From the IMG/VR virus record IMGVR_UViG_3300023202_000034, positions 8,965 to 72,964 of that record: DNA of 64,000 nucleotides; one strand, 5' to 3'. Position 1 is the first letter of the stretch, and every line of letters starts with the position of its first letter. The notes under the pieces are model-generated. The model saw nothing but the letters and a program-made list of their open reading frames with translations. It did not search any database and was not told the DNA's origin. The stretch is from a virus. Both the position numbers and the translations under genes were made by a program. Positions 1 through 64,000 of this stretch are shown piece by piece.

Positions 1-221
1 AATGCCCTCATCATAGCCAACTCATGTTCCTCGATAACTAACTCAACTGTGTTGAAGTCTTCAATCTCTTCAGGGTACATATCACCCATGTATTCGTTGA
101 GTGAGTAGAACTTTCGGAAGTAGCCCAATTCAGTAGATTTATAAGGATCTTCTCCTGTGATTAGAGCTTCGGCTTTCTCTTCAGAGGTCTTTTTAGCAAG
201 CCAATACATATCAAGTCCCAT
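1..221 (-). CDS. Hypothetical phage protein (MGLDMY... type), truncated by window edge
   Basis: ATG at 221 preceded by AAGGAG; frame open to window start (MGLDMYWLAKK...ELGYFRKF). Confidence 0.7.
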   Translation of the reverse strand, partial: MGLDMYWLAKKTSEEKAEALITGEDPYKSTELGYFRKFYSLNEYMGDMYPEEIEDFNTVELVIEEHELAMMRA

Positions 222-381
222 TTGATATCTCCTTCAAAAGACTGTTGTGGTAGGTCATCAACAGGACGTACATCTCGTTGAGATTAGAGATAGGCACCTG
301 GTCGAGAATGAACTCAGCAGCTTCGTCGAGACTGTCCATCTCTGGGTAAATGGTTTGGGGTATGGGTTTGATTTCAGGCAT
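211..381 (-). CDS. Small hypothetical protein (56 aa)
   Basis: Read manually: MPEIKPIPQTIYPEMDSLDEAAEFILDQVPISNLNEMYVLLMTYHNSLLKEISNGT; overlaps both neighbours as in an operon. Confidence 0.6.
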   Translation of the reverse strand: MPEIKPIPQTIYPEMDSLDEAAEFILDQVPISNLNEMYVLLMTYHNSLLKEISNGT

Positions 382-757
382 TCATGGCCTCTTTATAGAT
401 TATTGCTCTTGCTTGTTGGATGGCTTTCATAGCATTACTGAATGCGTACTCATTCATGTTGCACAGGTAAACCAACACATTTGCATGCGAAAGCACGGGA
501 GCTGACAGTGCTTTATCCAGGGTGAAGGCATCCGGTATCTGGTGCTTCTCTTTCACCACTGCCAACAGGGATTTATCGTTACCGGAGCATTCAAAGACTT
601 CTCTGGAAGCCAATACACCGCGTTCTTGTAAGACACGTTGAATGGTTCTACGGGACAAAGAGTAAGCCATAGCAATGTCTGTCTGGCTTTCTTCTTTGTT
701 TATAAAACGATCAACAACGTCGGATTTCTCTTGTTCATTTAAGCAAGTAACAAGCAT
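374..757 (-). CDS. HTH DNA-binding protein
   Basis: SQTDIAMAYSLSRRTIQRVL is a helix-turn-helix; RBS GAGG upstream. Confidence 0.7.
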   Translation of the reverse strand: MLVTCLNEQEKSDVVDRFINKEESQTDIAMAYSLSRRTIQRVLQERGVLASREVFECSGNDKSLLAVVKEKHQIPDAFTLDKALSAPVLSHANVLVYLCNMNEYAFSNAMKAIQQARAIIYKEAMNA

Positions 758-773
758 GGTTATACCCTCGGGT

Positions 774-1262
774 TTATACAGTCAAAATCTCAGTTTTCTG
801 AGGATTTAGTATATCGGTAGGAATAAAGGAGACTTCTTGTTTGAACTTCTCAAAGTTCTCTTCGGTACGTCGAAAACATTCAACAGACTCTGAGTAATAC
901 CCGTTTGATGTTCCATACCACCGGATAGTTACACCACCTTTGGCAGTGTCAAACTTGTAGTAGGTCCAGGTATACGACTCATCTTCTTCTTCTGTTCTTG
1001 TGTGTGGAACAAGTAACGTGAATGCTTCATGGTAGTTGCTGACTTCTTCAGCATTAATTAACGGACTACCAATTAAGTCATCCAGGTCACCACAAATATC
1101 CTCGATTTCAACACACTCACAGCAATCTGGTTCGTGATGTAAAAGAAAGGCCTGACCGTCTGTTGTAATAAATACGATTTGGTCACTATCATTTGATACA
1201 TGAACTGACTTCAGGGTGAGTCCCTTCATAACATTCACATCCACTTGGTCTTTATAATCCAT
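774..1262 (-). CDS. Conserved hypothetical phage protein (DUF7448-like)
   Basis: HHEPDCCECVEIEDICGDLDDLIGSP and IRWYGTSNGYYSESV motifs; GGAG RBS. Confidence 0.7.
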   Translation of the reverse strand: MDYKDQVDVNVMKGLTLKSVHVSNDSDQIVFITTDGQAFLLHHEPDCCECVEIEDICGDLDDLIGSPLINAEEVSNYHEAFTLLVPHTRTEEEDESYTWTYYKFDTAKGGVTIRWYGTSNGYYSESVECFRRTEENFEKFKQEVSFIPTDILNPQKTEILTV

Positions 1263-1403
1263 AAAAGGGCTCCAATACTTGACTGACTCAAACCCAGGCG
1301 AAGCCTGGATCTGCTAAGAGTTCTCTAAAAGTGAAAAAGCTCAGCCACCTCTCGATTGAGAAGTGACTGAGCATCTGGGGTGGAATCAACTAAGGGGAGA
1401 AGT

Positions 1404-1441
1404 AAAAAAACGGTGACCAATCCCCTAAGGGACTGGCCACT
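1404..1441 (-). terminator. Rho-independent terminator after the RNAP2/Lar genes
   Basis: Minus strand GTGGCCAGTCCC-TTAG-GGGATTGGTCAC followed by a T7 run. Confidence 0.6.
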
Positions 1442-1474
1442 CAATCATTCGGCGTCCGGAGGACGCCTTAACTT

Positions 1475-1672
1475 TTACTCTTTCTTTGCTTCAGGTCGAT
1501 GCTCCCATAAGGTTATGGCCATTGAACGGCTATGACCAACTGGCCCCGTTGCACTGCACTTATTGCACATTACGTGATGCTCACAGGTATTGGGGTCTAC
1601 GTAAGACACTCTTAGATCGTCGCCGGTGCAGAACGGGCATGAGGTATTGGTAAACTTCGTAGTTTCAGGCAT
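1475..1672 (-). CDS. Lar-family (restriction alleviation) zinc-ribbon protein
   Basis: CPFC...CNKCSATGP...AITLWEHR pattern. Confidence 0.7.
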   Translation of the reverse strand: MPETTKFTNTSCPFCTGDDLRVSYVDPNTCEHHVMCNKCSATGPVGHSRSMAITLWEHRPEAKKE

Positions 1673-1678
1673 AAGTCC

Positions 1679-1863
1679 TCAAGAGAGTCCGTAGTTGGAT
1701 TGACGAATCAAGTCTCCTAGAACGTCAGATCTTCTTACATACTTCACAGGTTGACCATACAGCTGACTCAGGATATCCGAAAGGATTTCAGACTCAGCCA
1801 GTTCAGCCATGATTTCCTTATAGTGGAACCGGAGCTGGTTCATGTTGTTGGCGTGGCACTTAA
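1679..1863 (-). CDS. RNA polymerase II large subunit (N4 gp16-like), exon 2
   Basis: Reads (F)KCHANNMNQLRFHYKEIMAELAESEILSDILSQLYG...SNYGLS*, the expected C-terminus after motif C; too short for the ORF track. Confidence 0.9.
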
Positions 1864-2162
1864 CATCAGTTAATCAGGACGCTACTCCTGACCTTACTTC
1901 CCGTGGTAAGTCTCAAACTTTCGTCTGAGTGTCGGACTATATCTTCACCCTCGATTTCTCGGTGGGGTGCAAGGCGCTTCGGCCCTCGCTTGAGTGGCCT
2001 ATGGACATTATTTACCCAGTGGGTATCTCGTCCTAGTCTCTACACCTTCCAACGTGTTACCACACTGGCTTGGCACGGGATTGGCTTAGGTGTTACCCCT
2101 TAGCGTCCCCCGTTTTCACCTCGTTTCATCAGCCTATTACTAAGCTGCGGAGCCTAAGATTG
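1864..2162 (-). ncRNA. Group I self-splicing intron (299 nt, no ORF) in the RNAP II subunit
   Basis: Exon ends in U and intron ends in G; core elements GTAGAGACTAG and AAGATATAGTCC (P7); GCUC pairs exon GAGU (P1) and CUUAG pairs 3' exon UUAAG (P10); splicing restores IHDE-F-KCH. Confidence 0.92.
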
Positions 2163-3237
2163 ACTCATCATGGATACACACAACAGGGAATGGCTTATGG
2201 CGTAGGCAGTCATTGACGACCTTGGCCAGTGCCTTCAGGTGATCAGAATCCAGTGCTTCCAGATCTGCGAAGGTCGCATCATCCAGAATCCGGATATCTG
2301 CCATCTTGCTGGTTTCATAACGGCCTTTGAGAATAGGTACCAGTTCCTTGGTAGTTGCACAGAACTGCTTCTGTTGGCTCTCACCAGTGGCACGTTCCAG
2401 TAAGATGATCTCAATGGATTTAGTAGCCCATTCCATCAGGTGGCGATCGTAGTTGCATCGACGGATCAGACTCCGTAGGACATACGCATCTATGGAGTGG
2501 ATAACATTTGCCACGTTGCTTAAGCCAGTCTCTTTACCTACGTTCTCCTTGTATCTGTAAGTAAAGGTTGCGTGATCCAGTTCGTCCACTTCAATCCGCT
2601 TCTCTACCACATCCATGACTTTCACATGGGCATGGTAGTTGTCTGGCAGTACCCAGCTGTGAGACAGGGCATAGGGTTGCCAACTTTCCAGCAGATCTTG
2701 TAGTAGCTCACAAGCTCCCGGAGCCATTTTCCACATGGCTTTGTAGAAGGCATTTAGCTCAGGAGTGTCCTCACCAAAGATCAGCTTTGGTTGTTCTTTG
2801 GAGCCATATAAAACCGTCATCGTCGCTTTCTTTACGTGATCACGCTCACTGGCAGGCAGGTGAGGTACCCACTTGCGCATGATGTTGGTGCACAGCGTGT
2901 AGGCATCAGCACGCTGGTTTGGGTTAACCAAGCCAGTAGCCTCTGCACCACTATGACAGCCTGTGGTAGCTGACATGATCTGCATCCCACTACACACCGC
3001 ATCAAAGCCAACCATGTGGCCAGTAGGTTCCCCTCTCTGAGCCTTACGGATGGCCTGCACCGCCTTGAAGTACAGCGGACGTTCCTTCCACTTACCAGTA
3101 CGGGCATGGCCCAACTGTTCCAATTGCTCAAGATTCTGTTCAGCCCACTCAATACGTGGTTCAAAGTTCTCTTTATCTAGTCCCCACTGGTTTGCTGCGT
3201 CAATCAACAAGTACTCATACCCTGTAAATTCTTGCAT
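2163..3237 (-). CDS. RNA polymerase II large subunit (N4 gp16-like), exon 1; spliced product 419 aa
   Basis: T7-type motifs A (FDAVCSGMQ), B (RDHVKKATMTVLYGS) and C (IHDE). Confidence 0.92.
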
Positions 3238-3255
3238 GTCCTTGCTCCATGATGA

Positions 3256-3486
3256 TTATTGCGTGATTAAATCGAGTAGTAACAAGCGTTTAAGCTCGTC
3301 GTTGTAGGCTTGAATGGTGGCTTCTTTGGATACTCGCAGCTTCCAGTCGTCAGGTAACTGCTGCCCCTCCAGATTGGCTACCCAGACAGACAGTACAGCC
3401 ACTGTTTTCGGATATTGCTTGAGGAATTGCGTTCGGTCTTGGTAGACCAGATTGAATACCTCCTGTTCTTCAGGTGATCTATCCAT
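3256..3486 (-). CDS. Hypothetical protein between the RNAP II subunit genes
   Basis: 76-aa ORF with GGAG RBS, packed into the operon. Confidence 0.6.
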   Translation of the reverse strand: MDRSPEEQEVFNLVYQDRTQFLKQYPKTVAVLSVWVANLEGQQLPDDWKLRVSKEATIQAYNDELKRLLLLDLITQ

Positions 3487-3688
3487 TGCTGATCAGCTCC
3501 AACGTTTTGACGTATTTGATTCGATCTTCAAGCCAAAGGACTTGCCCTCGAATTTCTTGAACATCCCGATGATTGAAGAAACTGGTATCCATATCGTTGA
3601 TGCAGCGTAACCTGCGTGCTTCTAACCACGCAGAATCTCGCTGTAACCAAAAAGAAGGTATGTGTACTTCAGTTGGTTGGGACTCCAT
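3479..3688 (-). CDS. Hypothetical protein (69 aa, MESQPTEV...)
   Basis: Internal ATG of ORF 3479..3829 with AGGAG RBS. Confidence 0.55.
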   Translation of the reverse strand: MESQPTEVHIPSFWLQRDSAWLEARRLRCINDMDTSFFNHRDVQEIRGQVLWLEDRIKYVKTLELISNG

Positions 3689-4580
3689 CGACAATCTCCT
3701 GTTCAGCGAACTCCAGCATCGCTTTCTTGAACGCTGTGCCTTGCGTAGAGATGTGGTATCCCTGCGCGTACATCCGGCCTCGCTTGTCGTACTTGTGGGT
3801 GAGGTAAATCTCCCCTGTTTGCTTGGCAATCATCAGGTAAAACCGATAACTGGCAAGCTTGAAGTTCGTCCATTGTTTCTGTTTCTCAACAGTATCAATG
3901 TCAAACGTGGGTTCTTCTTCGATGGTACTGAGGAAGTTGGTATCAATGCGCAACGGTGTCTGGTTCTGCTTGTTCAGAACATCAAGGCACACGTCTTCGT
4001 TGTGGTGGTTTCGAGGGCCCAAGATCACACTGTCGTCGTGCGTCAGGTAGGCAGATTGCTTGTTCTTGGTCAGGTCTTTAGGACAGCACACCATGGGTGG
4101 CAGATACTGGGATTGCTGGATATACCCAATGAGCTTGCTGCTCAAAGGTATACGGCTCTCGATCATCAAACTGGCATCCACAGATGCTTTGGTGATATCA
4201 AAAACATCGGTCATGCACAGGACTGCCATGATCTCAGCAATGGTCTTGATACCATCTTCCCGGTCACTGAATTGCAGCCGGCCAGCCAGCTGTGCTGTCA
4301 CACTGGTGAACAACTCAGGGTACTGACAGTAAGCAGAAGCAATGAAACACTGCATGACCAGATCTTCCAGATCCAGTTTCTGCAACTGAGCAAGTCTCTT
4401 CTCCTTGGATTCGTAATACGATTGCACCATCCAATGTTCAAGCCTGGCAACACCTTCAGCCAGCTTGTCCATCATCTCGGGATTCTCTTCAATCTCCTTG
4501 CGAATGTACTTGTCAATGAACTTACGGCTGAACGTGTATTCATTGACTAACTGAATATCAACAGGACTCATCATTCCCAT
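3669..4580 (-). CDS. RNA polymerase II small subunit (N4 gp15-like)
   Basis: YLPPMV and THKYDKRGRMYAQGYHISTQG (DxRGR motif); start taken at the GGAG-preceded ATG 4580. Confidence 0.9.
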   Translation of the reverse strand: MGMMSPVDIQLVNEYTFSRKFIDKYIRKEIEENPEMMDKLAEGVARLEHWMVQSYYESKEKRLAQLQKLDLEDLVMQCFIASAYCQYPELFTSVTAQLAGRLQFSDREDGIKTIAEIMAVLCMTDVFDITKASVDASLMIESRIPLSSKLIGYIQQSQYLPPMVCCPKDLTKNKQSAYLTHDDSVILGPRNHHNEDVCLDVLNKQNQTPLRIDTNFLSTIEEEPTFDIDTVEKQKQWTNFKLASYRFYLMIAKQTGEIYLTHKYDKRGRMYAQGYHISTQGTAFKKAMLEFAEQEIVDGVPTN

Positions 4581-4643
4581 GGTTTCTCTCCGAATCAAAA
4601 AAGGGACAGAAGCGCCAGGATGGCGCCTCCGTACTGGAATGGC

Positions 4644-4934
4644 CTATTGCTGCACTTGGCTTGCAGCCCATGCAGCCGCACGTTCAAGCGTATGGCCATG
4701 ACAGCGTTTAGGTGCACAGAAGCACACCAGATCCTTACCATGCAGGGCTGCAAGGTCTTGGACACTGACGCTGCCACTATCAATCTGACTGACTAACATA
4801 GCCTCGTATTTCTCACAGACCTCGTCACGATCACCGTCCCGCCCAATCACAAAGGGGTTGCCCCAGCGGGAACCACGACCGATATAAATTGCGCCTTGCG
4901 GAATACCAGAGACGCGTTTATTTAAGACAGACAT
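4644..4934 (-). CDS. DUF4326-family protein
   Basis: YIGRGSRWGNPF...LHGKDLVCFCAPKRCHGHTL signature. Confidence 0.85.
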   Translation of the reverse strand: MSVLNKRVSGIPQGAIYIGRGSRWGNPFVIGRDGDRDEVCEKYEAMLVSQIDSGSVSVQDLAALHGKDLVCFCAPKRCHGHTLERAAAWAASQVQQ

Positions 4935-4957
4935 AGGAAATCTCCACAGTTAATTGA

Positions 4958-4982
4958 TCCCACAGCAGCGGCCCATGGCCGC
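4958..4982 (-). promoter_or_regulatory. Putative virion-RNAP hairpin promoter 5
   Basis: + (template) strand TCCC-ACAGCA-GCGGCC-CAT-GGCCGC just upstream of gene 4934. Confidence 0.7.
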
Positions 4983-5034
4983 ATGGCAGGGAGCAACAGG
5001 CACTGCCTGGGCAAGAGACGTATTCGGAAGGGAG

Positions 5035-5062
5035 AAAAACAACAGGCACCCCGAAGGGTGCC
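5035..5062 (-). terminator. Early terminator (UUCG loop)
   Basis: GGCACCC-TTCG-GGGTGCC followed by TGTTGTTTTT. Confidence 0.7.
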
Positions 5063-5073
5063 CGATGGGAAGA

Positions 5074-5406
5074 TTACTTCTTGGCGAGGAACGCCGGCTT
5101 GCGCTCAACTTTCTTGGTCACATCCACATAGGTGGACGCTTCAGCCAGCGCTTGAAACAACGTCTTCAGGTTCTCAGGCTTCTCATCCAAGAACGCAATA
5201 ACGTCCTTGTGATCTTCGTTGTCCAGCTTCAGCCACGCGGTGGAGAGCTTGACGTTGAAGGTAGAACCATCTTCCTTCTGCATCTCCAAGTTGAAGTTGA
5301 TCGCACGATCAGACTTCTCGAAATTGCCACGACCATTGCCAGAAGACTTGCCATTGAAAGAAGCAACGTTGGTGTTTTCTTGCTGGGATTGCATCATAAC
5401 TGCCAT
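5074..5406 (-). CDS. Early protein, N4 gp1-like
   Basis: 110 aa; AINFNL..DGS..KL..DVIAFLDEKPENL resembles N4 gp1 from memory; early position. Confidence 0.55.
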   Translation of the reverse strand: MAVMMQSQQENTNVASFNGKSSGNGRGNFEKSDRAINFNLEMQKEDGSTFNVKLSTAWLKLDNEDHKDVIAFLDEKPENLKTLFQALAEASTYVDVTKKVERKPAFLAKK

Positions 5407-5447
5407 GTTTAATACCTCGATATTGGTTTGAATTTGGACATAGGTAG

Positions 5448-5471
5448 TCCATACCAGCGGCCCTTGGCCGC
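5448..5471 (-). promoter_or_regulatory. Putative virion-RNAP hairpin promoter 4
   Basis: TCC-ATACCA-GCGGCC-CTT-GGCCGC upstream of gene 5406. Confidence 0.72.
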
Positions 5472-5504
5472 CAGTCAGTTCAGGTTTACACAGGGAAAGG
5501 TGTG

Positions 5505-5636
5505 CTAGTTACTGCCTACCGCAAGAACGGAGTCACCACAGCACGGGCAATCACCCTCAGAGAGAACAAATATAGCATCGGTGTAATCCTCACGCCAAGA
5601 GCAGCCACAGGTTTGACAGGTGAATACATAAGTCAT
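5505..5636 (-). CDS. Small zinc-ribbon protein (43 aa)
   Basis: MTYVFTCQTCGCSWREDYTDAIFVLSEGDCPCCGDSVLAVGSN; GGAG RBS; directly downstream of a hairpin promoter. Confidence 0.65.
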   Translation of the reverse strand: MTYVFTCQTCGCSWREDYTDAIFVLSEGDCPCCGDSVLAVGSN

Positions 5637-5663
5637 GGATATATCTCCGAGTATCGGGAACAG

Positions 5664-5688
5664 TCCCATGACAACGGCCTCTGGCCGC
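5664..5688 (-). promoter_or_regulatory. Putative virion-RNAP hairpin promoter 3
   Basis: TCCC-ATGACA-ACGGCC-TCT-GGCCGC. Confidence 0.68.
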
Positions 5689-5844
5689 TATGCACCAAAG
5701 CCGTGCATTATATGTAGACACCTACATGTTTCTTTTCATAAACGTAAAGCATTGTAAAACGTGCTAACTCATTGAAATGGCAATACCTCGAAAGAATGAA
5801 TGAATGGGATTTGTGAGATATGTCTCACAAAGAGTGTCTGACAT

Positions 5845-5871
5845 AAAAAGACAGACCACCCGAAGGTGGTC
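5845..5871 (-). terminator. Early terminator (UUCG loop)
   Basis: GACCACC-TTCG-GGTGGTC followed by TGTCTTTTT. Confidence 0.7.
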
Positions 5872-6064
5872 AAAGTTTGGTCACACGAGACTTGGCATCC
5901 AGTACAGACTGGTTCAGCTGCCTCTGGAGCTTAAGCTCTTTCTGGTATTCACGACGTTCGATGTATGCACACACACAGAACACCACCAGACAGCCTACAC
6001 CAAGGACTACTAAATCAGCGGGAGTGAGCCACCCCAAAGACAGGAGTGGCTTTGCTTCCCACAT
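5870..6064 (-). CDS. Small early membrane protein
   Basis: One hydrophobic segment (LVVLGVGCLVVFCVCAYI); start overlaps the upstream stop. Confidence 0.55.
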   Translation of the reverse strand: MWEAKPLLSLGWLTPADLVVLGVGCLVVFCVCAYIERREYQKELKLQRQLNQSVLDAKSRVTKL

Positions 6065-6249
6065 CAGCAGGTACCAAAGCGAGTAGGACGAACGTAGTCA
6101 TAGGAGACTGCGTAATTGAGGTCGTCTGTCTCATGGGTCTCGTTGAAGTCTTCCAGTTCAACTCTCTCAAGATTGTTGATATGGAGGACTGCACCAGAAT
6201 CATCAAGAATGGTGATGTGATAACGGAGTTCAGAAGTAGGATTTGCCAT
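6064..6249 (-). CDS. Early hypothetical protein (61 aa, MANPTSEL...)
   Basis: GGAG RBS before ATG 6249. Confidence 0.6.
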   Translation of the reverse strand: MANPTSELRYHITILDDSGAVLHINNLERVELEDFNETHETDDLNYAVSYDYVRPTRFGTC

Positions 6250-6295
6250 GGGATAGTTCTCCACTAGGTATTGGTTGAATGAGAGAAGGTTTCTC

Positions 6296-6319
6296 TCCAT
6301 CCCAGTGGCCTTTGGCCAC
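6296..6319 (-). promoter_or_regulatory. Putative virion-RNAP hairpin promoter 2
   Basis: TCC-ATCCCA-GTGGCC-TTT-GGCCAC. Confidence 0.7.
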
Positions 6320-6553
6320 AAGAGTATCGGTAATGTATGGCCATGCTTCGCATGACCTACTCAGCCTATCGGCTTCGTATCGGTACGAGGATTGAGAGAG
6401 TTAAGGTATCGGAATTGGAAATGGGAGATGAGATCAACAGACCAAGCAGTGTATTCACTCAGATTTCCCTCACTCTTATTCTCATAAGGATCTGACTCAT
6501 CCCCTCTTGTGCAGGGTGATAGGTACTAACTCCCCTTGTGTCATGTCTGTAGT

Positions 6554-6580
6554 AAAAAACTAGACTCCCCGAAGGGAGTC
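6554..6580 (-). terminator. Early terminator (UUCG loop)
   Basis: GACTCCC-TTCG-GGGAGTC followed by TAGTTTTTT. Confidence 0.72.
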
Positions 6581-6585
6581 AGAGG

Positions 6586-6777
6586 TTAGCTGTTAGTCAT
6601 CTCAGCTAGGCGCTTGGCACGCTCGTCTTCGAGGTCTGTGATGTAGGCATCAGTGGACTTCTTGACGAACTTACCGGTGGACTCGAATGCCTCAGCATAC
6701 TCAGCTGTACCATTGGCAACAGCTGTTACTGAACGGAAGAGTGCAAGTACGAAGGTCTTGGTAGCAGTGCGGATCAT
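6586..6777 (-). CDS. First early gene, hypothetical (63 aa)
   Basis: AGGAG RBS; flanked by a hairpin promoter and a terminator. Confidence 0.7.
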   Translation of the reverse strand: MIRTATKTFVLALFRSVTAVANGTAEYAEAFESTGKFVKKSTDAYITDLEDERAKRLAEMTNS

Positions 6778-6801
6778 GGTGATCTCCTATGATTAATTGA
6801 T

Positions 6802-6825
6802 TCCACAACAGTGGCCTCTGGCCAT
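6802..6825 (-). promoter_or_regulatory. Putative virion-RNAP hairpin promoter 1
   Basis: TCC-ACAACA-GTGGCC-TCT-GGCCAT. Confidence 0.7.
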
Positions 6826-7043
6826 AGAGAGTGGGGTAGGGTCACAGGAAACTCAGATGTACTAGATAGGGGGGGGTAGTTTGGATTTGTGTCCGCCAGG
6901 CGTCAGTAATACGGTCGTACCCATTTTATGTTTTTTCATCATAAGTCTGATCATTTTTTAACCAGTTCAATTTGAAATAAATATGCAATTCTCCCTGGTC
7001 TTTTATTTAATCAATCTCGTTACTTACTTATTACGAGGTTGTT

Positions 7044-7499
7044 ATGGATGGGTTGTTGAAATTAGCGCGGTTTGATCGACTGGATGAAGGAGTATTTGGG
7101 AAGTTAATCTTTCCTGATGGTTGGTGGTGTTATACCGTTGAACGCCCTTGGTTGGATAATAAACCAATGGTCTCTTGTATTCCTGATGGTGTTTACTTTC
7201 TTGGTTTGAGATATTCTCCTACAGTGCAGCGGATTACCCGTGGCCGTTATAGCGAAGGATGGGAGATTCAAGATGTACCTGGTCGATCTTTTATTATGGT
7301 TCACCCCGCTAATTGGCCTACTGATCTTAATGGTTGCGTTGGTGTTGGTAAGGATTACACTGAGCTGCAAGGCAGGGATGGTAAGCTTCATAAGGCTGTT
7401 ACAGAGAGTCAGTCAACGTTTGATGAAGTAATGCGCCGATTGGAAGAGCGTAGCTCCTGGGAATTGGATATTTATACGGAAGTGGTTGAGTATCCGTAA
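7044..7499 (+). CDS. DUF5675-family protein (candidate cell-wall hydrolase)
   Basis: YTVERPWLDNKPMVSCIPDGVY...DVPGRSFIMVHPANWPTDLNGCVGVG. Confidence 0.75.
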   Translation: MDGLLKLARFDRLDEGVFGKLIFPDGWWCYTVERPWLDNKPMVSCIPDGVYFLGLRYSPTVQRITRGRYSEGWEIQDVPGRSFIMVHPANWPTDLNGCVGVGKDYTELQGRDGKLHKAVTESQSTFDEVMRRLEERSSWELDIYTEVVEYP

Positions 7500-7521
7500 G
7501 TGTGTTTATTGGTTTCTGTAT

Positions 7522-7547
7522 GAGCCCCTTATTTAGGGGCTTTTTTA
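7522..7547 (+). terminator. Rho-independent terminator
   Basis: AGCCCCT-TATTT-AGGGGCT followed by a T run. Confidence 0.7.
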
Positions 7548-7611
7548 TTTATGCAAACCAGATAAGAAATCAATATAGTCGGTGCATATTGTTTCTATTT
7601 GGAGCTGCATT

Positions 7612-8304
7612 GTGGATGCCTTAACCATTGATCAGTTTAAGCAGGCCCTTCCTGCAAATCTGAAGAAGTCGGTTAACCAAGAGTTGATCGATCAGATTAA
7701 TACCAAGCTGAATAACCCTGATATGTATGAGACCTACCGGGATAATCTCCTGGGGTATGTGCATGTGATGAAGGAGGGGAAGTTCAAGGTCTCCAGTTAT
7801 ATTGATGCGGTGAAGTACGTCAGTTTTAAGCTGATGGGTAAAACCAACATCGATGCATTCTCAGTTACTTTCCCCGACAAGATTGCCAAGTGGCAAGCCA
7901 ACGGTGTGGCCAGTAAGGATATTGCCTCCTATGTCACGGCGTACAACAAGTCGAAGCTGGTCAATCTGATCTATGAGCAGACCCTGACCCCTTTCTGGGT
8001 GTTGAACCAGGATATCTACCAACGGGCTATCAATACACAGTGTGAGCTGATGGAGCATGCACAGAGTGAATTGGTACGTACCCAGGCTGCGAATTCTCTG
8101 CTTACCCAGTTGAAGCCGCCCGAAACCCGGAAGGTTGAACTGGATATTGGTATGAAGGCCGATAGCTCCATTGATGCCCTACGTGCCGCTACCCAGGCCC
8201 TGGCTGAGCAACAACGGGAGATGATTCAGAACGGTGGCATGAATGCTCAGGAAGTGGCCCACAGCGGGATCTTGATTGAAGAAGGTGAGGTTGTAAATGA
8301 GTGA
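7612..8304 (+). CDS. N4 gp69-like protein (probable terminase small subunit)
   Basis: Directly upstream of TerL; YIDAVKYVSFKLMG...AYNKSKLVNLIYEQ; GTG start with GGAG RBS. Confidence 0.8.
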   Translation: MDALTIDQFKQALPANLKKSVNQELIDQINTKLNNPDMYETYRDNLLGYVHVMKEGKFKVSSYIDAVKYVSFKLMGKTNIDAFSVTFPDKIAKWQANGVASKDIASYVTAYNKSKLVNLIYEQTLTPFWVLNQDIYQRAINTQCELMEHAQSELVRTQAANSLLTQLKPPETRKVELDIGMKADSSIDALRAATQALAEQQREMIQNGGMNAQEVAHSGILIEEGEVVNE

Positions 8305-10912
8305 GGGCTTCGATCTCGCCCAGGCCTTGAAGGTTGAGGATTACCTCAATCGGGTGAATTACAGCGTACCGGCCAATTATGTGCCGTCCACTTTTGCACT
8401 GGAGTTCGTCAGCTTTATCAAGCTGGTAAACGGAGCGGATGGGGAAGAGAACAAGACCCCTCTGGTGCATTACTACATGCTGGATACCATGGTGTGTGGT
8501 AACCGACGAATTGCCAACCTGTGTCACCGGGGCATTGCGAAAACCACGGTCATGGGTGAATACCTGATTCTCTACATTGCCACCTATGGTTCTATTCCTG
8601 AGTTTGGGGAAGTGGATCTTGCGCTGTACGTGTCGGACTCCATTGAGAACGGTGTGAAGAACATGCGCAAGAACTTGGAGTACCGTTGGGAGAACTCTGA
8701 TTTTCTGCGTGAATACGTTCCCCATAAGCACTTCACTGATATCCGGTGGGAGTTCAAGAACGCTGATGGCAAGCTGTTCATCGTCAAAGGGTACGGTGCC
8801 AAGGCCCTATCTCTCGATAGCGTGTTGTACACTGCTACAGGTACAACAACGATAGGGGAGTGTCAGGTAGGTGATGAAATCTACGGTCCCGATGGGAAAC
8901 TAACAACGATTACCCGCAAGAGTGAGGTTTTCGACAAGCCCATGTACCGCCTGACCTTGAGGGATGGTCGCTCTATCAAGGTGTCCGAAGACCATATCAA
9001 CTCCGTGGTCATCAACACCAACCCCAATAACACAGTTCGACTGGAAGACGTTGACCTCACAACAAAGGAACTCCTGAACCAACCACTGGTTCATACGAAG
9101 AAAGGCAATACCCGGCATCGAGGCACGTCCAGCAAGAGCCTGGTATTTGTCCGCAACACAGCACCTTTGGTTTATCCCGTCAAAGATCTTCCTGTAGATC
9201 CGTACACGCTTGGGGTTATTCTTGGGGACGGACGAATCCAGAAACCTTCCTGTTCAGTAGAACTAACCACGCACATAGACGATCTACCTACATACCAGCA
9301 AAACATTCCGTATGCGTTTGGCAAGGGACGCTTCGACAAGCGCAACCCGAAAACATGGACACAGTCCATCCGTGGGCTTGGTTCTTCATTAAGGGCTTTG
9401 GGCTTGGGTGTACATGGTAACGACAAGTTCATCCCTGAAGAGTATTTTCAGGGGTCGGTTGAACAACGCCTGTCTTTGCTTCAAGGATTAATGGACACAG
9501 ACGGTACAGTTTCTAAAACAGGTCGTACCTCATTCTGTAGTGTTTCACCTCAATTGCTTGCAGATACTGAACGGCTGGTCCGTTCGTTGGGCGGTACAGC
9601 ACAACGGAGTAAGAAACCTTACTGTAGTGAGTTCTGGCTCAATGAGATGTTGTTCCGTTTACCTCGTAAACAAGATCGTCAACGGTTTGACCGTAAAGCC
9701 GATATGGTGGCCGTTGAGTCCATCAATCGTATTGCTGATGAACCTAGTCAGTGTATTGCGGTGGATAATGAGCAACGGCAGTTTCTAACCGATAACTACT
9801 TCCGTACGCACAACACCGGTGTACGGGGTGCCAAGGAATTGGGTAAACGGCCCCAGCTGGCCCTGCTTGATGACTTGATCTCAGATGAGGATGCCCGGTC
9901 AGCAACGGTCATTGCCGCGGTAGAGGATACCGTCTACAAGGCGGTGGAATACGCCCTGCACCCGAAGAAGAACATGATGATTTGGTCGGGTACACCGTTT
10001 AACGCCCGGGACCCTCTGTATAAAGCTGTGGAGTCTGGTGCCTGGGCAGTCAATGTGTTCCCGGTTTGTGAAGCGTTTCCGTGTACCCGAGAAGAATTCC
10101 GGGGTTCCTGGCCAGACCGTTTCACCTATGACTATGTGAAGGAACAATACGAGAAGGCCCGCAAGCTGGGGAAAGTGGACACCTTCAACCAGGAATTGAT
10201 GCTCCGGATTATGTCCGATGAAGATCGGGTAATTCTGGAACACGATATCCAGTGGTACCGGTTGCGTAATGTTCTGGATAACAAGCACCGTTTCAACTTC
10301 TACATCACCACCGACTTTGCCACGTCAGGTAAGCAGGGCGCGGATTTCTCGGTGATCAGCGTGTGGGCTTACAACAACAACGGGGATTGGTTGTACGTCG
10401 ACGGTGTCTGTGCCCGCCAAACCATGGACAAGAATATCAATGACCTGTTCCGTCTGGCTTCGATTTACCGACCCCAGTCTGTGGGTATTGAAGTCTCCGG
10501 TCAGCAGGCTGGTTTCATTCCCTGGATTCAGAATGAGATGTTGTCCCGGAACGTCTACTTCCCACTGGCCACGGAGGGCAATAAAGGGGCCCCCGGTATC
10601 CGTCCGTCAACCAACAAGATGGAACGGTTCAACATCATGGTTCCGGTAATCAAGATGCATAAGCTGTTCTTCCCGGAGGAACTCAAAGCCAGCCCCATGT
10701 TGCTGGAAGCTATGGATGAAATCATGCTGGTTTCCCCGGGAGGGATGAAGTCTAAGCATGACGATTTCCTGGATACCATTTCCATGCTTGCAAATATGCC
10801 GGCCTGGCGCCCAACAGAGACTGGGGACCTGGTACAACAGAGTTCAGACAGTCTGTGGGATCTGGACGACGTAGAAGAAGAGCACGATTCACTCAGTTCG
10901 TACATCGTTTGA
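8297..10912 (+). CDS. terL: Terminase large subunit (N4 gp68-like) with intein
   Basis: CHRGIAKTT, LALLDDL Walker B and TTDFA/HDDFLD nuclease motifs; 534 aa after intein removal. Confidence 0.95.
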   Translation: MSEGFDLAQALKVEDYLNRVNYSVPANYVPSTFALEFVSFIKLVNGADGEENKTPLVHYYMLDTMVCGNRRIANLCHRGIAKTTVMGEYLILYIATYGSIPEFGEVDLALYVSDSIENGVKNMRKNLEYRWENSDFLREYVPHKHFTDIRWEFKNADGKLFIVKGYGAKALSLDSVLYTATGTTTIGECQVGDEIYGPDGKLTTITRKSEVFDKPMYRLTLRDGRSIKVSEDHINSVVINTNPNNTVRLEDVDLTTKELLNQPLVHTKKGNTRHRGTSSKSLVFVRNTAPLVYPVKDLPVDPYTLGVILGDGRIQKPSCSVELTTHIDDLPTYQQNIPYAFGKGRFDKRNPKTWTQSIRGLGSSLRALGLGVHGNDKFIPEEYFQGSVEQRLSLLQGLMDTDGTVSKTGRTSFCSVSPQLLADTERLVRSLGGTAQRSKKPYCSEFWLNEMLFRLPRKQDRQRFDRKADMVAVESINRIADEPSQCIAVDNEQRQFLTDNYFRTHNTGVRGAKELGKRPQLALLDDLISDEDARSATVIAAVEDTVYKAVEYALHPKKNMMIWSGTPFNARDPLYKAVESGAWAVNVFPVCEAFPCTREEFRGSWPDRFTYDYVKEQYEKARKLGKVDTFNQELMLRIMSDEDRVILEHDIQWYRLRNVLDNKHRFNFYITTDFATSGKQGADFSVISVWAYNNNGDWLYVDGVCARQTMDKNINDLFRLASIYRPQSVGIEVSGQQAGFIPWIQNEMLSRNVYFPLATEGNKGAPGIRPSTNKMERFNIMVPVIKMHKLFFPEELKASPMLLEAMDEIMLVSPGGMKSKHDDFLDTISMLANMPAWRPTETGDLVQQSSDSLWDLDDVEEEHDSLSSYIV
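8804..9814 (+). mobile_element. Intein (337 aa) with LAGLIDADG endonuclease in TerL
   Basis: ALSLDS...RTHN/T; motifs LGVILGDG and LQGLMDTDG; removal restores KGYGAK-TGVRG. Confidence 0.92.
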
Positions 10913-10922
10913 GGACAAACCT

Positions 10923-11654
10923 ATGACGCTTCAAGAAATTTTCGATCAACTTGCCTACGGGGAACTGTCCCAACTGTACGTAAGCGGTGACTCAACCACG
11001 GAAGGAATGCGGGAAGCAGACAAACCTCGCATGATTGCCCACATTCAACTGGCTTTAACGGCGCTACATAAGCGGTTTCTGCTGAAAGAAGGGCACTTCA
11101 CCATCCCACTGACTGCGGGGAAGAGCACTTACGTACTCAAAAGCGCGTTTGCCCAGAGTAATACCGAGTCGGCAGAGCCTATCAAGTACATTGACGATAC
11201 AGAACGCCCATTTAAGGACGATCTGCTGAAGGTAGAGCGGGTAATCGACAACTTTGGTAACGAACTGACCCTTAATAAGGTCGGAGATCCGCTGGCATTG
11301 CGTACTCCATCGTTTAATACCCTCGTTGTTCCTGACTTCAAGGAGCTTCCGGAGGAAGCCAGACCATCCTCACTCAAAATTTACTACAGAGCGGACCATC
11401 CCAAGATCAATCCGATCATTGGTCAGTATGTGTCCTTTACAGAAGAGGTTGATCTACCTATTACGCACCTTGAACCATTGCTTTACTTCGTAGCCAGCCG
11501 GGTTATGAACCCTGTTGGTATCTCCGGTGAGTTTCACGAGGGCAATAACTACGCAGCTAAGTATGAACAGGCCTGTCAGGTACTGGAAATGCAAGGCTTC
11601 GAGATTGATGACGGTGGGGAACGTACAAGGTTTGAATCTAATGGGTGGTGTTAA
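10923..11654 (+). CDS. Head-tail adaptor/structural protein (N4 gp67-like)
   Basis: MTLQEIFDQLAYGELSQL...RFESNGWC; synteny after TerL. Confidence 0.8.
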   Translation: MTLQEIFDQLAYGELSQLYVSGDSTTEGMREADKPRMIAHIQLALTALHKRFLLKEGHFTIPLTAGKSTYVLKSAFAQSNTESAEPIKYIDDTERPFKDDLLKVERVIDNFGNELTLNKVGDPLALRTPSFNTLVVPDFKELPEEARPSSLKIYYRADHPKINPIIGQYVSFTEEVDLPITHLEPLLYFVASRVMNPVGISGEFHEGNNYAAKYEQACQVLEMQGFEIDDGGERTRFESNGWC

Positions 11655-11655
11655 A

Positions 11656-11684
11656 TAAAAGAGGGGGCGAAAGCCCCCTTATTA
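11656..11684. terminator. Terminator between convergent genes
   Basis: AAAAGAGGGGGC-GAAA-GCCCCCTT. Confidence 0.65.
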
Positions 11685-11685
11685 G

Positions 11686-11928
11686 TTAGTCGTGTACAAA
11701 GTGCCTTTCACGGAATACCGCATCACGACAATGGTAGATATCCTTTTCATCCAGGTACACCACATAATCCCCTGGGAAGATCGTTTCATACGCTTTGAAT
11801 ACGTACTCTTTCCCCTCAATGAAAATGGCGTAAGTGCATTCACCCAGATCCTGAATATCATCGCCTGCTTTAACCCGATAAGCCGTGCGGATAACTGGTT
11901 TGCTTTCGTACTCTTTAAACCCTTCCAT
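11686..11928 (-). CDS. Hypothetical protein, opposite orientation within the virion block
   Basis: 80-aa ORF with AGGA RBS and its own terminator. Confidence 0.65.
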   Translation of the reverse strand: MEGFKEYESKPVIRTAYRVKAGDDIQDLGECTYAIFIEGKEYVFKAYETIFPGDYVVYLDEKDIYHCRDAVFRERHFVHD

Positions 11929-12020
11929 ATATAGTCCTTGGTTTGTGACTGTTATTCATTTGTGCAGTTCAATTTTTATTTCATTACTATGGATTGCAAT
12001 TGAACACTGCCCGGGAATAA

Positions 12021-14198
12021 ATGTCTATGAATAACGAGACTACTATTACAGAGAACGATCTCGGAGATATTGAAGTTGAATGGAGTAATCCGCCAACTTT
12101 GATGGATCTAAAGAATGATTTGGAAGAAGCAACGCCATATCACAGTGGACAAGTCCAACAAATAGATCACTGGTTGGACAACCTTAATGTAAAAGGCAAA
12201 GCCAAACCAAAATCAAAGAAAGGACGATCGGAAGTTCAGCCGCAACTTATCCGTAAACAGGCTGAGTGGCGATACGCGGCACTGTCTGAACCTTTCCTGA
12301 GTACCGATGACCTGTTTGAAGTGGCTCCCCGCACCTGGGAAGACACCTTGGCGGCAAAACAGAACAGCCTGGTCCTGAACCACCAGTTTAATGTCCGGAT
12401 CAACAAGCAGAAGTTCATTGATGACTACGTTCGCACCGGCGTTGACGAAGGAACCATCATTGTCCGGACGGGTTGGCAGTACGAAGAAGAGACCTACGAG
12501 GAAGAAGAACCGGTTGTTGCACTGGTTCCCAACCCTGGTATGGGTCAGCTCTTTGAAGAACTCAATGTTCTCAGGCAAACCAATCCCAATGAATACTTCA
12601 CCATGGTTCCGGATGAGCTTCAGCGTGCGCACGAAGCCTACCTGGAAGAAGGGGTTGCTTACGAGCCACAGCTAACGGGTGAATCCGAGACCGTGGAACG
12701 TACCCGGGTGGTCAAGAACTGCCCGACTCTGGAAGTGGTGGACTATCACAACGCCTACATGGACCCCACCGCGCAAGGCGATGTTTCCAAGTCGAGTTTC
12801 TTTGTGTACAGCTTTGAATCGTCCAAGTCTCAACTTGAGAAAGACGGTCGCTATTTCAACTTGGACAAAATTAACCTTGAAGCCAATACGGTTGTCGGAG
12901 ATCCGGACCATGCAGCGAGCACTGATGCGAGCAATTTCAATTTTAGGGACGCGCCCCGTAAAAAGTTTGTCGTTTATGAGTACTGGGGATTTTGGGATAT
13001 TGATGGTACTGGTGTTGTTAAGCCTATTGTAGCCAGTTGGGTCGGTAACACTCTGATCCGCCTTGAAGAGAACCCTTACCCAGATAAACAGATTCCCTTT
13101 GTTGTTGTGCCCTACTTGCCGGTTCGTAAACAGAACTACGGTGAGCCTGACGGTGCGTTGTTGGAAGACAACCAGAAGATCATTGGTGCCGTGACCCGAG
13201 GCATGATCGACATTCTCGGTCGCAGTGCCAACGGTCAGACCGGTATGCGCAAGGATATGCTGGACAGCACCAACAAGCGCAAGTTCGACCGGGGTGACGA
13301 TTACGAGTTCAACCAGCACGTCGACCCACGGCAGGGCGTGCACATGCACACCTTCACCGAGATCCCTCAATCTGCCCAGTTCATGTTGCTGCAACAGAAC
13401 CAGGAAGCGGAATCACTGACCGGTGTGAAAGCCTTCTCCAGTGGTATCTCAGGGGAAGCCCTGGGTGAGGTAGCTGCTGGTGTACGCGGTGCACTGGACG
13501 CAGCCTCCAAGCGAGAGCTTGGCATTCTCCGACGTCTGGCCAACGGCATGGTAGAGATCGGTAAGAAGATCGTCTCCATGAACGCTGTGTTTCTCTCTGA
13601 AGAAGAAGTGGTCCGGGTAACCAACGACCAGTTCGTTAAAGTCCGCAGAGAAGAACTATCCGGTGAGTTCGATCTGAAGCTGACTATCTCTACAGCAGAA
13701 GAAGACGAGAAGAAAGCACAAGAGTTGGCTTTCATGATGCAAACCATGGGTCCAAATGTGGACTTTGGCATCATGAAACAAATGATGGGTAAGATATTCC
13801 GTCTTCGCAAAATGCCAGACCTGGCTAAACAGGTTGAAGAATACGAACCACAACCTGACCCCATGCAACAGCAAATACAACAGTTGGAAATGTTAAAACT
13901 CCAAGCTGAGATTGCTGAAATAAATGCAAATGCTGCAACAAAAGAAACCCAGGCAATACTTAATCAAGCCAAGTCTATTACTGAGCAGGCTAAAGCGCAG
14001 AATCTGGGCGCTGATACCGATCAGAAGTCATTGGATTTCGTTGAGCAAGAGTCTGGTGTTAAACAAGAACGTGAGTTGCAGAAGCAAGGCGAACAAGCTC
14101 GCGCTAATATGCAATTAAAGGCGTTCGACCATAAGTTAAAACGTGAAGACGAAGTAAATAAGTCTTTTCTACAAAATTATTTGCAAAGTAATCCGTAA
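12021..14198 (+). CDS. Portal protein (N4 gp59-like)
   Basis: 725 aa; LIRKQAEWRYAALSEPFL, GEPDGALLEDNQKIIGAVTRGMID. Confidence 0.93.
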   Translation: MSMNNETTITENDLGDIEVEWSNPPTLMDLKNDLEEATPYHSGQVQQIDHWLDNLNVKGKAKPKSKKGRSEVQPQLIRKQAEWRYAALSEPFLSTDDLFEVAPRTWEDTLAAKQNSLVLNHQFNVRINKQKFIDDYVRTGVDEGTIIVRTGWQYEEETYEEEEPVVALVPNPGMGQLFEELNVLRQTNPNEYFTMVPDELQRAHEAYLEEGVAYEPQLTGESETVERTRVVKNCPTLEVVDYHNAYMDPTAQGDVSKSSFFVYSFESSKSQLEKDGRYFNLDKINLEANTVVGDPDHAASTDASNFNFRDAPRKKFVVYEYWGFWDIDGTGVVKPIVASWVGNTLIRLEENPYPDKQIPFVVVPYLPVRKQNYGEPDGALLEDNQKIIGAVTRGMIDILGRSANGQTGMRKDMLDSTNKRKFDRGDDYEFNQHVDPRQGVHMHTFTEIPQSAQFMLLQQNQEAESLTGVKAFSSGISGEALGEVAAGVRGALDAASKRELGILRRLANGMVEIGKKIVSMNAVFLSEEEVVRVTNDQFVKVRREELSGEFDLKLTISTAEEDEKKAQELAFMMQTMGPNVDFGIMKQMMGKIFRLRKMPDLAKQVEEYEPQPDPMQQQIQQLEMLKLQAEIAEINANAATKETQAILNQAKSITEQAKAQNLGADTDQKSLDFVEQESGVKQERELQKQGEQARANMQLKAFDHKLKREDEVNKSFLQNYLQSNP

Positions 14199-14268
14199 AA
14201 CCGTTTTATATACGTTTAAAGCCCACGTATGTGGGCCCTTTAATTAAATAACCAACGCGGAAGTACTT

Positions 14269-14613
14269 ATGAGCACCAATGAAATCCAAGAGATTGAACT
14301 GAACATTAAAGAAGCCAAGAAGTTTGTTGACCTGGGTAAATCACTCGAGCGTCTTCAATCCAATCGTGACTTCAAAAAGGTGGTTGAAGAAAGCTTCTTC
14401 AAAGACGAAGCGGTTCGTCTGGTTCACCTGAAGTCCAATCCTGCGATGCAACGTCCCGAGCAACAGGCTGCTGTTGATTCGGACATTCGTGCCATTGGTA
14501 CCTTTGCCCAGTTCCTCGACACCATCTACATGCGTGCCGATCACGCAGCCAAGGCGATTGAAGCCGACGAAGAATCGCTGGAAGAACTTCGTGCAGAGGG
14601 TGCTGAAGAATGA
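14269..14613 (+). CDS. Conserved N4-like head-region protein
   Basis: LERLQSNRDFKKVV..EAVRLV; located between portal and scaffold. Confidence 0.75.
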   Translation: MSTNEIQEIELNIKEAKKFVDLGKSLERLQSNRDFKKVVEESFFKDEAVRLVHLKSNPAMQRPEQQAAVDSDIRAIGTFAQFLDTIYMRADHAAKAIEADEESLEELRAEGAEE

Positions 14614-15791
14614 GTGAGACAGCCGTAGACAACGCGCAGTCTGCCGGGGAACTCCCGGACATTTACTCCATGAGTGACGAGGAACTGATGAACCTCGATC
14701 CGAGCCAGTTTAATGAGTATGAGGCTCATGAGCAGGAGGACGTGTCCGAGGAACCCCCGGCAGACGAGGCAGTAGACGCAGAGGATGCGGACGACCTTCT
14801 CACTGACGATCCCGGTGAAGAGGAAGAGACCGAGGCAGACGACGCCGGCGAAGCCGAAGCGGAGGAAGCCGAGGAATCAGAAAACGAAGAAGAAGGTGAG
14901 ACCGAATCCGAAGAAGGTGAGGAAGAAAAGGACGAGAAAGAAGAGTCCGACACCACGGATTACGAAGCGGAGTACAAGAAGATCCTGGCTCCGTTCAAGG
15001 CCAACGGTAAAGAGATGCAAGTCGAGTCTGTTGACGAGGCCATCCAGCTTATGCAGATGGGTGCCAACTACAACAAAAAGATGAGCGCTCTTAAACCGCA
15101 CCTGAAAACTCTGAAGGTACTGGAAAAGAATAGCCTTCTGAGTGATGACAAGATTGGTTTCCTGGTAGACCTCGCTAACCGCGATCCCAAAGCCATTGGA
15201 AAACTGATCAAGGACAGTGGGCTCGACCCACTGGATATGGATGTTGAAGCAAGCAGTGACTATGTCCCGAAGAAGCATACGGTCAGTGACCAGGAACTTG
15301 CTTTGGATGATGTTCTGGATTCCATTCAGGATTCAGCCAAGTACAGCGAGACTGTGGAACTGGTCAGGCAATGGGACGAGCCCAGCAAGAAAGCCGCGGC
15401 AGAAGCTCCTCAACTGCTACAGGTCATTAACCAACACATGGAAAACGGTGTGTATGGCGTGATCAGCACGGAGCTTGAACGTCAACGTGTGCTGGGGAAA
15501 TTGAACGGTTTGTCTGATCTGGAAGCGTACAAGCAGGTTGGTGACAGCATTCAAGAGCGAGGTGGTTTTGACCATCTGTTTGCCAAGGAAGAGCAGAGGC
15601 AACAAGACCCCACGCCAGCGAAGCGACTCCCACCCAAGCAGAAGCGAGAAGATCCCAAGCTGAAGGAAAAGCGGCGTGCTGCAGCTCCGAGCAAAGGTGC
15701 ACCCGCTAAGTCGAAGATCCCGGCGGATTTCAATCCCCTGGCGATGTCCGACGAAGAGTTTGAGAAACACTTTAACCAAAAACTTCTGTGA
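14610..15791 (+). CDS. N4 gp57-like acidic protein (probable scaffold)
   Basis: Very acidic N-half, PFKANG..LMQMGANY, C-terminal NPLAMSDEEF; precedes the capsid gene. Confidence 0.8.
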   Translation: MSETAVDNAQSAGELPDIYSMSDEELMNLDPSQFNEYEAHEQEDVSEEPPADEAVDAEDADDLLTDDPGEEEETEADDAGEAEAEEAEESENEEEGETESEEGEEEKDEKEESDTTDYEAEYKKILAPFKANGKEMQVESVDEAIQLMQMGANYNKKMSALKPHLKTLKVLEKNSLLSDDKIGFLVDLANRDPKAIGKLIKDSGLDPLDMDVEASSDYVPKKHTVSDQELALDDVLDSIQDSAKYSETVELVRQWDEPSKKAAAEAPQLLQVINQHMENGVYGVISTELERQRVLGKLNGLSDLEAYKQVGDSIQERGGFDHLFAKEEQRQQDPTPAKRLPPKQKREDPKLKEKRRAAAPSKGAPAKSKIPADFNPLAMSDEEFEKHFNQKLL

Positions 15792-15807
15792 TATTTAAGG
15801 ATAGCTT

Positions 15808-16977
15808 ATGAGTCGTCAATATAACGATCCCGCTGGTGGTTCCCCGTCTAACATCGGTAACCAGTTCAATGAATTCTACTGGCAGAAGCAGGCCCTGATT
15901 GAAGCCAAAAAGGAGCAGTACTTCTCTCCGCTGGCGGATACCACGGCTATGCCGAAGCACTTCGGTAAGAAGATCAAAAAGTACCACTACCTGCCGCTGC
16001 TCGACGACGCCAACGTCAATGACCAGGGTATCGACGCCTCCGGTGCGACCATTGCCAATGGTAACCTTTACGGTTCCAGCAAGGATATCGGCACCATCCC
16101 GGGCAAGATGCCTGTGCTGTCTGAAACTGGCGGTCGTGTTAACCGTGTTGGTTTCAAGCGTAAGGAACTGGAAGGTTCCATCGAGAAGTTCGGCTTCTTC
16201 GATGAGTACACCCAGGAGTCCATGGACTTCGATACCGATGCGGACCTGATGCAGCACATCAACCGCGAAATGGTATTCGGTGCCAACGAAATGACCGAAG
16301 ACCTTCTGCAGATTGACCTGATCAACTCTGCTGGTCTCATCAAGTTCGCCGGTGCTGCCACTGACGTACCTGAAGTGAACGCTACTGCTGTCGTGACTTA
16401 CAGCGACCTGCTGCGTCTGTCTATCGACCTGGACAACAACCGCACACCGAAGATGACCAAGGTTGTGACCGGTACCCGTCTGGTGGATACCAAAACCATC
16501 CCGGCCGCTCGTGTCATGTACATCGGTTCCGAGCTGCAGCCGACCATCGAAGCGATGACCGACCTGCACGGCAATCCGGCCTTCATCCCGGTTCAGAAGT
16601 ACGCCGCTGGCGGCACTGTCCTGAACGGTGAGATCGGTACCGTGGGTTACTTCCGCATCGTGGTTGTGCCCGAGATGATGAAGTGGGAAGCCGCTGGTGC
16701 GGATGCGACTGGTAACGACACTCACTGGGCCACTGCAAACAAGTTCGACGTGTTCCCGATGCTGGTTGTAGGTGATGGCTCCTTCACCACCATTGGCTTC
16801 CTGACCGATGGTAAGACTGTGAAGTTCAAGATCACCCACAAGAAGCCGGGTACTGAGACTGCTGACCGCAATGATCCGTATGGCGAAATAGGCTTTATGT
16901 CCATCAAGTGGTACTACGGCTTCATGGTTCTGCGTCCTGAGCGTCTGGCTGTGCAGTACACCGCTGCCACCCTTTGA
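15808..16977 (+). CDS. Major capsid protein (N4 gp56 family)
   Basis: [43 protein letters not shown]. Confidence 0.95.
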
Positions 16978-17048
16978 GGGTAGTAGTTAAGCGGTAACCG
17001 GGAGGGGTCGAAAGGCCCCTTCCAATCCAAACCAAGAGAAGGCATCCC

Positions 17049-17591
17049 ATGAGCGAAGTTGAAAACGTAGTAGACACCCAGGAATCCGAACTTGAAGCAC
17101 TGAAGCTGCGTGCAGACCAGCTTGGCCTCAAGTACCACCCCAGCATTGGCCTGGAGAAACTCCGTGAAAAGGTCAACGAAGAATTGAACAAACCCACCGA
17201 AGGCGTAGAAGGCGGCGACGTCTCTCATGCTGCGGTGAACAAAGGTGCACGGAATGAAGCCCTGGCTCTGAAGCGAGTGCGCATTACCTGCATGAACCCC
17301 AACAAAAAGGAATGGGAAGGCGAAGTATTCTGCGCCGGCAACTCCCAGATCGGTACCGTTCGAAAGATGGTCCCCTTTGAAGCGGAATTCCACGTTCCAG
17401 ACATTCTGCTGAAGATGATCAAGCGCCGGATGTACCAAACCTTCGTGACGGTAAAAACCCCGAACGGCGGTAAGATCAAGCGCGGCAAGCTGGTTCGTGA
17501 ATTCGCCGTGGAAGAGCTCGAGCCTCTGACGGAGAAAGAGCTGGCGGAACTGAAGCAGCGTCAGTTGATGGCAGCCGGTCAGGCTGAGTAA
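17049..17591 (+). CDS. N4 gp55-like protein
   Basis: LKLRADQLGLKYHPSIGLEKLREK, RITCMNPNKKEWEGE; synteny. Confidence 0.8.
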   Translation: MSEVENVVDTQESELEALKLRADQLGLKYHPSIGLEKLREKVNEELNKPTEGVEGGDVSHAAVNKGARNEALALKRVRITCMNPNKKEWEGEVFCAGNSQIGTVRKMVPFEAEFHVPDILLKMIKRRMYQTFVTVKTPNGGKIKRGKLVREFAVEELEPLTEKELAELKQRQLMAAGQAE

Positions 17592-17613
17592 CGGGTAACC
17601 CAGGGTAGACAGT

Positions 17614-18342
17614 ATGACGTCAGTGACATTAGATCAGCTTACCGAGTCTAAAATTGAAGGTACCGGTGTCTTCGACAAACTCATGCAAGCGGTGGAAGCG
17701 CACATTCACCAGGAGTTTGGGAAGAACCGGATCAAGGGCCCGGAGTACTCGACTGTCTACCTTGGGGCTCTTCAGAGCACCCTGGATCAGTCGATCCGCT
17801 TTCTGTTGGATAAAGACGATGCCTTGCTCAAAGCCAAACAGGCAGAGTTGATTGATAAACAGATCGAAGAACTTACCGCTCGGATTGCGTTGATCCAACA
17901 GCAGACCGCGAATGCGTTGACCGAAAACGCCACCATGCTCAAACAGCAGGACAAGCTGGATGCAGAAGTAGCATTGATCGGTGCACAGAAACTGAAGACC
18001 GATGAAGAAATTTTGAGTCTGCAGGAAGGTCAGCTTAAAACCGCAGCTGAAACTGCACTCCTGGATCAGAAGAAAGTCACTGAAGAGGCCCAGATTTCGG
18101 GTGAGGGTGTGGACGCTGATTCAGTCATCGGCAAGCAGAAAGCACTTTATCAGGCACAGTCTGATGGGTATGAGAAAGATGCTCAGCAGAAAGCCGTGAA
18201 GCAAATGCTGGACACCTGGAACGTACGTAAAACAGCAGACCCCTTCGGTACTGTCGAAACTCCTGATACCAAGCTGGAACCTCTATACATTGGACGTGCT
18301 GTAACCAAACTCATGGAAGGTATTGGCGTTGATATGAGCTAA
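17614..18342 (+). CDS. Virion structural protein (N4 gp54-like)
   Basis: GTGVFDKLM..RIKGPEYSTVYLG; coiled-coil centre. Confidence 0.8.
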   Translation: MTSVTLDQLTESKIEGTGVFDKLMQAVEAHIHQEFGKNRIKGPEYSTVYLGALQSTLDQSIRFLLDKDDALLKAKQAELIDKQIEELTARIALIQQQTANALTENATMLKQQDKLDAEVALIGAQKLKTDEEILSLQEGQLKTAAETALLDQKKVTEEAQISGEGVDADSVIGKQKALYQAQSDGYEKDAQQKAVKQMLDTWNVRKTADPFGTVETPDTKLEPLYIGRAVTKLMEGIGVDMS

Positions 18343-18366
18343 GTCCCTGAACAGGGTGTGTAAACG

Positions 18367-18392
18367 AAGGACAGCTCCGGCTGTCCTTTTTT
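18367..18392 (+). terminator. Rho-independent terminator
   Basis: AAGGACAGC-TCCG-GCTGTCCTT followed by TTTT. Confidence 0.7.
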
Positions 18393-18407
18393 GTAAGAGG
18401 GCACGGT

Positions 18408-20759
18408 ATGGGACTATTCAGTAGTAAAAAGAAGAAGGTTGTCGGAACCAGCGTCACCCGAGTCATCGAAGACGAGGATATTCCTTCCAACGCCAAGGAG
18501 AGTGTGATTGCCGCTATTATGCGTGGCGAGTCTGTTGGTGACATGATTCTGGAAGATCGTATCAATGGGCGTGTTCCCCACTTCGAGCAGGCATACGCAT
18601 TTGCCAAATCCGACAATTATGTGTTCGGGGTACCTGACGAAGAGATCAGTGAAACCAGCTCAGCAAGACTTGCTGTGCAGCAGCAGATCACTGCAGAACA
18701 ATCCAGCAATGTTCAGCTTTGGTACTACCGACTGCTTCCCATGAACTTCCTGCACATGGCTTGGGAAACGTTATTTACCCAATACCAGTACGACCCGTTC
18801 ACCAACAAGCTCGGCACCAAGACAACAGAAAAAGGCACGGACGTCTATGTGAAAGACCTGGTGGTATCACTCACCGGTACAGCCGAGGATTACCCCGAAT
18901 TATCCCTTATCAACTGGGATACGCACCCCCAGGACCGTTACAGCCTGAGCAGGGGAGACACCCCGACTGAAACCAGAACACCTGTCTTTCTGTTTGAGCA
19001 GTCACAGAATGAGTTCCGTGTGGAGATCGAGTGGCTGGAGGAGGGTTCTGGTACACCAACGGATGGGTATACGGCGCCAGCACTAAGTCAAGCTGTTGTA
19101 CTACAGGGTGGTTATACTGCCTCACCTTTAAGTCAGGCAGTTGTCTTGAGCGAATCAGGTACCGGAAGTACGCCAGGGGATGAACCAACCATTCAGACCG
19201 AAGTATGGGTTCTACCAATTCCCGCTGTGGATATGGCACAGCTCTACCACCAAGTGGCATACCGTAACCTAGGAAACAACGCAGAAGGTTATTGGACCTA
19301 CGCGCAAGGCGTAGGCACCTATCCAGCAATAGACAACGCAGGCAATACCACAACCATTGTGGAAACGGATTATATGCCGTTCATGTTTTTCATAAGTGAT
19401 GGCGTTCTATTGGGCTCTGAAGGCCGGGAAAACACTCCGGAGTACCGGAGTATGCAACTTATGCTCAGATACATGAGCATGGACTTCAGAGAAGTCTGCG
19501 ACAACATGGCAGAGAATCCAGACATTGCTGATGTACGTCAAGGCGCTATGATCTTTGGGATTCCTATGGATTCAGAAGATCCAGATGAACTGGTCTACCT
19601 TTATCGACACTTACGCCACTTGTATGACACCACCACGCCAGTGACTGAAGTAACAACCGGAGATGCACAGTATTCCATTGGTTTCACCGACGCGGACTTC
19701 CGGATTGATCTGGATTACGCCGGCATTGTGGTCGAAACCAAGACAGGTAACGTCGGTGAAGTCGGTTCTGTAAAACGGACGATTGGGAATTACTCGGTAC
19801 AGGAAACAAAGACCATAGATACCCGGGATGGTCCGGAGACTGAGGTCGTTACACGTACTTACGACAAGTTGACTCTACAATACCAGGAGACTGCAAACTC
19901 GTATCAGGAACTCACGATCTACAACCCGAGCATGGTGTACTTCGTGGAAGGGAATCGGGCGGTATATGTCAACCTGTCCGATGACGAGGGACGGCTTCTG
20001 CTCCCAATGTGTAAACCAATCATCAACACATTCAGTTACAACCAAAAGGAGAAGTTGTACCTCCGTTCGTTGCACTTCGTCTTTAACTCCCTCGTGGTGG
20101 TGAAAGTGAAGTGGTACCAGACCGGAATCTTCAAGGCGTTTCTGGTGGTAGTGGCTATTGTCATCACAGTACTAAGTGCTGGAACGGCAATACCGGCTAT
20201 TGCGGGTTTCCTGGGAATCTCAACGTTAGCCGCGGTGGTGGTCTTCGTCATTATCAGTATTGCGATGTCCTTTGTCTTCCGTCTGGTGGTCAAGGAACTT
20301 GGTTTACAGAATAGTATTATTGCTGCAGTCGTATTGGTTGTTCTGGCTGCGCTTGCAGGAATGAACGGTACAGAGTTCTTTGGTTTTGTTGATGCACAGA
20401 TGTTGCTTATGATGGGTAACGGGCTTGCGCAGGGTGTTGGTAAATATGCTGGAGAACTCGTTAATGAATATAATCAAAAATACGAACAGTTTGAAGATTT
20501 ACTGGACAATAGGACAAAGGAACTAAAAGCAGCTGAGGAACTATTAGGCGGAGGGATTGATATAGATCCCTTTGAGTTTATCGGGCTACAGCCGTTATTT
20601 ATCCCCGGAGAAACGCCTGATTTGTTTTATCAAAGAACAGTGCATTCCGGTAACATTGGAACATTGGCTTATGAATATTTACACAGTTACTTTGATGTAA
20701 ACCTCCAATTACCAACCATTTCAGATTCTTTGGGAGAGTTATATGACCGGAACCGTTAA
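18408..20759 (+). CDS. N4 gp53-like virion protein with C-terminal hydrophobic segments
   Basis: MGLFSSKKK start, KVKWYQTGIFK followed by TM helices; synteny. Confidence 0.8.
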   Translation: MGLFSSKKKKVVGTSVTRVIEDEDIPSNAKESVIAAIMRGESVGDMILEDRINGRVPHFEQAYAFAKSDNYVFGVPDEEISETSSARLAVQQQITAEQSSNVQLWYYRLLPMNFLHMAWETLFTQYQYDPFTNKLGTKTTEKGTDVYVKDLVVSLTGTAEDYPELSLINWDTHPQDRYSLSRGDTPTETRTPVFLFEQSQNEFRVEIEWLEEGSGTPTDGYTAPALSQAVVLQGGYTASPLSQAVVLSESGTGSTPGDEPTIQTEVWVLPIPAVDMAQLYHQVAYRNLGNNAEGYWTYAQGVGTYPAIDNAGNTTTIVETDYMPFMFFISDGVLLGSEGRENTPEYRSMQLMLRYMSMDFREVCDNMAENPDIADVRQGAMIFGIPMDSEDPDELVYLYRHLRHLYDTTTPVTEVTTGDAQYSIGFTDADFRIDLDYAGIVVETKTGNVGEVGSVKRTIGNYSVQETKTIDTRDGPETEVVTRTYDKLTLQYQETANSYQELTIYNPSMVYFVEGNRAVYVNLSDDEGRLLLPMCKPIINTFSYNQKEKLYLRSLHFVFNSLVVVKVKWYQTGIFKAFLVVVAIVITVLSAGTAIPAIAGFLGISTLAAVVVFVIISIAMSFVFRLVVKELGLQNSIIAAVVLVVLAALAGMNGTEFFGFVDAQMLLMMGNGLAQGVGKYAGELVNEYNQKYEQFEDLLDNRTKELKAAEELLGGGIDIDPFEFIGLQPLFIPGETPDLFYQRTVHSGNIGTLAYEYLHSYFDVNLQLPTISDSLGELYDRNR

Positions 20760-21285
20760 CCCTATGCAGGCGCTTGCTATGGCAAGCCCAAATTACACCC
20801 CTGTTTCTACCTTTGATCTGGGAACCAGTCCCTATGACTTTGGTTATGGGAATTATACCAACCCAAATTTCTCACCTGTTGCTACGGCATCCCCGGTAAG
20901 TGCTGCCACATCGGTACCTGTGGCGGACATTTCCCAACAGTTGGCGTCTTTTGGATCTGCAGTACCGGCTGGCGCTGAACCGACCACGATGCAAACCTTG
21001 TTTGGCGGCAAACTAGCGGATGGTAGTACCCAGATGGGAATGATTCCTGCTGGTTTGGGGACTGCTAACTCATTGCTGTCCGGCTGGCTTGGTATGAAAC
21101 AGTATGGATTGGCCAAGAAGCAGATCAACTCATCCATTGATATGAGCAAGCGTAACTTCAACGCCCAGGCCAATACGATCAACTCCCAACTGGAAGACCG
21201 TCAGCGGTACCGTGCCATGACACAGCCTGGTGCTAACCAAGACGTTGCCAGCTATATGGCGAAGTACGGAGTGCAGAAGGTATGA
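20743..21285 (+). CDS. Ejection/structural protein (N4 gp52-like)
   Basis: GMKQYGLAKKQ...NSQLEDRQRYR...YMAKYGV. Confidence 0.75.
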   Translation: MTGTVNPMQALAMASPNYTPVSTFDLGTSPYDFGYGNYTNPNFSPVATASPVSAATSVPVADISQQLASFGSAVPAGAEPTTMQTLFGGKLADGSTQMGMIPAGLGTANSLLSGWLGMKQYGLAKKQINSSIDMSKRNFNAQANTINSQLEDRQRYRAMTQPGANQDVASYMAKYGVQKV

Positions 21286-22598
21286 GCAATCCTATCACTT
21301 GGCGTAATGTTAACGGCCCGGATCTTCGATCCGGTGCCGCCATTCTTGGGCAAGCCCAGCAGAGCTTTGATAAAGCGTTCTCGGGTGCCCAGGGCGTTAT
21401 CAATGATTGGCAAGGCATTCAGGAGGCCAACCAAGCCAACACCATTGACAAGAACACTGAGCAATTCCTGAATACGATCAACCAACGTTACCGTGATCCA
21501 GCTGCCTTGGAGCAAGCCAGACAATCGGGTGAGCTGGATGCTCTGCGTCAGCAGTATGGTCAGTATGGTTTGGACACTGATAAAACGAACGTCGCAGCCA
21601 TTGATTCTATTCTGGGACAACGACGTACCCAGCGTAAGGAAAACCAAGAGTACTCTGATTTCGAGACTCGCTTGGGTAACCGTGCAGCCAGGGATGCACA
21701 TGACGTGGCGATTGCTGAAGGTCGCTTTGAGGACGCGGCCAAGATACGGTCTGAGAACGAGTTTCTCAACGAAGGCGGTATGGCTCAGGCACAAACCAGT
21801 GCACAGCATGCTGAAGAGAATCTGAACTGGACCCGGGAGCAGCGGAACAATACCCGACAGGATCGTGCAGAAACCCAACAACAGAAAGCAATCCGGAAGC
21901 AGGGTGAGGCCTTGGCTGCTGACGCATTCCTGCGTATGAGCGAACCAGGGGCCAATGCCACCCAGATCAGGAACAGTCTGGTTTCAGACCTGATGTCAGT
22001 TCCAGGAATGACTATGGGCATGGCCACGGAAATGGCAACCAATGCGGACAACACCGATTATCTGACCTCACAATTGTCCAAGCGTGATCAGGCAGGGTTG
22101 GACAAAGGTTTGGCAGGAATTGAGAAGGAACTCAGCAAAAATGAGTTTTACCAGTGGGAGACCTCCAAAGAGTCACCCGCCGAGGCTGCAAACCGCGTAA
22201 TCCAAAGCGCGCAAGCTAAGATCGACGACGGTTGGGACCAGGAAGAAATCCATGATTTTGCGTTGGTTGCGATGACACAAGGCTTTGACTTGGGTACAGG
22301 CACGAAGATGCCTCTTCCCCCTGCCGCTGTGGAGTTCGTTATCAACCATCCGGATGTGGGTTCACTTTGGAACGGAAACCCAGATGATCATGTAAAGCGC
22401 TTGATCACCGACAACCCCTACTGGAAGAAGAAACTGGACGAAGCTGCACAGGGTAAGATTGACAAAAAGACGTATCAGGCCGAGTATTTAAAGAACACCC
22501 TGGGGAACGCCGAGCAGTTACAGGCAATGGACGCCCGCAGGAAAGACGGAGATCCGGTTGGTTGGTTCCTCGAAAGCATCAAGAACCGGGAACAGTAA
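21282..22598 (+). CDS. Ejection/structural protein (N4 gp51-like)
   Basis: MSNPITWRNV start, helical, no Cys; upstream of vRNAP. Confidence 0.7.
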   Translation: MSNPITWRNVNGPDLRSGAAILGQAQQSFDKAFSGAQGVINDWQGIQEANQANTIDKNTEQFLNTINQRYRDPAALEQARQSGELDALRQQYGQYGLDTDKTNVAAIDSILGQRRTQRKENQEYSDFETRLGNRAARDAHDVAIAEGRFEDAAKIRSENEFLNEGGMAQAQTSAQHAEENLNWTREQRNNTRQDRAETQQQKAIRKQGEALAADAFLRMSEPGANATQIRNSLVSDLMSVPGMTMGMATEMATNADNTDYLTSQLSKRDQAGLDKGLAGIEKELSKNEFYQWETSKESPAEAANRVIQSAQAKIDDGWDQEEIHDFALVAMTQGFDLGTGTKMPLPPAAVEFVINHPDVGSLWNGNPDDHVKRLITDNPYWKKKLDEAAQGKIDKKTYQAEYLKNTLGNAEQLQAMDARRKDGDPVGWFLESIKNREQ

Positions 22599-22604
22599 AC
22601 TGAG

Positions 22605-22630
22605 GGCCCTCTTCGGAGGGCTTTTTCTTT
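22605..22630 (+). terminator. Rho-independent terminator
   Basis: GCCCTC-TTCG-GAGGGC followed by TTTTT. Confidence 0.7.
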
Positions 22631-22646
22631 CACAAGGGGATACCTC

Positions 22647-22955
22647 ATGCGAGGATTTATTACCTCGGTTGTAGTGCTGGCAAGCATTGGTGCTGTGCTT
22701 TATGGTGGCACTTACTACCTGACAATGCAGATAGACACTCTCTACTCCGATCTTGCCAATTCTATTGGTTTGATCTATTTAATGATTGCACCGGCTTATT
22801 TGGTTGTTCAATTTATCCTTGTTCCATTGTATCGTCGTGCAACAAAAGAACTGACCATTAGGGATTTGCACAAGTACAAAACACTGCTGGATAACGGACT
22901 TATTTCCGAATCAGAATACAACCAAAGAGTTGGTGAATTAAAGAAGTCTTTGTAA
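22647..22955 (+). CDS. Two-TM membrane protein with SHOCT-like C-terminus
   Basis: Two hydrophobic helices, then LHKYKTLLDNGLISESEYNQRVGELK. Confidence 0.7.
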   Translation: MRGFITSVVVLASIGAVLYGGTYYLTMQIDTLYSDLANSIGLIYLMIAPAYLVVQFILVPLYRRATKELTIRDLHKYKTLLDNGLISESEYNQRVGELKKSL

Positions 22956-23045
22956 TTAAATACAGTCTCTCCTTGTTTTAAATATCGCAACAAATCCTAT
23001 TCTATTTATAATGCCTCAATGGTTTAAAACTGTTGAGGCATTTAG

Positions 23046-26000
23046 ATGGATATAATGGATGAACTTGGTTCCCTTCTTAACGATAAAAGCACGCCTCTTG
23101 ATCGCGTAATACAACGGCGGAATCAGAAAGAGCAAGATGTTATTGATGCCGCGTTTAAAAACGTTGAAGCCCTGGATCGCATACATAAAGCCAACGAACG
23201 TCGGTTGCAGCCGGATGCCCAAGTAGGTGCACTGGGCACAGACTCTGATACGGTTCGTTTAGGTGTCGGTGGTGCAATGAGTGGTACAGGTTCTGTGCTT
23301 GCAGCTCCTGGCTGGATACTGGACCAGGCCGGTCAACTTATTGAATCTGGTTTAATGGCAGCAGGTCTGGAAGATCAAGTACGCGCAGTCAACCAGAAGT
23401 TTGTTGATTGGGGTATCTCCGCACCCAGTGAGGCCTTCAAAGGTGTAGGCGGTTGGCTGAAAGAAGGCGGTCAAGAACTCCAGAAAGCCGTGGATGCTTC
23501 CACACAATACTCCTTTGACCAGAGTACACCTACTGGTGACATCACCGATACGTCCAGTTGGTCATTGGGCGAGAACCCTTCTCTGGAAGGTTATGGTTTG
23601 CAGCTGACGAAGATCCTGGGGGAGTTTGCTCCGCAGGCAGCAGGCCTGGTAGCCCGAAGTCCAGAGAAAGCCATGCAGATCATGGGTGCTATTGGTGGTC
23701 TGCAAGCCGGTGAAGGTCAAGCCTCTGACACCGTGGATGCCATTATGCAGATGGATGAAGCCACGCTCACAGAAGCTTCTGACCTGTACCGGGAACTGCG
23801 CGAAGACACCCCAGAACTTACCCACGAACAAGCCCAGCAGGAAGTTGCACGTACCGCAGGTGCTGCGTCTTTCATGGGGGGTGCTTTGGTAGGTACAGCG
23901 GGTGGTGCAGCCACCGGTTATATCCTCAAACCTCTTCAAGGCAAACTGCAAGGCAACGTTCTGGGACGTGCTACAAAATCCGTAGGTCTGTCTGCCGGCG
24001 AAGAAGCTCTGCAAGAAGTGGGCGAGACCGTTACCGGACGTGCAGCAAGTAATCTGGCTGCCGGTATGGACCGAGACCTGACCGAAGGTACTTTCGGTGA
24101 TGCGGTACTGGGTGGTTCCTTTGGCGGTGGTTTGGGTGCACTGGGTACCACGGCCGATGAAGTAGGACGTATTGCTGAGAAAGTCTCAGCAGCCATGCCT
24201 CAGACTGATTTCAGTACCAAAGAGAAAGACATTGTTGCGGCAGCAGAGTCTGGCAACATCGATAAGTTCCTTGATCCAGAAGACAAGAAGAACTACTCCC
24301 CCCTGAATGCCCTTGGCGCCATGGTCATTCGTGCCCGTCGTGATGATGTGCCGGAAGCTGAAAAGCGTGAACTGAAAGCTTCTATGCAGAACATGATCAC
24401 CACGCTGGAGCAGGATGCCGTCAAACTGCAACGCCAGATTGATCAGCATCTTCCTGAAACTATTGAGTCCACGCGGCAGAAACTTCAAACCCGGGAACAG
24501 AAGCTGGCAACAGCCGAGACTGAACAGGAACGTGTTCAGCTACGTGATGACATTGAGTTCCTGAAAGAATCCCTGGATGCCATTGAGAACGTTGATCCCA
24601 AGCGCATTAAAGCCATGGAGGCTGAGCTTAAGGGGATCAACTCTCAGATCAGTGAAGCTCAGGCCATGTTTTCCCAGGTCCCAGGAGCAGAGGCCACTGC
24701 AGACGATGTGGATGCCCTGAAAGCCACTGCCGGCATTACCCCAACAGATGCACCGGTATCGTCTACAGAACGTACCCAGGCCGCTAAAGAGCTGACCATA
24801 GTGGCTATGCAGAATCCGGATTTGCTGAGTACACAGGACGTTGAAACCCTGGTAGGGGATGACACCAATGGCTTGTCAGAAGATGACCGACAGTTCCTGC
24901 GTACTCTGTCCCAAGCACAGCTTGCCGCGAATCTGGCTCAAGACATGACCGGAGCACGCCGAGGCGTCATGCAAGGCACAGACGGTTTTATAGGCATTCG
25001 CCAGTATCAAGCACGCATGGCCAATGCTGTTAGGGCCAAAAATGACACGGTGGCCAAAGCCCAGCTCACTGGTTTGCGCAAGTTCCGGGAAAGTCATGAA
25101 GCCAAGGCTAACGTATTTGAGAAGGCACTGGAGCAAACCAATAAGACTGGTAAGCCGGTGATTGTTGCCCGGGGCAAAGGACACACTGATTGGAAAATCA
25201 CCCAGCGTAAGTCGTTGACCGATACTTTCCGGAACTTCGGGGCTATCCGTATTCGCCCAGACTCTACACGGTTGGTGGCTACCGTTGCACAAGAGAGGGA
25301 AGCTCTGAAGGCCGCTGAAGCCATGTTAAATGCAGCCTATACCTTGGGCTTCTCTCAGAACGCATCCGTCACAGAACAGCCGGAGGCTGTCTCCGACACG
25401 CCAGAATCCACTGAATCTCCAGTAGCAGAGGAAACCGTCAATGAGTCAGAGCAAAGCGAAGCGCCCGAACCGGAATCCGTGGAAGCAACACCAGAAACGT
25501 CTGAAGCAGAGCCAGAGCCGACGCAGGCAGCAGAACCTGTTGCAGAGCCCACACTCAGAGAGCGGGTTGAACAACCTGAGTCAGGTACTGACGGAGAGGT
25601 AGAGGCTGAGCTGGAACCGGTAAACCCGGAACCTGAATCAGAGGTACCGACCGAGGCGGGCGAAGTCCGCTACGAGGAAGGTACCTTGGCTGTGTTTAAA
25701 CAAAAAGCAGCAGCAATCACCGGCAAGTTAACCGATGAAGCCTTCCGTAAACTCAACCTGGTTCGGCAGTACTTTACCCAAACCAGTAAGAAAGACTCGG
25801 ATGTGACTGAACGGCCCTTGGTAGTTCAGAAGGATTTCCTGTCTGCGTTGATTCAGGATGAATCCGTTGCCGATCTGTTCGTGGATGCACGACGCTACGG
25901 TAGTTTTGACGGTTCTGGTTTGTCTGAAGCGCAGTATGCCGCCATACGTGACTTTGCATCCAAGGCAAAAGACTGGAACGAATATCTGGAAACAGAACTG

Positions 26001-29000
26001 ATTAACTACGATATCAAGGAACAGTTCTACTATCGTGATCTGTTCCACCATCTGCGTGATGGTCAGCCAACCGAGGAGAACATCAAGACAGCGATCTCTT
26101 ATGCGGCATACTCTTGGCTGATTGATAACGCCAGCAGACCAGCACTGGCCACCGACGAAGAGATCAATACCATCCTGCATCGTCGTCCGGAACACGAAGT
26201 CATAGACACTGAGCGGGCTGAGTTTGGTTATATCGGCACCTCGGACAAGTTGGTGATCAATACGCTGGGTCAAAAGGTGGTTCAGGCATTAGGTATTCGT
26301 GGTACCAAGGATACACCAGCTAACCTGGTGTCCCAGCTTGAGTCGTCTTTGGGTGTCTACGCTATGCAGTTGCTGGCGGAACAAGAGTTGGTTGAGCGTC
26401 ACCAGGTTACGAGTGCTTCGTTCTCCAGGGAACCCGGTGATGCAGACGACGCGACCATCTCGGGGGACTATGTTACACACCCGTTTGTTCGTCTGGCTCG
26501 TAAAGAGAACCTCAAGCCGGTTGACGTAATTGAAGCCATTGGTGTAGCCAACCGTAATACTCAGAGTATTCTGAGCCACCTTATGGGTGTGGAGTCTGGC
26601 TCTTTTGAACCGGAGTTTGTGGAGCCTGAATTTAACCAGGCGTTCACCAAAGGCACCAAGCAACGGGTACCCAAGCGACAGCAGAAGATTGAAGCCAAGA
26701 AAGGTAAATACGCCTATCAGGTACGCAGCACCATGTTTGGTTTGTGGGATGCACTGGACCTGGGTACCAAACGAACCATCGTAGGTGTAAAGGATCTTGA
26801 CAACAAAGCCGTGCACAAGGTCAACAAGCTGAGTGCTGAAGGATTCAACGAAGGCCTTGACCGTGAGATTTTCCTGTTCGACGAATTCGCCAGCAAGGAA
26901 GAGCACCGGAACCGTCCGTTCTGGTTAATTGGTAATATCTGGAAGCAGCAACGTGTAGGTCTGAAGAGTAACACCATCAACCCGCAAGCCAGCAAGATCC
27001 ATCGTTTCCTGGTTTCCATGACAGGATGGAAAGTGTCTGTAGACACTCGCCTGGATTCACCCAGTAACCGGATGTTCCGACTGAACGTAGCTACTGGCCT
27101 GGGTATCAAGACGGATAAACAGGCTGTAGAGACTTCTCTGAAGCGACTAGATGAGAAGCTGAATGACAATCCAATCTTGCTGGATGCTGTAGAGGTCATT
27201 AAGCAGAATCTGCTGGGCGAACCACTCTCCGAAGCAGAGCAGGCTACCCTGGTGGAGGCAGTCAGGGTGGGCGGTGAAGCCATGCACACGATGGATGCTC
27301 TGTTGGGTCTGGCACAGTGGGAGCTGGCCGTTGATAACGGAGAATCCAGTTTTGAAACCGATATGATGCTGGAAATCGACGGTGTTACCAACGGCCCCAT
27401 GCTGGCACAACTCCAGTTGGGTGCAGCACCTTCTGCCGGGGAACTGAACGAGATCCTGAACAAAGGTGGCATGTACGAGCTGGGCAGTGATTACACCAAC
27501 TTCAATACCTGGAAAGAAGAAGCCAAGCAACCTGACCTGTACGAAACCCTGGCCAAAGACATTGCCGAAGCAATGCAGGCGGTGATTCAGGGAGCCGATG
27601 CCTGGAAAGCACAGAACTTTGTTTCTCTGAACCGCTTCATGGACGGGCTGTTTGACGCTAACAGTAAGAAAGTGACCATCGGACGTAACGCGGTGAAGAC
27701 TCCGCTTACAGCCATGGTGTTTGGTTCTTCAATCAACAACGCCATTAAGAGTATGGCGGAAGAGTTTGTTCAGGGTATCTACGATCGAATTGAAGCAGAT
27801 GCCAATTTACCAGAAGGTGAACGTTCTGCTGCAACCAAAGAAACCCTCAAGCACATCAACGCACTGTTGAAACCTGGTTTCAAGAAAGGGGTTACCCCAC
27901 TCTCTGAGAACATGACGACTGATCAGTTGCTGGAGTTCACCTTTGATAAGGAGCAACTGAAAACGATCAACGACATGTTCCGCTGGAACGTTGGCAAGCA
28001 TGTTGAAGGTGTGATGGAACATCGCTTTGGTTTGTTCATGGGACGTAGAAGGGAGCTGAACCGGGGTGCACAGTTGGCCTTCTACCTGTATGACACTGTG
28101 TATCAGTACTACCGTGAAAAAGTAATCAAGGAGTTGGTTAACTCTGGAGATATCCCGGTCAACGTAACCAAGAACGGTAACACACTGTATCGATATGACC
28201 TGACCTCAGCACAAGAGCAGTTGGTGGAGCAGCGTGTACGTGCGGCCATGCCTATGGTACATACCCCACTGTCCAAAGACAGCAAAGACCTGGGTGCTGG
28301 CTTGTTCATCGGCAAGACTGAGCGCAGTGTGGCAAAGGATGCAGACACAGCCTACACCCAGAAAGTGGAATTCAAAAAGCGTAAAGATAAAACACGGTAC
28401 GTCGACGGCCGCGGCATGAAACGTCAGATGGTCGACCCGGGTATAGCCACCCTGATCATGATGATTCACTCATCGGATAGCGCCATTTCTTCCTATGCGG
28501 CAGAACAGTTACAAGCCCTGAACATCCACGATGCTCATGGTTTGAGTCTGAACGATGCAGCCGAAGGCGGAAAGAACCTGAACAAGGCGACGTATGAAGT
28601 CATGCGTGACTACTCGGCGCCATTGGAAATCCATGAGGCACTGGTTCGGACAATTCGTGGTTTGAAGTCGCTGGGTGAGGATCTGGTATCTGATCCGGAA
28701 CTGCGTGAGCGGTTTGTTGCCTTGTCTCAAGAGCTACACAAATCCAAACTGAACGGGCTCATTGAGCCGGTTGATGATATCAACCCAGATAACGGGGACG
28801 TTTTCCGGTACATCCTGAAGCAGACTGAACGTGCTGCGTTCGCTTCTGAGTACACCAAACTGCAGAACATGGCTCAGTCCAAAGCGTATAACCAGTACGC
28901 CTTTGAAGGTGGGGAATACTTAGTAACAGATGCAGATCGTGCCAAAGCTTTGGAAAACCTTGATGCGTTGGATGCTCGTCCAGCTAACAAAGGTGACCGG

Positions 29001-32000
29001 GATCTCATGGAAGTTCTTTACTCGCTGTTCCCAGGCAATGAAGCCTACTCTGCAGAGATTGCGGCTGAGCGTGAAGCGAAAGCGATGGACCCTGAGTCTC
29101 TGGCTTCACAGGAAGAAATCGCTGCAGCACTGGACCTGTGGTTGGCTGACCTCAGTTCTGATGCCGTGAAAGAGCTTACTGGTAACGGTGTGATTGGTGA
29201 GGCCCTGATCCAGAAAGGTAGGAACCTCCGGTATATCGGCCACCAGTTCAGCTTGCATGGAAACCTGAACCAGGTGTTGGAAGAGTATCTGGATGGTGAA
29301 GCCAACGACCCGTTTTCGGAACTGGCTACCTTCAAGAAGGAATTGATTGCCCGTCTGCGCAACTACTCAGTAAGCACAAAAGACGTGCGATCTGCACCGG
29401 CCTCTACCGTGTCTAACTTGATTGATGCGCTGAACAGTAACAGCGTGATTCAGGCCAATTCGGAGCTCTCTCAGGATCTGGTACTGGTGCAGCAAACGAT
29501 CAACAGCGGTGTGTATGACGTTGTCGCCAGTATCGAAAAGATGCTGCCGACAGAACGTGCACAGCAAGTGCTGGCCACACTGAATCGTTATTACAACAGT
29601 GGTCGGGAACATCGGTTTGGGCTCCTGGGTGCACCATACCTTTCTCAGGACTCGGAGTTGGTTGCGTTTCTGGAGAAGAACCCGCAGACGACCACCAAGG
29701 AATTGATTGGTGCCATGAAGTCGGCCCTGAAGAAACGGAACAAAACGAGTGGACTGTCCCAATACGACCGCTTCATCAACCAAATGCTGAATCTGTTGTC
29801 AGGCTCGCTGCCAGGAGATACCAAGGTAGAACTGCTGACTGCGAACTCTGAAACCGCATTTGGTTACGCCTCCATGGAGATTGTGGAAGCATCGGCGGCA
29901 TACTTGCCGGGAGTGGGCATCATGGTGAAAAACACCGATTTCCAAAACGCTTCCGTTACCTACGAAACCCTGACGCACGAGATGATTCATGCGGCGGTTG
30001 TGGGGATTACCCGCAAAGCATTGCAGGGTGGGACGGTTATCCGTGGGGAAGAGTTGGTCACCGAGCAGGTGGTAAGTGACGAAACGGTTCAACTGGTCAA
30101 AGAACTGGAAGCCCTGCACGGCGAAGCCAAGAGATTCCTGGAAGAGCAGGGCGGTGCTTTGGCAAGCCGTTGGGCCTATGCCACCAGCAACCTGGATGAG
30201 TTCATTGCCTTCGGTATGTCCAACCAGGATTTCCAGAATGACGTATTGAAGAAACTTACCGTTGCCGATAAAGGTCGGGGCAACAAGCTGATCGACGGTA
30301 TGACTGCGTTCATCAACAAACTGGTGGGCATCCTGTTCGGTAAGAACGCGCCGGCAGATAAGCGCAATGGTTTGTACCAGATGGTGGCGAACACCACTGC
30401 CCTTATGAAAGCGGCTCGGGAAGACGCGCAGAAGACGCGTGGTATGGAGCTTCCAAAAGGTAAGCCGGAAGTTATTGCCATGCAGGGGCCGGACCCATTG
30501 GAGGAAGCCAAGACACTGACCAATGAGCAGGTGTTTGATCGACTGGCGGGTAACGCGCTGTCAGCGGATCGTCAGACTCACCTCAAAGAACTGCTCAACA
30601 GTATTGTTGAGAAACTCCATGGGCCTATGGGTGCCCTGGGTGCTCAGTTGCGTCAGGAAGCTGCCTACGGACCGGAGGACCGCTACCTTGAGAACCTGGT
30701 GAATGGAACTCTGCCGTTCTACTCCCGGACCCTTGGGGCTGAGCTGAAGATGACTCAGGCTGAAGGGTTTGTATTGGAGCAGGTTGAAATGACAGTGCGT
30801 GAAGCCCTGAACAGTGACCGTGCTGCGTATGAAGGTATGGCCAAGTTGTTCCGGGAAGCACGGACACAGATTCGTCCGGAAGATCTGCCGGCCGGCGCAC
30901 ACAAGTTTATCTTCACACCTCAGAAGCAGGACGGTGAATCCACCTCAGATTACCTGAGTCGATTTGCTGCCCTGTCCCTGGTGTACAAACCACTGAACGA
31001 CAAGATGCAGTTTGCCACGGCAAAGACGGTCCCGAGCTTGCGAGGCAAAAAACTGGGTGAAATCGTCAAGACGCTCTTTGCCCGCATATTAGAAATCCTG
31101 AACGGAAAGATGACCAACACCTTTGCCGGTCAACAAGCGGATGCCAAGGCAGTCAGCCTGGTGCGTCAGCTGGTGAACAATGAGGCCAAGTACCGGGAAT
31201 CCGCAGCACTGAGAAAACAAACCTTGGACAACGCTGAGAAGGGTGCTTTCCAGAAGCTTTCCGATGCAGCCAGGGAAAAGGCAACCCAGTTTGCGGAATC
31301 CAACCCGATTGCCAATAACAGTAACGTGTTTGTGCGTTCTTTCGGAGTGATAACTTCAGCTGTGGCCAATGACCGTGTGCGGGAACTGTTCGACGGATTG
31401 GAAGATGTCAGGAACAAGATCTATGCCGGCCAACGCCAGGGCATCTGGGCAGCAGTGGCTACGGAATTCAAAGGTGCCAATGAGACCAACCTGACCGCGC
31501 ATCAGCTGTTGCGTATTGCCAAACACAATGAGCAGACGCGTAAAATCGTTAAGGAACAGATAGCCAAAGGGGTACTGGAAAGCTTCGATCCAAACCACAA
31601 ACTAACTGACCTGGAAAAGAAATCCCTGACCAAGGTGCTGTTGCGTACTGATATGACGGCACTGCTGGGTGATGGTGATTCTGGTTTGGGTACCTACGAC
31701 CTGACGACGCTGACACGCATGGTTTCCGATGAACAATTTCTGGATTCCGAGATCAAGAAACTGGAGAAGGCCATTGCCCGGGAGCAAAGTAACACCCGGT
31801 ACTATGTGGCCCAAGCCAGAAACACCGGGTACTTCCTGGCAACGGGACGGAATGCCAGCGCCAACCTGATGCAGAACGCACATAGCATTGTGTACCTGAC
31901 AGGTACCGGTAACAAACGTAACAAGCCCAGCTTTTCACACGCAAAGACTCTGGAACCCATGGTGGATCGTCTGATCTCCCTGAACGCGTTGAAATATACC

Positions 32001-33947
32001 GATGGGGAACTGCGAGACGTTGCGGCCAATGTCATGAAACGTGAGCTGTCCCGGGGCACTGAAAGCGGTATCGAGATGGTTCTGAAAACGCATGAGCGGC
32101 TGAAGCGTGAAGCCATGGACAAGCTGTTTGATGACGGCCCTGCGTTGTTCCGTAAAGGCTACACCAAGGAAATATACGATCCGTACAAGGAGGTAGTACT
32201 GGCGCCGGTGAGTGAGCGGGACGATCTGATCAAGCGTGGGTATGTCCCAGGAGCTGTTCTGGAGCAAGATCCTGCGGACCCGGATCGTCACAATCCCAAG
32301 CAGTTGTTCGTGATGCACGATGCAGGGCTCAAGAGCCGAGTGACAGGAATCTATTCAAATACCGACATGCGGGTACGGGGTACCACCATTCACTCTGGTT
32401 TGCAGTCGGTGTCCGGTGAAGGGCTGGTCAGCGTCCGTCAGGATATGAATACTCAGGTTGCTGCAGCACTGAATTCAGATATCCAGGCATTGTTTACGGC
32501 ACCGGATAATTACAATCCTGAGCGGGTAACCGGTGCCAGGATGGCACCTGTCGTCAACAACATGGGCCAGATTGTGAACTATCGGTACATGATGCAGGAG
32601 AAAACAAAAGACCTACTGTTGAACCGTAACAATGCCCTGGAAGAGATTCTGGGTGGTATGGCGGCCAACATCGTAGACAAGGTCTCCAGTCGGGAGCATA
32701 ACAACCGTGCGGTTGAAGCCATGCATCAACAGTTCCGGGAAGAGTCTCCGTTACGTCCGCATGCGTTTGTTCGGGTAAGTGCAGAGAGTGAAGACCCTAC
32801 CGTGCGTGAAGCATGGAATCTGATACCTGAAGGTACCAAGCATCATATTCGTAAAGTGTGGGGAAGAAATGAAATGTGGGTAAGGGCAGATCTGTATGAC
32901 CTGCATTTTGGGTACCGCAAGCTGAGCTTGACAGACCCCTGGAAGGTGGCAGAGGACGAGCGTTCTGTCCAGCAAGCCATGGTGGTTGCGACGTTTGAAG
33001 CGTTCCTGGGTAAGAAAGCCGCAATGCGCCTGGCGAAGGCTGAGAACATTTGGGAGGAGTTGGTACGGGAAGTGAAAGATATCTGGGTGATCAAGAGTGT
33101 GGTTACCTTGATTGTCAACATCAGCAGTAACGTCACTGAGTTGTTCTGGTTTGGGGTGAACCCACGCAACATGCTCCGGGATCACCGGGAAGCGTTGCAA
33201 GGTATCTTGTCATACCAGCGGGACTCCAACGAGAAAATCCAGTTGGAGAACATGCTGGCGTCTGGTTACATGACTCAGCCCCCTGAAGAAATTCAGGCTC
33301 GCCTGGTTGAGCTGGAAGATTCCATTAACCGGAACCCAGTGAAGGAACTGGTCGATGCAGGCATCTTCCAAACCATTGTTGAAGACGTAGATGCAGAATC
33401 CAGTGATTACAGCTACAAGTCCAGACTGTTCCGGAGAGTTCAGGGGCTGACGGACAAGCTACCAGAGACAGTAACTGCTACAGGTAAAACACTCTATATG
33501 GCCCATGACACTCCGCTGTATAAGCTGATGTACCAGGGAACGTCTTTGAGTGACTTCACCGCCCGTTATGTGCTGTACAAGCACCTGACTACTCGTGATG
33601 TAGAACCTATGGCCAAGGAAGAGGCCATCCAGACCATCGTAGACGCCTTTGTGAACTACGACATTCCGACACACAAGGGTTTACAGTACATTAACGATAT
33701 GGGGATCATTCCTTTCACCAAGTACTACATCCGGATTCAGAAGGTACTGATGACGTTGTACCGGGAGAACCCAGCCAGAGCATTGGCAGTAGCAACCTTT
33801 GGTTGGTTCTTCGACAGCATGGGTGTACTGACAGACTCCGGTATCTGGAACAAGGCAGACAACCCACTGGGTAATGGCGCCTTTGACTACATTGATGCAG
33901 TAGGTGACATTGGTACAATCAAAGCAGCAATGTCTATTGCAGGGTAG
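23046..33947 (+). CDS. Virion-encapsidated RNA polymerase (N4 gp50-like), 3633 aa
   Basis: Size; motif A EIDGVTNGPM, motif B RNAVKTPLTAMVFGS, motif C NIHDA; no Cys noticed on reading. Confidence 0.95.
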   Translation: MDIMDELGSLLNDKSTPLDRVIQRRNQKEQDVIDAAFKNVEALDRIHKANERRLQPDAQVGALGTDSDTVRLGVGGAMSGTGSVLAAPGWILDQAGQLIESGLMAAGLEDQVRAVNQKFVDWGISAPSEAFKGVGGWLKEGGQELQKAVDASTQYSFDQSTPTGDITDTSSWSLGENPSLEGYGLQLTKILGEFAPQAAGLVARSPEKAMQIMGAIGGLQAGEGQASDTVDAIMQMDEATLTEASDLYRELREDTPELTHEQAQQEVARTAGAASFMGGALVGTAGGAATGYILKPLQGKLQGNVLGRATKSVGLSAGEEALQEVGETVTGRAASNLAAGMDRDLTEGTFGDAVLGGSFGGGLGALGTTADEVGRIAEKVSAAMPQTDFSTKEKDIVAAAESGNIDKFLDPEDKKNYSPLNALGAMVIRARRDDVPEAEKRELKASMQNMITTLEQDAVKLQRQIDQHLPETIESTRQKLQTREQKLATAETEQERVQLRDDIEFLKESLDAIENVDPKRIKAMEAELKGINSQISEAQAMFSQVPGAEATADDVDALKATAGITPTDAPVSSTERTQAAKELTIVAMQNPDLLSTQDVETLVGDDTNGLSEDDRQFLRTLSQAQLAANLAQDMTGARRGVMQGTDGFIGIRQYQARMANAVRAKNDTVAKAQLTGLRKFRESHEAKANVFEKALEQTNKTGKPVIVARGKGHTDWKITQRKSLTDTFRNFGAIRIRPDSTRLVATVAQEREALKAAEAMLNAAYTLGFSQNASVTEQPEAVSDTPESTESPVAEETVNESEQSEAPEPESVEATPETSEAEPEPTQAAEPVAEPTLRERVEQPESGTDGEVEAELEPVNPEPESEVPTEAGEVRYEEGTLAVFKQKAAAITGKLTDEAFRKLNLVRQYFTQTSKKDSDVTERPLVVQKDFLSALIQDESVADLFVDARRYGSFDGSGLSEAQYAAIRDFASKAKDWNEYLETELINYDIKEQFYYRDLFHHLRDGQPTEENIKTAISYAAYSWLIDNASRPALATDEEINTILHRRPEHEVIDTERAEFGYIGTSDKLVINTLGQKVVQALGIRGTKDTPANLVSQLESSLGVYAMQLLAEQELVERHQVTSASFSREPGDADDATISGDYVTHPFVRLARKENLKPVDVIEAIGVANRNTQSILSHLMGVESGSFEPEFVEPEFNQAFTKGTKQRVPKRQQKIEAKKGKYAYQVRSTMFGLWDALDLGTKRTIVGVKDLDNKAVHKVNKLSAEGFNEGLDREIFLFDEFASKEEHRNRPFWLIGNIWKQQRVGLKSNTINPQASKIHRFLVSMTGWKVSVDTRLDSPSNRMFRLNVATGLGIKTDKQAVETSLKRLDEKLNDNPILLDAVEVIKQNLLGEPLSEAEQATLVEAVRVGGEAMHTMDALLGLAQWELAVDNGESSFETDMMLEIDGVTNGPMLAQLQLGAAPSAGELNEILNKGGMYELGSDYTNFNTWKEEAKQPDLYETLAKDIAEAMQAVIQGADAWKAQNFVSLNRFMDGLFDANSKKVTIGRNAVKTPLTAMVFGSSINNAIKSMAEEFVQGIYDRIEADANLPEGERSAATKETLKHINALLKPGFKKGVTPLSENMTTDQLLEFTFDKEQLKTINDMFRWNVGKHVEGVMEHRFGLFMGRRRELNRGAQLAFYLYDTVYQYYREKVIKELVNSGDIPVNVTKNGNTLYRYDLTSAQEQLVEQRVRAAMPMVHTPLSKDSKDLGAGLFIGKTERSVAKDADTAYTQKVEFKKRKDKTRYVDGRGMKRQMVDPGIATLIMMIHSSDSAISSYAAEQLQALNIHDAHGLSLNDAAEGGKNLNKATYEVMRDYSAPLEIHEALVRTIRGLKSLGEDLVSDPELRERFVALSQELHKSKLNGLIEPVDDINPDNGDVFRYILKQTERAAFASEYTKLQNMAQSKAYNQYAFEGGEYLVTDADRAKALENLDALDARPANKGDRDLMEVLYSLFPGNEAYSAEIAAEREAKAMDPESLASQEEIAAALDLWLADLSSDAVKELTGNGVIGEALIQKGRNLRYIGHQFSLHGNLNQVLEEYLDGEANDPFSELATFKKELIARLRNYSVSTKDVRSAPASTVSNLIDALNSNSVIQANSELSQDLVLVQQTINSGVYDVVASIEKMLPTERAQQVLATLNRYYNSGREHRFGLLGAPYLSQDSELVAFLEKNPQTTTKELIGAMKSALKKRNKTSGLSQYDRFINQMLNLLSGSLPGDTKVELLTANSETAFGYASMEIVEASAAYLPGVGIMVKNTDFQNASVTYETLTHEMIHAAVVGITRKALQGGTVIRGEELVTEQVVSDETVQLVKELEALHGEAKRFLEEQGGALASRWAYATSNLDEFIAFGMSNQDFQNDVLKKLTVADKGRGNKLIDGMTAFINKLVGILFGKNAPADKRNGLYQMVANTTALMKAAREDAQKTRGMELPKGKPEVIAMQGPDPLEEAKTLTNEQVFDRLAGNALSADRQTHLKELLNSIVEKLHGPMGALGAQLRQEAAYGPEDRYLENLVNGTLPFYSRTLGAELKMTQAEGFVLEQVEMTVREALNSDRAAYEGMAKLFREARTQIRPEDLPAGAHKFIFTPQKQDGESTSDYLSRFAALSLVYKPLNDKMQFATAKTVPSLRGKKLGEIVKTLFARILEILNGKMTNTFAGQQADAKAVSLVRQLVNNEAKYRESAALRKQTLDNAEKGAFQKLSDAAREKATQFAESNPIANNSNVFVRSFGVITSAVANDRVRELFDGLEDVRNKIYAGQRQGIWAAVATEFKGANETNLTAHQLLRIAKHNEQTRKIVKEQIAKGVLESFDPNHKLTDLEKKSLTKVLLRTDMTALLGDGDSGLGTYDLTTLTRMVSDEQFLDSEIKKLEKAIAREQSNTRYYVAQARNTGYFLATGRNASANLMQNAHSIVYLTGTGNKRNKPSFSHAKTLEPMVDRLISLNALKYTDGELRDVAANVMKRELSRGTESGIEMVLKTHERLKREAMDKLFDDGPALFRKGYTKEIYDPYKEVVLAPVSERDDLIKRGYVPGAVLEQDPADPDRHNPKQLFVMHDAGLKSRVTGIYSNTDMRVRGTTIHSGLQSVSGEGLVSVRQDMNTQVAAALNSDIQALFTAPDNYNPERVTGARMAPVVNNMGQIVNYRYMMQEKTKDLLLNRNNALEEILGGMAANIVDKVSSREHNNRAVEAMHQQFREESPLRPHAFVRVSAESEDPTVREAWNLIPEGTKHHIRKVWGRNEMWVRADLYDLHFGYRKLSLTDPWKVAEDERSVQQAMVVATFEAFLGKKAAMRLAKAENIWEELVREVKDIWVIKSVVTLIVNISSNVTELFWFGVNPRNMLRDHREALQGILSYQRDSNEKIQLENMLASGYMTQPPEEIQARLVELEDSINRNPVKELVDAGIFQTIVEDVDAESSDYSYKSRLFRRVQGLTDKLPETVTATGKTLYMAHDTPLYKLMYQGTSLSDFTARYVLYKHLTTRDVEPMAKEEAIQTIVDAFVNYDIPTHKGLQYINDMGIIPFTKYYIRIQKVLMTLYRENPARALAVATFGWFFDSMGVLTDSGIWNKADNPLGNGAFDYIDAVGDIGTIKAAMSIAG

Positions 33948-34003
33948 TAAAGAACAATCAGGAGCCTCGACACCGGGGCTCTTGATTATCCTCTGATAGA
34001 AAG

Positions 34004-34033
34004 AAGAAAGCCCCCTGTATAGGGGGCTTTCAC
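34004..34033. terminator. Bidirectional terminator between the late and replication blocks
   Basis: GAAAGCCCCCT-GTAT-AGGGGGCTTTC. Confidence 0.7.
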
Positions 34034-34048
34034 TTTTCGGTCATACAC

Positions 34049-34231
34049 TTATGTCGTTACATCATCATCTTTATCCGTGAAGAACCAGTAGATCAACAGG
34101 GTAATGACAACAGCAATAGCGACGTAGGGGAGTATAACCAAAAAGACGGAGATTGCCAGCACGACCAAAGCCACAAAGGCAAGAAGTGCAACAGCAATCA
34201 CCGTGTAGCTGATCGCTTTAAAGACGGACAT
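34049..34231 (-). CDS. Small membrane protein
   Basis: 60 aa, almost entirely hydrophobic with an acidic tail. Confidence 0.6.
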   Translation of the reverse strand: MSVFKAISYTVIAVALLAFVALVVLAISVFLVILPYVAIAVVITLLIYWFFTDKDDDVTT

Positions 34232-34240
34232 TCGTCCCCC

Positions 34241-34582
34241 TTAGCGGCTGAACAAGCTCATGTCTGATTTCTCAACAGAATCTGTTTGAGAATTGGGCAG
34301 AGGCTCGCTTGCTGCTTCTTCCGCGTCAGATTGTTCTGTTTCGTCAGCTTCAGTTGCTTTAACTTCGTCTGTATTAACGGTTTTGGGCTCAACAACCGCG
34401 TCGTCAGCACAGCTGGCAACGAAGCCTGGTGTACCTTCGGCGCATTCAACTTCGGCACTAAGGCCTGAGTCTTTGCGGCCCATGGTGAACGAGATGTTAC
34501 TCACCGGTCGGGCAACACCCTGACTGGCCAGAAACATGGCGATGGCTTCTTCAATGTCTTTTTGCTTAAGACGGATTTCCAT
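34241..34582 (-). CDS. Conserved N4-like hypothetical protein
   Basis: MEIRLKQKDIEEAI..FTMGRKDSGLSAEV, ends SLFSR; follows the resolvase. Confidence 0.7.
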   Translation of the reverse strand: MEIRLKQKDIEEAIAMFLASQGVARPVSNISFTMGRKDSGLSAEVECAEGTPGFVASCADDAVVEPKTVNTDEVKATEADETEQSDAEEAASEPLPNSQTDSVEKSDMSLFSR

Positions 34583-35186
34583 AAACGAGGTCTCTCATTT
34601 TGTCTGCGTTAACAGGGGTGGCTTGAATAAAGGGGAGGATGTTCAGGAATTCAGTGGTCTGAAGTCCTGCCTCAATAGCACCGATGGCATCAGCCATGTG
34701 CTCGGCCTTGGAGGCACTGACGGAGGTAACCCCGTTTCGTGTCACCATTGGCCAGTTAGCGTTGGGATGGAGCTTCACAGCTCGATCAATGATTTCGGCT
34801 TTGGAGGCAGTCTTACTGCCCACCGTGGCCAGTTTGACTTCAGTCGGGGTCACCTCAAAGAACTGAATACCCTGGGCACGTAAGGCACCCAGGACACCGA
34901 CACAGATGCCATAGGAAGCCATGGCTCTGGCAGACTGGCTACCCACCGGGACTTCCACGAAAACACACTGTACGTCTTGAGAAGCCAGTGCAGCCTTGAA
35001 GGCCAACTGTCTTGCTCGCTCCAGATCTTTACTGTTTTGCCTGACCGTTTTACCGGTGGCGAAATCAGGATTGATCAGATCCAGGGTGTGTACCGTCAGC
35101 TTCTTGGTTTCGGTGTCATAGTGGCCTTTGGCCAGTCCCCAATTGTTCAGGGACGGGTCGAAACCACAGACGGTTATTAAGCTCAT
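34566..35186 (-). CDS. RuvC-like Holliday junction resolvase (206 aa)
   Basis: GFDPSLNNWG, FVEVPVGSQSARAM, EHMADAIGA; start ATG 35186 with GGAG RBS, ATGA overlap with the HNH stop. Confidence 0.85.
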   Translation of the reverse strand: MSLITVCGFDPSLNNWGLAKGHYDTETKKLTVHTLDLINPDFATGKTVRQNSKDLERARQLAFKAALASQDVQCVFVEVPVGSQSARAMASYGICVGVLGALRAQGIQFFEVTPTEVKLATVGSKTASKAEIIDRAVKLHPNANWPMVTRNGVTSVSASKAEHMADAIGAIEAGLQTTEFLNILPFIQATPVNADKMRDLVYGNPS

Positions 35187-35737
35187 ACGGTACTCCAGGT
35201 TCTTCCGGACTTGATCGCACTTATTGCGGCATCTGTCACACCAAATTTGTCTGCAAACGCTCGACCCATACCACGCTTCCAATGGGGTAAGGCTGATTTA
35301 ATTTCAGCAACCTGGATTTGGGTTAGTGTTGCTTTTGCGATCGCTTCACCACGTGCTTGAGTACCGTGGTTGCAACGATCTTCAGCGTTCGATTTGACAG
35401 TATCCCAGCGAAGATTTCCTGGAGTATTGTTTTGTGCCTTACCATCGTTATGACATGCCTGAGCATCAGGAAAAGGACGTTGACCTTTGAAAGCCAGCAA
35501 TACCAATACGTGTACCGGTACCCACTTTGGTGATTCACCATCGGGCGCTACTGCAGCACGTAGGTACTTCTTACCTTTACTATTACTCAAGTTGAGCATG
35601 TGAGGTTCCGTACTTAAGCCTCCCCGACCATTACGGCTTTTGTATGATCGGATGCGTCCAAGAGAAGACGCCTCATACCCAGTAAAGCCAGGTATAGGGC
35701 GCCACTCTTCCATCCCTAATACAGAGATCAGACTCAT
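35183..35737 (-). CDS. NUMOD4-HNH homing endonuclease
   Basis: EEWRPIPGFTGYEASSLGRIRS (NUMOD4), VHVLVLLAF..CHNDGKAQNNTPGNLRW (HNH), C-terminal HTH. Confidence 0.9.
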   Translation of the reverse strand: MSLISVLGMEEWRPIPGFTGYEASSLGRIRSYKSRNGRGGLSTEPHMLNLSNSKGKKYLRAAVAPDGESPKWVPVHVLVLLAFKGQRPFPDAQACHNDGKAQNNTPGNLRWDTVKSNAEDRCNHGTQARGEAIAKATLTQIQVAEIKSALPHWKRGMGRAFADKFGVTDAAISAIKSGRTWSTV

Positions 35738-35994
35738 GACAGTTTACCGCTCTGCGGGTTGCCAACTGTGTTTGGCGGGATTTCCAGGTACCCTTCTTCA
35801 AAGGCCTTCTTGGGAGACCAGGAATGGTACTCATCCGACGTGCCTTTGTAATAAATCACATGGTAACCGTCAGCCGAGGAGTCGACTTTCCCGGGTAACG
35901 GGAAGGGACGTACATTGGCTACAAAGTCCCCCAATGTCATGGGCTCTGCGTGAACCTGTTTGATTGACTGGTAGCGTTTCAGATTGCCGCTCAT
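35734..35994 (-). CDS. Conserved hypothetical phage protein
   Basis: KQVHAEPMT..GYHVIY..SWSPKKAFEEGY. Confidence 0.7.
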   Translation of the reverse strand: MSGNLKRYQSIKQVHAEPMTLGDFVANVRPFPLPGKVDSSADGYHVIYYKGTSDEYHSWSPKKAFEEGYLEIPPNTVGNPQSGKLS

Positions 35995-36326
35995 ACGATT
36001 GGTTTCTCCCCATTCAGTTGAGCGTACAGTCTATACCCTTCCAGCTCCCACAGTCGCTTGCTGACCTGTTCCCGGGCATTACGCTCAGCAATCGTCCGTC
36101 CCAGCTCTGCATCAAAGTTTTCTGGTGATACACAGGCACTGTGACCGGTTGCCAGGTAAAACTTCTGATCCAGATAGGCATGACAGAACGTGCTAGTCGT
36201 TCCGGCAGGCTGAGAAAAGAAAAAAGATACACGACTCATCATGGTAAAGATGTGGTCTACCGTAACCCGGGGAGCAGTCAGACCCTTGTCCTGAATCTCC
36301 TGCTCTACTGCTTGATCGTTCGACAT
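35991..36326 (-). CDS. Phage Gp49/Gp66-family protein
   Basis: LTAPRVT..GHSACVSPENFDAELGR..LWELEGY. Confidence 0.85.
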   Translation of the reverse strand: MSNDQAVEQEIQDKGLTAPRVTVDHIFTMMSRVSFFFSQPAGTTSTFCHAYLDQKFYLATGHSACVSPENFDAELGRTIAERNAREQVSKRLWELEGYRLYAQLNGEKPIV

Positions 36327-36384
36327 CGGGTTTCCTCAGTCGGTGAATGTCAGGGGCTGATATCAGCCCCCGTGGATTCAGAGA

Positions 36385-37146
36385 TTACTGAGCAAACAGA
36401 CTGGTTGGCTGCGCCTTATTGGCCGTGGCCGCAGCTGCCATTGGGGCACCTGCTTTGGGTGCGCCGGCGGTGCCTGAAACACCTTTGGAACGATCACGAA
36501 CTTGACCGGCCCACTTCTGTTCCCAGGTGTTGTAGAACACGGCTTCTGTAGCGCCACCCTGTATTTCCATAACAGTCTTCTTGTCATGGTCTTCCAGTGC
36601 ACAGAAGAACTTATCGATCTCGTTCTTCTCGATGGTTTCGCCCGTTGCGTGATACTCACCGTCAGTACCCTTCTGGGACTTGTCTTCAATCTGCTTGAAG
36701 ATAGCGACGTACACTTCTTTGCCCAGCAGATCCATCAGCATATCCACAGAAGTAGGTACTTCTGCTTTGGCTTCTGGGCTGTAGAGATTGATGGTTTTCT
36801 TCTCAGTGTCCATCGCGGCAATTTCCTGGCCGGTGGTCAGCTGGCACAGGCTGTTGGCCAGGTTGAAGCCAGGCAGATACTGCTTGTCACCGTTCTTGTC
36901 GATGAAGAAGTTCTTATTGCCTTTGGCATCACCGGAAGCCATCCACAAGGTTTGGCGGACTTCACGACCGGCGCTGGTCATCAGGTGCAGTTTCAGGCCC
37001 AGGGCGCCACCAGCAGACTTCTGCAGGTAAGCCAGGGTAATGGTGGTCTTGTAGATCGCGGTATCCAGTGGGCTAAAGTCACCGCCTACAACGTCCTTTT
37101 CGCCTTGAATTTCATCAGAGGTAGTCAGGTTAGAGAGAAGGCTCAT
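36385..37146 (-). CDS. Single-stranded DNA-binding protein (N4 gp45-like)
   Basis: KNGDKQYLPGF..NEIDKFF, C-terminal SLFA; synteny. Confidence 0.85.
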   Translation of the reverse strand: MSLLSNLTTSDEIQGEKDVVGGDFSPLDTAIYKTTITLAYLQKSAGGALGLKLHLMTSAGREVRQTLWMASGDAKGNKNFFIDKNGDKQYLPGFNLANSLCQLTTGQEIAAMDTEKKTINLYSPEAKAEVPTSVDMLMDLLGKEVYVAIFKQIEDKSQKGTDGEYHATGETIEKNEIDKFFCALEDHDKKTVMEIQGGATEAVFYNTWEQKWAGQVRDRSKGVSGTAGAPKAGAPMAAAATANKAQPTSLFAQ

Positions 37147-37205
37147 AATGATATTCCTTTGGTTTCAATGATTTCGGGTTTTGGTTTTGTGAGTGGTGCC
37201 GGGGG

Positions 37206-37568
37206 TTACCCGGCTACCTTGTCGACACGTTGCTGAGCATGAGAATCGGTGTAGCTCAGGGAGTGGTAACGCTTCGACAGTTTGGTGATGTTAGCTTCCA
37301 GGGTTTCTTCCCGGGTAATACCGAGGCGGGACCGCAATCCTTCCATGTAGAATTCCAGGTCACCCAGTTCCTCAATGACGTTGTCACGATCCAATGGCTT
37401 GCGATAGATCACGGCTTTCTTGACCGCATCCAGCAATTCACCGGATTCGCCGGCAATGCCTACCGCCATGTGGAGGTTGTGGGCGTCGTCACCGGTCAGT
37501 TCCCGGGCAATGGTGTCACCGTATTTGGCCAGGGCTTGAACCAATTCAGGATGGGTAATCTGGGTCAT
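37206..37568 (-). CDS. MazG-like nucleotide pyrophosphohydrolase
   Basis: GIAGESGELLDAVKK..EELGDLEFY..NITKLSKRY. Confidence 0.85.
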   Translation of the reverse strand: MTQITHPELVQALAKYGDTIARELTGDDAHNLHMAVGIAGESGELLDAVKKAVIYRKPLDRDNVIEELGDLEFYMEGLRSRLGITREETLEANITKLSKRYHSLSYTDSHAQQRVDKVAG

Positions 37569-38311
37569 GCTGCGGCTTCCTCGTCGTAGTACTCATGCAA
37601 GCGGTTCAGTACCAGCTGGCAGTCGTTGTTGATGAAGGTTTCCTTGGTATCCCACAGGCCCAGTGGTCCACGGAGCCGTTCGTTGACGGTCTCTTTGGTG
37701 AGTCGGGTCTGGAATACGTACTTGATACCCAGGTTCTCTTCTTCTGGCGTATACGTCAGGAGGGAGTTCTGGTAGTCCTTCAGATCCTTGATCTTGACCT
37801 TCTTGGCGGCAATGATGCAGGAGAAGTAACTCTCGATGCCGTTGTTTTTGAGCGAACCTTGCACCGGTACTTTGGTCTCCATGACCATATCTTTATCGTT
37901 CAGGGTGGCCAGGGTGTGCGCTGTGAAGATCACGTTCTTGGTAGACCTGGCTACATGCTGCTGCATCAGGCGCTTGAAGAATTGAGCGAAGTCGCCCCAG
38001 GCCTTACGCCCATCGGCAGACGGTGCCACATACAGAGACACATACATGTCCAGCATGTAGGTCAGAGAATCCACCACAATGGTGTGGATCTCCGGCATGG
38101 TTTCTGCAACCTGGAAGGCCTCTTCAATCTGGTGCGGATCGGTGATCACGTACTTCTTAAATTTGCTACGAAAAGGTAGCTTCTTTCCGGATTCGGTGTT
38201 GAGGTACATCACACCTTCGGGGTCTTTGAGTCCCATAAGAGACGTAGACTTACCCGCAGATGATTCACCACACACCAGAACCAGGTTGTCATTGACTTGG
38301 TTTTGGGACAT
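37565..38311 (-). CDS. AAA ATPase (N4 gp44/Sak4-like)
   Basis: GESSAGKS Walker A, IVVDS Walker B. Confidence 0.85.
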   Translation of the reverse strand: MSQNQVNDNLVLVCGESSAGKSTSLMGLKDPEGVMYLNTESGKKLPFRSKFKKYVITDPHQIEEAFQVAETMPEIHTIVVDSLTYMLDMYVSLYVAPSADGRKAWGDFAQFFKRLMQQHVARSTKNVIFTAHTLATLNDKDMVMETKVPVQGSLKNNGIESYFSCIIAAKKVKIKDLKDYQNSLLTYTPEEENLGIKYVFQTRLTKETVNERLRGPLGLWDTKETFINNDCQLVLNRLHEYYDEEAAA

Positions 38312-38382
38312 ATATCCTCCGAGGATATGAGTGAAAGGGGTTGAGGCCTGTAGACGGTAAACCCGTACAGGTAAGGGTCCGG

Positions 38383-38838
38383 CTAATTGTCAAACCAGAA
38401 CACAACACGCTGGCGGTCAGGGTCCCCGTCGAGGCCTTGAATAATGTCCTGCAGATAACCGGCCAAGGCTTGTGCGTGCTCTTCGCTGCTGATCAACAGT
38501 TCAGCTGCTTTGTTGAGCAGTTCACGCTTGGTCAGATGGTTTGGTGAGTGAGCATCACCTTCCCAGCGTCGATAAAGCCGGTCAGTGTGATCTGATGCGT
38601 CATCAGGCCAGCCTTTGATCTCGAAAGAGAAAGGCCATTCTGTGCGTACACCCGGATGCAGTAAGCCAAACAGCCAGTAGTTCCGGCCGTCATGTTGGGC
38701 TTGGTCCATATCAAACCAGCCCTCTTCATCAGGGTCTTCTGGATCGTCCTTCTCAACAGTAAAGGTGTCTGCTGCGTCGGCAATCCAATGGTCGTTCTCG
38801 TCCAGCGTTTCGCTGTACATGTGAATGTCACAGCCCAT
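38383..38838 (-). CDS. Conserved hypothetical protein (MGCDIH...)
   Basis: MGCDIH..RNYWLFGLL..RVVFWFDN. Confidence 0.7.
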   Translation of the reverse strand: MGCDIHMYSETLDENDHWIADAADTFTVEKDDPEDPDEEGWFDMDQAQHDGRNYWLFGLLHPGVRTEWPFSFEIKGWPDDASDHTDRLYRRWEGDAHSPNHLTKRELLNKAAELLISSEEHAQALAGYLQDIIQGLDGDPDRQRVVFWFDN

Positions 38839-38894
38839 GAGTTTTCCTTTTGGTGGATTCATGAAGGGGCCGAAGGCCCCCTCACGAACTGGGT

Positions 38895-41057
38895 TTATGC
38901 TGCGCGTTTAGCCAGGGCTTTACCCACGGTCACCATGATGGTGCCAATGATTTCAGCCTCGTCCAGCTTGTCAGCCAGCTTGTCGTTCAGATCCATGACA
39001 CGTCGCTGGATCTCTGAGTAGTCCTGTCCGCCGTCTACCAGGATCATGGCAAAGCGCATCAACTGGTTGTTGCGGTTACCGTCACCGGTGGTGTTGATCA
39101 CCCAACGCTCGAGATTGTCCAGAGACTGTTGATCCTGAATCTGACGCTTGCGCTCTTCGTTCTTGCTGGTTTTCGGAATGAACGGCAGGACGTCCAGTAG
39201 CTCACCTTCGCTGTACTCGTAGTGACCTGCATGAGACAGCCACTTACGGGCGCGTTGGCCTACTTGTGAATCCACTTCAAACGGAAGCCATTCAAAGATG
39301 TTCTTCATGAACTCCTTGAAGTCTTTCGCGTCCAGCTTCAGCTCGTAGTTGGTGGGAATGATGATCCGGAAGCGGTCTTCACCGTTTTCGCCGTGACGTT
39401 TTGTGGTGTAGATCATGTACTTCAGATCTTTCAGGACTGTCCGAACCAGAGCCAGGGAAGTTCCGTGGTCCACGTCTACAACAATCAGATTGAACCCGGG
39501 CAAGCAGTTGTCTTCCTGACGGTGCCCACCGGTGACGTGGTGGTTAATCCAGTGCAATCCCTGGCTTTGCGTCAGGATGTGCAGCTTGTCCCAGGGCGCA
39601 TACTCGTTCTTGTAGCCTTGGGCAATGTCCGTGGAGTAGCTCACCGTCAGCTTGTTGAGGTCCGTTGAATCCAGAGTCTCACCCCGGAGGAACTCAATGC
39701 TGCTGTCAAACCGCTTCTTGATGATGATGTTGTTCTTGTAACCCCAGGCAATGGCCAGGTTCAGGAGATCCCGTTGCTGGTTTCCTGCTTTGGGGTAGAA
39801 CGCCAGATCCTCTACCAGATCGGCTTGTGTCACTTCATCCCGGTTGTTGGCCATGTACTTGGCCAGTTTCACGTAGGAACGGTCACGGTTCTGGATACGA
39901 CTGAAAGCTTCACCGGATTCTTCGGCTGAGCGGATAGCGGCCTTGTAATGTTCAGGCAGAATTTCCGGACTCTCGTCGATGAAGGCGTAAGCACCGGCCA
40001 GTTTCATGGCCTTGAAGAATCGTTGACGCATCTCTGAGCGTGCCAGGTCCTGATGCAGTGGCAAGTGGTGAGCTCGAAGAGCACAGTCGTTCTCGTACTG
40101 GTAGTACAGCAGGGCGGTTTCGTCCGGTACGATCAGTTGCTTGTGCGCATTGATCATGTTGGACAGTTTGCCCAGATGCTTGGCAGCTTCCGCCAGAGAG
40201 GTGTCCTGTTCCATGCTCTTGGCTTTGGCGACTTTTTCAGCTGGGGAGAGCAGGTCGGGATCTTCCATCACAACGTCGTCATTGACGAAGCCAAAGAAGC
40301 AGCGACGTGCGTAACCCATACCCAACAAGTTGTTGAACACTTCTTCAGTACGGCCACCATCGAGCAGGCCTTGAGGCACACCAAACAACATCATGTTGGT
40401 TGGGGTAATGCCCTGGATTTCTTCGTTCCGGATCGACTCTGTGGTGTTTTTCACCAACTTCTGTTTCACCTTCCCGTCAAACAGTTCCAGGAACAATCCC
40501 ATAATGTCGATGTTGCCAATCAGGTTGGCGCCAATTTCATCCACCTGGAAGTTCATGGCACCACCGTTGGCCATCAGCAGCATGTTGCGTTGCTGTTTAA
40601 TCGCCGGTGCAGTACCCGAGTCAAAGCTGAACAGCATCGTGCCGTGGCTTTCAAACTCACGACGTACCCGCTCGGCTTCTTCGTCCGGGTCCTTGTTCTT
40701 ACGTGCCGCACGTTCCAAAGCCAGCTTGGGGATGTTCATTTCCGCCAGCAGTGGCATGGTCTGGTTGACGAACATGGTGCGGAACTGGTGGATGACCTCG
40801 TCTTCAATAATGGCGGTGGAGTGTCCTTTACCAAAACCAGAAGGTGCCAGGTTGATCATGAATGCGTTGACCGGCTGAGGGGCTTTACCCTCTTGCTTGA
40901 TCATGGTGCGCATCATGGAGGCCACGATGGTCAGGTAGTAGTTCACATGGTTTCGGAAGAAGGAAGTTTCCTTGGTTCCGATTCGGTTACAGATGCTGGT
41001 CACCAACCGTTCTGCGAACGGGAAGTGATCCAGGTTGTCGTAGTCAATCTCGCTCAT
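38895..41057 (-). CDS. DNA primase/replication protein (N4 gp43-like)
   Basis: APSGFGKG, VVDVDHG, YTTKRH, GNRNNQL (PriCT-like). Confidence 0.88.
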   Translation of the reverse strand: MSEIDYDNLDHFPFAERLVTSICNRIGTKETSFFRNHVNYYLTIVASMMRTMIKQEGKAPQPVNAFMINLAPSGFGKGHSTAIIEDEVIHQFRTMFVNQTMPLLAEMNIPKLALERAARKNKDPDEEAERVRREFESHGTMLFSFDSGTAPAIKQQRNMLLMANGGAMNFQVDEIGANLIGNIDIMGLFLELFDGKVKQKLVKNTTESIRNEEIQGITPTNMMLFGVPQGLLDGGRTEEVFNNLLGMGYARRCFFGFVNDDVVMEDPDLLSPAEKVAKAKSMEQDTSLAEAAKHLGKLSNMINAHKQLIVPDETALLYYQYENDCALRAHHLPLHQDLARSEMRQRFFKAMKLAGAYAFIDESPEILPEHYKAAIRSAEESGEAFSRIQNRDRSYVKLAKYMANNRDEVTQADLVEDLAFYPKAGNQQRDLLNLAIAWGYKNNIIIKKRFDSSIEFLRGETLDSTDLNKLTVSYSTDIAQGYKNEYAPWDKLHILTQSQGLHWINHHVTGGHRQEDNCLPGFNLIVVDVDHGTSLALVRTVLKDLKYMIYTTKRHGENGEDRFRIIIPTNYELKLDAKDFKEFMKNIFEWLPFEVDSQVGQRARKWLSHAGHYEYSEGELLDVLPFIPKTSKNEERKRQIQDQQSLDNLERWVINTTGDGNRNNQLMRFAMILVDGGQDYSEIQRRVMDLNDKLADKLDEAEIIGTIMVTVGKALAKRAA

Positions 41058-41068
41058 AACAGCTCCGG

Positions 41069-42046
41069 CTAGAGGATCAGTGAACCGTCCGCAATCAGAG
41101 CGTCTTTCTGTGAACAGACACTAAATGCAGGACAGTATTTACACGCCACAACTTCACCAGGCTTCTCCACCACGATGCCGACGTTCTTATCCGCGGCTAA
41201 GCGGGCGTAGGCTTCTTGCTGGTTATCGAAGTTCTTGGTGCTGCGGCTCATTTTTTCAGGGTTCTTGTAGTACTTCCACTGAGGGGCTTTTCTCCACAGT
41301 TCTTTGTCTGTACAGAGCGGGATCTGATCTTCCGGGGCATCCTTGTAGAAGTCGATCTGCTGCAGCTTCTTGACCACAAACTGCTCGGTCTCTTTCAGAC
41401 TCATCAGAGGAAAAGCCACAGAGACAATCTGGTTTGGTGGATACCCAGGTTCACGAGACCTGGCGGATTGCCAATCCATGAAGATGTAATGAATCCGCAT
41501 CTGGTCACTGGTGATGATGTCTGGGGACAACCACCGGTAGATGCTGCCCTGCAGGATGTAGTCTTCATCTTTGGTGCTGTTGATGAAGGTGAACACCGAC
41601 GTGGATTTGAAATCCTCCACCTGACCTTCGGCTACGAAGTCGTACTTACCGGATATCCGGACACCGTTAATGTCCTTGTAGCGACGTTGCTCCATGTACA
41701 CAGGAACAATGTCCGGGTCTTGGGCCAAGTCTTCTGGTGAGGGGTTGACCCGCACACGGTCGATCAGCCGCTTGGGGTAGCCCAACTCAGTGAGGGCAAC
41801 CTGATAGTTGTCTTTCCAGGCACGCTCAATACCGTCATGAATGGCATTACCCAGTCGAGACTTCACCAGGTTGGACACATCCGTAATGGATTCAGACGGC
41901 GGTACCCGTCCAGCCAGAATGATTTGTCTCAGTGGTTTAATCAGGGCGGTTGCAGAAACGGTTTGATCGTCATGATCGTAATGATCCGTTGCCAAAAACA
42001 CAGCAACAGCTAAGGGTATATTCCCCTCGTTGATGTATTTACGCAT
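41069..42046 (-). CDS. PD-(D/E)XK exonuclease (N4 gp42-like)
   Basis: SGKYDF..EDFKSTS..QGSIYRW, CKYCPAFSVC. Confidence 0.85.
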   Translation of the reverse strand: MRKYINEGNIPLAVAVFLATDHYDHDDQTVSATALIKPLRQIILAGRVPPSESITDVSNLVKSRLGNAIHDGIERAWKDNYQVALTELGYPKRLIDRVRVNPSPEDLAQDPDIVPVYMEQRRYKDINGVRISGKYDFVAEGQVEDFKSTSVFTFINSTKDEDYILQGSIYRWLSPDIITSDQMRIHYIFMDWQSARSREPGYPPNQIVSVAFPLMSLKETEQFVVKKLQQIDFYKDAPEDQIPLCTDKELWRKAPQWKYYKNPEKMSRSTKNFDNQQEAYARLAADKNVGIVVEKPGEVVACKYCPAFSVCSQKDALIADGSLIL

Positions 42047-42086
42047 GGGTTAAGTCCTTGAATGAAATACACGGGGTAATATCCCG

Positions 42087-42332
42087 TTATTGTGGGAGGT
42101 TGTAAGCTTTAATGATTGTAGGTTCCAGTACTTCACCAAACCAATTGAAGTAACGTACCTCCGTTAAGTATTGGTCTTTGGTAAGTACTACTCTTTCACC
42201 GGGGACTAGGATTCGGTAATACCGGTATTGTCCCTTAACTGTTAACAAGCAATAGCCTGTAGTAAATCGAGGGGTATACCGGTACAGAAAATCACATCCA
42301 CGGTTAAACTTTCGGATAATTAAACGGAGCAT
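42087..42332 (-). CDS. Hypothetical protein
   Basis: 81-aa ORF, TAATG-coupled to the upstream gene. Confidence 0.5.
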   Translation of the reverse strand: MLRLIIRKFNRGCDFLYRYTPRFTTGYCLLTVKGQYRYYRILVPGERVVLTKDQYLTEVRYFNWFGEVLEPTIIKAYNLPQ

Positions 42333-42772
42333 TACGCTTCCTGTGACAGTGCTCGCGTCTCAATGGCCACCATACGCTGACCGAAGTGAGCTACCTTCTG
42401 TGCATTCCTCAGCGGAGTATCTCCAGGTTTGCCGTTACCAAAGCGATCCGCACATTTGCGCCAGATAGCCTTGAAGGCTTCTCCTTCCTGGAAGGTCATG
42501 CCGAGGGCTTCGATGATATCTTCACACTCAGCCGTATAGGCCTTAAGGCGCTTGGGGTGGGTAATGTCCACGAGCCAGTAGTCATTATCACCACCAGAGG
42601 ATTGCTTAGCTTCTAGCAATACACCGGTGTTTCCTTGACTGAAACTACGTGTGTTTGATTTGTTGGTTTGCCGTTGTGTAGGTGCTTCTTTCATTAAGCA
42701 CTCTACGCAGTAATCCAGATCGTGCATCGGATTTATTTCATGGGAACAACCAATGTTTTTACATTGCGGCAT
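42332..42772 (-). CDS. Hypothetical protein (DUF3310-like C-terminus)
   Basis: ECEDIIEALGMTFQEGEAFKAIWR; N-terminal Cys cluster. Confidence 0.65.
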   Translation of the reverse strand: MPQCKNIGCSHEINPMHDLDYCVECLMKEAPTQRQTNKSNTRSFSQGNTGVLLEAKQSSGGDNDYWLVDITHPKRLKAYTAECEDIIEALGMTFQEGEAFKAIWRKCADRFGNGKPGDTPLRNAQKVAHFGQRMVAIETRALSQEA

Positions 42773-42809
42773 GGTTTACCTGTATATATCGAGCAGGGGA
42801 GTTGCTTAT

Positions 42810-43202
42810 TTAAACAGAAAAATGATCCTCAAGGAAAGGTAAAACAAACTTGACTGCTCTTAAATACTTTTGAGCCTGCTTTTTACCTAAATCAGTCATG
42901 GTTTGTATTTCACGAACATTTATCATCTCGATACATTGAAGGATGTTATAGAGACGGTTTATGTTCAATGGCCTGGAATCATTACTGTCCAGTCGTGATG
43001 CAGCATCAATCCACTCAGCCACTTCGCACCCAGGTGTGTTGGGCCGAACAAATTGCATCGGAACCAGTACGGTGTTGGGTACGTTGGAGGCTCGTGGTTG
43101 CTTCTGCGTGTTCGCCTTACCGGCGTAACGTATCCGGTCAATCCCGGAGTTACCTAACCTCTTGGAAAGGTTAGTCATTTCGATGATTGGGGCAATATGC
43201 AT
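42810..43202 (-). CDS. Hypothetical protein with C-terminal HTH (about 130 aa)
   Basis: INVREIQTMTDLGKKQAQKYLRAV; start uncertain. Confidence 0.55.
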   Translation of the reverse strand: MHIAPIIEMTNLSKRLGNSGIDRIRYAGKANTQKQPRASNVPNTVLVPMQFVRPNTPGCEVAEWIDAASRLDSNDSRPLNINRLYNILQCIEMINVREIQTMTDLGKKQAQKYLRAVKFVLPFLEDHFSV

Positions 43203-43360
43203 AGGGTCTTCTGTAAAACGCCTCTTATATATAGGGGGTAATTCCCCCAGGTCCTCCGGTCTGTCAGACCTGAAGGAATTACCCCCGCTTCGCATCTCTT
43301 CTGCTCATCTACCTTCCACCCTTCTGGGTGGTGCATTCACTGCCCGGAGGGCAGCTAACC

Positions 43361-43765
43361 CTACTTTGCAAGAGGAAAGAAGGTTTCTGCTTGTTTCATG
43401 GCTTCAAGGAAATGCTCTTTGAATTCGCTGCTAAACCATTCGGTAGTACCCTTACTGGGTACAGCCTCGAAGAAGTTATTGATCGTTGTCAGGATTCTGG
43501 CTTCAACTTCTACAGCATCCTGAAACATTTCAGTAACCGCAACAAGCTGAACAGAGTTCCTTGGTCTATTTGAATTATACGCTAGTAACCTCTTGTGAAG
43601 GTTGGATGTTCTTCCGATCTTGATATAGTCAGGTTCGGTACAATCATGGACCATGTAGATGAACCCCCGATTGTCTGGGGGTACTACAAAGCTCTCTGTT
43701 GAGATTGCAACCAGAGGGTTTCCATCTTCTCGTAGATAACGCATGTACTTACTCCGTGATGGCAA
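43361..43765 (-). CDS. GIY-YIG / T5orf172-like nuclease-domain protein
   Basis: GFIYMV..YIKIGRTSNLHKRL..EWF. Confidence 0.78.
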   Translation of the reverse strand: MPSRSKYMRYLREDGNPLVAISTESFVVPPDNRGFIYMVHDCTEPDYIKIGRTSNLHKRLLAYNSNRPRNSVQLVAVTEMFQDAVEVEARILTTINNFFEAVPSKGTTEWFSSEFKEHFLEAMKQAETFFPLAK

Positions 43766-43837
43766 TAGCCCCTACCGCTCCGCTTCGGGGCTATTGCCTG
43801 GTTCGGTCACCCGCTCCTGGGTGTCAACTATCATGGC

Positions 43838-46800
43838 TTAGATTTCGCAGGCACCCCCACTGCACGCCTGAGCGCCGGTGGTATTGATATCGACATACTT
43901 GGGTTGTGTGAGTACCGCGGTAAAGTCGATGGGCTTCAGAGACCGCTCAATGGCCTTCCAGCGGTGCAGGTTGTACACGTCCTTGAGGCAATCGGTGGTG
44001 GCCTGGAGGTCACCTGAGAAATACCGTTCTGCAAATTGCAGCGCACGACGTACCCAGTCCCGCTTCAGAAGATCGTGAGAGCCATGCTGCGACAGGTTCT
44101 TACCTTTCTCCGTGGCTTCAAAGCAGGCTGCCCAGAGGTCACTGTTGAAGGCATGCAGGCCATCGACCAGCAAACCCGAGGCAAACATGGCGGCATCACC
44201 GTACTTGGTATAGATCTCATCACCGGTCAGGACTTCCTGGAACGGGGCTTGGGGATACGCCTTGTCGCCGCCTTTGGCCAGCAGGGATACCCCGGCAAAC
44301 CACTGACGATTGTCGTACAGATACTGCTCGACCTCGTCCCAGTCATCGACTGAAATGGTATTGGAGACGTTGTGACGTAGACGTTTATCCACGCAGAACT
44401 CATCCGCAGTACCATACTCTACCCAGAACTGTTGGGCTTTCTTGACATAATCCAGTTGCTTCACACCCAACAGATCCCGTTTGAAAATGGAACCTTCCTT
44501 GGCAATCAGCGGGAAGCTGACCATCTTATCGGTACCGGTGGCCGACCAAACAGAGTCTTCAACCATTTCCGGATTCTGGCGGATGATCTCTTGCAGGCCT
44601 TCATCCATTTCGTTCATCTGCATGTTGCGGAAGAAGCGAGGTGAGTGTTCACCGTGAATACCTGAGGAGGTCCCGAGCATGACGGAGGCATTACCACTGG
44701 GCTTGACACAAGTTGTCCGTGCGGCCGGGTTGATACCTAACAGTTTGGCCATGATCTCATTGGTTTTGCGGACTTCCAGGGCGCCGGCTTGCATGTTGAA
44801 CTCGTCGAACAGTACGTCCGGGTTGTTCATCCAGCCAGTGATGGAGACACCAATAAGGGCTTCACGTTCTACAATGGACTGGGTAACCCCGTCATCGTCC
44901 ATGTGAGGAAAGTGGGTGTACCCAGCTTGCAGTGTACCGATGATGGAGCCAGCTTTGGCTGCAATCAAAAGATCTTCCAGGGTGTTGCACTTGGAACCGT
45001 TGATTTCGGAGAGGTTACACATCTGCCAGCCAGAACGGCCTTGTGCATCGTAGCCTCGCATACCGATTTCAACACAGGGATTGAATACAAATTCCAGATC
45101 TTCTGTGAAGATAAAACCAGGCTCACCAAAGTCACGGACAGACTTCATGATGTGAGCCCACTCTTCCCGGGTCAGCTCGTCACGCTTGAGAACGACGGAG
45201 TTGTTGGATCGTCCCCGTTGTGGGTTCTCGTTGAACCAGTTACCGGTCTTGGCGTTCAACATCTCCTGATCGTCTTTGCTGAACATACAGATGGTGGCTG
45301 ATCGACGTACACCGCCACTGAGGACCGCATCAGCCAGGTGCATGACAATGTCGTACACATGGATGGGTCTGAGGCGATTACCTTCTCTGGTGGCTCTCTG
45401 GAGCAGTTCTTCGACCTTTGTCAGAGAACTCCGTAAACCATCAGGTCCGGGTGCTTTGAAGCCACCGGAAATCAGTGCACCTTTTGGACGAATCAAGCCA
45501 TAGTCAAAGTTGACGTGATAACCCTGGTACTCTGGTTTGGGGGCATCGGATTCCAGGAAAGAAGAGATCAGGGCATGCACTGCATCTTTCCAGCCTTCAA
45601 TACTGTCCTCAATGACGAACAGCTTACTCTCGGAACTGCGTGCTTTGATGTTGGGCAACTTGGCAACGTGGTGCTTCTGCACGGAGAAGCCAGCACCTGT
45701 ACCGCATAACAGCAGATATAGAGCCTGACCAAAGAAGATCGATCGATCGGCGTAGGTCGCTGCACAGTTACCTGTTACCACTCCGTTGGGCATGATGAAC
45801 GAACGGTCTTGATTTACTTCTAAGCACCAGGCAATACCGGATTTTACGGCTGGCTCGATTGCTTTGACCTTCCAGCCTGCATTGTATTTGGAGCCCATAT
45901 TATCTGAAGTACGGAAACTAATTGTGTAAGGACGTTTTCCTAAGTTGGTTTGCTGATCAGTAAGATCAGTCTCAGAAATAATCCAGACTCCAGCGATAGG
46001 GAAACATTTACGTATAAAATCAATGTGATCCGTATCTGAGCATTGAATTGAAGTGTACCGGGTACCGTGGTTATTACGGCTTTTCTCACCATCTGCTTGA
46101 AGATAACCGGCAACAAATGCTCGGACCATCTCAGGGGAATCTACAGAAGGATCTGGGGCGGTTTTTAGGTAGGTACCCGTGTAAGCATACGCATCACCTT
46201 TTAGCGAATCGTGCGTCCCTGTTTTGAAGCCCATTTCCTCAAAACGTTCTACAAACCGAGCATCTTTTCCACAAAGCCTGATCATGGAGTAAGTATGTGT
46301 CCCGTTTTTCTTAACACGGGTACCGTCCCCATAGACCATCCCATAACACCAGTAAAGGCGTTCTGTAGGTGTTGCTAAGTCGTAATCAAACTCACCGAAT
46401 GCGTTTTGAGGTTTCAGTAGGTTATCGCCTACTGAAAGGGTGGTGGTTTCAGAACCATCCTTGAGTAACCATCTGTGGTCAGATGTAGCAAAAACTTCCG
46501 TTTCATTAGTTCCTTTACAGAGGGTGATGCGGTTAAATTTTTGATGCCCGTAGGAGCGGACAATTGCTTTTTGCCACTTACCTGTGTGGGAAGCAACAAC
46601 CACTTCTTCACCGTCCTTACAATCACGAAAAGACCTGACACCTGCAGAGGTTACGAACTGCTCGGCTTCGTCAAAACAGTTGTAGACCTTGGCTTCGTGC
46701 TTGAAGATCTGATCACCACCAAACTGCAGTGTCCGTTGTGCCGCCAGCAGACGCTGGTCGAGATAGGCGTCTTCAGCAAACTGGATCATTTCTTCCAGTT

Positions 46801-46993
46801 CTGGTGTCATACGGTCTGCGTACTTTGTGCGGTGCATGTTCATGACACGCTTGACTGCTTGTTCCCAACTTTCAAACGCTGCTACATCTTCTTGCCAACG
46901 GGAATAGTCCATAAAGAACTTGGCATCCTGCATCATGGTTTGACCAATGCCCTTGGCAATAGGCGATTTATCAAACGAAAGGATTTCTCCCAT
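43838..46993 (-). CDS. nrdJ: Class II (B12-dependent) ribonucleotide reductase with intein
   Basis: YNC, GGVRRSA, FNPCVEI, TCVKPSGN, C-terminal CSGGAC; no terminal YY pair and no nrdB seen. Confidence 0.85.
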   Translation of the reverse strand: MGEILSFDKSPIAKGIGQTMMQDAKFFMDYSRWQEDVAAFESWEQAVKRVMNMHRTKYADRMTPELEEMIQFAEDAYLDQRLLAAQRTLQFGGDQIFKHEAKVYNCFDEAEQFVTSAGVRSFRDCKDGEEVVVASHTGKWQKAIVRSYGHQKFNRITLCKGTNETEVFATSDHRWLLKDGSETTTLSVGDNLLKPQNAFGEFDYDLATPTERLYWCYGMVYGDGTRVKKNGTHTYSMIRLCGKDARFVERFEEMGFKTGTHDSLKGDAYAYTGTYLKTAPDPSVDSPEMVRAFVAGYLQADGEKSRNNHGTRYTSIQCSDTDHIDFIRKCFPIAGVWIISETDLTDQQTNLGKRPYTISFRTSDNMGSKYNAGWKVKAIEPAVKSGIAWCLEVNQDRSFIMPNGVVTGNCAATYADRSIFFGQALYLLLCGTGAGFSVQKHHVAKLPNIKARSSESKLFVIEDSIEGWKDAVHALISSFLESDAPKPEYQGYHVNFDYGLIRPKGALISGGFKAPGPDGLRSSLTKVEELLQRATREGNRLRPIHVYDIVMHLADAVLSGGVRRSATICMFSKDDQEMLNAKTGNWFNENPQRGRSNNSVVLKRDELTREEWAHIMKSVRDFGEPGFIFTEDLEFVFNPCVEIGMRGYDAQGRSGWQMCNLSEINGSKCNTLEDLLIAAKAGSIIGTLQAGYTHFPHMDDDGVTQSIVEREALIGVSITGWMNNPDVLFDEFNMQAGALEVRKTNEIMAKLLGINPAARTTCVKPSGNASVMLGTSSGIHGEHSPRFFRNMQMNEMDEGLQEIIRQNPEMVEDSVWSATGTDKMVSFPLIAKEGSIFKRDLLGVKQLDYVKKAQQFWVEYGTADEFCVDKRLRHNVSNTISVDDWDEVEQYLYDNRQWFAGVSLLAKGGDKAYPQAPFQEVLTGDEIYTKYGDAAMFASGLLVDGLHAFNSDLWAACFEATEKGKNLSQHGSHDLLKRDWVRRALQFAERYFSGDLQATTDCLKDVYNLHRWKAIERSLKPIDFTAVLTQPKYVDINTTGAQACSGGACEI
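45767..46678 (-). mobile_element. Intein (304 aa) with LAGLIDADG-like endonuclease in NrdJ
   Basis: CFDEAEQ...TSDHRW...GVVTGN/C; YGMVYGDG and AGYLQADG; removal restores VYN-CAAT. Confidence 0.9.
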
Positions 46994-47018
46994 AAATAAC
47001 TCCTGAAAGGTATGAGAT

Positions 47019-47045
47019 AAAAAAGGGCCAGAGATTTCTGGCCCT
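47019..47045 (-). terminator. Terminator after thyX
   Basis: AGGGCCAGA-AATC-TCTGGCCCT followed by a T run. Confidence 0.65.
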
Positions 47046-47095
47046 ATAAGGGAACGGACTATGTAATCAGAAGTAAAACAGGTTTGCCTGTTTAT

Positions 47096-47523
47096 TTAGT
47101 CTACAAGTGCCGACCAAGAGACTGGATAAAGTGGTCTGATAATCTCATCCCATTGTTTAGCCAGGTCTTGGATTTCTTTTTGGGCATGAGCATCACTGCG
47201 TTGAATATACGCGTTGGCCCAGGCATAGAGTGAGCCGGTTACCCAGTAGGTTGTAAGCATGGATTGAGGCAGAACCATCCTGGCCTGTTCGGGGGCAATG
47301 CCGCGATTGATCATCTGGGTATAGAGCAGGCGAGCGTCTTCAACGAAGTTCTCATACTCGGACTTCCAGTACCCCTGTTGAGTGTCGGAGACACCTCCAC
47401 CACTACCTTGCTTAATGCCACCGACTGGACGGGCACGCCAGACTTCCGGCTCGTGAAACTCCGGCGTATCATCCACATAGCGACGACTTATCTCGTTATA
47501 GGTGAAACCAACCATGTGTTTGA
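47096..47523 (-). CDS. thyX: Flavin-dependent thymidylate synthase, exon 2
   Basis: (F)KHMVGFTYNEISRRY, APEQARMVLPQ, HAQKEI. Confidence 0.9.
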
Positions 47524-48345
47524 CTTTATCTTCGATGGGGAGCGTTAATCCCCACCCGTTCTCTTATGAACTGCTGCATGTTTCCATGCAGAAGAGACTA
47601 TATCATCACCCTATTTCTAGGGGCTGGGCGCTTCCACCAGACTTCTGGTGTACTTCCTCACGGAATAGTCGTTGAACCTTCTCTGCAAGTTCTACAGAGC
47701 TTGGCTGCTGATTGCCCTCGTCTTTCTCGTTAGGGGTTTCCAGCAATTCACCCAGTTCTTCCTCTATGAATTGCTTCATAGGGCGGCTTAAGCTGTATTC
47801 GCCTTTAGCTTGATCAAACTCAATAAGACCCATTTTGACCAACGACATAGACAGTGTTTCAAGCTGTGCATGTACGTTTCGGTGGTGGGCCATATTGTCA
47901 CAGAGGTACAGATTTGTTGGTCTGAAGTCCTCTTTGTCACCGTTTACATGATGTACCTTTTCCTGTTTGGTAACTAATCGACCAATAAGATCGCTCATTA
48001 CCAGACGATGGACAGGCATGTATCCATGGTTTGTGTTGGTTTTACCTACCCACACCATCGGGTAACCGTCTGAGTGCGTATAGATATTGCCAATGTTCTT
48101 GGGCTGTTGTTTGTACCCTTTATTCCAGGGTGTCTTTCCCAAGTTGGTCAGTTTGTTGCTACAACGGTAACAACGGTGAACGTCTTTTTTATAAGCGTTC
48201 CAGTAACTGACACGTTTTTCATCACCACAGTCATCACATATACGGGTAACTTGATCGCCGGCTCTATCTTTCAACATACTACTTTTCCTTTGTTTGTTGC
48301 TTGATAAATGAGCCTAGCATAGCTATCGACAAATAACAGAAGTTT
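47524..48345 (-). ncRNA. Group I intron (822 nt) in thyX, carrying an HNH ORF
   Basis: Exon ends CGG-U and intron ends G; core GTTCAACGACTA and ATGATATAGTCT; splicing restores ARQR-F-KH. Confidence 0.9.
47606..48277 (-). CDS. Intron-encoded zinc-finger HNH endonuclease
   Basis: CDDC..CYRC, VHRLVM..VHHVNGDKEDFRPTNL. Confidence 0.85.
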   Translation of the reverse strand: MLKDRAGDQVTRICDDCGDEKRVSYWNAYKKDVHRCYRCSNKLTNLGKTPWNKGYKQQPKNIGNIYTHSDGYPMVWVGKTNTNHGYMPVHRLVMSDLIGRLVTKQEKVHHVNGDKEDFRPTNLYLCDNMAHHRNVHAQLETLSMSLVKMGLIEFDQAKGEYSLSRPMKQFIEEELGELLETPNEKDEGNQQPSSVELAEKVQRLFREEVHQKSGGSAQPLEIG

Positions 48346-48664
48346 ACCGTTGCCTGGCTACAAAGATCGGGACGGTTTCCCGCATGGAGATCATGGCGTG
48401 AGAGAACGGTGTCCAATGAGTGGGCATGTTCTTGGCCCACTTGAGCGTGGCTTCAATTTCTTCACAGGCATACGGATTTTCTGTCTGGTCTTTAAGGCGA
48501 TCAATTGCATTGTCCCAATCGGACTTCATACATCCACGGGCCAGGAATTGAATTAAGCCATAATCCTTTTCAGTCAATTCTTTGGATACAGCGTTGAAGG
48601 AGACCCTTGCGGCGTTCGTGACTGTTAAATCCGACCCCATATGGTCTAAGTACTCAGCTAACAT
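48346..48664 (-). CDS. thyX: Flavin-dependent thymidylate synthase, exon 1 (spliced product 248 aa)
   Basis: DHMGSDL..NAARVSF, HWTPFSH, PIFVARQ. Confidence 0.9.
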
Positions 48665-49190
48665 AATACAATCCTCTTACTACTTTGTTGATAACAGTAC
48701 GGGATACTCCATACTGTTCAGTGAGTTGTTTGGTAAATCCTCTAGGTGCTCTCTTACCGTTTAGTGAGGCGTAGGCGGCTTTAATTTCCTGGACTTGCGC
48801 AAGAGATAATTTGGCGTTACGGGGTGTTATCCCTTGAGCAGCTCGGGCCTTTTGGGCTGCTTGCTTACGGGAAAGTGGACACTTATCCATCTGGTTTTGT
48901 GAACTACTTCCAAGAAGGATATTGTCCTTGCTGAAATCGAGAGTGTCCCCATTCCTGTGACGCACTTGTATATTTTCTACAAATGCAGCTTCACCATAAA
49001 ACTGGTATGCAGCAAACTGGTGTATAGGAATGCCATAAACCATCCCTCCCCAGTTAGTAGAGAACGTGGGGTACCGTTGTTTACCATGGCAACCAATTTT
49101 CAAAGGACCTTTTGGACCGATGAGTTGGTTCCCCTCTACACGATATCCTCGGGCTACAGCTTCTACGATGCGTTGTTGTGTTTTCGTCAT
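48654..49190 (-). CDS. Free-standing HNH homing endonuclease
   Basis: IHQFAAYQF..VRHRNGDTLDFSKDNI; C-terminal HTH; GGAG RBS. Confidence 0.85.
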   Translation of the reverse strand: MTKTQQRIVEAVARGYRVEGNQLIGPKGPLKIGCHGKQRYPTFSTNWGGMVYGIPIHQFAAYQFYGEAAFVENIQVRHRNGDTLDFSKDNILLGSSSQNQMDKCPLSRKQAAQKARAAQGITPRNAKLSLAQVQEIKAAYASLNGKRAPRGFTKQLTEQYGVSRTVINKVVRGLYYVS

Positions 49191-49241
49191 AATAAATCTC
49201 CAGAGTGTCGAAGCTATAATGCAGAGTTTACAACAACAAAG

Positions 49242-49310
49242 CTAAATTATTATGGCTGCGTTCACGGTTGTAAGGTCTGATCCCATATGATCGAGGTATT
49301 CAGCAAGCAT
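49242..49310 (-). pseudogene. thyX: Relict original 5' end of thyX (22 codons)
   Basis: MLAEYLDHMGSDLTTVNAAIII* matches the thyX N-terminus at 17 of the first 19 aa. Confidence 0.88.
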
Positions 49311-49416
49311 TGTGTATTACCTGTTTGGTTTGATTAGAGACTCCTGCATAAAAAACAGCAAGCCATTAAAGTAGGGGGTAACATAACCAGTATTGATTTT
49401 GGGTCGGAGACTATAT

Positions 49417-49776
49417 ATGACTACCCCTTTATTTGAAATATACCGTGGTGATGATTATGCCTTTCGGGTCATTATCAAGGATGAAACTGGTACGCCTGTT
49501 GATATAACAGGTTGGGAATTCATGGCAACCATGAAAATTGATTTCACCAAAGGTGATGAAGAAGCTCCGGTGAAAGTAAATATTGGTCCTATGTCAGGTA
49601 CAGGTGCTGAACAAGGTGTTTGTTTCCTAGTACTTCCGCATGAACAGACACAAAATCTTTTGGCACCATCGGTGTACTTCTTCGATCTGCAGCGTGTCTT
49701 CAATGGAATCGTGACCACCGTAATTAAAGGACGTGTACGTGTTCATGAAGACATCAGTCGGAGGACGGAAGCATGA
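49417..49776 (+). CDS. Tail-associated protein (BppU-like Ig fold)
   Basis: IYRGDD..PVDITG..YFFDLQ..IKGRVRV; GGAG RBS before ATG 49417. Confidence 0.6.
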   Translation: MTTPLFEIYRGDDYAFRVIIKDETGTPVDITGWEFMATMKIDFTKGDEEAPVKVNIGPMSGTGAEQGVCFLVLPHEQTQNLLAPSVYFFDLQRVFNGIVTTVIKGRVRVHEDISRRTEA

Positions 49777-50837
49777 GTACAGTTCAGGATATTGAAGTTC
49801 AATTCGCTGTCCCGGCTATGGATGTACAGACTGGTACCTACGGCAAGATCGTTCTGACCGCTGTACTGCAGACAGTCCCTGCAGAAACTGTGATCTATAA
49901 CGAGGAGCTGCGTCAGTACATTGAGAACATTAAGCTGGAGATTTCTGAATCTGTTGAGAAGATCACTCAGGATCTGTCGGTCGATGTAACTGGTCGATTA
50001 GGTTACCGTTTTACTGTGAACTCTCAGGCTGGCAGCTCCTATACCTTGACGCTGGAGGATGAAGGTACCTTGGTTCGGATGACTTCCAGTCAGGAAAACC
50101 AGGTGATTATTCCTGATGAAGCAACCGTTCCTTTTGAAGTGGGAACCATTGTAAATCTTCGTCGATCTGGGATAGGTGAGACTGTCGTTGTTCCTGCACC
50201 CGGCGTGGTAGTAAATACTCCTGATAGTACGATGAAGATCGACGACAAGAATCTGGGGGTAGGGCTGGTCAAAGTCGGTCCGGATGAGTGGGATCTGGTG
50301 AAGTCTTTCACCGGTGTACCCATGAGTGAGGTTACGCAACTTATCGATGATATCGAGGGTGCAATCACTGCACAGGATGAAGCGCAGACTGCCCTGGATG
50401 ACAGGGTTTCGGATATCAATGATACCCTGGCATCTACGATTGACACTGTGAATCAAACGCTGACTGAGTCTGTCAACAGTGCCATTGCCAAAGTGGAGAA
50501 AGCCATAGAGGACTTGGGTAACGTAGCAACACTTTCACAGTTTGGGAGTCTGAAAGACGATACCGGCTACCAAAGACTGCCTGGTGGGTTGATTTTGCAA
50601 TGGGGTAAGACCGCGTTACTCAATAAAGATGAAATGGTGACTGTCTTACTGCCAGTATCTTTTCCGAATAAAGCATTGAATGCACAAGCTACAACAAACA
50701 GTACGACTACCGATGACAATGATGCAATTGCTCGTGTGATCTCTTTTACTTCCACAAACATACGTGTACGTAACGAAGGGGCGAATAGAAAATCTTCGTC
50801 CTCAGCAGTAATTCACTGGTTTGCGGTAGGGTATTGA
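49773..50837 (+). CDS. Tail fibre protein
   Basis: SYTLTLEDEG domain, coiled coil, C-terminal GYQRLPGGLILQWG...HWFAVGY. Confidence 0.75.
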   Translation: MSTVQDIEVQFAVPAMDVQTGTYGKIVLTAVLQTVPAETVIYNEELRQYIENIKLEISESVEKITQDLSVDVTGRLGYRFTVNSQAGSSYTLTLEDEGTLVRMTSSQENQVIIPDEATVPFEVGTIVNLRRSGIGETVVVPAPGVVVNTPDSTMKIDDKNLGVGLVKVGPDEWDLVKSFTGVPMSEVTQLIDDIEGAITAQDEAQTALDDRVSDINDTLASTIDTVNQTLTESVNSAIAKVEKAIEDLGNVATLSQFGSLKDDTGYQRLPGGLILQWGKTALLNKDEMVTVLLPVSFPNKALNAQATTNSTTTDDNDAIARVISFTSTNIRVRNEGANRKSSSSAVIHWFAVGY

Positions 50838-50838
50838 T

Positions 50839-52530
50839 ATGGACCAAGTAACGAATCTTCAGTATTCCGTTACCGGCCCCAACGGTGTCCTGATTACCTG
50901 GGATGTGGTTACAGGTGCAACCGAATACCTGGTAGAAATCCGCCAAAATAACGAGGAGCTGTTTTCTCAGACCGTGACGGTACCGGAGGTACCCTATGAC
51001 CTAATCACCTTTGGTGAGTTGTACGAGGTCTTAGTGAAGGCGACAGACGGTACCGAAACCAGTGACCAGAAACGGTTGGTGGTGTATCTGGCTACTTCTT
51101 CCTGGCTTCCTCGTGTCACGGATCTGGCTTACACAGAACTGGGTACCCGAGATGGGTTTATTGTTACCTGGGGACCTTCTCAAGCAGCCACCAGTTATCG
51201 GCTGATTGCTGAGACCTATGGTGACAGCCCTGTGGTGGTCTATGACGGGGTAGCTACCAGTCCTTTCACCTTAAATGGTTTGGCAGAAGAAACCTTGTAC
51301 AGGGTGACGGTGATTCCGGTTAACGGGGCAGTGGAAGGTATTGCTGCAACGGTTGTTGGCTGGATTGCTCCTGTGGTGGATTCTTCGAGGAACAAGAAGA
51401 CCAGTCATTTGTTGTTCCCGGCAGAGGTGCAAGCAGACTACCGATTACTGTACCGACAGAATATCGAGAATATGCGTCCGCTTCGTGAAGACGAGAGATA
51501 CTGGCGATTTGTTGATCATTTTGATTTTATTGATGGACCTCCTGAAATTGGGGAGGTATACACCAAAGAGAACATTACTTGGAGGGTGGCTCTGAAAGGC
51601 GGGCCTTCAGGTGATAACTCGACTATTTACGTTACTAAGTTAGGTGAACGTGATAGTGAAAACGTGTCTCAAGACATTTACACACACACCGCTGCAATAG
51701 ATGCTGTCTCATTAGAATTTGACCAAAATGGGCGGTTGCTGATTTTATTTGAATCTCTCGGGGAGATTTTTCTTTATTGGTATGATCCATTAGAAGAGCA
51801 GACTGTTCTTAAATCTTTTGGATTTGGACGCACTCCTGTTGCTTGTACAGATAATTACTGGAGATTGGGAGGGTCAGCAGCTTCTGAACGGTTCATGTTC
51901 TTCGTGGAAGACCCCAGTCGCAAAATCGTAGCCTACCGTCAGTTGGATCGGTATGACGTGAAATACGTTATAAACCCTGAAGATTCTCGTGAGGTCCTGG
52001 AGTTGCTACAAGTCAGCAAAACCTTGGATGGCGGGTTAGCCGTTGTAGCAGCAGTACAAGAAGTTGATGGTTCCGTTGTGCAAGTTGTCTGGGTATCTCG
52101 TGAAAATGGTGCAAACTCTAAGCATGTTAACTCGGATCGAGATATTTGGAGTGCTGCTACGATGCAGCTATCTTCAGGGGCTGTCTCACAATTCTCAGTA
52201 TATGATGCGCGTAATGCGATACACCCTGTTAGAAGTACTGCAGGTTTGTCGTTCAATTCAGGTGTGTTTAATTTAATAGACTCTGTTGTAAATATTGGTA
52301 AGCCTGGAGGCAGCTACCAAGGTACCCATGAGAGTGCTGAAATGTTCTTCAATCAACCTGTCTTTACTTTGTATAATGTAAGTAAGAAAGCAAGCTTACT
52401 AAGTGCAGAGGAGCTGCAACTCAGTGCTGGACAAATTACTCTTTATACTGAATTTGTAGACATAAGCCTCAATGACTCGGCAGCCATGACATTTGAGTCA
52501 GGATCGCTTAACAACTTTTCAATTTCCTAA
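50839..52530 (+). CDS. Tail protein with two fibronectin type III domains
   Basis: ITWDVVTGATEYLV and VTWGPSQAATSYRL..GLAEETLYRVTV. Confidence 0.7.
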   Translation: MDQVTNLQYSVTGPNGVLITWDVVTGATEYLVEIRQNNEELFSQTVTVPEVPYDLITFGELYEVLVKATDGTETSDQKRLVVYLATSSWLPRVTDLAYTELGTRDGFIVTWGPSQAATSYRLIAETYGDSPVVVYDGVATSPFTLNGLAEETLYRVTVIPVNGAVEGIAATVVGWIAPVVDSSRNKKTSHLLFPAEVQADYRLLYRQNIENMRPLREDERYWRFVDHFDFIDGPPEIGEVYTKENITWRVALKGGPSGDNSTIYVTKLGERDSENVSQDIYTHTAAIDAVSLEFDQNGRLLILFESLGEIFLYWYDPLEEQTVLKSFGFGRTPVACTDNYWRLGGSAASERFMFFVEDPSRKIVAYRQLDRYDVKYVINPEDSREVLELLQVSKTLDGGLAVVAAVQEVDGSVVQVVWVSRENGANSKHVNSDRDIWSAATMQLSSGAVSQFSVYDARNAIHPVRSTAGLSFNSGVFNLIDSVVNIGKPGGSYQGTHESAEMFFNQPVFTLYNVSKKASLLSAEELQLSAGQITLYTEFVDISLNDSAAMTFESGSLNNFSIS

Positions 52531-52542
52531 AGGAATACGCAT

Positions 52543-53568
52543 ATGATGATAAATAACCCATTTAAGATGAATGGCCTTTACGGAATTACCGTAAAGGACA
52601 GAGAAGGCCAATTGGTTGCTGGAAAACAGCTAGGCATAACAAGTAATACGGTGACTTATAACGGGATTCTAGAATTCTTTTTTGGGCAGCGTATGGCGGG
52701 TGGCCTTGTGTGTAAAGTTGGTACAGGGAGTACAGAAACATCTGTTTTAAGTACTAACTTATCAAACGCCATAAACAGTTATTCTCCTACTACGTCTCCC
52801 ACGACTACTGAACGTACTACTTGTGAAGTAGACAATGGGGATGGCACCTCTACATTTACGTATGAATACGCTTTTGCTTTTAACCTTGGCCAAATTGTAG
52901 GTACGATCACTGAAGTTGGAGTAGTCGTCAGTGACAGAGCCTACTACCCGCTTCTTTGCGGTCAGCTTATTAAGGATGAGTTTGGTAATCCTACTTCAAT
53001 AACGTTGCTTGAAGAAGAACAGTTAATTGTTACCTATGTTATGGAGTTCACAGTACCTAATGCCCCAACAATTGTGGGCACCGGTACAGTTACTGATGCA
53101 AATGAAGCAGTGATTGGTTATACAGTCTGGGCACAACCTTATTTTATATATCCTAAAGGTACTTCGAATGGTTCCAATTATTTACTCAGAATACGCGATG
53201 GGTATAGGTCTGCTAGTTTTAGATATAACAGTTTTATCGGATCTGATGGTCAATGCTTTTACGTAAAACTCTTTCAAACTGTTAACGCTTCAAGGGAACT
53301 CGTATTAGATCCTACACGCGTTGTAATATCCCACGATAAGTTGACGGTTGCTCCAGGTGATTTTGCTTCTAACGACATTAAGTATATTGGTTTGTTTGGA
53401 GGTTCCAGATCTAACTCAGTTTCAGATTATCATGTTGATCTGGTAACTAGAGAGGTTGTACAACGCAACAATTCACACACTGCTTTTCTAGTTGAATTTG
53501 ATACTCCTATATCTAAATCCAGTGCAGAAGCACTTACTTACGATTTCTCTGTAGAGATGCCTCTGTAA
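52543..53568 (+). CDS. Virion/tail-tip structural protein
   Basis: Beta-rich; GTITEVG..LIKDEFGNPTSITLL..QLIVTY; lower GC. Confidence 0.6.
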   Translation: MMINNPFKMNGLYGITVKDREGQLVAGKQLGITSNTVTYNGILEFFFGQRMAGGLVCKVGTGSTETSVLSTNLSNAINSYSPTTSPTTTERTTCEVDNGDGTSTFTYEYAFAFNLGQIVGTITEVGVVVSDRAYYPLLCGQLIKDEFGNPTSITLLEEEQLIVTYVMEFTVPNAPTIVGTGTVTDANEAVIGYTVWAQPYFIYPKGTSNGSNYLLRIRDGYRSASFRYNSFIGSDGQCFYVKLFQTVNASRELVLDPTRVVISHDKLTVAPGDFASNDIKYIGLFGGSRSNSVSDYHVDLVTREVVQRNNSHTAFLVEFDTPISKSSAEALTYDFSVEMPL

Positions 53569-53576
53569 AGTGGGCA

Positions 53577-53888
53577 ATGCTTATGATTGATTTATCCATG
53601 TTTCAAGAAGTGGAATACCCCTTACCAGATATACCGGTAAGGGGTAAGCCTATTGTGGGGCAGGAAGTGTTAGGTATACTGAATAACAAGTACCAGTTTG
53701 CAGTCCCTCTAAATTTAGCACCTGCAAATGCCTGGGCAGTTTCCCCAAACAACGCACAAGCGGCTATATATACAACGCGTTTTAATGGGTTGATCTTCAA
53801 TGCCAAGTGGCAGAGTACTGCTTCTACATGTTTAACATACTGGCAATGGGGGCCTGGGCAATGGGCTCATGAGGTACCTGAAGAGTGA
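53577..53888 (+). CDS. Hypothetical tail-module protein
   Basis: 103-aa ORF in the operon. Confidence 0.55.
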   Translation: MLMIDLSMFQEVEYPLPDIPVRGKPIVGQEVLGILNNKYQFAVPLNLAPANAWAVSPNNAQAAIYTTRFNGLIFNAKWQSTASTCLTYWQWGPGQWAHEVPEE

Positions 53889-54112
53889 CTGTACAAATTA
53901 CCAATAATGCAACGACAGAGATAGGTAATCCTATAGACCGGGTTGCTATCTTTGATTGGATAACTTGTGAGTTAATTGCCTTGGTTTTCCCAGACAGTAA
54001 TGGGGATTGGTTTGTAAATATTTCTGCAGGTACTTATGGAATTACATATATTGCAGATTCACATGCTCCACAAACACATGGACCGTACATAATAGAGGAA
54101 CCAGCACCATGA
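53885..54112 (+). CDS. Small tail-module protein
   Basis: RVAIFDW..PDSNGDW..YGITY..HGPY. Confidence 0.6.
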   Translation: MTVQITNNATTEIGNPIDRVAIFDWITCELIALVFPDSNGDWFVNISAGTYGITYIADSHAPQTHGPYIIEEPAP

Positions 54113-54300
54113 TCGAATCCGTTGTAAATAACGCAGGAGAGCTTCTGCAAACCGCCTCTTATATCGTGGCAGCAGCTGCTTTGATTGCAGCCATGACCAA
54201 GAACGAATCCGATAACCGGTGGGTGGCACGTACCCGTAAAGTTCTGGATATCCTGGCTTTGAACATTGGTAATGCCAAGAACGAGAAGTCCAACAAATGA
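54109..54300 (+). CDS. Holin-like membrane protein
   Basis: IVAAAALIAAMTKNESDN..LDILALNIGNAKN; GAGG RBS. Confidence 0.6.
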   Translation: MIESVVNNAGELLQTASYIVAAAALIAAMTKNESDNRWVARTRKVLDILALNIGNAKNEKSNK

Positions 54301-54506
54301 AACAGACGCTCCTTGCACTCCTGTATCTGATCGCTTCCTGGTTTGAGCGGGCACGCAAGGAGAACCAATACACCGAGGATCAAGAGGAACGTAATGTATC
54401 TGAGAACGATCCTAACGCTTGGTTTGATGCTGAGTTTAATGCTGACGGTCGGGTGCACAAGCCTGGGCCAGATGCCACCGGAACCCAGCAAACCAACGTT
54501 GATTAG
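54297..54506 (+). CDS. i-spanin-like protein
   Basis: N-terminal hydrophobic anchor; overlapped by a lipoprotein gene in another frame. Confidence 0.5.
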   Translation: MKQTLLALLYLIASWFERARKENQYTEDQEERNVSENDPNAWFDAEFNADGRVHKPGPDATGTQQTNVD

Positions 54507-54597
54507 AACGGAGGTCCCCGGGCTTCTGTGTTATGACCAAGAGAACGCCAGCCGACTGGCTGCGTATATCCAAGCCCTCCAGCGAGGGTACCGGTAA
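54394..54597 (+). CDS. o-spanin-like lipoprotein
   Basis: MYLRTILTLGLMLSLMLTVG-C lipobox, Pro-rich, GAGG RBS. Confidence 0.65.
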   Translation: MYLRTILTLGLMLSLMLTVGCTSLGQMPPEPSKPTLIRTEVPGLLCYDQENASRLAAYIQALQRGYR

Positions 54598-54607
54598 GAC
54601 CGGACAT

Positions 54608-54633
54608 AGGGCCCCTACGATTGGGGCCCTTTC
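54608..54633. terminator. Terminator between convergent genes
   Basis: AGGGCCCC-TACGATT-GGGGCCCT. Confidence 0.6.
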
Positions 54634-54638
54634 TCGTT

Positions 54639-54938
54639 TCAGTGCAGTGCGTGCTGGTGGCCCAGTACAGACGAGACAACTTGATCAACGCGTTCTTGTA
54701 CAGCTTCCGGTGCACAGTACTCTTCCCATTCACGATCAGTAAACGGTTCGGCATCTTCGTCGGTCTTCATGTGAGTGATGGAGGTCTGACCAAAGTCTGT
54801 GTCACCGGCAATGAGGTGGTCGATCTGGAAGGTGGTGGTCATCATGGGACGTTCGTACTCGCCGTTCCATCCGCGCATTAAAAGAACTGTGGTACCATGG
54901 TGCTCAAGGGTACGGCACCACTCATGAGGATGTGACAT
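54639..54938 (-). CDS. Hypothetical protein
   Basis: 99 aa with AGGAG RBS. Confidence 0.65.
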   Translation of the reverse strand: MSHPHEWCRTLEHHGTTVLLMRGWNGEYERPMMTTTFQIDHLIAGDTDFGQTSITHMKTDEDAEPFTDREWEEYCAPEAVQERVDQVVSSVLGHQHALH

Positions 54939-54976
54939 AGGGGAATCTCCTGGTCAAATTTTCAGCAAAGAAAAGC

Positions 54977-55214
54977 GTGTATACCCACATGTATACCTGA
55001 GATGTTTTCGCATTCAAGTACATGAATTTTAACCGCGGTTAGGGTTCGCCCGCCGCTACCACTCAAGTGTAATCCAACCTCCTCAGACATAGCAAAAACC
55101 CACCAATACCTAGCTCTAGCGCCTAGATTCAGGTCCTCACACGTCATCAGACGTACTCGTATTAACACTGTTCAGTGTGTATACCCCGTTGTATACTCCG
55201 GTTCGGGTATACAC
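54977..55214. other. Putative attP with integrase arm-type sites
   Basis: TGTATAC(C/T) at 54978, 54990, 55178 and 55190, plus an inverted copy at 55205-55214, directly upstream of int. Confidence 0.7.
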
Positions 55215-55223
55215 GGAGGCACT

Positions 55224-56465
55224 ATGAAACGCTCACAGATTAAACGCCGGCCCTTGGCAGACAGCGTCCTGAACTCATTGGAGCCGGATACAAAGGACTA
55301 TCAAGAGAGGGACAGCGAGGGTCTGTACTTCCGGGTGAAAACCAATGGGGGTAAATCCTGGGTATTACGGTACAAGCGCCCGAACGGAAAATGGGCATGG
55401 AAAGGTTTGGGGGGATTTCCGGGAGTATCCGGACGACTGGCTCGGGAAAAAGCCAAGGAGTTGCTGACGCTGGTATCGAACGGTGAAGACCTGGCTCTGT
55501 TGGATAAAACAGAAGAGCCGAAGGTGATGTTCAAAGACGCCGCAGAAGAATGGTATGACCGGAAAGTAAAAGCCGGCAGAGTGAAGGGGAGTCTGAAACA
55601 GTATCGGCTGTACCTGGACAAAGACATTTACCCAGTGATCGGTACCAAGCCATTGGACGAAGTTACCCGGGCAGACTGTGCACGGATACAGTCCAACATG
55701 GAAGCCAGGGGCGCCCATGGTATTGCCAGTAAAGTACGGTTGTGGATCAATCAAATCTTTTCTCTGGCCATTGGTCAGGGCAAATGTGAACTCAATCCAG
55801 CCAGTGAACTGAGACACATTGCTGAGCAACGGCCACAGGAAAAACCTCATCCGCATTTGTTGGAACCAGAGTTACCTGAGTTCCTTAAAGCATTGAGACA
55901 GTCTCAGAGTAAACGTACTACTGTGATCATGACACGATTGGTTTTGCGTACAGCCTGTCGACCAGGTATGGCCCGATATGCAGAGTGGTCAGAAATTAAT
56001 CTGAGCAATGCCTTGTGGACCATACCGGCTGACAAGATGAAAATGCGACGGGATCACATCATTCCTCTGGCTTCCCAAACGATTGAGGAGCTGACTGAGC
56101 AACGACAGTATTCCGGAGCAAATCGCTACGTATTCCCTGGCTTCGGACCGAAAAACCCGACCATGAGTGAGAATACGATTAATAAATGCCTGCGACTTGT
56201 GGGTTACAAGAGCAAGCTGGTGGGTCACGGTTCCCGGCACACCGCCTCTACGTTATTGCGCGAACACGGTTGGCATCGGGACTTTGTCGAGATGCAGCTG
56301 GCCCATGTAGAGGGTGGTGTAGCCGGGGTATACAACCAGGCTCAGTACCTGGAACAGCGGAAACAGATGATGCAGTGGTATGCCGACTACCTGGACTACT
56401 TGGAGTTTGGAGGTACAGCACCTTCTGATCCTGGAACAGTTTTAGACATCAAAGCTTCGCTGTAG
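55224..56465 (+). CDS. int: Tyrosine integrase (P4-like, with arm-binding domain)
   Basis: GLYFRV..GGKSWVLRY N-domain; catalytic R (TACRPG), HGSR, LAH, Y (GVYNQA). Confidence 0.95.
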   Translation: MKRSQIKRRPLADSVLNSLEPDTKDYQERDSEGLYFRVKTNGGKSWVLRYKRPNGKWAWKGLGGFPGVSGRLAREKAKELLTLVSNGEDLALLDKTEEPKVMFKDAAEEWYDRKVKAGRVKGSLKQYRLYLDKDIYPVIGTKPLDEVTRADCARIQSNMEARGAHGIASKVRLWINQIFSLAIGQGKCELNPASELRHIAEQRPQEKPHPHLLEPELPEFLKALRQSQSKRTTVIMTRLVLRTACRPGMARYAEWSEINLSNALWTIPADKMKMRRDHIIPLASQTIEELTEQRQYSGANRYVFPGFGPKNPTMSENTINKCLRLVGYKSKLVGHGSRHTASTLLREHGWHRDFVEMQLAHVEGGVAGVYNQAQYLEQRKQMMQWYADYLDYLEFGGTAPSDPGTVLDIKASL

Positions 56466-56662
56466 GCGTAAATATCCGAGAGCCGAAAGTACACTCGGGA
56501 GAATTTATCTTCGCCCCGGGTGTGTCCTTTCGGACACTTCTCATCTTTTTTACGTAATCGATCAAACTCAGCGGGGGATACCCCCAGGATTTCTGCAGCT
56601 TGCTTGCGCTGAATCTGAACAAAGCGTGGATCAATCAAAGCAGGGTTGAGTTGTGAAGTCAT
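56396..56662 (-). CDS. Excisionase/AlpA-like HTH protein
   Basis: IQRKQAAEILGVSPAEFDRLRK..CPK..RVYFRLSDI; convergent on int. Confidence 0.75.
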   Translation of the reverse strand: MTSQLNPALIDPRFVQIQRKQAAEILGVSPAEFDRLRKKDEKCPKGHTRGEDKFSRVYFRLSDIYAYSEALMSKTVPGSEGAVPPNSK

Positions 56663-57066
56663 CAGAACTGTCCCATAAGAAAGGTCACTTCATTATCGAA
56701 GGCGTAATAGAACGGTTGATCAGCCATCCAGGTATGTCCGGGTTCCAGGCGAATCATGTAACGGTAGGGCACAGAGGGGCCTGGTTTGGTGGTAGAGGTG
56801 GTGACACCGTTACGGTGCAACAACTCATAACCCACAACTTCACCTTTACCGTGCGGTGTACTTACCTGGTATCCGATACTGATCACAGAGTTAAAGTGTG
56901 CGATCAACCGTTCTTCACGTTGTTCATCGAACTTGGCATCCGCCAGATCGTAGTCTTCATCGTTGGGTACCAATCGTCCCATGGTTTGCTCCTTCTTGGG
57001 TAAACCCCATCGAGGGGCATTCCATAAATTGATGGGAGGGAATTTAAGGTCAGCCCACTTGATCAT
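56662..57066 (-). CDS. Hypothetical protein
   Basis: ORF in the minus-strand operon; start may be the internal MGRL. Confidence 0.55.
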   Translation of the reverse strand: MIKWADLKFPPINLWNAPRWGLPKKEQTMGRLVPNDEDYDLADAKFDEQREERLIAHFNSVISIGYQVSTPHGKGEVVGYELLHRNGVTTSTTKPGPSVPYRYMIRLEPGHTWMADQPFYYAFDNEVTFLMGQF

Positions 57067-57442
57067 GCTGGTTCTCGTCGGCTTGTTGTCTCAGGCGTTG
57101 TGCTCTTGTGATGATCAAGCCAAGATGAGGTCCATCAAGATGGGGGTACTCGTTATGCACCCACTCTATCGCTGCATCCACCGCCTCGGCCTGCTTTCGG
57201 AGGATTGCAGCGCAGAATACCTGCGAAGGCTTGCCGGGGATGCTTCTGGCTCGCTCGTTGTCGATTCCCAAGAAGTCTGCAACTTTCACGAAGGTTTCCC
57301 ATAGGGACTCGTTCTCGGCTGTTATCCGAGTGCCATAATTCTTGGCGGACTCGTGTAGATCCTTCTGAATCTTGAGGCTTGCCTCAAGATGTTCGTTCTC
57401 AGCTCGGGCACAGGCACTGGGCCATACAAATTCAGTGTTCAT
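57050..57442 (-). CDS. Hypothetical protein
   Basis: 130 aa, GAGG RBS, overlaps neighbours. Confidence 0.6.
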   Translation of the reverse strand: MNTEFVWPSACARAENEHLEASLKIQKDLHESAKNYGTRITAENESLWETFVKVADFLGIDNERARSIPGKPSQVFCAAILRKQAEAVDAAIEWVHNEYPHLDGPHLGLIITRAQRLRQQADENQHDQVG

Positions 57443-57633
57443 GGTGTTCCCTCGTAATTCAAAGTCTGCCGTCCATCCGCATCACGGCCTGTTAATTGAT
57501 ACACCGGCAACGAGATGGATACCTCGGTTACTGGTTTAGGTTTCGGTAGCTCCACCAGGTACCCGATAAAGCAGGCAGCCATCAGCAACGGAATGAAGCC
57601 AGAACAAGTCTGGCTGTGATACCCAGGGCTCAT
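57439..57633 (-). CDS. Small membrane protein
   Basis: One hydrophobic segment. Confidence 0.5.
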   Translation of the reverse strand: MSPGYHSQTCSGFIPLLMAACFIGYLVELPKPKPVTEVSISLPVYQLTGRDADGRQTLNYEGTP

Positions 57634-57666
57634 GCTGCTTTGGATTTATTGGCTTCGGTTTTCCAC

Positions 57667-58146
57667 TTACACCCTGGCCCGGCGTTGACCGTTGGGTAGG
57701 ATCAAAGACTCTTCCACTGGCCAGCCCCGGTTAACACGGCATTGGAACGATGCTCGGGTAAGAGAGTGATGACCAAACTTCTTGATCAAATCCACTGCAG
57801 TACCGGAGACACCAAAGGCGGTGTAGATCTTATTCGGGGGAGTGTAGAACGCAGGACTTCCCTCCATGGCGTCAGCACGGAGTTCTCGATACTTGAATCC
57901 TTGCTTACCCTGGAAAGGAAATGTCACGCCACGAGCTCGACAGGCGGAATACAGGGCAGATCTCTTGACACCAAATTGATCCGCTGCATCTTTCCAGCGA
58001 TACCCGTTCTCAGCGTAGTACTGAATAATGTCTTTCCAGTACAAGCCCGTCTCTTTCATAACAGCATGAAACCGGTCACGAATACTGCCAGAGAGTTCTT
58101 CTGGTTTAATGAGGGAGAGTTGATTCTGAAACTGTTGAGGGGTCAT
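57667..58146 (-). CDS. HTH DNA-binding protein
   Basis: WKDAADQFGVKRSALYSAC; C-terminal RVNRGWPVEESL resembles endonuclease-associated DNA-binding repeats; start uncertain. Confidence 0.55.
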   Translation of the reverse strand: MTPQQFQNQLSLIKPEELSGSIRDRFHAVMKETGLYWKDIIQYYAENGYRWKDAADQFGVKRSALYSACRARGVTFPFQGKQGFKYRELRADAMEGSPAFYTPPNKIYTAFGVSGTAVDLIKKFGHHSLTRASFQCRVNRGWPVEESLILPNGQRRARV

Positions 58147-58333
58147 GGGCAATAGTGCTGCGTTGATCGTGGATGTGAACAGTGGGTGGCTTAACTGCAC
58201 GTCGAAGTTTGGCCCTGGCACTGAGGTAATCGTGGTTTTCCCAGTCAACAGCAGAGCAGGCTTCCAAGAGTTCGTGAATTTCTGCGTGACTTAACGCCAC
58301 GGTGGTAATGGTTTCAGGGTTGATCTTTGCCAT
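58106..58333 (-). CDS. Hypothetical protein
   Basis: 75-aa ORF following 58339. Confidence 0.45.
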   Translation of the reverse strand: MAKINPETITTVALSHAEIHELLEACSAVDWENHDYLSARAKLRRAVKPPTVHIHDQRSTIAHDPSTVSESTLPH

Positions 58334-58338
58334 GGTAT

Positions 58339-58596
58339 CTATCTCAGGGTAACGCCCAACAATAGGGCATGGGTGAGTAATTCAGGACGCAAGAACGAGT
58401 GCTCTTTTTGTGGAATCTCACAGAACATCTGTGATTTTCCATTGTAGAACGGCTCCAGTTCAAACAAGGTACCTCGGACGGTGTCCAGGCATTGGGTGCC
58501 GAGAGGAAACAGATTGTCACAGAGGTAGGGAGCGTATTCGGAAGCTATAGGCTCAGGGCTGTCTGGTTTGTAGTACCAATACCGGGGCTCAGTCAT
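58339..58596 (-). CDS. Hypothetical protein (MTEPRYW...)
   Basis: Internal ATG with AAGGA RBS. Confidence 0.55.
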   Translation of the reverse strand: MTEPRYWYYKPDSPEPIASEYAPYLCDNLFPLGTQCLDTVRGTLFELEPFYNGKSQMFCEIPQKEHSFLRPELLTHALLLGVTLR

Positions 58597-58777
58597 GGGT
58601 ACGTCCTTGGTTCTTTTGATAGGAAGACGCCAGACAGTCCCGTACAAACTCTTGATGCATGAGACGGTGGTGCTCCCAGGCGTACTCTTCGCGCTCTGGA
58701 GAACCTTTAGGGTAGGGGTTTTCATCTGACGAAAGTCCATTACGCCAGTCTTCCCTGGCTTGTGCAATAGGAGTCAT
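58589..58777 (-). CDS. Hypothetical protein (MTPIAQAR...)
   Basis: GGAG RBS; ENPYPKGSPERE motif. Confidence 0.55.
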   Translation of the reverse strand: MTPIAQAREDWRNGLSSDENPYPKGSPEREEYAWEHHRLMHQEFVRDCLASSYQKNQGRTHD

Positions 58778-58843
58778 GGCAAATCTCCAAAATAAGGGTG
58801 GGGCCCCGGCCCATGGCAAAACCAGAGCCCCGAAACTGAAAGG

Positions 58844-59167
58844 TTATTGCTTACGGCGATCAAACAAAGGGAAGTATTTGCAGAGGTTAGCTTCTACTTC
58901 TTGTAATGCACGTCCACCGATGTGGGCTGCAACAGCAATGGCTACCGGTAAGGTAAACCATTTAGGTACATCGTCCACAATGTATGGATAGGTCGAGAAC
59001 ATAAGGTAGCCACAAAGAATGGCTGTCATGAACTCAGAGACTACCCATAACAGGGATGCTTGTTGTCCGTTTAACACTCTGCGACTGATGGAAACAATGC
59101 CACTAATGGTACTGACAATGAGTGCACCTAAGAGGTCCCAGAAATCCGGAGGAATAGTTTTCGGCAT
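58844..59167 (-). CDS. Holin-like membrane protein (LydA-type)
   Basis: Three TM segments; SEFMTAILCGYL, AAHIGGR. Confidence 0.65.
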   Translation of the reverse strand: MPKTIPPDFWDLLGALIVSTISGIVSISRRVLNGQQASLLWVVSEFMTAILCGYLMFSTYPYIVDDVPKWFTLPVAIAVAAHIGGRALQEVEANLCKYFPLFDRRKQ

Positions 59168-59234
59168 AGTCGCTCCAAGTACAGCATAAGATTGTCCACA
59201 TTGTAATGCAGCGACATCTACACTGCTTAATTAT

Positions 59235-59456
59235 TTACAGAAACTTGGGACGATTATACTTTTGCATATTGGCTTTGATTATCCGATCCAGTTTACCTGC
59301 AATCGTAGTAGCCAATACTCGTGAAGTAGTAAAGCGATTACCAGGAAGAGCATATTTATAACCCTTACTTGTTCTAACTGCTATTACTTCACCATACCCA
59401 ACAATAACGTTATGGGTAAGTTCAATACTTTGTTTCTGAGGGATTGCAACAGTCAT
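59235..59456 (-). CDS. Hypothetical protein
   Basis: 73 aa, VIVGYGEV..YALPGN. Confidence 0.55.
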   Translation of the reverse strand: MTVAIPQKQSIELTHNVIVGYGEVIAVRTSKGYKYALPGNRFTTSRVLATTIAGKLDRIIKANMQKYNRPKFL

Positions 59457-59584
59457 AAAGATATTATCCAGTTAATTAAATTTGACTGGATAATATACAA
59501 CGAGAAAGATTTATAAAAGAGGTTTATAAATCTTTTTCAAGTTTACTTATTGCAGCAGCCACTTCTACTTCATACTGTTTTAAT

Positions 59585-60037
59585 TCAGCCAGTACTTGTT
59601 GAAGCCGCTGCTGTTCCTGCTGCAGGTTCTTCAGAGTCATTTGTGAGGGACAAAGTGACACGTCGGACACCTTCGGCGTTCTCTTTTGTGAGAGTAACGG
59701 TAACAGTGCTTCCGTCAGCCACAATATCATCCCCACTTTCGAGGTCGGAGAAACAACGAGCGATGAGACGATCAAAGCCGTCTTCATAAGCCTCTTCGGT
59801 AGACTGCTGGGCAGCGTCGATTTTGGCATTGATACGCGCAAAGTGGTCACCAATCTGTTCCAGTTCTTTGGCCAGGATTCGGTCTGCAGTGAACAGGTGA
59901 TTCATAGCTTCGCCAATCTCAAGTTGGGGATAGCGAGCAGAAGCAGTGTCCATGAGTTCAAACAGGTCACGGTTTTTCTTCTGGATGCCTTTTACGACTT
60001 CGGAAACTTCTTTAAGGTGTTGCAATTGTTCAATCAA
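59585..60037 (-). CDS. Hypothetical protein
   Basis: 150 aa, coupled to the upstream HTH gene. Confidence 0.6.
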   Translation of the reverse strand: MIEQLQHLKEVSEVVKGIQKKNRDLFELMDTASARYPQLEIGEAMNHLFTADRILAKELEQIGDHFARINAKIDAAQQSTEEAYEDGFDRLIARCFSDLESGDDIVADGSTVTVTLTKENAEGVRRVTLSLTNDSEEPAAGTAAASTSTG

Positions 60038-60243
60038 AGTAACGGTTCCAGTTGTTCAGCAGTTGGGTTAAACCCACAGTAGTAGGCGAGCTTAATGAAC
60101 ACCCGCAGGGATGGCCTGCCCGGAGGACAGGTCCGCCACTTCCAGATAGTGGAGGGTGATATTTCTGTGGATTCAACAATGTCTGAAAAGCAGTCAGACT
60201 TCAGGCGTGCATGGACCGCCAAAATCAGGTCACTTAAGGTCAT
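60034..60243 (-). CDS. Cro/XRE-like HTH regulator
   Basis: FSDIVESTEISPSTIWKW..PSLRVFIKLA. Confidence 0.65.
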   Translation of the reverse strand: MTLSDLILAVHARLKSDCFSDIVESTEISPSTIWKWRTCPPGRPSLRVFIKLAYYCGFNPTAEQLEPLL

Positions 60244-60305
60244 GGAGATCCTCTTGAAAAGAAACGGGATCAGGGGTACGGAGTACCCCTAATCAGGTGA
60301 AGCTA

Positions 60306-61082
60306 TCAGGCAATACCCAAACGTTCGTTCAGTCGGCTACGGGCAATGGCCGGCAGCTGAATCACACGCTCAGGGTCTGCCAGGTGAGCAGGCAGGTAGT
60401 CGACCAATTCCGGCCAGGCATCACGAATCTGCTTGGTGGTGTTGAACTGGTTCAGATAATCCACAATTTCACTACGTACCTTGGCTTTTTCTTCTTCCCA
60501 CAGACGTTGTGCACGCTGTGCCTTGGAATACTCAACGTAGTCCTTGTCATCTCGGGGAATGGTGAGGGTGTGGTTGAAACCACTGCCCGGGAACTCGGCC
60601 ATTTCAATGTACTTGGCTTGGTCTCGTGCACGTACACCCACCGTTACCAGGTTTTCCCAGGTCTCGATGTTGTAGTAGGTATCGGATTTGCCGGTGTACG
60701 GGATACCCAGCTTGTTTGCAATCTCTACTGGAAGATCAAAGGACATTGTCGCGCCTTTGTCACCGTTCTCCAGCACAACCTGGAGGTTAAAGGAGCCGGC
60801 AGAGCGAACGTGAATCAGTGCACGGTTATCGTCCGTCAAGTGCTCCAGTGCGGTATTCACCGACTTGGTTCGTTCGATCAGATGCTTGAAGGCTTTCTGC
60901 TCGGCCGGTGCGTTCTTGCGAACTTTCATCAGACGCGGCAGCAGGGCCATGATGAATTCGGCAAAGGTACCATTGGCTGGTGCAGGGTTGGCTTCTTCCC
61001 ATTGCTTCATGACTGCGTTGGCAATGTCAGAGCGGTGAGCTTGGGTCAGACGGAGTGATCGGGGTTCTTTGGTTTGGGTCAT
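60306..61082 (-). CDS. Nmad5-like protein
   Basis: RLTQAHRSDIAN..YLNQFNTTKQIRDAWPELVDYLP. Confidence 0.65.
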   Translation of the reverse strand: MTQTKEPRSLRLTQAHRSDIANAVMKQWEEANPAPANGTFAEFIMALLPRLMKVRKNAPAEQKAFKHLIERTKSVNTALEHLTDDNRALIHVRSAGSFNLQVVLENGDKGATMSFDLPVEIANKLGIPYTGKSDTYYNIETWENLVTVGVRARDQAKYIEMAEFPGSGFNHTLTIPRDDKDYVEYSKAQRAQRLWEEEKAKVRSEIVDYLNQFNTTKQIRDAWPELVDYLPAHLADPERVIQLPAIARSRLNERLGIA

Positions 61083-61084
61083 GG

Positions 61085-61327
61085 TTAGTGCCTTGTAGAA
61101 AGGTATTCGCGTTTGATACGAGACGCATCAGTTGCAGTGAGTTTTTGCTCAAGCCAGGGAGCGGGATACCCCTTACGGTCAAGAACAGTGAATTCAAATT
61201 CTTCAGGTTCAGGTGGTTCAGCATCCCCAAAGCCAGAGCCAGTCACTCGCATGGGTCGGTCTTCGGAGTAGTACGTGACTTCGATCTGGCAGGGGATACC
61301 GGCCACCCGGGATTCAAACGTATCCAT
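61085..61327 (-). CDS. Conserved hypothetical phage protein
   Basis: RVAGIPCQIEV..VLDRKGYPAPWLEQKLT. Confidence 0.7.
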   Translation of the reverse strand: MDTFESRVAGIPCQIEVTYYSEDRPMRVTGSGFGDAEPPEPEEFEFTVLDRKGYPAPWLEQKLTATDASRIKREYLSTRH

Positions 61328-61348
61328 AGGTGACCTTCTTGGTTTGGT

Positions 61349-61855
61349 TTACGAAAGCGCGGGGAGGCCGGAGGCCTCCTGTAAATAAATGAGTTTGTCC
61401 TTGCGGCACACGTAATTGCCGGTGCGTTTAAGAAGATCTACTCCGGTCATATCGTCGTGATCTTCCTCGTAGAAGATTCCGGCCAGTCCCAAGCCGTGAA
61501 TAGCTTTAGCACATTCAAAGCAGGGTGCTCGGGAGACAAACAGGATAGAGCCCTGAGTAGACACACCTTCTCGCGTCATCTTGTCGATGGCATTGCGTTC
61601 TGCGTGTATAACTTCTGGATTGGTTTTAGGCCTCTGTTGTGTCACACCAGGAGATACTTCGTCCCACACAAGAGTGGACTCACAGCAGTTGTCCATACCG
61701 CTGGGCATGCCGTTGAAACCGATAGACAACATTCCAGATGCTGTGACCACAACCGCGCCTACTTTATGACGTGTAGCTACGCTTTGGTTTGCGGCCGCCT
61801 CTACAACCTGCCAGTACATCGGAAAATACTTCGGCTTATGCGGATTAATGGCCAT
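61349..61855 (-). CDS. dCMP deaminase
   Basis: KVGAVVV..GFNG..HAERNA..PCFEC. Confidence 0.9.
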   Translation of the reverse strand: MAINPHKPKYFPMYWQVVEAAANQSVATRHKVGAVVVTASGMLSIGFNGMPSGMDNCCESTLVWDEVSPGVTQQRPKTNPEVIHAERNAIDKMTREGVSTQGSILFVSRAPCFECAKAIHGLGLAGIFYEEDHDDMTGVDLLKRTGNYVCRKDKLIYLQEASGLPALS

Positions 61856-61945
61856 GACGGGAAGTGAACTTCAACTGTGGGTTTGACTGAATGAATGCTT
61901 GTCGAGCTTTATACGCTTCCGGTTGCGAGAATATGGTGTAGTTAC

Positions 61946-62779
61946 TCATGCTGCTTCCTTTTCTTCAGTTAGCTTGGTCAGGTGGGTTTTACACTCCTGC
62001 ATGATGTCTGTTTGAGTGCAGTTGTTCTTCAGTCCCATGGGGTGTGCCCAGTCCGGGTAGAAGATATCCAGCTCAGCTCCGATTTTTACCGTGTCATGTT
62101 GGATTTCTGGCAGCTCTTGCCATTGCATGGATTTGATCAGCTCCTGGTTTACCCACTCAACAATGTCCAGCTTGTTTCGGATCAGCAGGTAGATTGCATC
62201 GTGGATCATGGCCACGGGTTTGATATCCAGTTTGTAGGGCGAGGCCCAGACCTTTTCCATGAATTCGTTCAATGCTCGGTTGGTCAGCAAGCCATAAGAC
62301 TGTCCCAAAGCGTTACCCGCGGTACGCCCTTCAGCTTTCGCCTCATAGGGCGTACTTCGATGATTGCGCAAGGTAGAAGATAACAGTGGGGTTCTGACAC
62401 GCAGCCCAAAGGCTACAGTCACATACCCGTCAATGGCAGCTTGATCCAGCTTGGCTTGTACCCATTCATCACTCACCTTGTAAAGTTCGTGATAGTTGGT
62501 TTCAATACGTTCCGCCTCATCTTCCGGGAAACCCAGGTTGTTCATCAGAGTGAACTTGGTGCCCTGATAGGTCAGAGCAAACGTCGGGTTCTTTGAGCGG
62601 CTACGAATTGGGTCCAGGTCTGGGTCCTTCTTCATGGCGTGACTCAGTTCCGGGGTGATTTCCTCGTAAGGAAATAACTCAGGCCAGTAACTGAAAGCCC
62701 GCAAACCATGACCATCGAAGCCCGGAGTGTTCGGAAGCTGATCAATGTTGACGTTGTCTTCAGAGTTGATTTTGAGCAT
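61946..62779 (-). CDS. DNA polymerase (family A), C-terminal chain
   Basis: FDGHGLRA, motif B RSRSKNPTFALTYQG, motif C IHDAIY; own GGAG RBS. Confidence 0.9.
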   Translation of the reverse strand: MLKINSEDNVNIDQLPNTPGFDGHGLRAFSYWPELFPYEEITPELSHAMKKDPDLDPIRSRSKNPTFALTYQGTKFTLMNNLGFPEDEAERIETNYHELYKVSDEWVQAKLDQAAIDGYVTVAFGLRVRTPLLSSTLRNHRSTPYEAKAEGRTAGNALGQSYGLLTNRALNEFMEKVWASPYKLDIKPVAMIHDAIYLLIRNKLDIVEWVNQELIKSMQWQELPEIQHDTVKIGAELDIFYPDWAHPMGLKNNCTQTDIMQECKTHLTKLTEEKEAA

Positions 62780-63299
62780 TGATCTTCTCCAAATTGCTTA
62801 ATGCAGTCCTGCGACGTTTCCGACTCACCTCTGCCTTCCACTCATCGGAGAGTCCGTCCTTTTCAGCTTGGATTCGTAACATACGGTTCAAGGTGTTTGG
62901 GTGGTTCCCTACTTCAGTGGCTAAATCTGACACAAGTTCTCCGTCTAAAGCGCGCCTCAACATAGCCCTCTTCACATCGACATGGACAAACCCTTTACGT
63001 AGACCAGATTCCAATGCGTGTTGGGCAGTGTGTTCAGCCGTACACCACTCAAGATTGCTCCAATGGTTGTGGAGCTTATTCCCATCTTTGTGGTTCACCT
63101 GAGGGTGGTTATAGGGATTTGGGAGGAAATGAGTAGCGACCAGGCGGTGAACACTGCACTGGTCACCGTCTAATGTGACGATCAAGTAACCGTTATTGTT
63201 TTTCCGTGGGAGTAACTCCCTGTCCGTGTAACCGGAGTGGATGCTTCCATCCTCAGCTACTCGGTACATCTCGTGGTGTGCGATGGGTAAGTTTTTCAT
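62760..63299 (-). CDS. HNH homing endonuclease splitting the DNA polymerase gene
   Basis: VHRLVATHFLPNP..VNHKDGNKLHNHWSNLEW; C-terminal HTH; AGGAG RBS before ATG 63299. Confidence 0.9.
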   Translation of the reverse strand: MKNLPIAHHEMYRVAEDGSIHSGYTDRELLPRKNNNGYLIVTLDGDQCSVHRLVATHFLPNPYNHPQVNHKDGNKLHNHWSNLEWCTAEHTAQHALESGLRKGFVHVDVKRAMLRRALDGELVSDLATEVGNHPNTLNRMLRIQAEKDGLSDEWKAEVSRKRRRTALSNLEKINAQNQL

Positions 63300-63999
63300 A
63301 AAGGACATCTCCTGTTATTTGCTCACCATCATATTCTACAATAGTGTCACCTAAGATTGTTTGGGTTTTTCCGTTAATGGTTACTTCGTACTGCCGATCC
63401 CCTGAGTACACTCTGAGCTTATTGGGGTCTTTGGTGGTGAGCGCACTGATGTAGTCTTCCAATGAGTTGAAATCCGCACCGGCAAACAGCCATCCGTCTG
63501 GCGCCTGAAAGCAGTACTTGATCAGCTTGCCGTAGGTGGAGCCGGCTGGCATGTTCTGCAGGTTTGGATTGGAACTACTCAAACGACCAGAGACAGTGCC
63601 TCCCAGATTGAATGAACCGTGCAGGTAAACAACACCATCACCTTTGTCGATGGCTTGCTCAAATGCCGGGATAAACGTTGAGAGAATCTTCTCGGCTTTT
63701 GCCCAGGCACAAAGTGCTGAGAGTACATCTATGTAGTCCTGGTTTTTGGTGTGGTTTAACAACTTCTTGATGGTTTTACCACCCGTCGCTGGTTGCTTGG
63801 TGTCCGTGAGATCGATGACCGGTAGCTGCATGTCTTCATACAGCAGTTTCTGCAGTTGGGGCCCTGAGTTGGGGTTGAACACCATACGTTTATTTACACG
63901 GTATTCATTCCAATCTTTGGGCAGAATCTTGTCCGGATTCTTGGCTTTACCTTTGCGGTCAGCGTAGTCTTTCTTCCAAGCCAGTAGAGTTAATCGGTC
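63253..63999 (-). CDS. DNA polymerase (family A), N-terminal chain; continues beyond the window
   Basis: FNPNSGPQL, GTVSGRLSSSNPNLQN, motif A GADFNSLE; frame open to the window edge. Confidence 0.92.
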   Translation of the reverse strand, partial: DRLTLLAWKKDYADRKGKAKNPDKILPKDWNEYRVNKRMVFNPNSGPQLQKLLYEDMQLPVIDLTDTKQPATGGKTIKKLLNHTKNQDYIDVLSALCAWAKAEKILSTFIPAFEQAIDKGDGVVYLHGSFNLGGTVSGRLSSSNPNLQNMPAGSTYGKLIKYCFQAPDGWLFAGADFNSLEDYISALTTKDPNKLRVYSGDRQYEVTINGKTQTILGDTIVEYDGEQITGDVLYEKLTHRTPRDVPSS

Positions 64000-64000
64000 T

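Follow-up and report, generated by a model that had tools for sequence, protein, structure and literature searches.

How can an N4-like phage carry HNH endonuclease genes at three of its genes (a resolvase, thyX and DNA polymerase), all described as essential in an earlier note, and still make their products? The window (the whole stretch of DNA analysed, 64,000 nt of viral record IMGVR_UViG_3300023202_000034, positions 8,965 to 72,964) has the three HNH ORFs on the minus strand, at 35183-35737 (HNH1), 48654-49190 (HNH2) and 62760-63308 (HNH3). The answer favored here, with a probability of about 0.7, is that these are three free-standing homing-endonuclease cassettes from as many lineages, and that each lineage keeps to a single target gene in phages that are unrelated. 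The loci are of two kinds. At the resolvase and thyX there are 5' scars before intact, full-length genes, so that the earlier view of each HNH gene interrupting an essential gene applies only to the polymerase, the one truly split gene.

Nor are the endonucleases unrelated, as had been thought. In a Pfam search of the ORFs all three match HNH_3 (HNH2 29.2 bits; HNH3 29.8 bits; HNH1 21 bits, under the cut-off of 24.8, with a NUMOD4 match at 1.1e-9), and at 22-35% pairwise identity they are distant members of one family. The proposed restart signals were confirmed at 3/3 loci: the last HNH codons include a Shine-Dalgarno sequence (SD) and ATG for the downstream host gene, which read GGAG-taccgt-ATG for the resolvase (this ATG overlaps the HNH1 stop as ATGA), GAGG-attgtatt-ATG for thyX and GGAG-aagatca-ATG for the polymerase. 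The resolvase locus is organized as follows.

35734-35994, minus strand: upstream 86-aa gene, its stop overlapping the HNH1 start as ATGA
35711-35737, minus strand: nine codons of the ancestral resolvase (MSLISVLGM), which now open HNH1 in frame (from comparison with relative L027)
35183-35737, minus strand: HNH1, free-standing NUMOD4 + HNH_3 endonuclease (Pfam)
35160-35196, minus strand: resolvase restart, with SD GGAG (35196-35193), ATG (35186-35184) and nine replacement codons, MSLITVCGF
34566-35186, minus strand: RuvC-like resolvase, full length, 206 aa, 86% identical to that of L027

The resolvase ORF matches no Pfam family; similar DNA in phage records is annotated as RuvC-like resolvase, and the 86% identity to the HNH-free L027 extends over residues 1-187. 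In L027 the resolvase has just one start, MSLIPVLGMDPS, which the stop of the upstream gene homologue overlaps. Over its first 30 nt HNH1 agrees with L027 (MSLIPVLGMD) at 23/30 positions, and since this approaches the level of the gene body (234/300), the nine codons are taken to be ancestral resolvase; the downstream copy shares just 17/30. HNH1 relatives begin M-x-E-x-W, without the nine-codon extension. The duplicated peptides (MSLISVLG vs MSLITVCG) agree at 6/9 residues, a level also reached by chance elsewhere in the window, so that the duplication is convincing only because of the L027 allele. HNH genes sharing 44-50% identity with HNH1 immediately precede RuvC-like resolvase genes in HN01/HN04, JWAlpha/JWDelta and nickie, and no duplicated resolvase N-terminus lies beside those of HN01/04, JWAlpha and nickie. 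Between HN01 (with HNH) and the near-identical HN03 (without) there is a 530-nt insert, and the resolvase itself shows 13 differences over its first 30 nt, compared with 12 in the 530 nt that follow; the cassette demonstrably brings with it a sharply bounded, recoded tract of 30 nt. At this locus, then, the earlier claims of a new N-terminus and of replacement host sequence are borne out, the recoded host codons arriving with the cassette. Replacement host sequence is not what the polymerase shows, where the new N-terminal head is not duplicated host sequence.

The thyX locus shows a similar scar, followed by an intron.

49242-49310, minus strand: ancestral thyX 5' remnant, 19 thyX codons, then I-I-I and a stop
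48654-49190, minus strand: HNH2, free-standing HNH_3 endonuclease (Pfam) with its own SD, GGAG
48344-48676, minus strand: SD GAGG (48676-48673), ATG (48664-48662) and thyX exon 1 with a complete N-terminus
47516-48343 (ends approximate), minus strand: thyX group I intron (RF00028) with a fourth HNH gene (47606-48277)
47096-47515, minus strand: thyX exon 2 as the listed ORF (Pfam Thy1, 3.4e-24); the exon begins a few codons upstream of 47515

Here chance cannot account for the duplication: the N-terminus of 19 codons has a second copy at 49310 that agrees at 17/19 residues, the sole other match of at least 8/19 in six frames of the whole window. The copies share 40/57 nt, with 10 synonymous and 2 non-synonymous codon differences, and because they are about equally distant from five relatives (36-42 vs 36-42 of 57 nt) the comparison does not directly mark either one as foreign. 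In the fetched flanks of six close thyX relatives (L028-L033) nothing matches HNH2; five of these (L028, L029, L031-L033) have the same start Met and no thyX duplicate in the 200 nt inspected upstream, and HNH-free relatives begin at the same residue as the window's exon 1, e.g. MLAEYLDHMGTDLTVVNAARVSF in L032. Alignment of HNH-free alleles, which the earlier note had recommended for mapping the insertions, thus reveals one N-terminus and no duplication in relatives of both genes. An HNH2 relative (40.5% identical) overlaps the thyX start in Curvibacter phage P26059A. The group I intron (100 bits, 47574-47835; exon junction FVARQR/FKHMVGF, placed against the uninterrupted L029) lies ~370 nt downstream of HNH2 and is an exception to the earlier statement that no group I core or intein motif surrounds the HNH genes. 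At the cassettes themselves the statement stands: sensitive Rfam scans found nothing at E<=10 around HNH2 and HNH3 (62600-63500) and only four unrelated chance matches (E 0.84-7.8) around HNH1, and Pfam detected no intein or Hint family in the flanking ORFs.

The polymerase gene is organized differently.

63406-63999, minus strand: N piece of DNA polymerase, host part, ending ...KDPNKLRVY and continuing beyond the window at G000:C1:2-1453
62729-63405, minus strand: polymerase insert, 677 nt
63253-63405, minus strand: cassette-encoded 50-aa tail on the N piece plus stop codon, absent from uninterrupted polymerases
62760-63308, minus strand: HNH3 endonuclease, its likely start the second ATG, 63299
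62729-62790, minus strand: SD GGAG (62790-62787), ATG (62779-62777) and 17-aa head, MLKINSEDNVNIDQLPN
61946-62728, minus strand: C piece of DNA polymerase, host part from TPGFDGH, with motifs B and C

The insertion site in this family A polymerase gene is between ...KLKVY and T(D/P)G(F/Y)DGH, which places the split between motifs A and B, and HNH3 is in a different reading frame from both polymerase pieces. The alignment of the C piece starts at its own residue 18 and at residue 627 of the PB119 polymerase, where that of the N piece ends; the pieces meet at one residue in three uninterrupted polymerases, and there is no host duplication at this locus. In 20/23 IMG/VR loci the N and C matches abut; of the others, L026 is consistent with abutting, L013 is interrupted elsewhere and L025 has no N part. 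The distribution is sporadic: phages Pollock and Pylas, as well as L092 and L093-95, have this cassette at this site with its tail and head, HNH3 being 45-47% identical to the HNH in the Pollock and Pylas polymerase genes and 63-64% to that of L092. This cassette is, accordingly, already in GenBank at the same site (Pollock, Pylas) as well as in many metagenomic phages. The window's polymerase has ~67% nt identity at best, and no other polymerase match is present in the 72,964-bp record (estimated 98% complete).

The tail has no homology to uninterrupted polymerases and is conserved in L092, L093, Pollock and Pylas, with a dN/dS of 0.07-0.28 and stops in the other two frames, a codon pattern showing purifying selection in the exon-1 frame. 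A tail profile matched 52 proteins at E<=1e-3 among 1.84 billion; 31 fit the pattern of this site (site 1) and 10 are long repeat proteins. The tail is present in 15/15 of the proteins fetched first, 13 times on a polymerase fragment at site 1, once at a second site (P0051) and once joined to an HNH remnant that lacks any polymerase part (P0009). There are 1885 PolC-like proteins of 152-485 aa, and the 120 listed include 45 with class I and 22 with class II heads; that of the window is class I, in which M1, D8, Q14 and N17 are invariant across 29 sequences. Across cassettes both peptides are conserved, a tail of ~45-50 aa on the N piece and a head of 17-29 aa on the C piece. In the window both are acidic (pI 4.6 and 4.1), while the Pollock-type pair is oppositely charged (pI 4.1-4.6 vs 8.2-9.3). 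The AF2 model of the tail has a mean pLDDT of 82. A complex prediction for tail and head (+15 host residues) scored 0.35, the best of 3 controls 0.02, with at least 91% of contacts agreeing between runs (own alignments) and a partner pLDDT of at least 57. The mark was reached by 58/80 solved complexes and 2/110 mismatched pairs, but at <=0.60 by just 7/80 solved complexes and both mismatches, and the prediction gives a faint hint that the tail contacts the head.

At the resolvase and thyX, the endonuclease normally sits just upstream of its target gene and would cut endonuclease-free alleles near the gene's 5' end; repair would then copy it along with the neighbouring start of the donor's gene, whose first codons are altered in sequence. 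Presumably the upstream flank of the donor had no homologue in this phage, and for this reason the left junction may have formed by illegitimate joining inside the gene, which would leave HNH1 with nine codons of ancestral resolvase joined in frame at its start (the junction falling within a shared ATGGA) and, at thyX, a 22-codon remnant ORF. Translation of the intact resolvase and thyX would use the SD and ATG within the endonuclease 3' end. The 5' duplications could instead have arisen in place, as a target duplication on insertion, the downstream copy having drifted or been selected to escape cutting. The duplications are indeed short (27 and 57 nt) and exactly at the insertion, and the two thyX copies are equally far from the five relatives. 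This origin is nevertheless unlikely: 10 synonymous changes in 19 thyX codons are many for drift in place, the replacement codons of the resolvase share V-C-G with the HN01 cassette allele (MIVCGLDPS) where both HNH-free alleles have V-L-G, and the recoded tract of HN01 comes with the cassette and with no duplication, in DNA otherwise ~98% identical to HN03, which argues for co-conversion from a donor at the resolvase.

The polymerase would be made as two polypeptides, an N piece with the tail and a C piece with the head, and, if the Aeh1 NrdA tails and the T4 gp39/gp60 bracket are a guide, these peptides may help the halves to assemble non-covalently. If the insert were instead a self-splicing intron (group I or other) carrying the HNH gene, spliced mRNA would give one polymerase, and the enzyme at work would never contain tail or head. 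This genome does have true HNH-bearing group I introns, the related contig L013 has an HNH-bearing intron 18 codons upstream in the same polymerase gene, and the depositors of Pylas annotated a joined CDS with an intron. Fouts (2013, PMC3670811, in the section cited) guessed an intron for a split DNAP, and ICP1 genes fragmented by HNH-3 genes are spliced according to the RT-PCR described in the cited part of Barth et al. (2023, PMC10448857). We consider splicing here quite unlikely all the same. Only ~94 + 31 nt of the insert are outside the HNH ORF, a conserved in-frame ATG with SD precedes the conserved head, and the tail, under purifying selection, is conserved in at least 31 protein clusters. 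As well as the empty scan of 62600-63500, Rfam found nothing at E<=0.1 at the tail-type cassettes of L092, L093, Pollock, Pylas and L013-b, although its model, which in the same mode detects introns around other HNH genes (L013-a 37.8 bits, L091 38 bits, thyX 100 bits), can miss divergent group I introns. Judged from sequence, the three cassettes look splicing-free and are probably unspliced. A further proposal, that tail and head are halves of a very small split intein ligating the polymerase halves by protein trans-splicing, draws on the 'fractured genes' (Dassa et al. 2009), whose order, in the part of that paper cited (PMC2677866), is mirrored by N piece + tail, endonuclease, head + C piece. 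The heads of the listed proteins end N/T in 47/67, plus one N/S, the residue after the head is Thr in 65/67, and N17 never varies in class I; in class II, Q, K, S or R is as frequent a last residue as N. Of the three best PDB sequence matches, two (E 0.47 and 0.61) look like mini-inteins, judging by their names and lengths, and in a comparison of the tail model with 48,161 chains, inteins are 7/9 of the matches listed at Z>=2, with Z of 2.0-3.0, every value being far under the tool's caution level of 8. The smallest working inteins have ~125-135 aa, and tail and head together just 67-73. The first tail residue is T9, M7, A3, S3, V3, Q3, L2 or I1, never Cys; the window's tail is without the His of the HHI motif; Pfam has no Hint or intein family here, and no intein was present among the checked proteins of the 52 profile matches (5/10 long ones by Pfam; the short ones are polymerase fragments). 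Trans-splicing is thus very improbable, and non-covalent assembly of the two pieces is preferred.

The arrangement nrdA-a / mobE / nrdA-b of Aeh1 is reportedly the 'genes in pieces' of Friedrich in 2007. The concept of the earlier note, a general third way of being harmless, is already published, in Aeh1 nrdA/mobE, T4 gp39/gp60, intronless homing and the split vibriophage DNAP. For Aeh1, the cited passages of Crona et al. (2011, PMC3045599) report that the tails created by the mobE insertion are essential, propose such tails as a general means of offsetting the break-up of essential genes, and expect them to vary and to be hard to find by similarity. As in the window, an essential gene is divided at a conserved position by an HNH gene that overlaps its downstream part, each part is translated by itself, and the junction tails are absent from unsplit homologues. 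As far as that account goes, the window differs in its host (a family A DNA polymerase), in tails and heads that form conserved sequence families in many phages and probably at two sites, and in the acidity of both, the Aeh1 tails being oppositely charged.

In T4, as outlined in the part of the 2024 description cited (PMC11461880), an upstream tail and a downstream head of ~70 aa likewise flank an HNH (mobA) locus between the topoisomerase II genes 39 and 60, the gp39/gp60 insertion in TOPRIM being an assembly bracket; mobA is defective there, and the window polymerase has no translational bypass. The tail model matches region 477-518 of 8yo3_C (VIA Z 2.0, rmsd 3.2 over 42 residues; Foldseek ranks 4-5, E 1.0-1.2, TMq 0.41-0.46), which from the length of gp39 (516 aa) would be its C-terminal tail. 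In a 1281-sequence set the tail HMM has no significant match to this T4 tail (6.7 bits, E 0.43), and the head HMMs give no alignment to gp60. Modelling offers the lead that the tail may fold as a small domain, its fold matches to inteins and to the T4 gp39 tail being weak, and the conserved linker peptides of this cassette are worth testing.

Free-standing endonucleases carrying expression signals for a downstream gene have been reviewed (PMC2988022). In the sections cited, the seg/mob 'intronless homing' of T4 resembles the window in its promoter-less cassettes between or beside conserved genes, the co-conversion of flanking donor sequence, and signals for an essential downstream gene within the endonuclease ORF. 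T4 cleavage sites are hundreds to thousands of bp away, whereas the altered tract of the window abuts the cassette, and the window's cassettes are 9 and 19 codons inside the gene, with the old 5' end fused or free. The fractured genes share the three-ORF layout, phage replication enzymes as hosts and expression signals that come in with the endonuclease, according to the part of the source cited (PMC2677866); unlike them, the window's tail and head lack recognisable intein blocks and an N-terminal nucleophile, and are half as large. HNH genes splitting the DNAP of N4-like vibriophages JA1/VchO139-I were reported in 2013 (Fouts, PMC3670811, section cited), so that an HNH gene interrupts the family A polymerase of N4-like type in these, Pollock, Pylas and the window alike. 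Pollock (two DNA polymerase CDS) and Pylas (joined CDS) have the site, tail and head as in the window, whose phage is of a distant lineage and carries the class I head.

When the two DNA polymerase ORFs of this phage are aligned with three uninterrupted N4-like polymerases, the N-terminal piece (N piece) matches up to ...KLRVY(S) and the C-terminal piece (C piece) matches from its own residue 18 (TPGFDGH). The two meet at one subject residue, residue 627 of the uninterrupted reference PB119, with no residues lost. Between them lies an HNH endonuclease gene (HNH3), and this gene and the two polymerase pieces use three different frames. It is one of three HNH ORFs that an earlier note had located correctly, and all genes discussed in the window are on the minus strand:

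35183–35737, minus strand: HNH1, endonuclease gene at the resolvase gene
48654–49190, minus strand: HNH2, endonuclease gene at thyX
62729–63405, minus strand: the insert in the DNA polymerase gene
62760–63308, minus strand: HNH3, endonuclease gene at the DNA polymerase gene

That note held that each of them interrupts an essential gene, which is true of the polymerase, present in two ORFs, but not of the resolvase and thyX genes, which are full length downstream of their HNH genes. The three SD-spacer-ATG strings it quoted are exact. HNH2 and HNH3 match Pfam HNH_3 at 29.2 and 29.8 bits, each nuclease domain being in its own ORF, while HNH1 reaches 21 bits, under the 24.8 cut-off, and has a clear NUMOD4 (1.1e-9). 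With pairwise identities of 22–35% the three genes are not unrelated, as had been claimed, and are distant relatives of one Pfam family. The G+C of the cassettes is slightly under that of the adjoining host parts (0.483 vs 0.532, 0.438 vs 0.480, and 0.475 vs 0.49–0.51).

The IMG/VR record has 72,964 bp (completeness estimate 98%), of which the window covers 64,000 bases, including a 3,633-aa virion RNA polymerase-like ORF. The replication genes show about 67% nucleotide identity at best to N4-like phages (Schitoviridae). The remainder of the N piece is at the opposite contig end, and the record has no other polymerase match. Residues 438–478 of the PB119 polymerase match both contig ends (window 63880–64000, and positions 2–120 of locus L091), so the ends of the record seem to overlap by about 120 nt, which would be a terminal repeat or the result of opening a circular assembly within the polymerase gene.

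The polymerase insert comes after motif A (DFNSLED) and before motif B (RSRSKNPTFALTYQG). The two halves abut at this site in 20 of 23 related IMG/VR polymerase loci, and the 19 uninterrupted junctions printed read ...VY/[TEIL]xG[FY]DGH (a slash marks the junction here and below). Searching with HNH3 (tblastn) finds genes of 45–47% identity that lie within the polymerase genes of Pylas, a Klebsiella phage, and of a set of E. coli phages that includes Pollock, PMBT57, VEc25 and SP5M. The Pollock annotation has two CDS for the DNA polymerase, and the HNH gene overlaps with them at both of its ends; that of Pylas has a joined polymerase CDS and an 'intron' note. Site and layout are identical in the IMG/VR contigs L092 (HNH gene 63–64% identical) and L093–95. 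At a second site, about 24 codons downstream, L013-b and the protein P0051 have a 45%-identical HNH gene plus a tail, that is, the extension which the cassette adds to the N piece. Against a profile made only from 31 tails of the first site, P0051 scores 18.5 bits (E 8.9e-5 in 1279 sequences), the tail of L013-b 9.5 bits (E 0.059), and P0040 3.6 bits, which is not significant; homology between the tails of the two sites is probable, not proven. The L013 polymerase (600–3700) is broken into three pieces or more: a group I-like element (37.8 bits) at DFNSL/EDY, between the motif A carboxylates, holds an HNH gene, the tail-type cassette follows about 40 codons further on, and the last polymerase piece appears frameshifted (ORF 2888–3025 vs 3061–3660). 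L093–L095 have, besides the tail-type cassette, an insertion of about 700 nt in the N piece (~520–1225) with two sub-threshold group I matches (506–722 and 980–1175, ~30 bits).

At the junction in the window, the N piece carries a tail of 50 aa and the C piece begins with a head of 17 aa, and unsplit homologues lack both. Five tails are gap-free over the first 31 codons, with dN/dS there of 0.07–0.28 (dS being saturated), and the other two frames of the tail region are full of stops. Tail and head are conserved proteins, not read-through. A four-tail profile matches 52 proteins at E<=1e-3 among 1.84 billion; 31 fit the N-piece pattern (...KDPNKLKVY followed by the tail), and several more are small variations of it or tail-only fragments. 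Ten long matches were taken as noise, the five checked with Pfam being repeat proteins (PKD, beta-helix, InlB repeats) or a kinase. The first tail residue is variable (T9 M7 A3 S3 V3 Q3 L2 I1). The search with the C piece gave 1885 proteins of 152–485 aa, and the 120 matches listed include 45 class I heads (the window type, MLEIKSTDxVSIxQVEN/T) and 22 class II heads (the Pollock type, MQQFGTLKKST...SIKKxGx/T). In class I, M1, D8, Q14 and N17 are invariant (29 sequences). The next residue is threonine for 65 of the 67 heads, and in uninterrupted alleles it is T, E, I or L.

One BLAST alignment took in part of the head, which would make the head a degenerated duplicate of the host stretch NSLEDYISALTTKDPN. 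That origin was rejected because Pollock-type heads show no such likeness, and because the 'KINS' of the window corresponds to a conserved C-terminal ...AKINS of the Pollock and Pylas HNH proteins, read in the other frame. In the 90-aa protein P0009, what follows a polymerase tail without a break is the C-terminus of an HNH3-like protein (...KRKLTALKNLEAINVGD); this looks like a cassette with the endonuclease largely deleted and the tail kept. A literature search, partial in coverage, returned no description of a conserved tail or head of N4-like polymerases.

The polymerase insert might instead be an intron. ICP1 genes fragmented by HNH-3 genes are spliced (PMC10448857), and a divergent group I core could escape the family model RF00028. 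The earlier note saw no group I core or intein motifs at the cassettes, and this is upheld: none of the three in the window matches RF00028 in permissive Rfam runs (E<=10), and the flanking ORFs match no Pfam intein family. The tail-type cassettes of L092, L093, Pollock, Pylas and L013-b likewise have no RF00028 match (E<=0.1). The same permissive runs contain positive controls, in which group I signals span other HNH genes, namely that at DFNSL/EDY in L013-a (37.8 bits), the fifth HNH gene of the genome (38 bits) and the two in the L093 insertion. With a tail under selection, and a head with a conserved ATG and SD, splicing of this insert is quite improbable.

An AlphaFold2 model of the tail (28-row alignment) has four strands and a helix in a confident small fold (mean pLDDT 82), and a model of the 248-aa N fragment has these elements too. 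In a structural search, 10 of 48,161 chains match the tail model at Z>=2, and 7 of the 9 rows shown are inteins: 6riy_A and 4lx3_A are best (Z 3.0, rmsd 2.8–3.0 over 40 residues), followed by five more at Z 2.0–2.5, all these scores being far below the tool's safe level. The model also matches the central domain of T4 topoisomerase II (residues 477–518, Z 2.0), a region that is the C-terminal tail of gp39 (516 aa). According to PMC11461880, the gp39 tail and the gp60 N-terminus form a ~70-aa TOPRIM insertion, described there as an assembly bracket, beside the mobA locus. These predicted likenesses to inteins and to T4 are a lead only. Foldseek finds nothing for the tail model in the PDB at E<=0.001, the same T4 chains ranking 4–5; the tail profile has no significant match among PDB sequences (best E 0.22), and six tails searched against Pfam at E<=10 give two chance matches only (DUF4940 and DUF1344). 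No Pfam intein or Hint family is matched, and tail and head together, at 67–73 aa, are short for blocks A, B, F and G. The C junction is N/T in 47 of 67 heads, plus one N/S. The T4 gp60 head does not align with the head profiles, which are weak (Pollock's own head scores only 6.6 bits), and the T4 mobA region matches none of the five HNH proteins; at the level of sequence, support for the T4 link is absent.

Complex prediction of the tail with the head (plus 15 host residues), run with custom alignments, scores 0.35, the best of three controls scoring 0.02. Contact agreement is at least 91% and partner pLDDT at least 57. Of 80 solved complexes 58 reach the mark used, as do 2 of 110 mismatched pairs; at no more than 0.60, just 7 of the solved complexes reach it, and both mismatches do. 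The modelling thus lends weak support to binding of the head by the tail. The reading that joins these observations is that tail, HNH gene and head may be one portable module with a split bracket of ~70 aa, a relic of a split intein and kin to the gp39/gp60 insertion; its probability is put at roughly one in four. Such a module would allow the endonuclease to cut an essential enzyme at different places and leave it assembled, and two polymerase sites are seen. The bracket would consist of one Hint lobe and a closing strand ending in Asn-Thr, and in T4 the TOPRIM insertion of gp39/gp60 would be the counterpart that accompanies mobA.

The other two cassettes are of a different kind. L027, a relative of the window's resolvase locus without an HNH gene (resolvase 86% identical), has an upstream 87-aa gene whose stop overlaps a lone resolvase start, MSLIPVLGMDPS...; the counterpart of that gene in the window overlaps the HNH1 start instead. 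HNH1 begins MSLISVLGM, followed by EEWRPIPGF, and its relatives start M-x-E-x-W, which points to nine ancestral resolvase codons fused in frame to HNH1, with a left junction placed no finer than a shared ATGGA. Over its first 30 nt HNH1 agrees with L027 at 23 positions, comparable with the gene body (234/300), and the new resolvase start (MSLITVCGF) agrees with it at only 17 of 30. The two N-terminal copies agree in 6 of 9 residues, by itself no better than chance, an equal match occurring elsewhere in the window. Relatives of HNH1 (44–50% identical) sit immediately upstream of RuvC-like resolvase genes in the Burkholderia phages HN01/HN04, the Achromobacter phages JWAlpha/JWDelta and the Pseudomonas phage nickie (112 kb, unrelated), all without an N-terminal duplication there. 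HN01, compared with the HNH-free HN03, has a 530-nt insert beginning at the old ATG. The resolvase genes of the two differ at 13 positions in the first 30 nt and at 12 in the next 530 nt (starts MIVCGLDPSL vs MLVLGLDPSL), and 370/400 nt are identical left of the insert. This bounded 30-nt tract indicates that the cassette brings the recoded first ten codons of its target gene, and the proposal that cassettes carry a recoded host start is borne out here. Such a tract is what co-conversion with a cleavage-resistant allele would be expected to leave in the case of free-standing endonucleases (review PMC2988022); co-converted changes at the presumed target are demonstrated for the HNH1 lineage only.

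HNH2 is preceded by an ATG and 18 codons, MLAEYLDHMGSDLTTVNAA, then I-I-I-stop, and the downstream thyX begins MLAEYLDHMGSDLTVTNAARVSF..., overlapping the HNH2 stop. The two thyX copies have 40/57 nt in common; 7 of the 19 codons are identical, 10 differ synonymously and 2 non-synonymously, and no other 19-mer of the window reaches even 8/19 in six frames. HNH2 matches are absent from the fetched flanks of the six closest thyX relatives (65–75% amino acid identity). The five with printed thyX starts begin at the same Met and have no second copy in the 200 nt upstream; downstream thyX is therefore complete and the upstream copy a scar. No HNH-free relative was thus seen to keep a duplicated N-terminus, L027 having a single resolvase start. 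In Curvibacter phage P26059A, the only informative relative of HNH2 in the phage collection (40.5% identical), the gene overlaps the thyX start by 8 nt and there is no duplication. Both window copies are equally distant from the relatives, and either may be the foreign one. Beside their conserved genes the endonucleases are patchily present at a fixed spot, as in HN01/HN04 vs HN03, in L027 without HNH1, and in the thyX relatives L028–L033 without HNH2.

The scars might arise as follows. In donor lineages the endonuclease sits between an upstream gene (SSB in HN01 and JWAlpha) and the target, and the phage of the window has a different upstream neighbour, so that break repair near the 5' end could use homology on the target-gene side only. 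The other junction would then form without homology, inside the target gene. On this view the two 5' scars show the outcome of a free-standing endonuclease arriving in a genome where one of the homologous flanks is missing.

The earlier note presented its restart cassettes as a newly recognised third way for homing endonucleases to be harmless. Its observation is confirmed in part and its interpretation supported in part, but the third way was already established. Crona et al. 2011 (PMC3045599) found the tails arising from the mobE insertion in Aeh1 nrdA essential, proposed them as a general solution, considered that they might derive from a degenerate intein and drew attention to T4 gp39/gp60. 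Fouts et al. 2013 (PMC3670811) described HNH genes that split DNAP and two other genes in N4-like vibriophages, guessing introns, and Dassa et al. 2009 (PMC2677866) the same three-ORF layout with true split inteins. What is added is that splitting of N4-like polymerases is widespread and comes with conserved tail and head families, that the recoded tract of the resolvase cassette is cleanly bounded, and that two cassettes left 5' scars after landing inside target genes. The polymerase would be a third natural case in which an essential enzyme goes on functioning after its gene has been split by a homing endonuclease, and the one with by far the most members, the others being Aeh1 NrdA and T4 topoisomerase II. 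Its tail and head families offer hundreds of natural variants, and as cultured E. coli phages such as Pollock have the same cassette, tail-driven reassembly of a split protein is testable; if they do act as a clasp, the tails could also be natural split-protein tags. In annotation, such polymerases are better called two genes with extensions than pseudogenes or assumed intron-containing genes.

A true group I intron is present inside thyX of the window (47574–47835, 100 bits at curated Rfam thresholds), with a fourth HNH gene (47606–48277). The thyX relative L028 (3408–3922, on the same IMG/VR contig as L004) has an insertion of about 514 nt in the region matching exon 2, at a site different from that of the intron. 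In Pylas (L079 4354–5793) a second HNH gene lies directly upstream of thymidylate synthase; Pollock (L080 4366–5375) lacks it. The gene upstream of that HNH gene is shorter in Pylas (101 vs 125 aa) and has a different C-terminus, which looks like an intergenic insertion replacing the neighbour's 3' end. Outside the window, L091 (G000:C1) has a sub-threshold group I match at 6997–7771 on the minus strand (38 bits, E 3.9e-6), spanning the fifth HNH_3 gene (7118–7603) between an AAA ATPase ORF (7959–8807) and ORF 6066–6893. The end of a T7-like RNA polymerase ORF (2140–3237, minus strand; Pfam RNA_pol, 6.8e-12) is where a second group I intron of the window begins, also found at the curated thresholds (RF00028, 1912–2172, minus strand, 62.9 bits). 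Since the stop of this ORF comes right behind ...VVCIHDES, the catalytic motif appears to be interrupted by the intron, and the open frame at 1679–1873 is a likely second exon.

Follow-up and report, generated by a model that had tools for sequence, protein, structure and literature searches.

A NUMOD4-HNH endonuclease gene fused to the first codons of a phage resolvase gene, with a probably imported replacement for the resolvase N-terminus

Why should a homing endonuclease gene and the resolvase gene that follows it begin with nearly the same peptide? The question arises on the minus strand of a 64,000-nucleotide stretch of viral DNA (IMG/VR record IMGVR_UViG_3300023202_000034, positions 8,965 to 72,964), which we will term the window. 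There, an 86-amino-acid ORF with no assigned function (PHROG 18865; 35734..35994) is followed by the ORF for a NUMOD4-HNH (I-HmuI-like) homing endonuclease of 184 amino acids (35183..35737) and then by the gene for a RuvC-like Holliday junction resolvase of 206 amino acids (N4 gp46-like; 34566..35186). Both pairs of neighbors overlap by ATGA: the TGA stop of the 86-amino-acid ORF overlaps the ATG of the HNH ORF (35737..35734), and the stop of the HNH ORF overlaps the ATG of the resolvase (35186..35183). We found no promoter- or terminator-like sites between the three ORFs. The HNH ORF begins with MSLISVLGMEEW, encoded by ATG AGT CTG ATC TCT GTA TTA GGG ATG GAA GAG TGG, and the resolvase, from 35186, begins with MSLITVCGFDPS, encoded by ATG AGC TTA ATA ACC GTC TGT GGT TTC GAC CCG TCC. 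As an earlier note on this DNA had pointed out, six of the first nine residues are identical (M, S, L, I, V, and G) and the five shared codons other than Met are all synonymously different (AGT/AGC, CTG/TTA, ATC/ATA, GTA/GTC, and GGG/GGT); the sequence bears this out, with 12 of 27 nucleotides differing overall. Among the N-terminal 9-mers of the 114 ATG-initiated ORFs of at least 80 amino acids in the window (6441 pairs), this is the only pair that is identical at 6 of 9 residues, and 8 pairs reach 5 of 9.

The HNH protein matches NUMOD4 in Pfam (PF07463, residues 10-41, 38.9 bits against a cutoff of 23.4, E = 1.1e-9) and two HNH families in PHROG (E = 2.7e-35 and 1.3e-33). Its match to Pfam HNH_3 (21.0 bits) is under the curated cutoff of 24.8, but a phmmer alignment to I-HmuI (PDB 1U3E; E = 7.2e-6, residues 11-135) spans the HNH motif, and 8 homologues all retain H96, D98, N104, N108, and N117. 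So, judging by its sequence, the enzyme looks intact, with both the NUMOD4 motif and the His, Asn, and Asn of the putative catalytic site. The resolvase belongs to PHROG 159 (E = 3.3e-41). It has no Pfam match at E ≤ 0.01, and PF02075 is carried by a few of its homologues (316 phage records; 3009 at E ≤ 1e-20). Its N-terminal G-x-D-P-S motif is intact, and 116 of the 120 best homologues, as called, have it too. We take the Asp of this motif to be the first catalytic Asp of E. coli RuvC.

A relative that lacks the HNH gene (L009), whose resolvase is 86% identical to that of the window, shows the uninterrupted gene. Its resolvase starts at a GTG with MSLIPVLGMDPS, encoded by GTG AGT CTG ATC CCC GTG CTG GGG ATG GAC CCG TCC, and its upstream ORF (87 amino acids, homologous to the window's 86-amino-acid ORF) overlaps that start as GTGA. 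By blastn, window 37300..35709 matches L009 944..2529 and window 35159..34656 matches L009 2528..3031, which places the window-specific insert (about 551 nucleotides, 35160..35710) exactly between codon 9 and the codon for the catalytic Asp (GAC, 35159..35157), with an ambiguity of 5 nucleotides because ATGGA is common to both sides. The first nine codons of the HNH ORF (MSLISVLGM, 35711..35737) are thus the original codons 1-9 of the resolvase: 21 of 27 nucleotides match the L009 resolvase, and the 6 differences are at the level of background divergence. The insert itself runs from codon 10 of the HNH ORF through the HNH stop and on into a replacement 5' stub of nine codons (MSLITVCGF, 35160..35186) that joins the resident resolvase at the Asp codon. 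The stub differs from L009 at 13 of 27 nucleotides, as compared to 14 of the next 90. About 524 of the 551 nucleotides are coding for HNH, which leaves about 27. Most of what the earlier note proposed is borne out by this comparison, namely that the HNH ORF is fused in frame to the original nine codons, that it has probably inherited the translational coupling to the upstream ORF (GTGA in L009, ATGA in the window), and that the ATGA at its stop supplies a replacement start. The uninterrupted ...VLGMDPS allele that it predicted is found in L009, and 8 of the 10 closest resolvase homologues start with MSLIP[VI][LM]GMDPS.

The leaders of related HNH proteins also match resolvases. The only HNH homologues with a similar leader are the two closest ones, P0001 (90% identical, MSLIPVMGM) and P0002 (71% identical, MSQPIPVLGM), and these leaders are the uninterrupted resolvase N-termini of P0090-92 (MSLIPVMGMDPS) and of P0108, respectively. 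In the same way, the leader of the HNH protein on metagenome contig L010 (MLIPVLGM), which has the leader-fused architecture at the resolvase, is the uninterrupted resolvase N-terminus of P0189. The earlier note would have been contradicted by close HNH homologues with the same leader at an unrelated locus; among 80 IMG/VR relatives (which came from an alignment query, as the window HNH alone matched no relative), MSLISVLG was not found at another gene.

The arrangement recurs at the resolvase of other phages, with HNH+ alleles in the window, Erwinia phage Rexella, Burkholderia phage HN01, and Achromobacter phage JWAlpha and HNH- alleles in L009, Frozen, HN03, and phiAxp-3. Rexella and Frozen belong to the same species. 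They have identical upstream DNA as far as ATG CTC ATT CCA GT, after which Rexella has a 536-nucleotide insert. The leader does not differ from Frozen (0 of 14 nucleotides), whereas the stub differs at 7 of 14, including amino-acid changes. The flanks have 6 mismatches in about 900 nucleotides (about 1%), and besides the stub the mismatches lie 16-133 nucleotides upstream and 14 and 41 nucleotides downstream, with the next one more than 750 nucleotides away. In HN01 only the ATG is captured: HN01 and HN03 are alike up to the ATG (with 5 mismatches in the final 40 nucleotides upstream), differ at 13 of the 30 nucleotides after it, and then have 11 differences over the next 500. JWAlpha and phiAxp-3 share the sequence ...aagaagtaagcc ATG, the junction falls at this ATG, and again only the ATG is captured. 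(A tblastn match of HN01 from residue 1 was a spurious extension into non-ORF sequence, VAVQEVV, and only the ATG is in common. The resolvase of HN01 is annotated 105 nucleotides too short and so loses the catalytic Asp; the annotation of the phiAxp-3 resolvase is also truncated, with the same loss.)

Because these patches are sharply diverged while the flanks of Rexella/Frozen and HN01/HN03 differ by only about 1-2%, the alignments show a foreign stub that arrived with the cassette rather than diverging in place. The earlier note had described a recoded start that was rebuilt by the endonuclease; the recoded copy is there, but the rebuilding in place does not stand. The mismatch clusters around the inserts resemble co-conversion tracts, and these were seen in the two phage pairs rather than in the window itself. 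For the stub of the window, P0087 (MSLISVCGFDPS) is a candidate source allele. (V-C-G seemed a possible signature of cassette-borne stubs, as the Cys is present in both the window and HN01, but it is also present in many homologues whose HNH status is not established.)

HNH was verified directly 5' of the resolvase in 4 GenBank phages, as compared to 316 phage records with the resolvase, and such a sporadic distribution is what selfish elements usually show. Recent gain has good support, on these alignments, only from the Rexella/Frozen and HN01/HN03 pairs. Between lineages, HNH identity is 44-50% and resolvase identity is 38-53%, and the deeper history may be one of long vertical co-descent with frequent loss. 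In the metagenomes, L010 was the informative contig from our scan; L011 and L012 are distant relatives and were left out. Contigs from three other studies carry HNH at about 87-100% identity, and one of these (X3 record 9) spans both junctions. A joint that skips the insert was not seen in the contigs of 4 sequencing runs, but assembly into contigs drops rare variants, and HNH-less variants may be present all the same.

Leader capture was also found at two unrelated targets, a gene for a 92-amino-acid protein (L044) and a gene for a PD-(D/E)XK nuclease (L020), and in both cases HNH-less relatives show the intact N-terminus. (These two loci were picked for leader similarity, so they give a biased success rate.) At L044, the HNH protein starts with MTYTQ|EVW... 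and the target restarts via ATGA with the stub MTYTCVWD; 23 of the 24 HNH-less loci of this type that were listed have MTYTQ(V/I)W, counting two with MTYSQVW, and the HNH-less locus L114 natively carries the stub allele of L044. At L020, 13 codons are captured. The HNH-less relative L135 reads MSTVRKLPLAPDDRAKVL, the stub reads MNRSLHHLPLAAGDGAKVL, a 20-residue linker precedes the family motif, and the two blastn arms overlap by 21 nucleotides. The leader-fused form is not universal, because a comparison of L023 to the HNH-less L144 shows a strongly diverged junction and no captured leader. At L030, the N-terminus is covered by no HNH-less relative.

We propose, with considerable confidence, that the insert is a free-standing NUMOD4-HNH homing cassette that lies within the 5' end of the resolvase gene, uses the start of that gene, and brings a substitute N-terminus. 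The cassette would have no translation-initiation region of its own; instead, its ORF would be in frame with the resident start codon and eight further codons, and HNH would be translated from the original resolvase start, coupled to the upstream ORF via ATGA. At its 3' end, the cassette would provide a GGAG motif, an ATG inside its own stop (ATGA), and nine codons of a foreign resolvase N-terminus. The GGAG, which resembles a Shine-Dalgarno sequence, lies within the 3' end of the HNH ORF (35193..35196), 6 nucleotides 5' of the resolvase ATG, and is formed by the codon for the conserved C-terminal Trp of HNH and the codon that follows. TGG-purine is also present 5' of the ATGA in HN01, Rexella, JWAlpha, nickie, and L010, and HNH overlaps the next gene by ATGA in L001-L004, in L010, and in 18 of 65 unique IMG/VR relatives. 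Full-length resolvase (MSLITVCGF-DPS...) would then be made by re-initiation, without splicing, and the predicted N-termini would be MSLISVLGMEEWR for HNH and MSLITVCGFDPSLNNWGLAK for the resolvase.

To spread, the enzyme would probably cut HNH-less alleles within the conserved coding stretch ...G-(M/F)-D-P-S. Repair would copy HNH and the stub, with recombination on the 3' side resolved inside the resolvase gene, while on the 5' side the remaining first codons of the gene would be joined in frame to HNH. In the window, this 5' join could have occurred at the ATGGA microhomology between the Met9-Asp10 codons of the target and the Met-Glu codons of HNH. The insertion would split the target site and the diverged stub would remove the repeat homology; therefore, we propose that the occupied allele is protected both from re-cutting and from deletion.

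Among the alternatives, the one that fares best, though we consider it improbable, is that the leader is a dead relic: HNH in the window would be translated from Met9 (ATG GAA GAG TGG), and the first eight codons would be a mere in-frame remnant, read through or ignored by ribosomes that terminate at the upstream ORF. Codon 9 is at the usual start position of the HNH family (HN01, JWAlpha, and nickie start with M-x-E-x-W, and residue 2 of I-HmuI aligns to residue 11 of the window protein), so Met9 could in principle be the true start in the window and in L010. Also, a junction made by the ATGGA microhomology would be in frame automatically, without selection. Against this, Met9 has no Shine-Dalgarno-like sequence at a distance that could serve it, with GGG abutting its ATG, and the inherited ATGA coupling belongs to the first ATG. 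P0001, P0002, and L010 have all kept an open, in-frame leader. Finally, Rexella, L044, and L020 offer HNH no start other than the captured ATG; in the first two, none of the codons from this ATG to the NUMOD4 motif could serve as a start instead, and therefore their HNH ORFs must use the captured one.

Another explanation, which seems quite unlikely, is that the nine codons were duplicated in place at the target site, as by a transposon, and that synonymous changes then accumulated in the downstream copy, favored by selection against re-cutting or repeat deletion. The stub does keep the lineage-typical MSLI and has mostly synonymous changes, and the overlap of the blastn arms at L020 looks like a duplication. 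But 7 of 14 nucleotides in a Rexella stub whose flanks barely differ from Frozen, and the 13-of-30 patch in HN01, are too much for in-place change, and the "recoded" allele of L044 is native in L114, so the stubs look like ordinary foreign alleles.

We give very little weight to a self-splicing intron or intein-like element that would restore MSLISVLGM-DPS... and make the downstream MSLITVCGF irrelevant. HNH enzymes of the I-HmuI type are classically intron-encoded, and because codon 9 and the Asp codon directly flank the insert, the spliced protein would be intact. Nevertheless, an Rfam search of 34400..36400 (including group I and II introns, E ≤ 10) gave only three chance-level matches and no intron family, and the coding fraction of the insert leaves no room for a ribozyme core. 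As to an intein, a TGA closes the ORF, the ATGA overlap shifts the host frame, and Pfam shows no intein domain. Neither kind of splicing would explain why every lineage has a conserved second start followed by a full N-terminal stub. Last, short N-terminal peptides that start with MS are common, but that these neighbors merely begin alike by coincidence is hardly credible given the rarity of such a pair in the window, the intact allele at the orthologous site, and the recurrence in independent lineages and at other genes.

A broader reading of the capture of the resolvase start is that NUMOD4-HNH enzymes include a widespread start-capturing class, without initiation signals of their own, that can invade the first codons of essentially any conserved phage gene and pay with an imported N-terminus. 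This is tentative, and we would put it at a little under an even chance. If it is true, then the left junction records the position of the cut, each jump into a new lineage can add a captured stub, and the variable N-terminal extensions before E-x-W-x-P-I-P-G (including the linker at L020) are a fossil record of former targets. In any case, it is now clear how HNH ORFs with unusual N-terminal leaders should be read; the natural pairs of HNH+ and HNH- alleles fix the insertion site to within a few nucleotides, which makes work on cleavage and homing straightforward; and the first codons of conserved phage genes would be exchangeable horizontally within a selfish cassette.

To our knowledge, homing endonuclease genes persist in coding sequence only via introns, inteins, or split proteins that reassemble. 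The resolvase suggests another route to survival: where the target is near the 5' end, the element takes the start of the gene and supplies its host with a spare beginning. We found no description of start capture with a replacement N-terminus in the literature that we searched, and we consider it a new form of free-standing ("intronless") homing. The window enzyme is like I-HmuI in its NUMOD4-like N-terminal strand region and HNH motif, at low sequence identity. I-HmuI itself comes from a group I intron in a phage gene for DNA polymerase; in contrast, Rfam detected no intron around the window HNH.

There is a close likeness in gene arrangement to the free-standing endonucleases of T4-like phages (SegF, SegG, MobE, and others), which lie beside or in a conserved phage gene and are sporadic among relatives. 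These spread by double-strand-break repair with co-conversion of flanking markers, and the spread that we propose is similar. The nrdA and mobE genes meet at UAAUGA, and in T4, 5 of 12 such ORFs overlap the upstream ORF (PMC2988022); overlaps of this kind, which are frequent, suggest translational coupling. Unlike the T4-type enzymes as described in the relevant passages of that paper, the endonuclease here is fused to the first codons of its target, would use the target's start, and delivers a replacement 5' end. Endonucleases also split genes, as in nrdA/mobE of Aeromonas phage Aeh1, T4 gene 39/60 with mobA, and gene 43 in phage 25. There, as here, the insertion is in coding sequence without an intron or intein, and the element gives the upstream part a stop and the downstream part a start (passages of PMC2988022). 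In those cases, the halves of a split gene are made as two polypeptides that reassemble, whereas here an upstream fragment of 1-13 codons goes to the endonuclease and the host protein stays single and full-length; in the window, 8-9 codons are fused to HNH and the downstream ORF has a complete N-terminus. (The same window also contains a DNA polymerase A that is split by a second HNH.) Finally, the "hidden HNH" of ShiLan is an actively homing insertion within methylase genes of actinophages and is likewise no intron or intein; the host protein is translated in frame straight through the insert, and HNH, with an internal GTG, occupies a different frame (PMC11855218). Compared to that account of ShiLan, the HNH gene in the window is in the host's own frame at the 5' end and terminates, and the host gene would restart from the stub that the cassette carries.

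The window's NUMOD4-HNH endonuclease ORF (184 aa, 35737..35183, minus strand) overlaps both of its neighbors. Its ATG overlaps the TGA of an 86-aa upstream ORF (35994..35734, minus strand), and its TGA overlaps the ATG of a 206-aa RuvC-like Holliday junction resolvase (35186..34566, minus strand; PHROG 159, 3.3e-41). The assignment as an endonuclease comes from Pfam (NUMOD4 at 38.9 bits, starting at residue 10, and HNH_3 at 21 bits, slightly below the cutoff), from PHROG HNH families (best 2.7e-35), and from the solved HNH homing endonuclease 1U3E (E=7.2e-6, with 1U3E residue 2 opposite residue 11). The source record is that of an N4-like virus of 72,964 bp, and a 3633-aa virion RNA polymerase ORF is present in the window. 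(The closest homologues of the resolvase have 190-192 aa and cover only ~91% of it, so the window protein has a C-terminal tail of ~14-19 residues, encoded at 34566..34620, that is absent from its relatives.)

The HNH gene begins ATG AGT CTG ATC TCT GTA TTA GGG ATG GAA GAG TGG (MSLISVLGMEEW) and the resolvase gene begins ATG AGC TTA ATA ACC GTC TGT GGT TTC GAC CCG TCC (MSLITVCGFDPS). As the earlier note stated, 6 of 9 N-terminal residues are common to the two, and at each of the five that are not Met the codons differ synonymously. When the N-terminal 9-mers of 114 window ORFs were compared, this was the sole pair among 6441 to reach 6 of 9.

The uninterrupted resolvase allele that was predicted from this similarity does exist, in the HNH-less IMG/VR contig L009, whose resolvase is 86% identical to the window's. 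There, a homologous upstream ORF (87 aa) ends in a GTGA overlap, from which the resolvase reads directly: GTG AGT CTG ATC CCC GTG CTG GGG ATG GAC CCG TCC (MSLIPVLGMDPS). By blastn, window 37300..35709 corresponds to L009 944..2529 and window 35159..34656 to L009 2528..3031. As these arms meet in L009, the window carries an insert of ~551 nt (35160..35710), with the boundary ambiguity confined to a shared pentamer, ATGGA. Against L009, the leader (the resolvase codons now fused to HNH) shows 6 differences in 27 nt, a background level of divergence; the stub (the replacement codons of the resolvase) shows 13 in 27 nt, and the next 90 nt show 14.

Homologues give the same picture of the leader. 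Among the best 120 of 3009 resolvase homologues (E<=1e-20), eight of the ten closest start with MSLIP[VI][LM]GMDPS; the other two are a truncated gene call and P0087, which starts MSLISVCGFDPS and resembles the window stub. The two closest HNH homologues retain a leader (MSLIPVMGM in P0001 and MSQPIPVLGM in P0002), and these leaders are the N-termini of the uninterrupted resolvases P0090-92 and P0108, which bears out the proposal that HNH carries original resolvase codons. The nearest source-named HNH-less resolvase homologues, P0088 and P0119, are labeled Marinobacter and lie on contigs of 329 and 367 kb, a hint of the host genus and possibly of N4-like sequence within bacterial assemblies.

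The arrangement recurs at the resolvase gene of other phages. The best GenBank phage HNH matches adjoin the resolvase upstream, with an ATGA overlap, in Burkholderia phage HN01, Erwinia phage Rexella, Achromobacter phage JWAlpha, and Pseudomonas phage nickie (which is not N4-like). Rexella and the HNH-less Frozen belong to the same species: the captured ATG CTC ATT CCA GT (~5 codons) differs at 0 of 14 nt, the insert is 536 nt, and the stub differs at 7 of 14 nt. The only other mismatches lie 16-133 nt upstream and 14 and 41 nt downstream, with none for the next >700 nt. From the captured ATG to the NUMOD4 motif Rexella offers no alternative start codon, so its HNH must use the captured start. 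HN01 captured just the ATG, relative to the HNH-less HN03, and its patch differs at 13 of 30 nt, followed by 11 differences in 500 nt. JWAlpha also captured the ATG only (...aagaagtaagcc ATG is common to it and HNH-less phiAxp-3), with divergence too high to measure. In the metagenome contig L010, HNH has captured eight codons (MLIPVLGM) of an allele like the uninterrupted P0189 (MLIPVLGMDPS), and the new resolvase start, 3' of the ATGA, reads MKIPVLGMDPS. (Two deposited resolvase CDSs are too short, at L001 2052..2615 in HN01 and at L013 795..1355 in phiAxp-3: the first is annotated from a GTG 105 nt downstream, the second from 942. Full N-termini with G-x-DPS are obtained in HN01 from the ATG of the ATGA overlap and in phiAxp-3 from the ATG right after the ssb stop.)

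At the loci showing capture, the HNH ORF starts with the target gene's start codon plus 0 to 13 further target codons, and at the cassette's 3' end the stop overlaps a new start, after which the target's opening codons appear in foreign form. The earlier note had HNH rebuild a recoded start. The replacement start via ATGA stands; rebuilding in place does not, because in recent pairs divergence in the stub far exceeds that in the flanks, and the stub was therefore imported. Neither intron-like RNA around the insert nor promoter- or terminator-like sites between the three ORFs were found.

We propose that the enzyme would cut HNH-less alleles within the conserved G-x-D-P-S coding stretch and that repair would copy HNH together with the stub. 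The left broken end would retain the gene's first codons and form an in-frame junction, which in the window lies at ATGGA. Immunity and protection against deletion between repeats would come from the split site and the diverged stub. The resolvase would re-initiate at the ATGA, aided by a GGAG 6 nt upstream, which is made by a conserved C-terminal Trp codon. The Rexella/Frozen mismatches cluster beside the insert like co-conversion tracts. The deep history may be repeated invasion or old co-descent with loss; HNH divergence is about that of the resolvase, which does not favor either. In runs X2 and X4, from two other metagenome studies, short contigs match the HNH 3' half (window 35096..35570) at 98-100%, and contigs from these runs that match the flanking genes are only ~79-90% identical, a hint that the cassette may move between backgrounds, although the HNH and flank contigs are unlinked.

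Other target genes show similar structures. We screened 80 IMG/VR loci with HNH relatives, and 18 of the 65 that were unique and complete have an NTGA overlap with the downstream ORF. Leader and downstream N-terminus are similar at two further loci, L044 and L020, which were picked for that similarity, so these counts give no frequency. In L044, HNH starts ATG ACC TAC ACG CAA GAG GTT TGG (MTYTQEVW) and the downstream 92-aa gene starts, via ATGA, ATG ACG TAT ACT TGT GTT TGG (MTYTCVW). HNH-less loci of this type (23 of 24 inspected, of 36) read ...gagctttga(c/t)c ATG ACC TA(C/T)... and encode MTYTQ(V/I)W or MTYSQVW. The 30-nt "recoded" allele that the L044 cassette provides (N-terminus MTYTCVWDAM) also occurs natively in an HNH-less phage, contig L114 (~1201); either this is the donor lineage's native allele or HNH was lost and the resistant allele kept. 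In L020, the leader of HNH consists of codons 1-13 (MSTVRKLPLAPDD) from a gene for a PD-(D/E)XK nuclease; the 95% identical HNH-less relative L135 has MSTVRKLPLAPDDRAKVL, and the cassette provides MNRSLHHLPLAAGDGAKVL via ATGA. A 20-residue linker (SEPNDDQQVIAIGGSNAAAQ, L020 1441..1500) separates the captured codons from the NUMOD4 motif. Variable N-terminal extensions are common in this HNH family, and they, this linker included, might be stubs taken up in previous hosts. No captured leader was seen in L023 when compared with L144, and no informative relative was found for L030.

The phage itself has at least three HNH genes. The second (182 aa, 62760..63308, minus strand; HNH_3 29.8 bits) overlaps both neighbors and splits a family-A DNA polymerase gene (61946..63999, minus strand) into an upstream fragment (63253..beyond 63999, minus strand; DNA_pol_A profile positions 27-180) and a 277-aa downstream ORF (61946..62779, minus strand; positions 206-360), a classic "gene in pieces." The third (161 aa, HNH_3 45.6 bits; L016 1468..1953, near 7118-7603 of the phage's own record G000:C1 and outside the window) is flanked by an AAA-ATPase gene and a 275-aa ORF.

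Several of these features are known separately. For T4, textbook knowledge already includes free-standing endonucleases that show translational coupling and co-conversion, and likewise genes that an endonuclease insertion has split (PMC2988022). The passage of the JWAlpha paper on the NUMOD4/HNH_3 genes after ssb only annotates them (PMC3915230), and the ShiLan element, as its paper outlines it, has an HNH that is out of frame and hidden inside a read-through insertion (PMC11855218). In the full-text literature searched, which scarcely covers subscription journals, no endonuclease was described as taking over the start codon of its target and supplying a substitute N-terminus.
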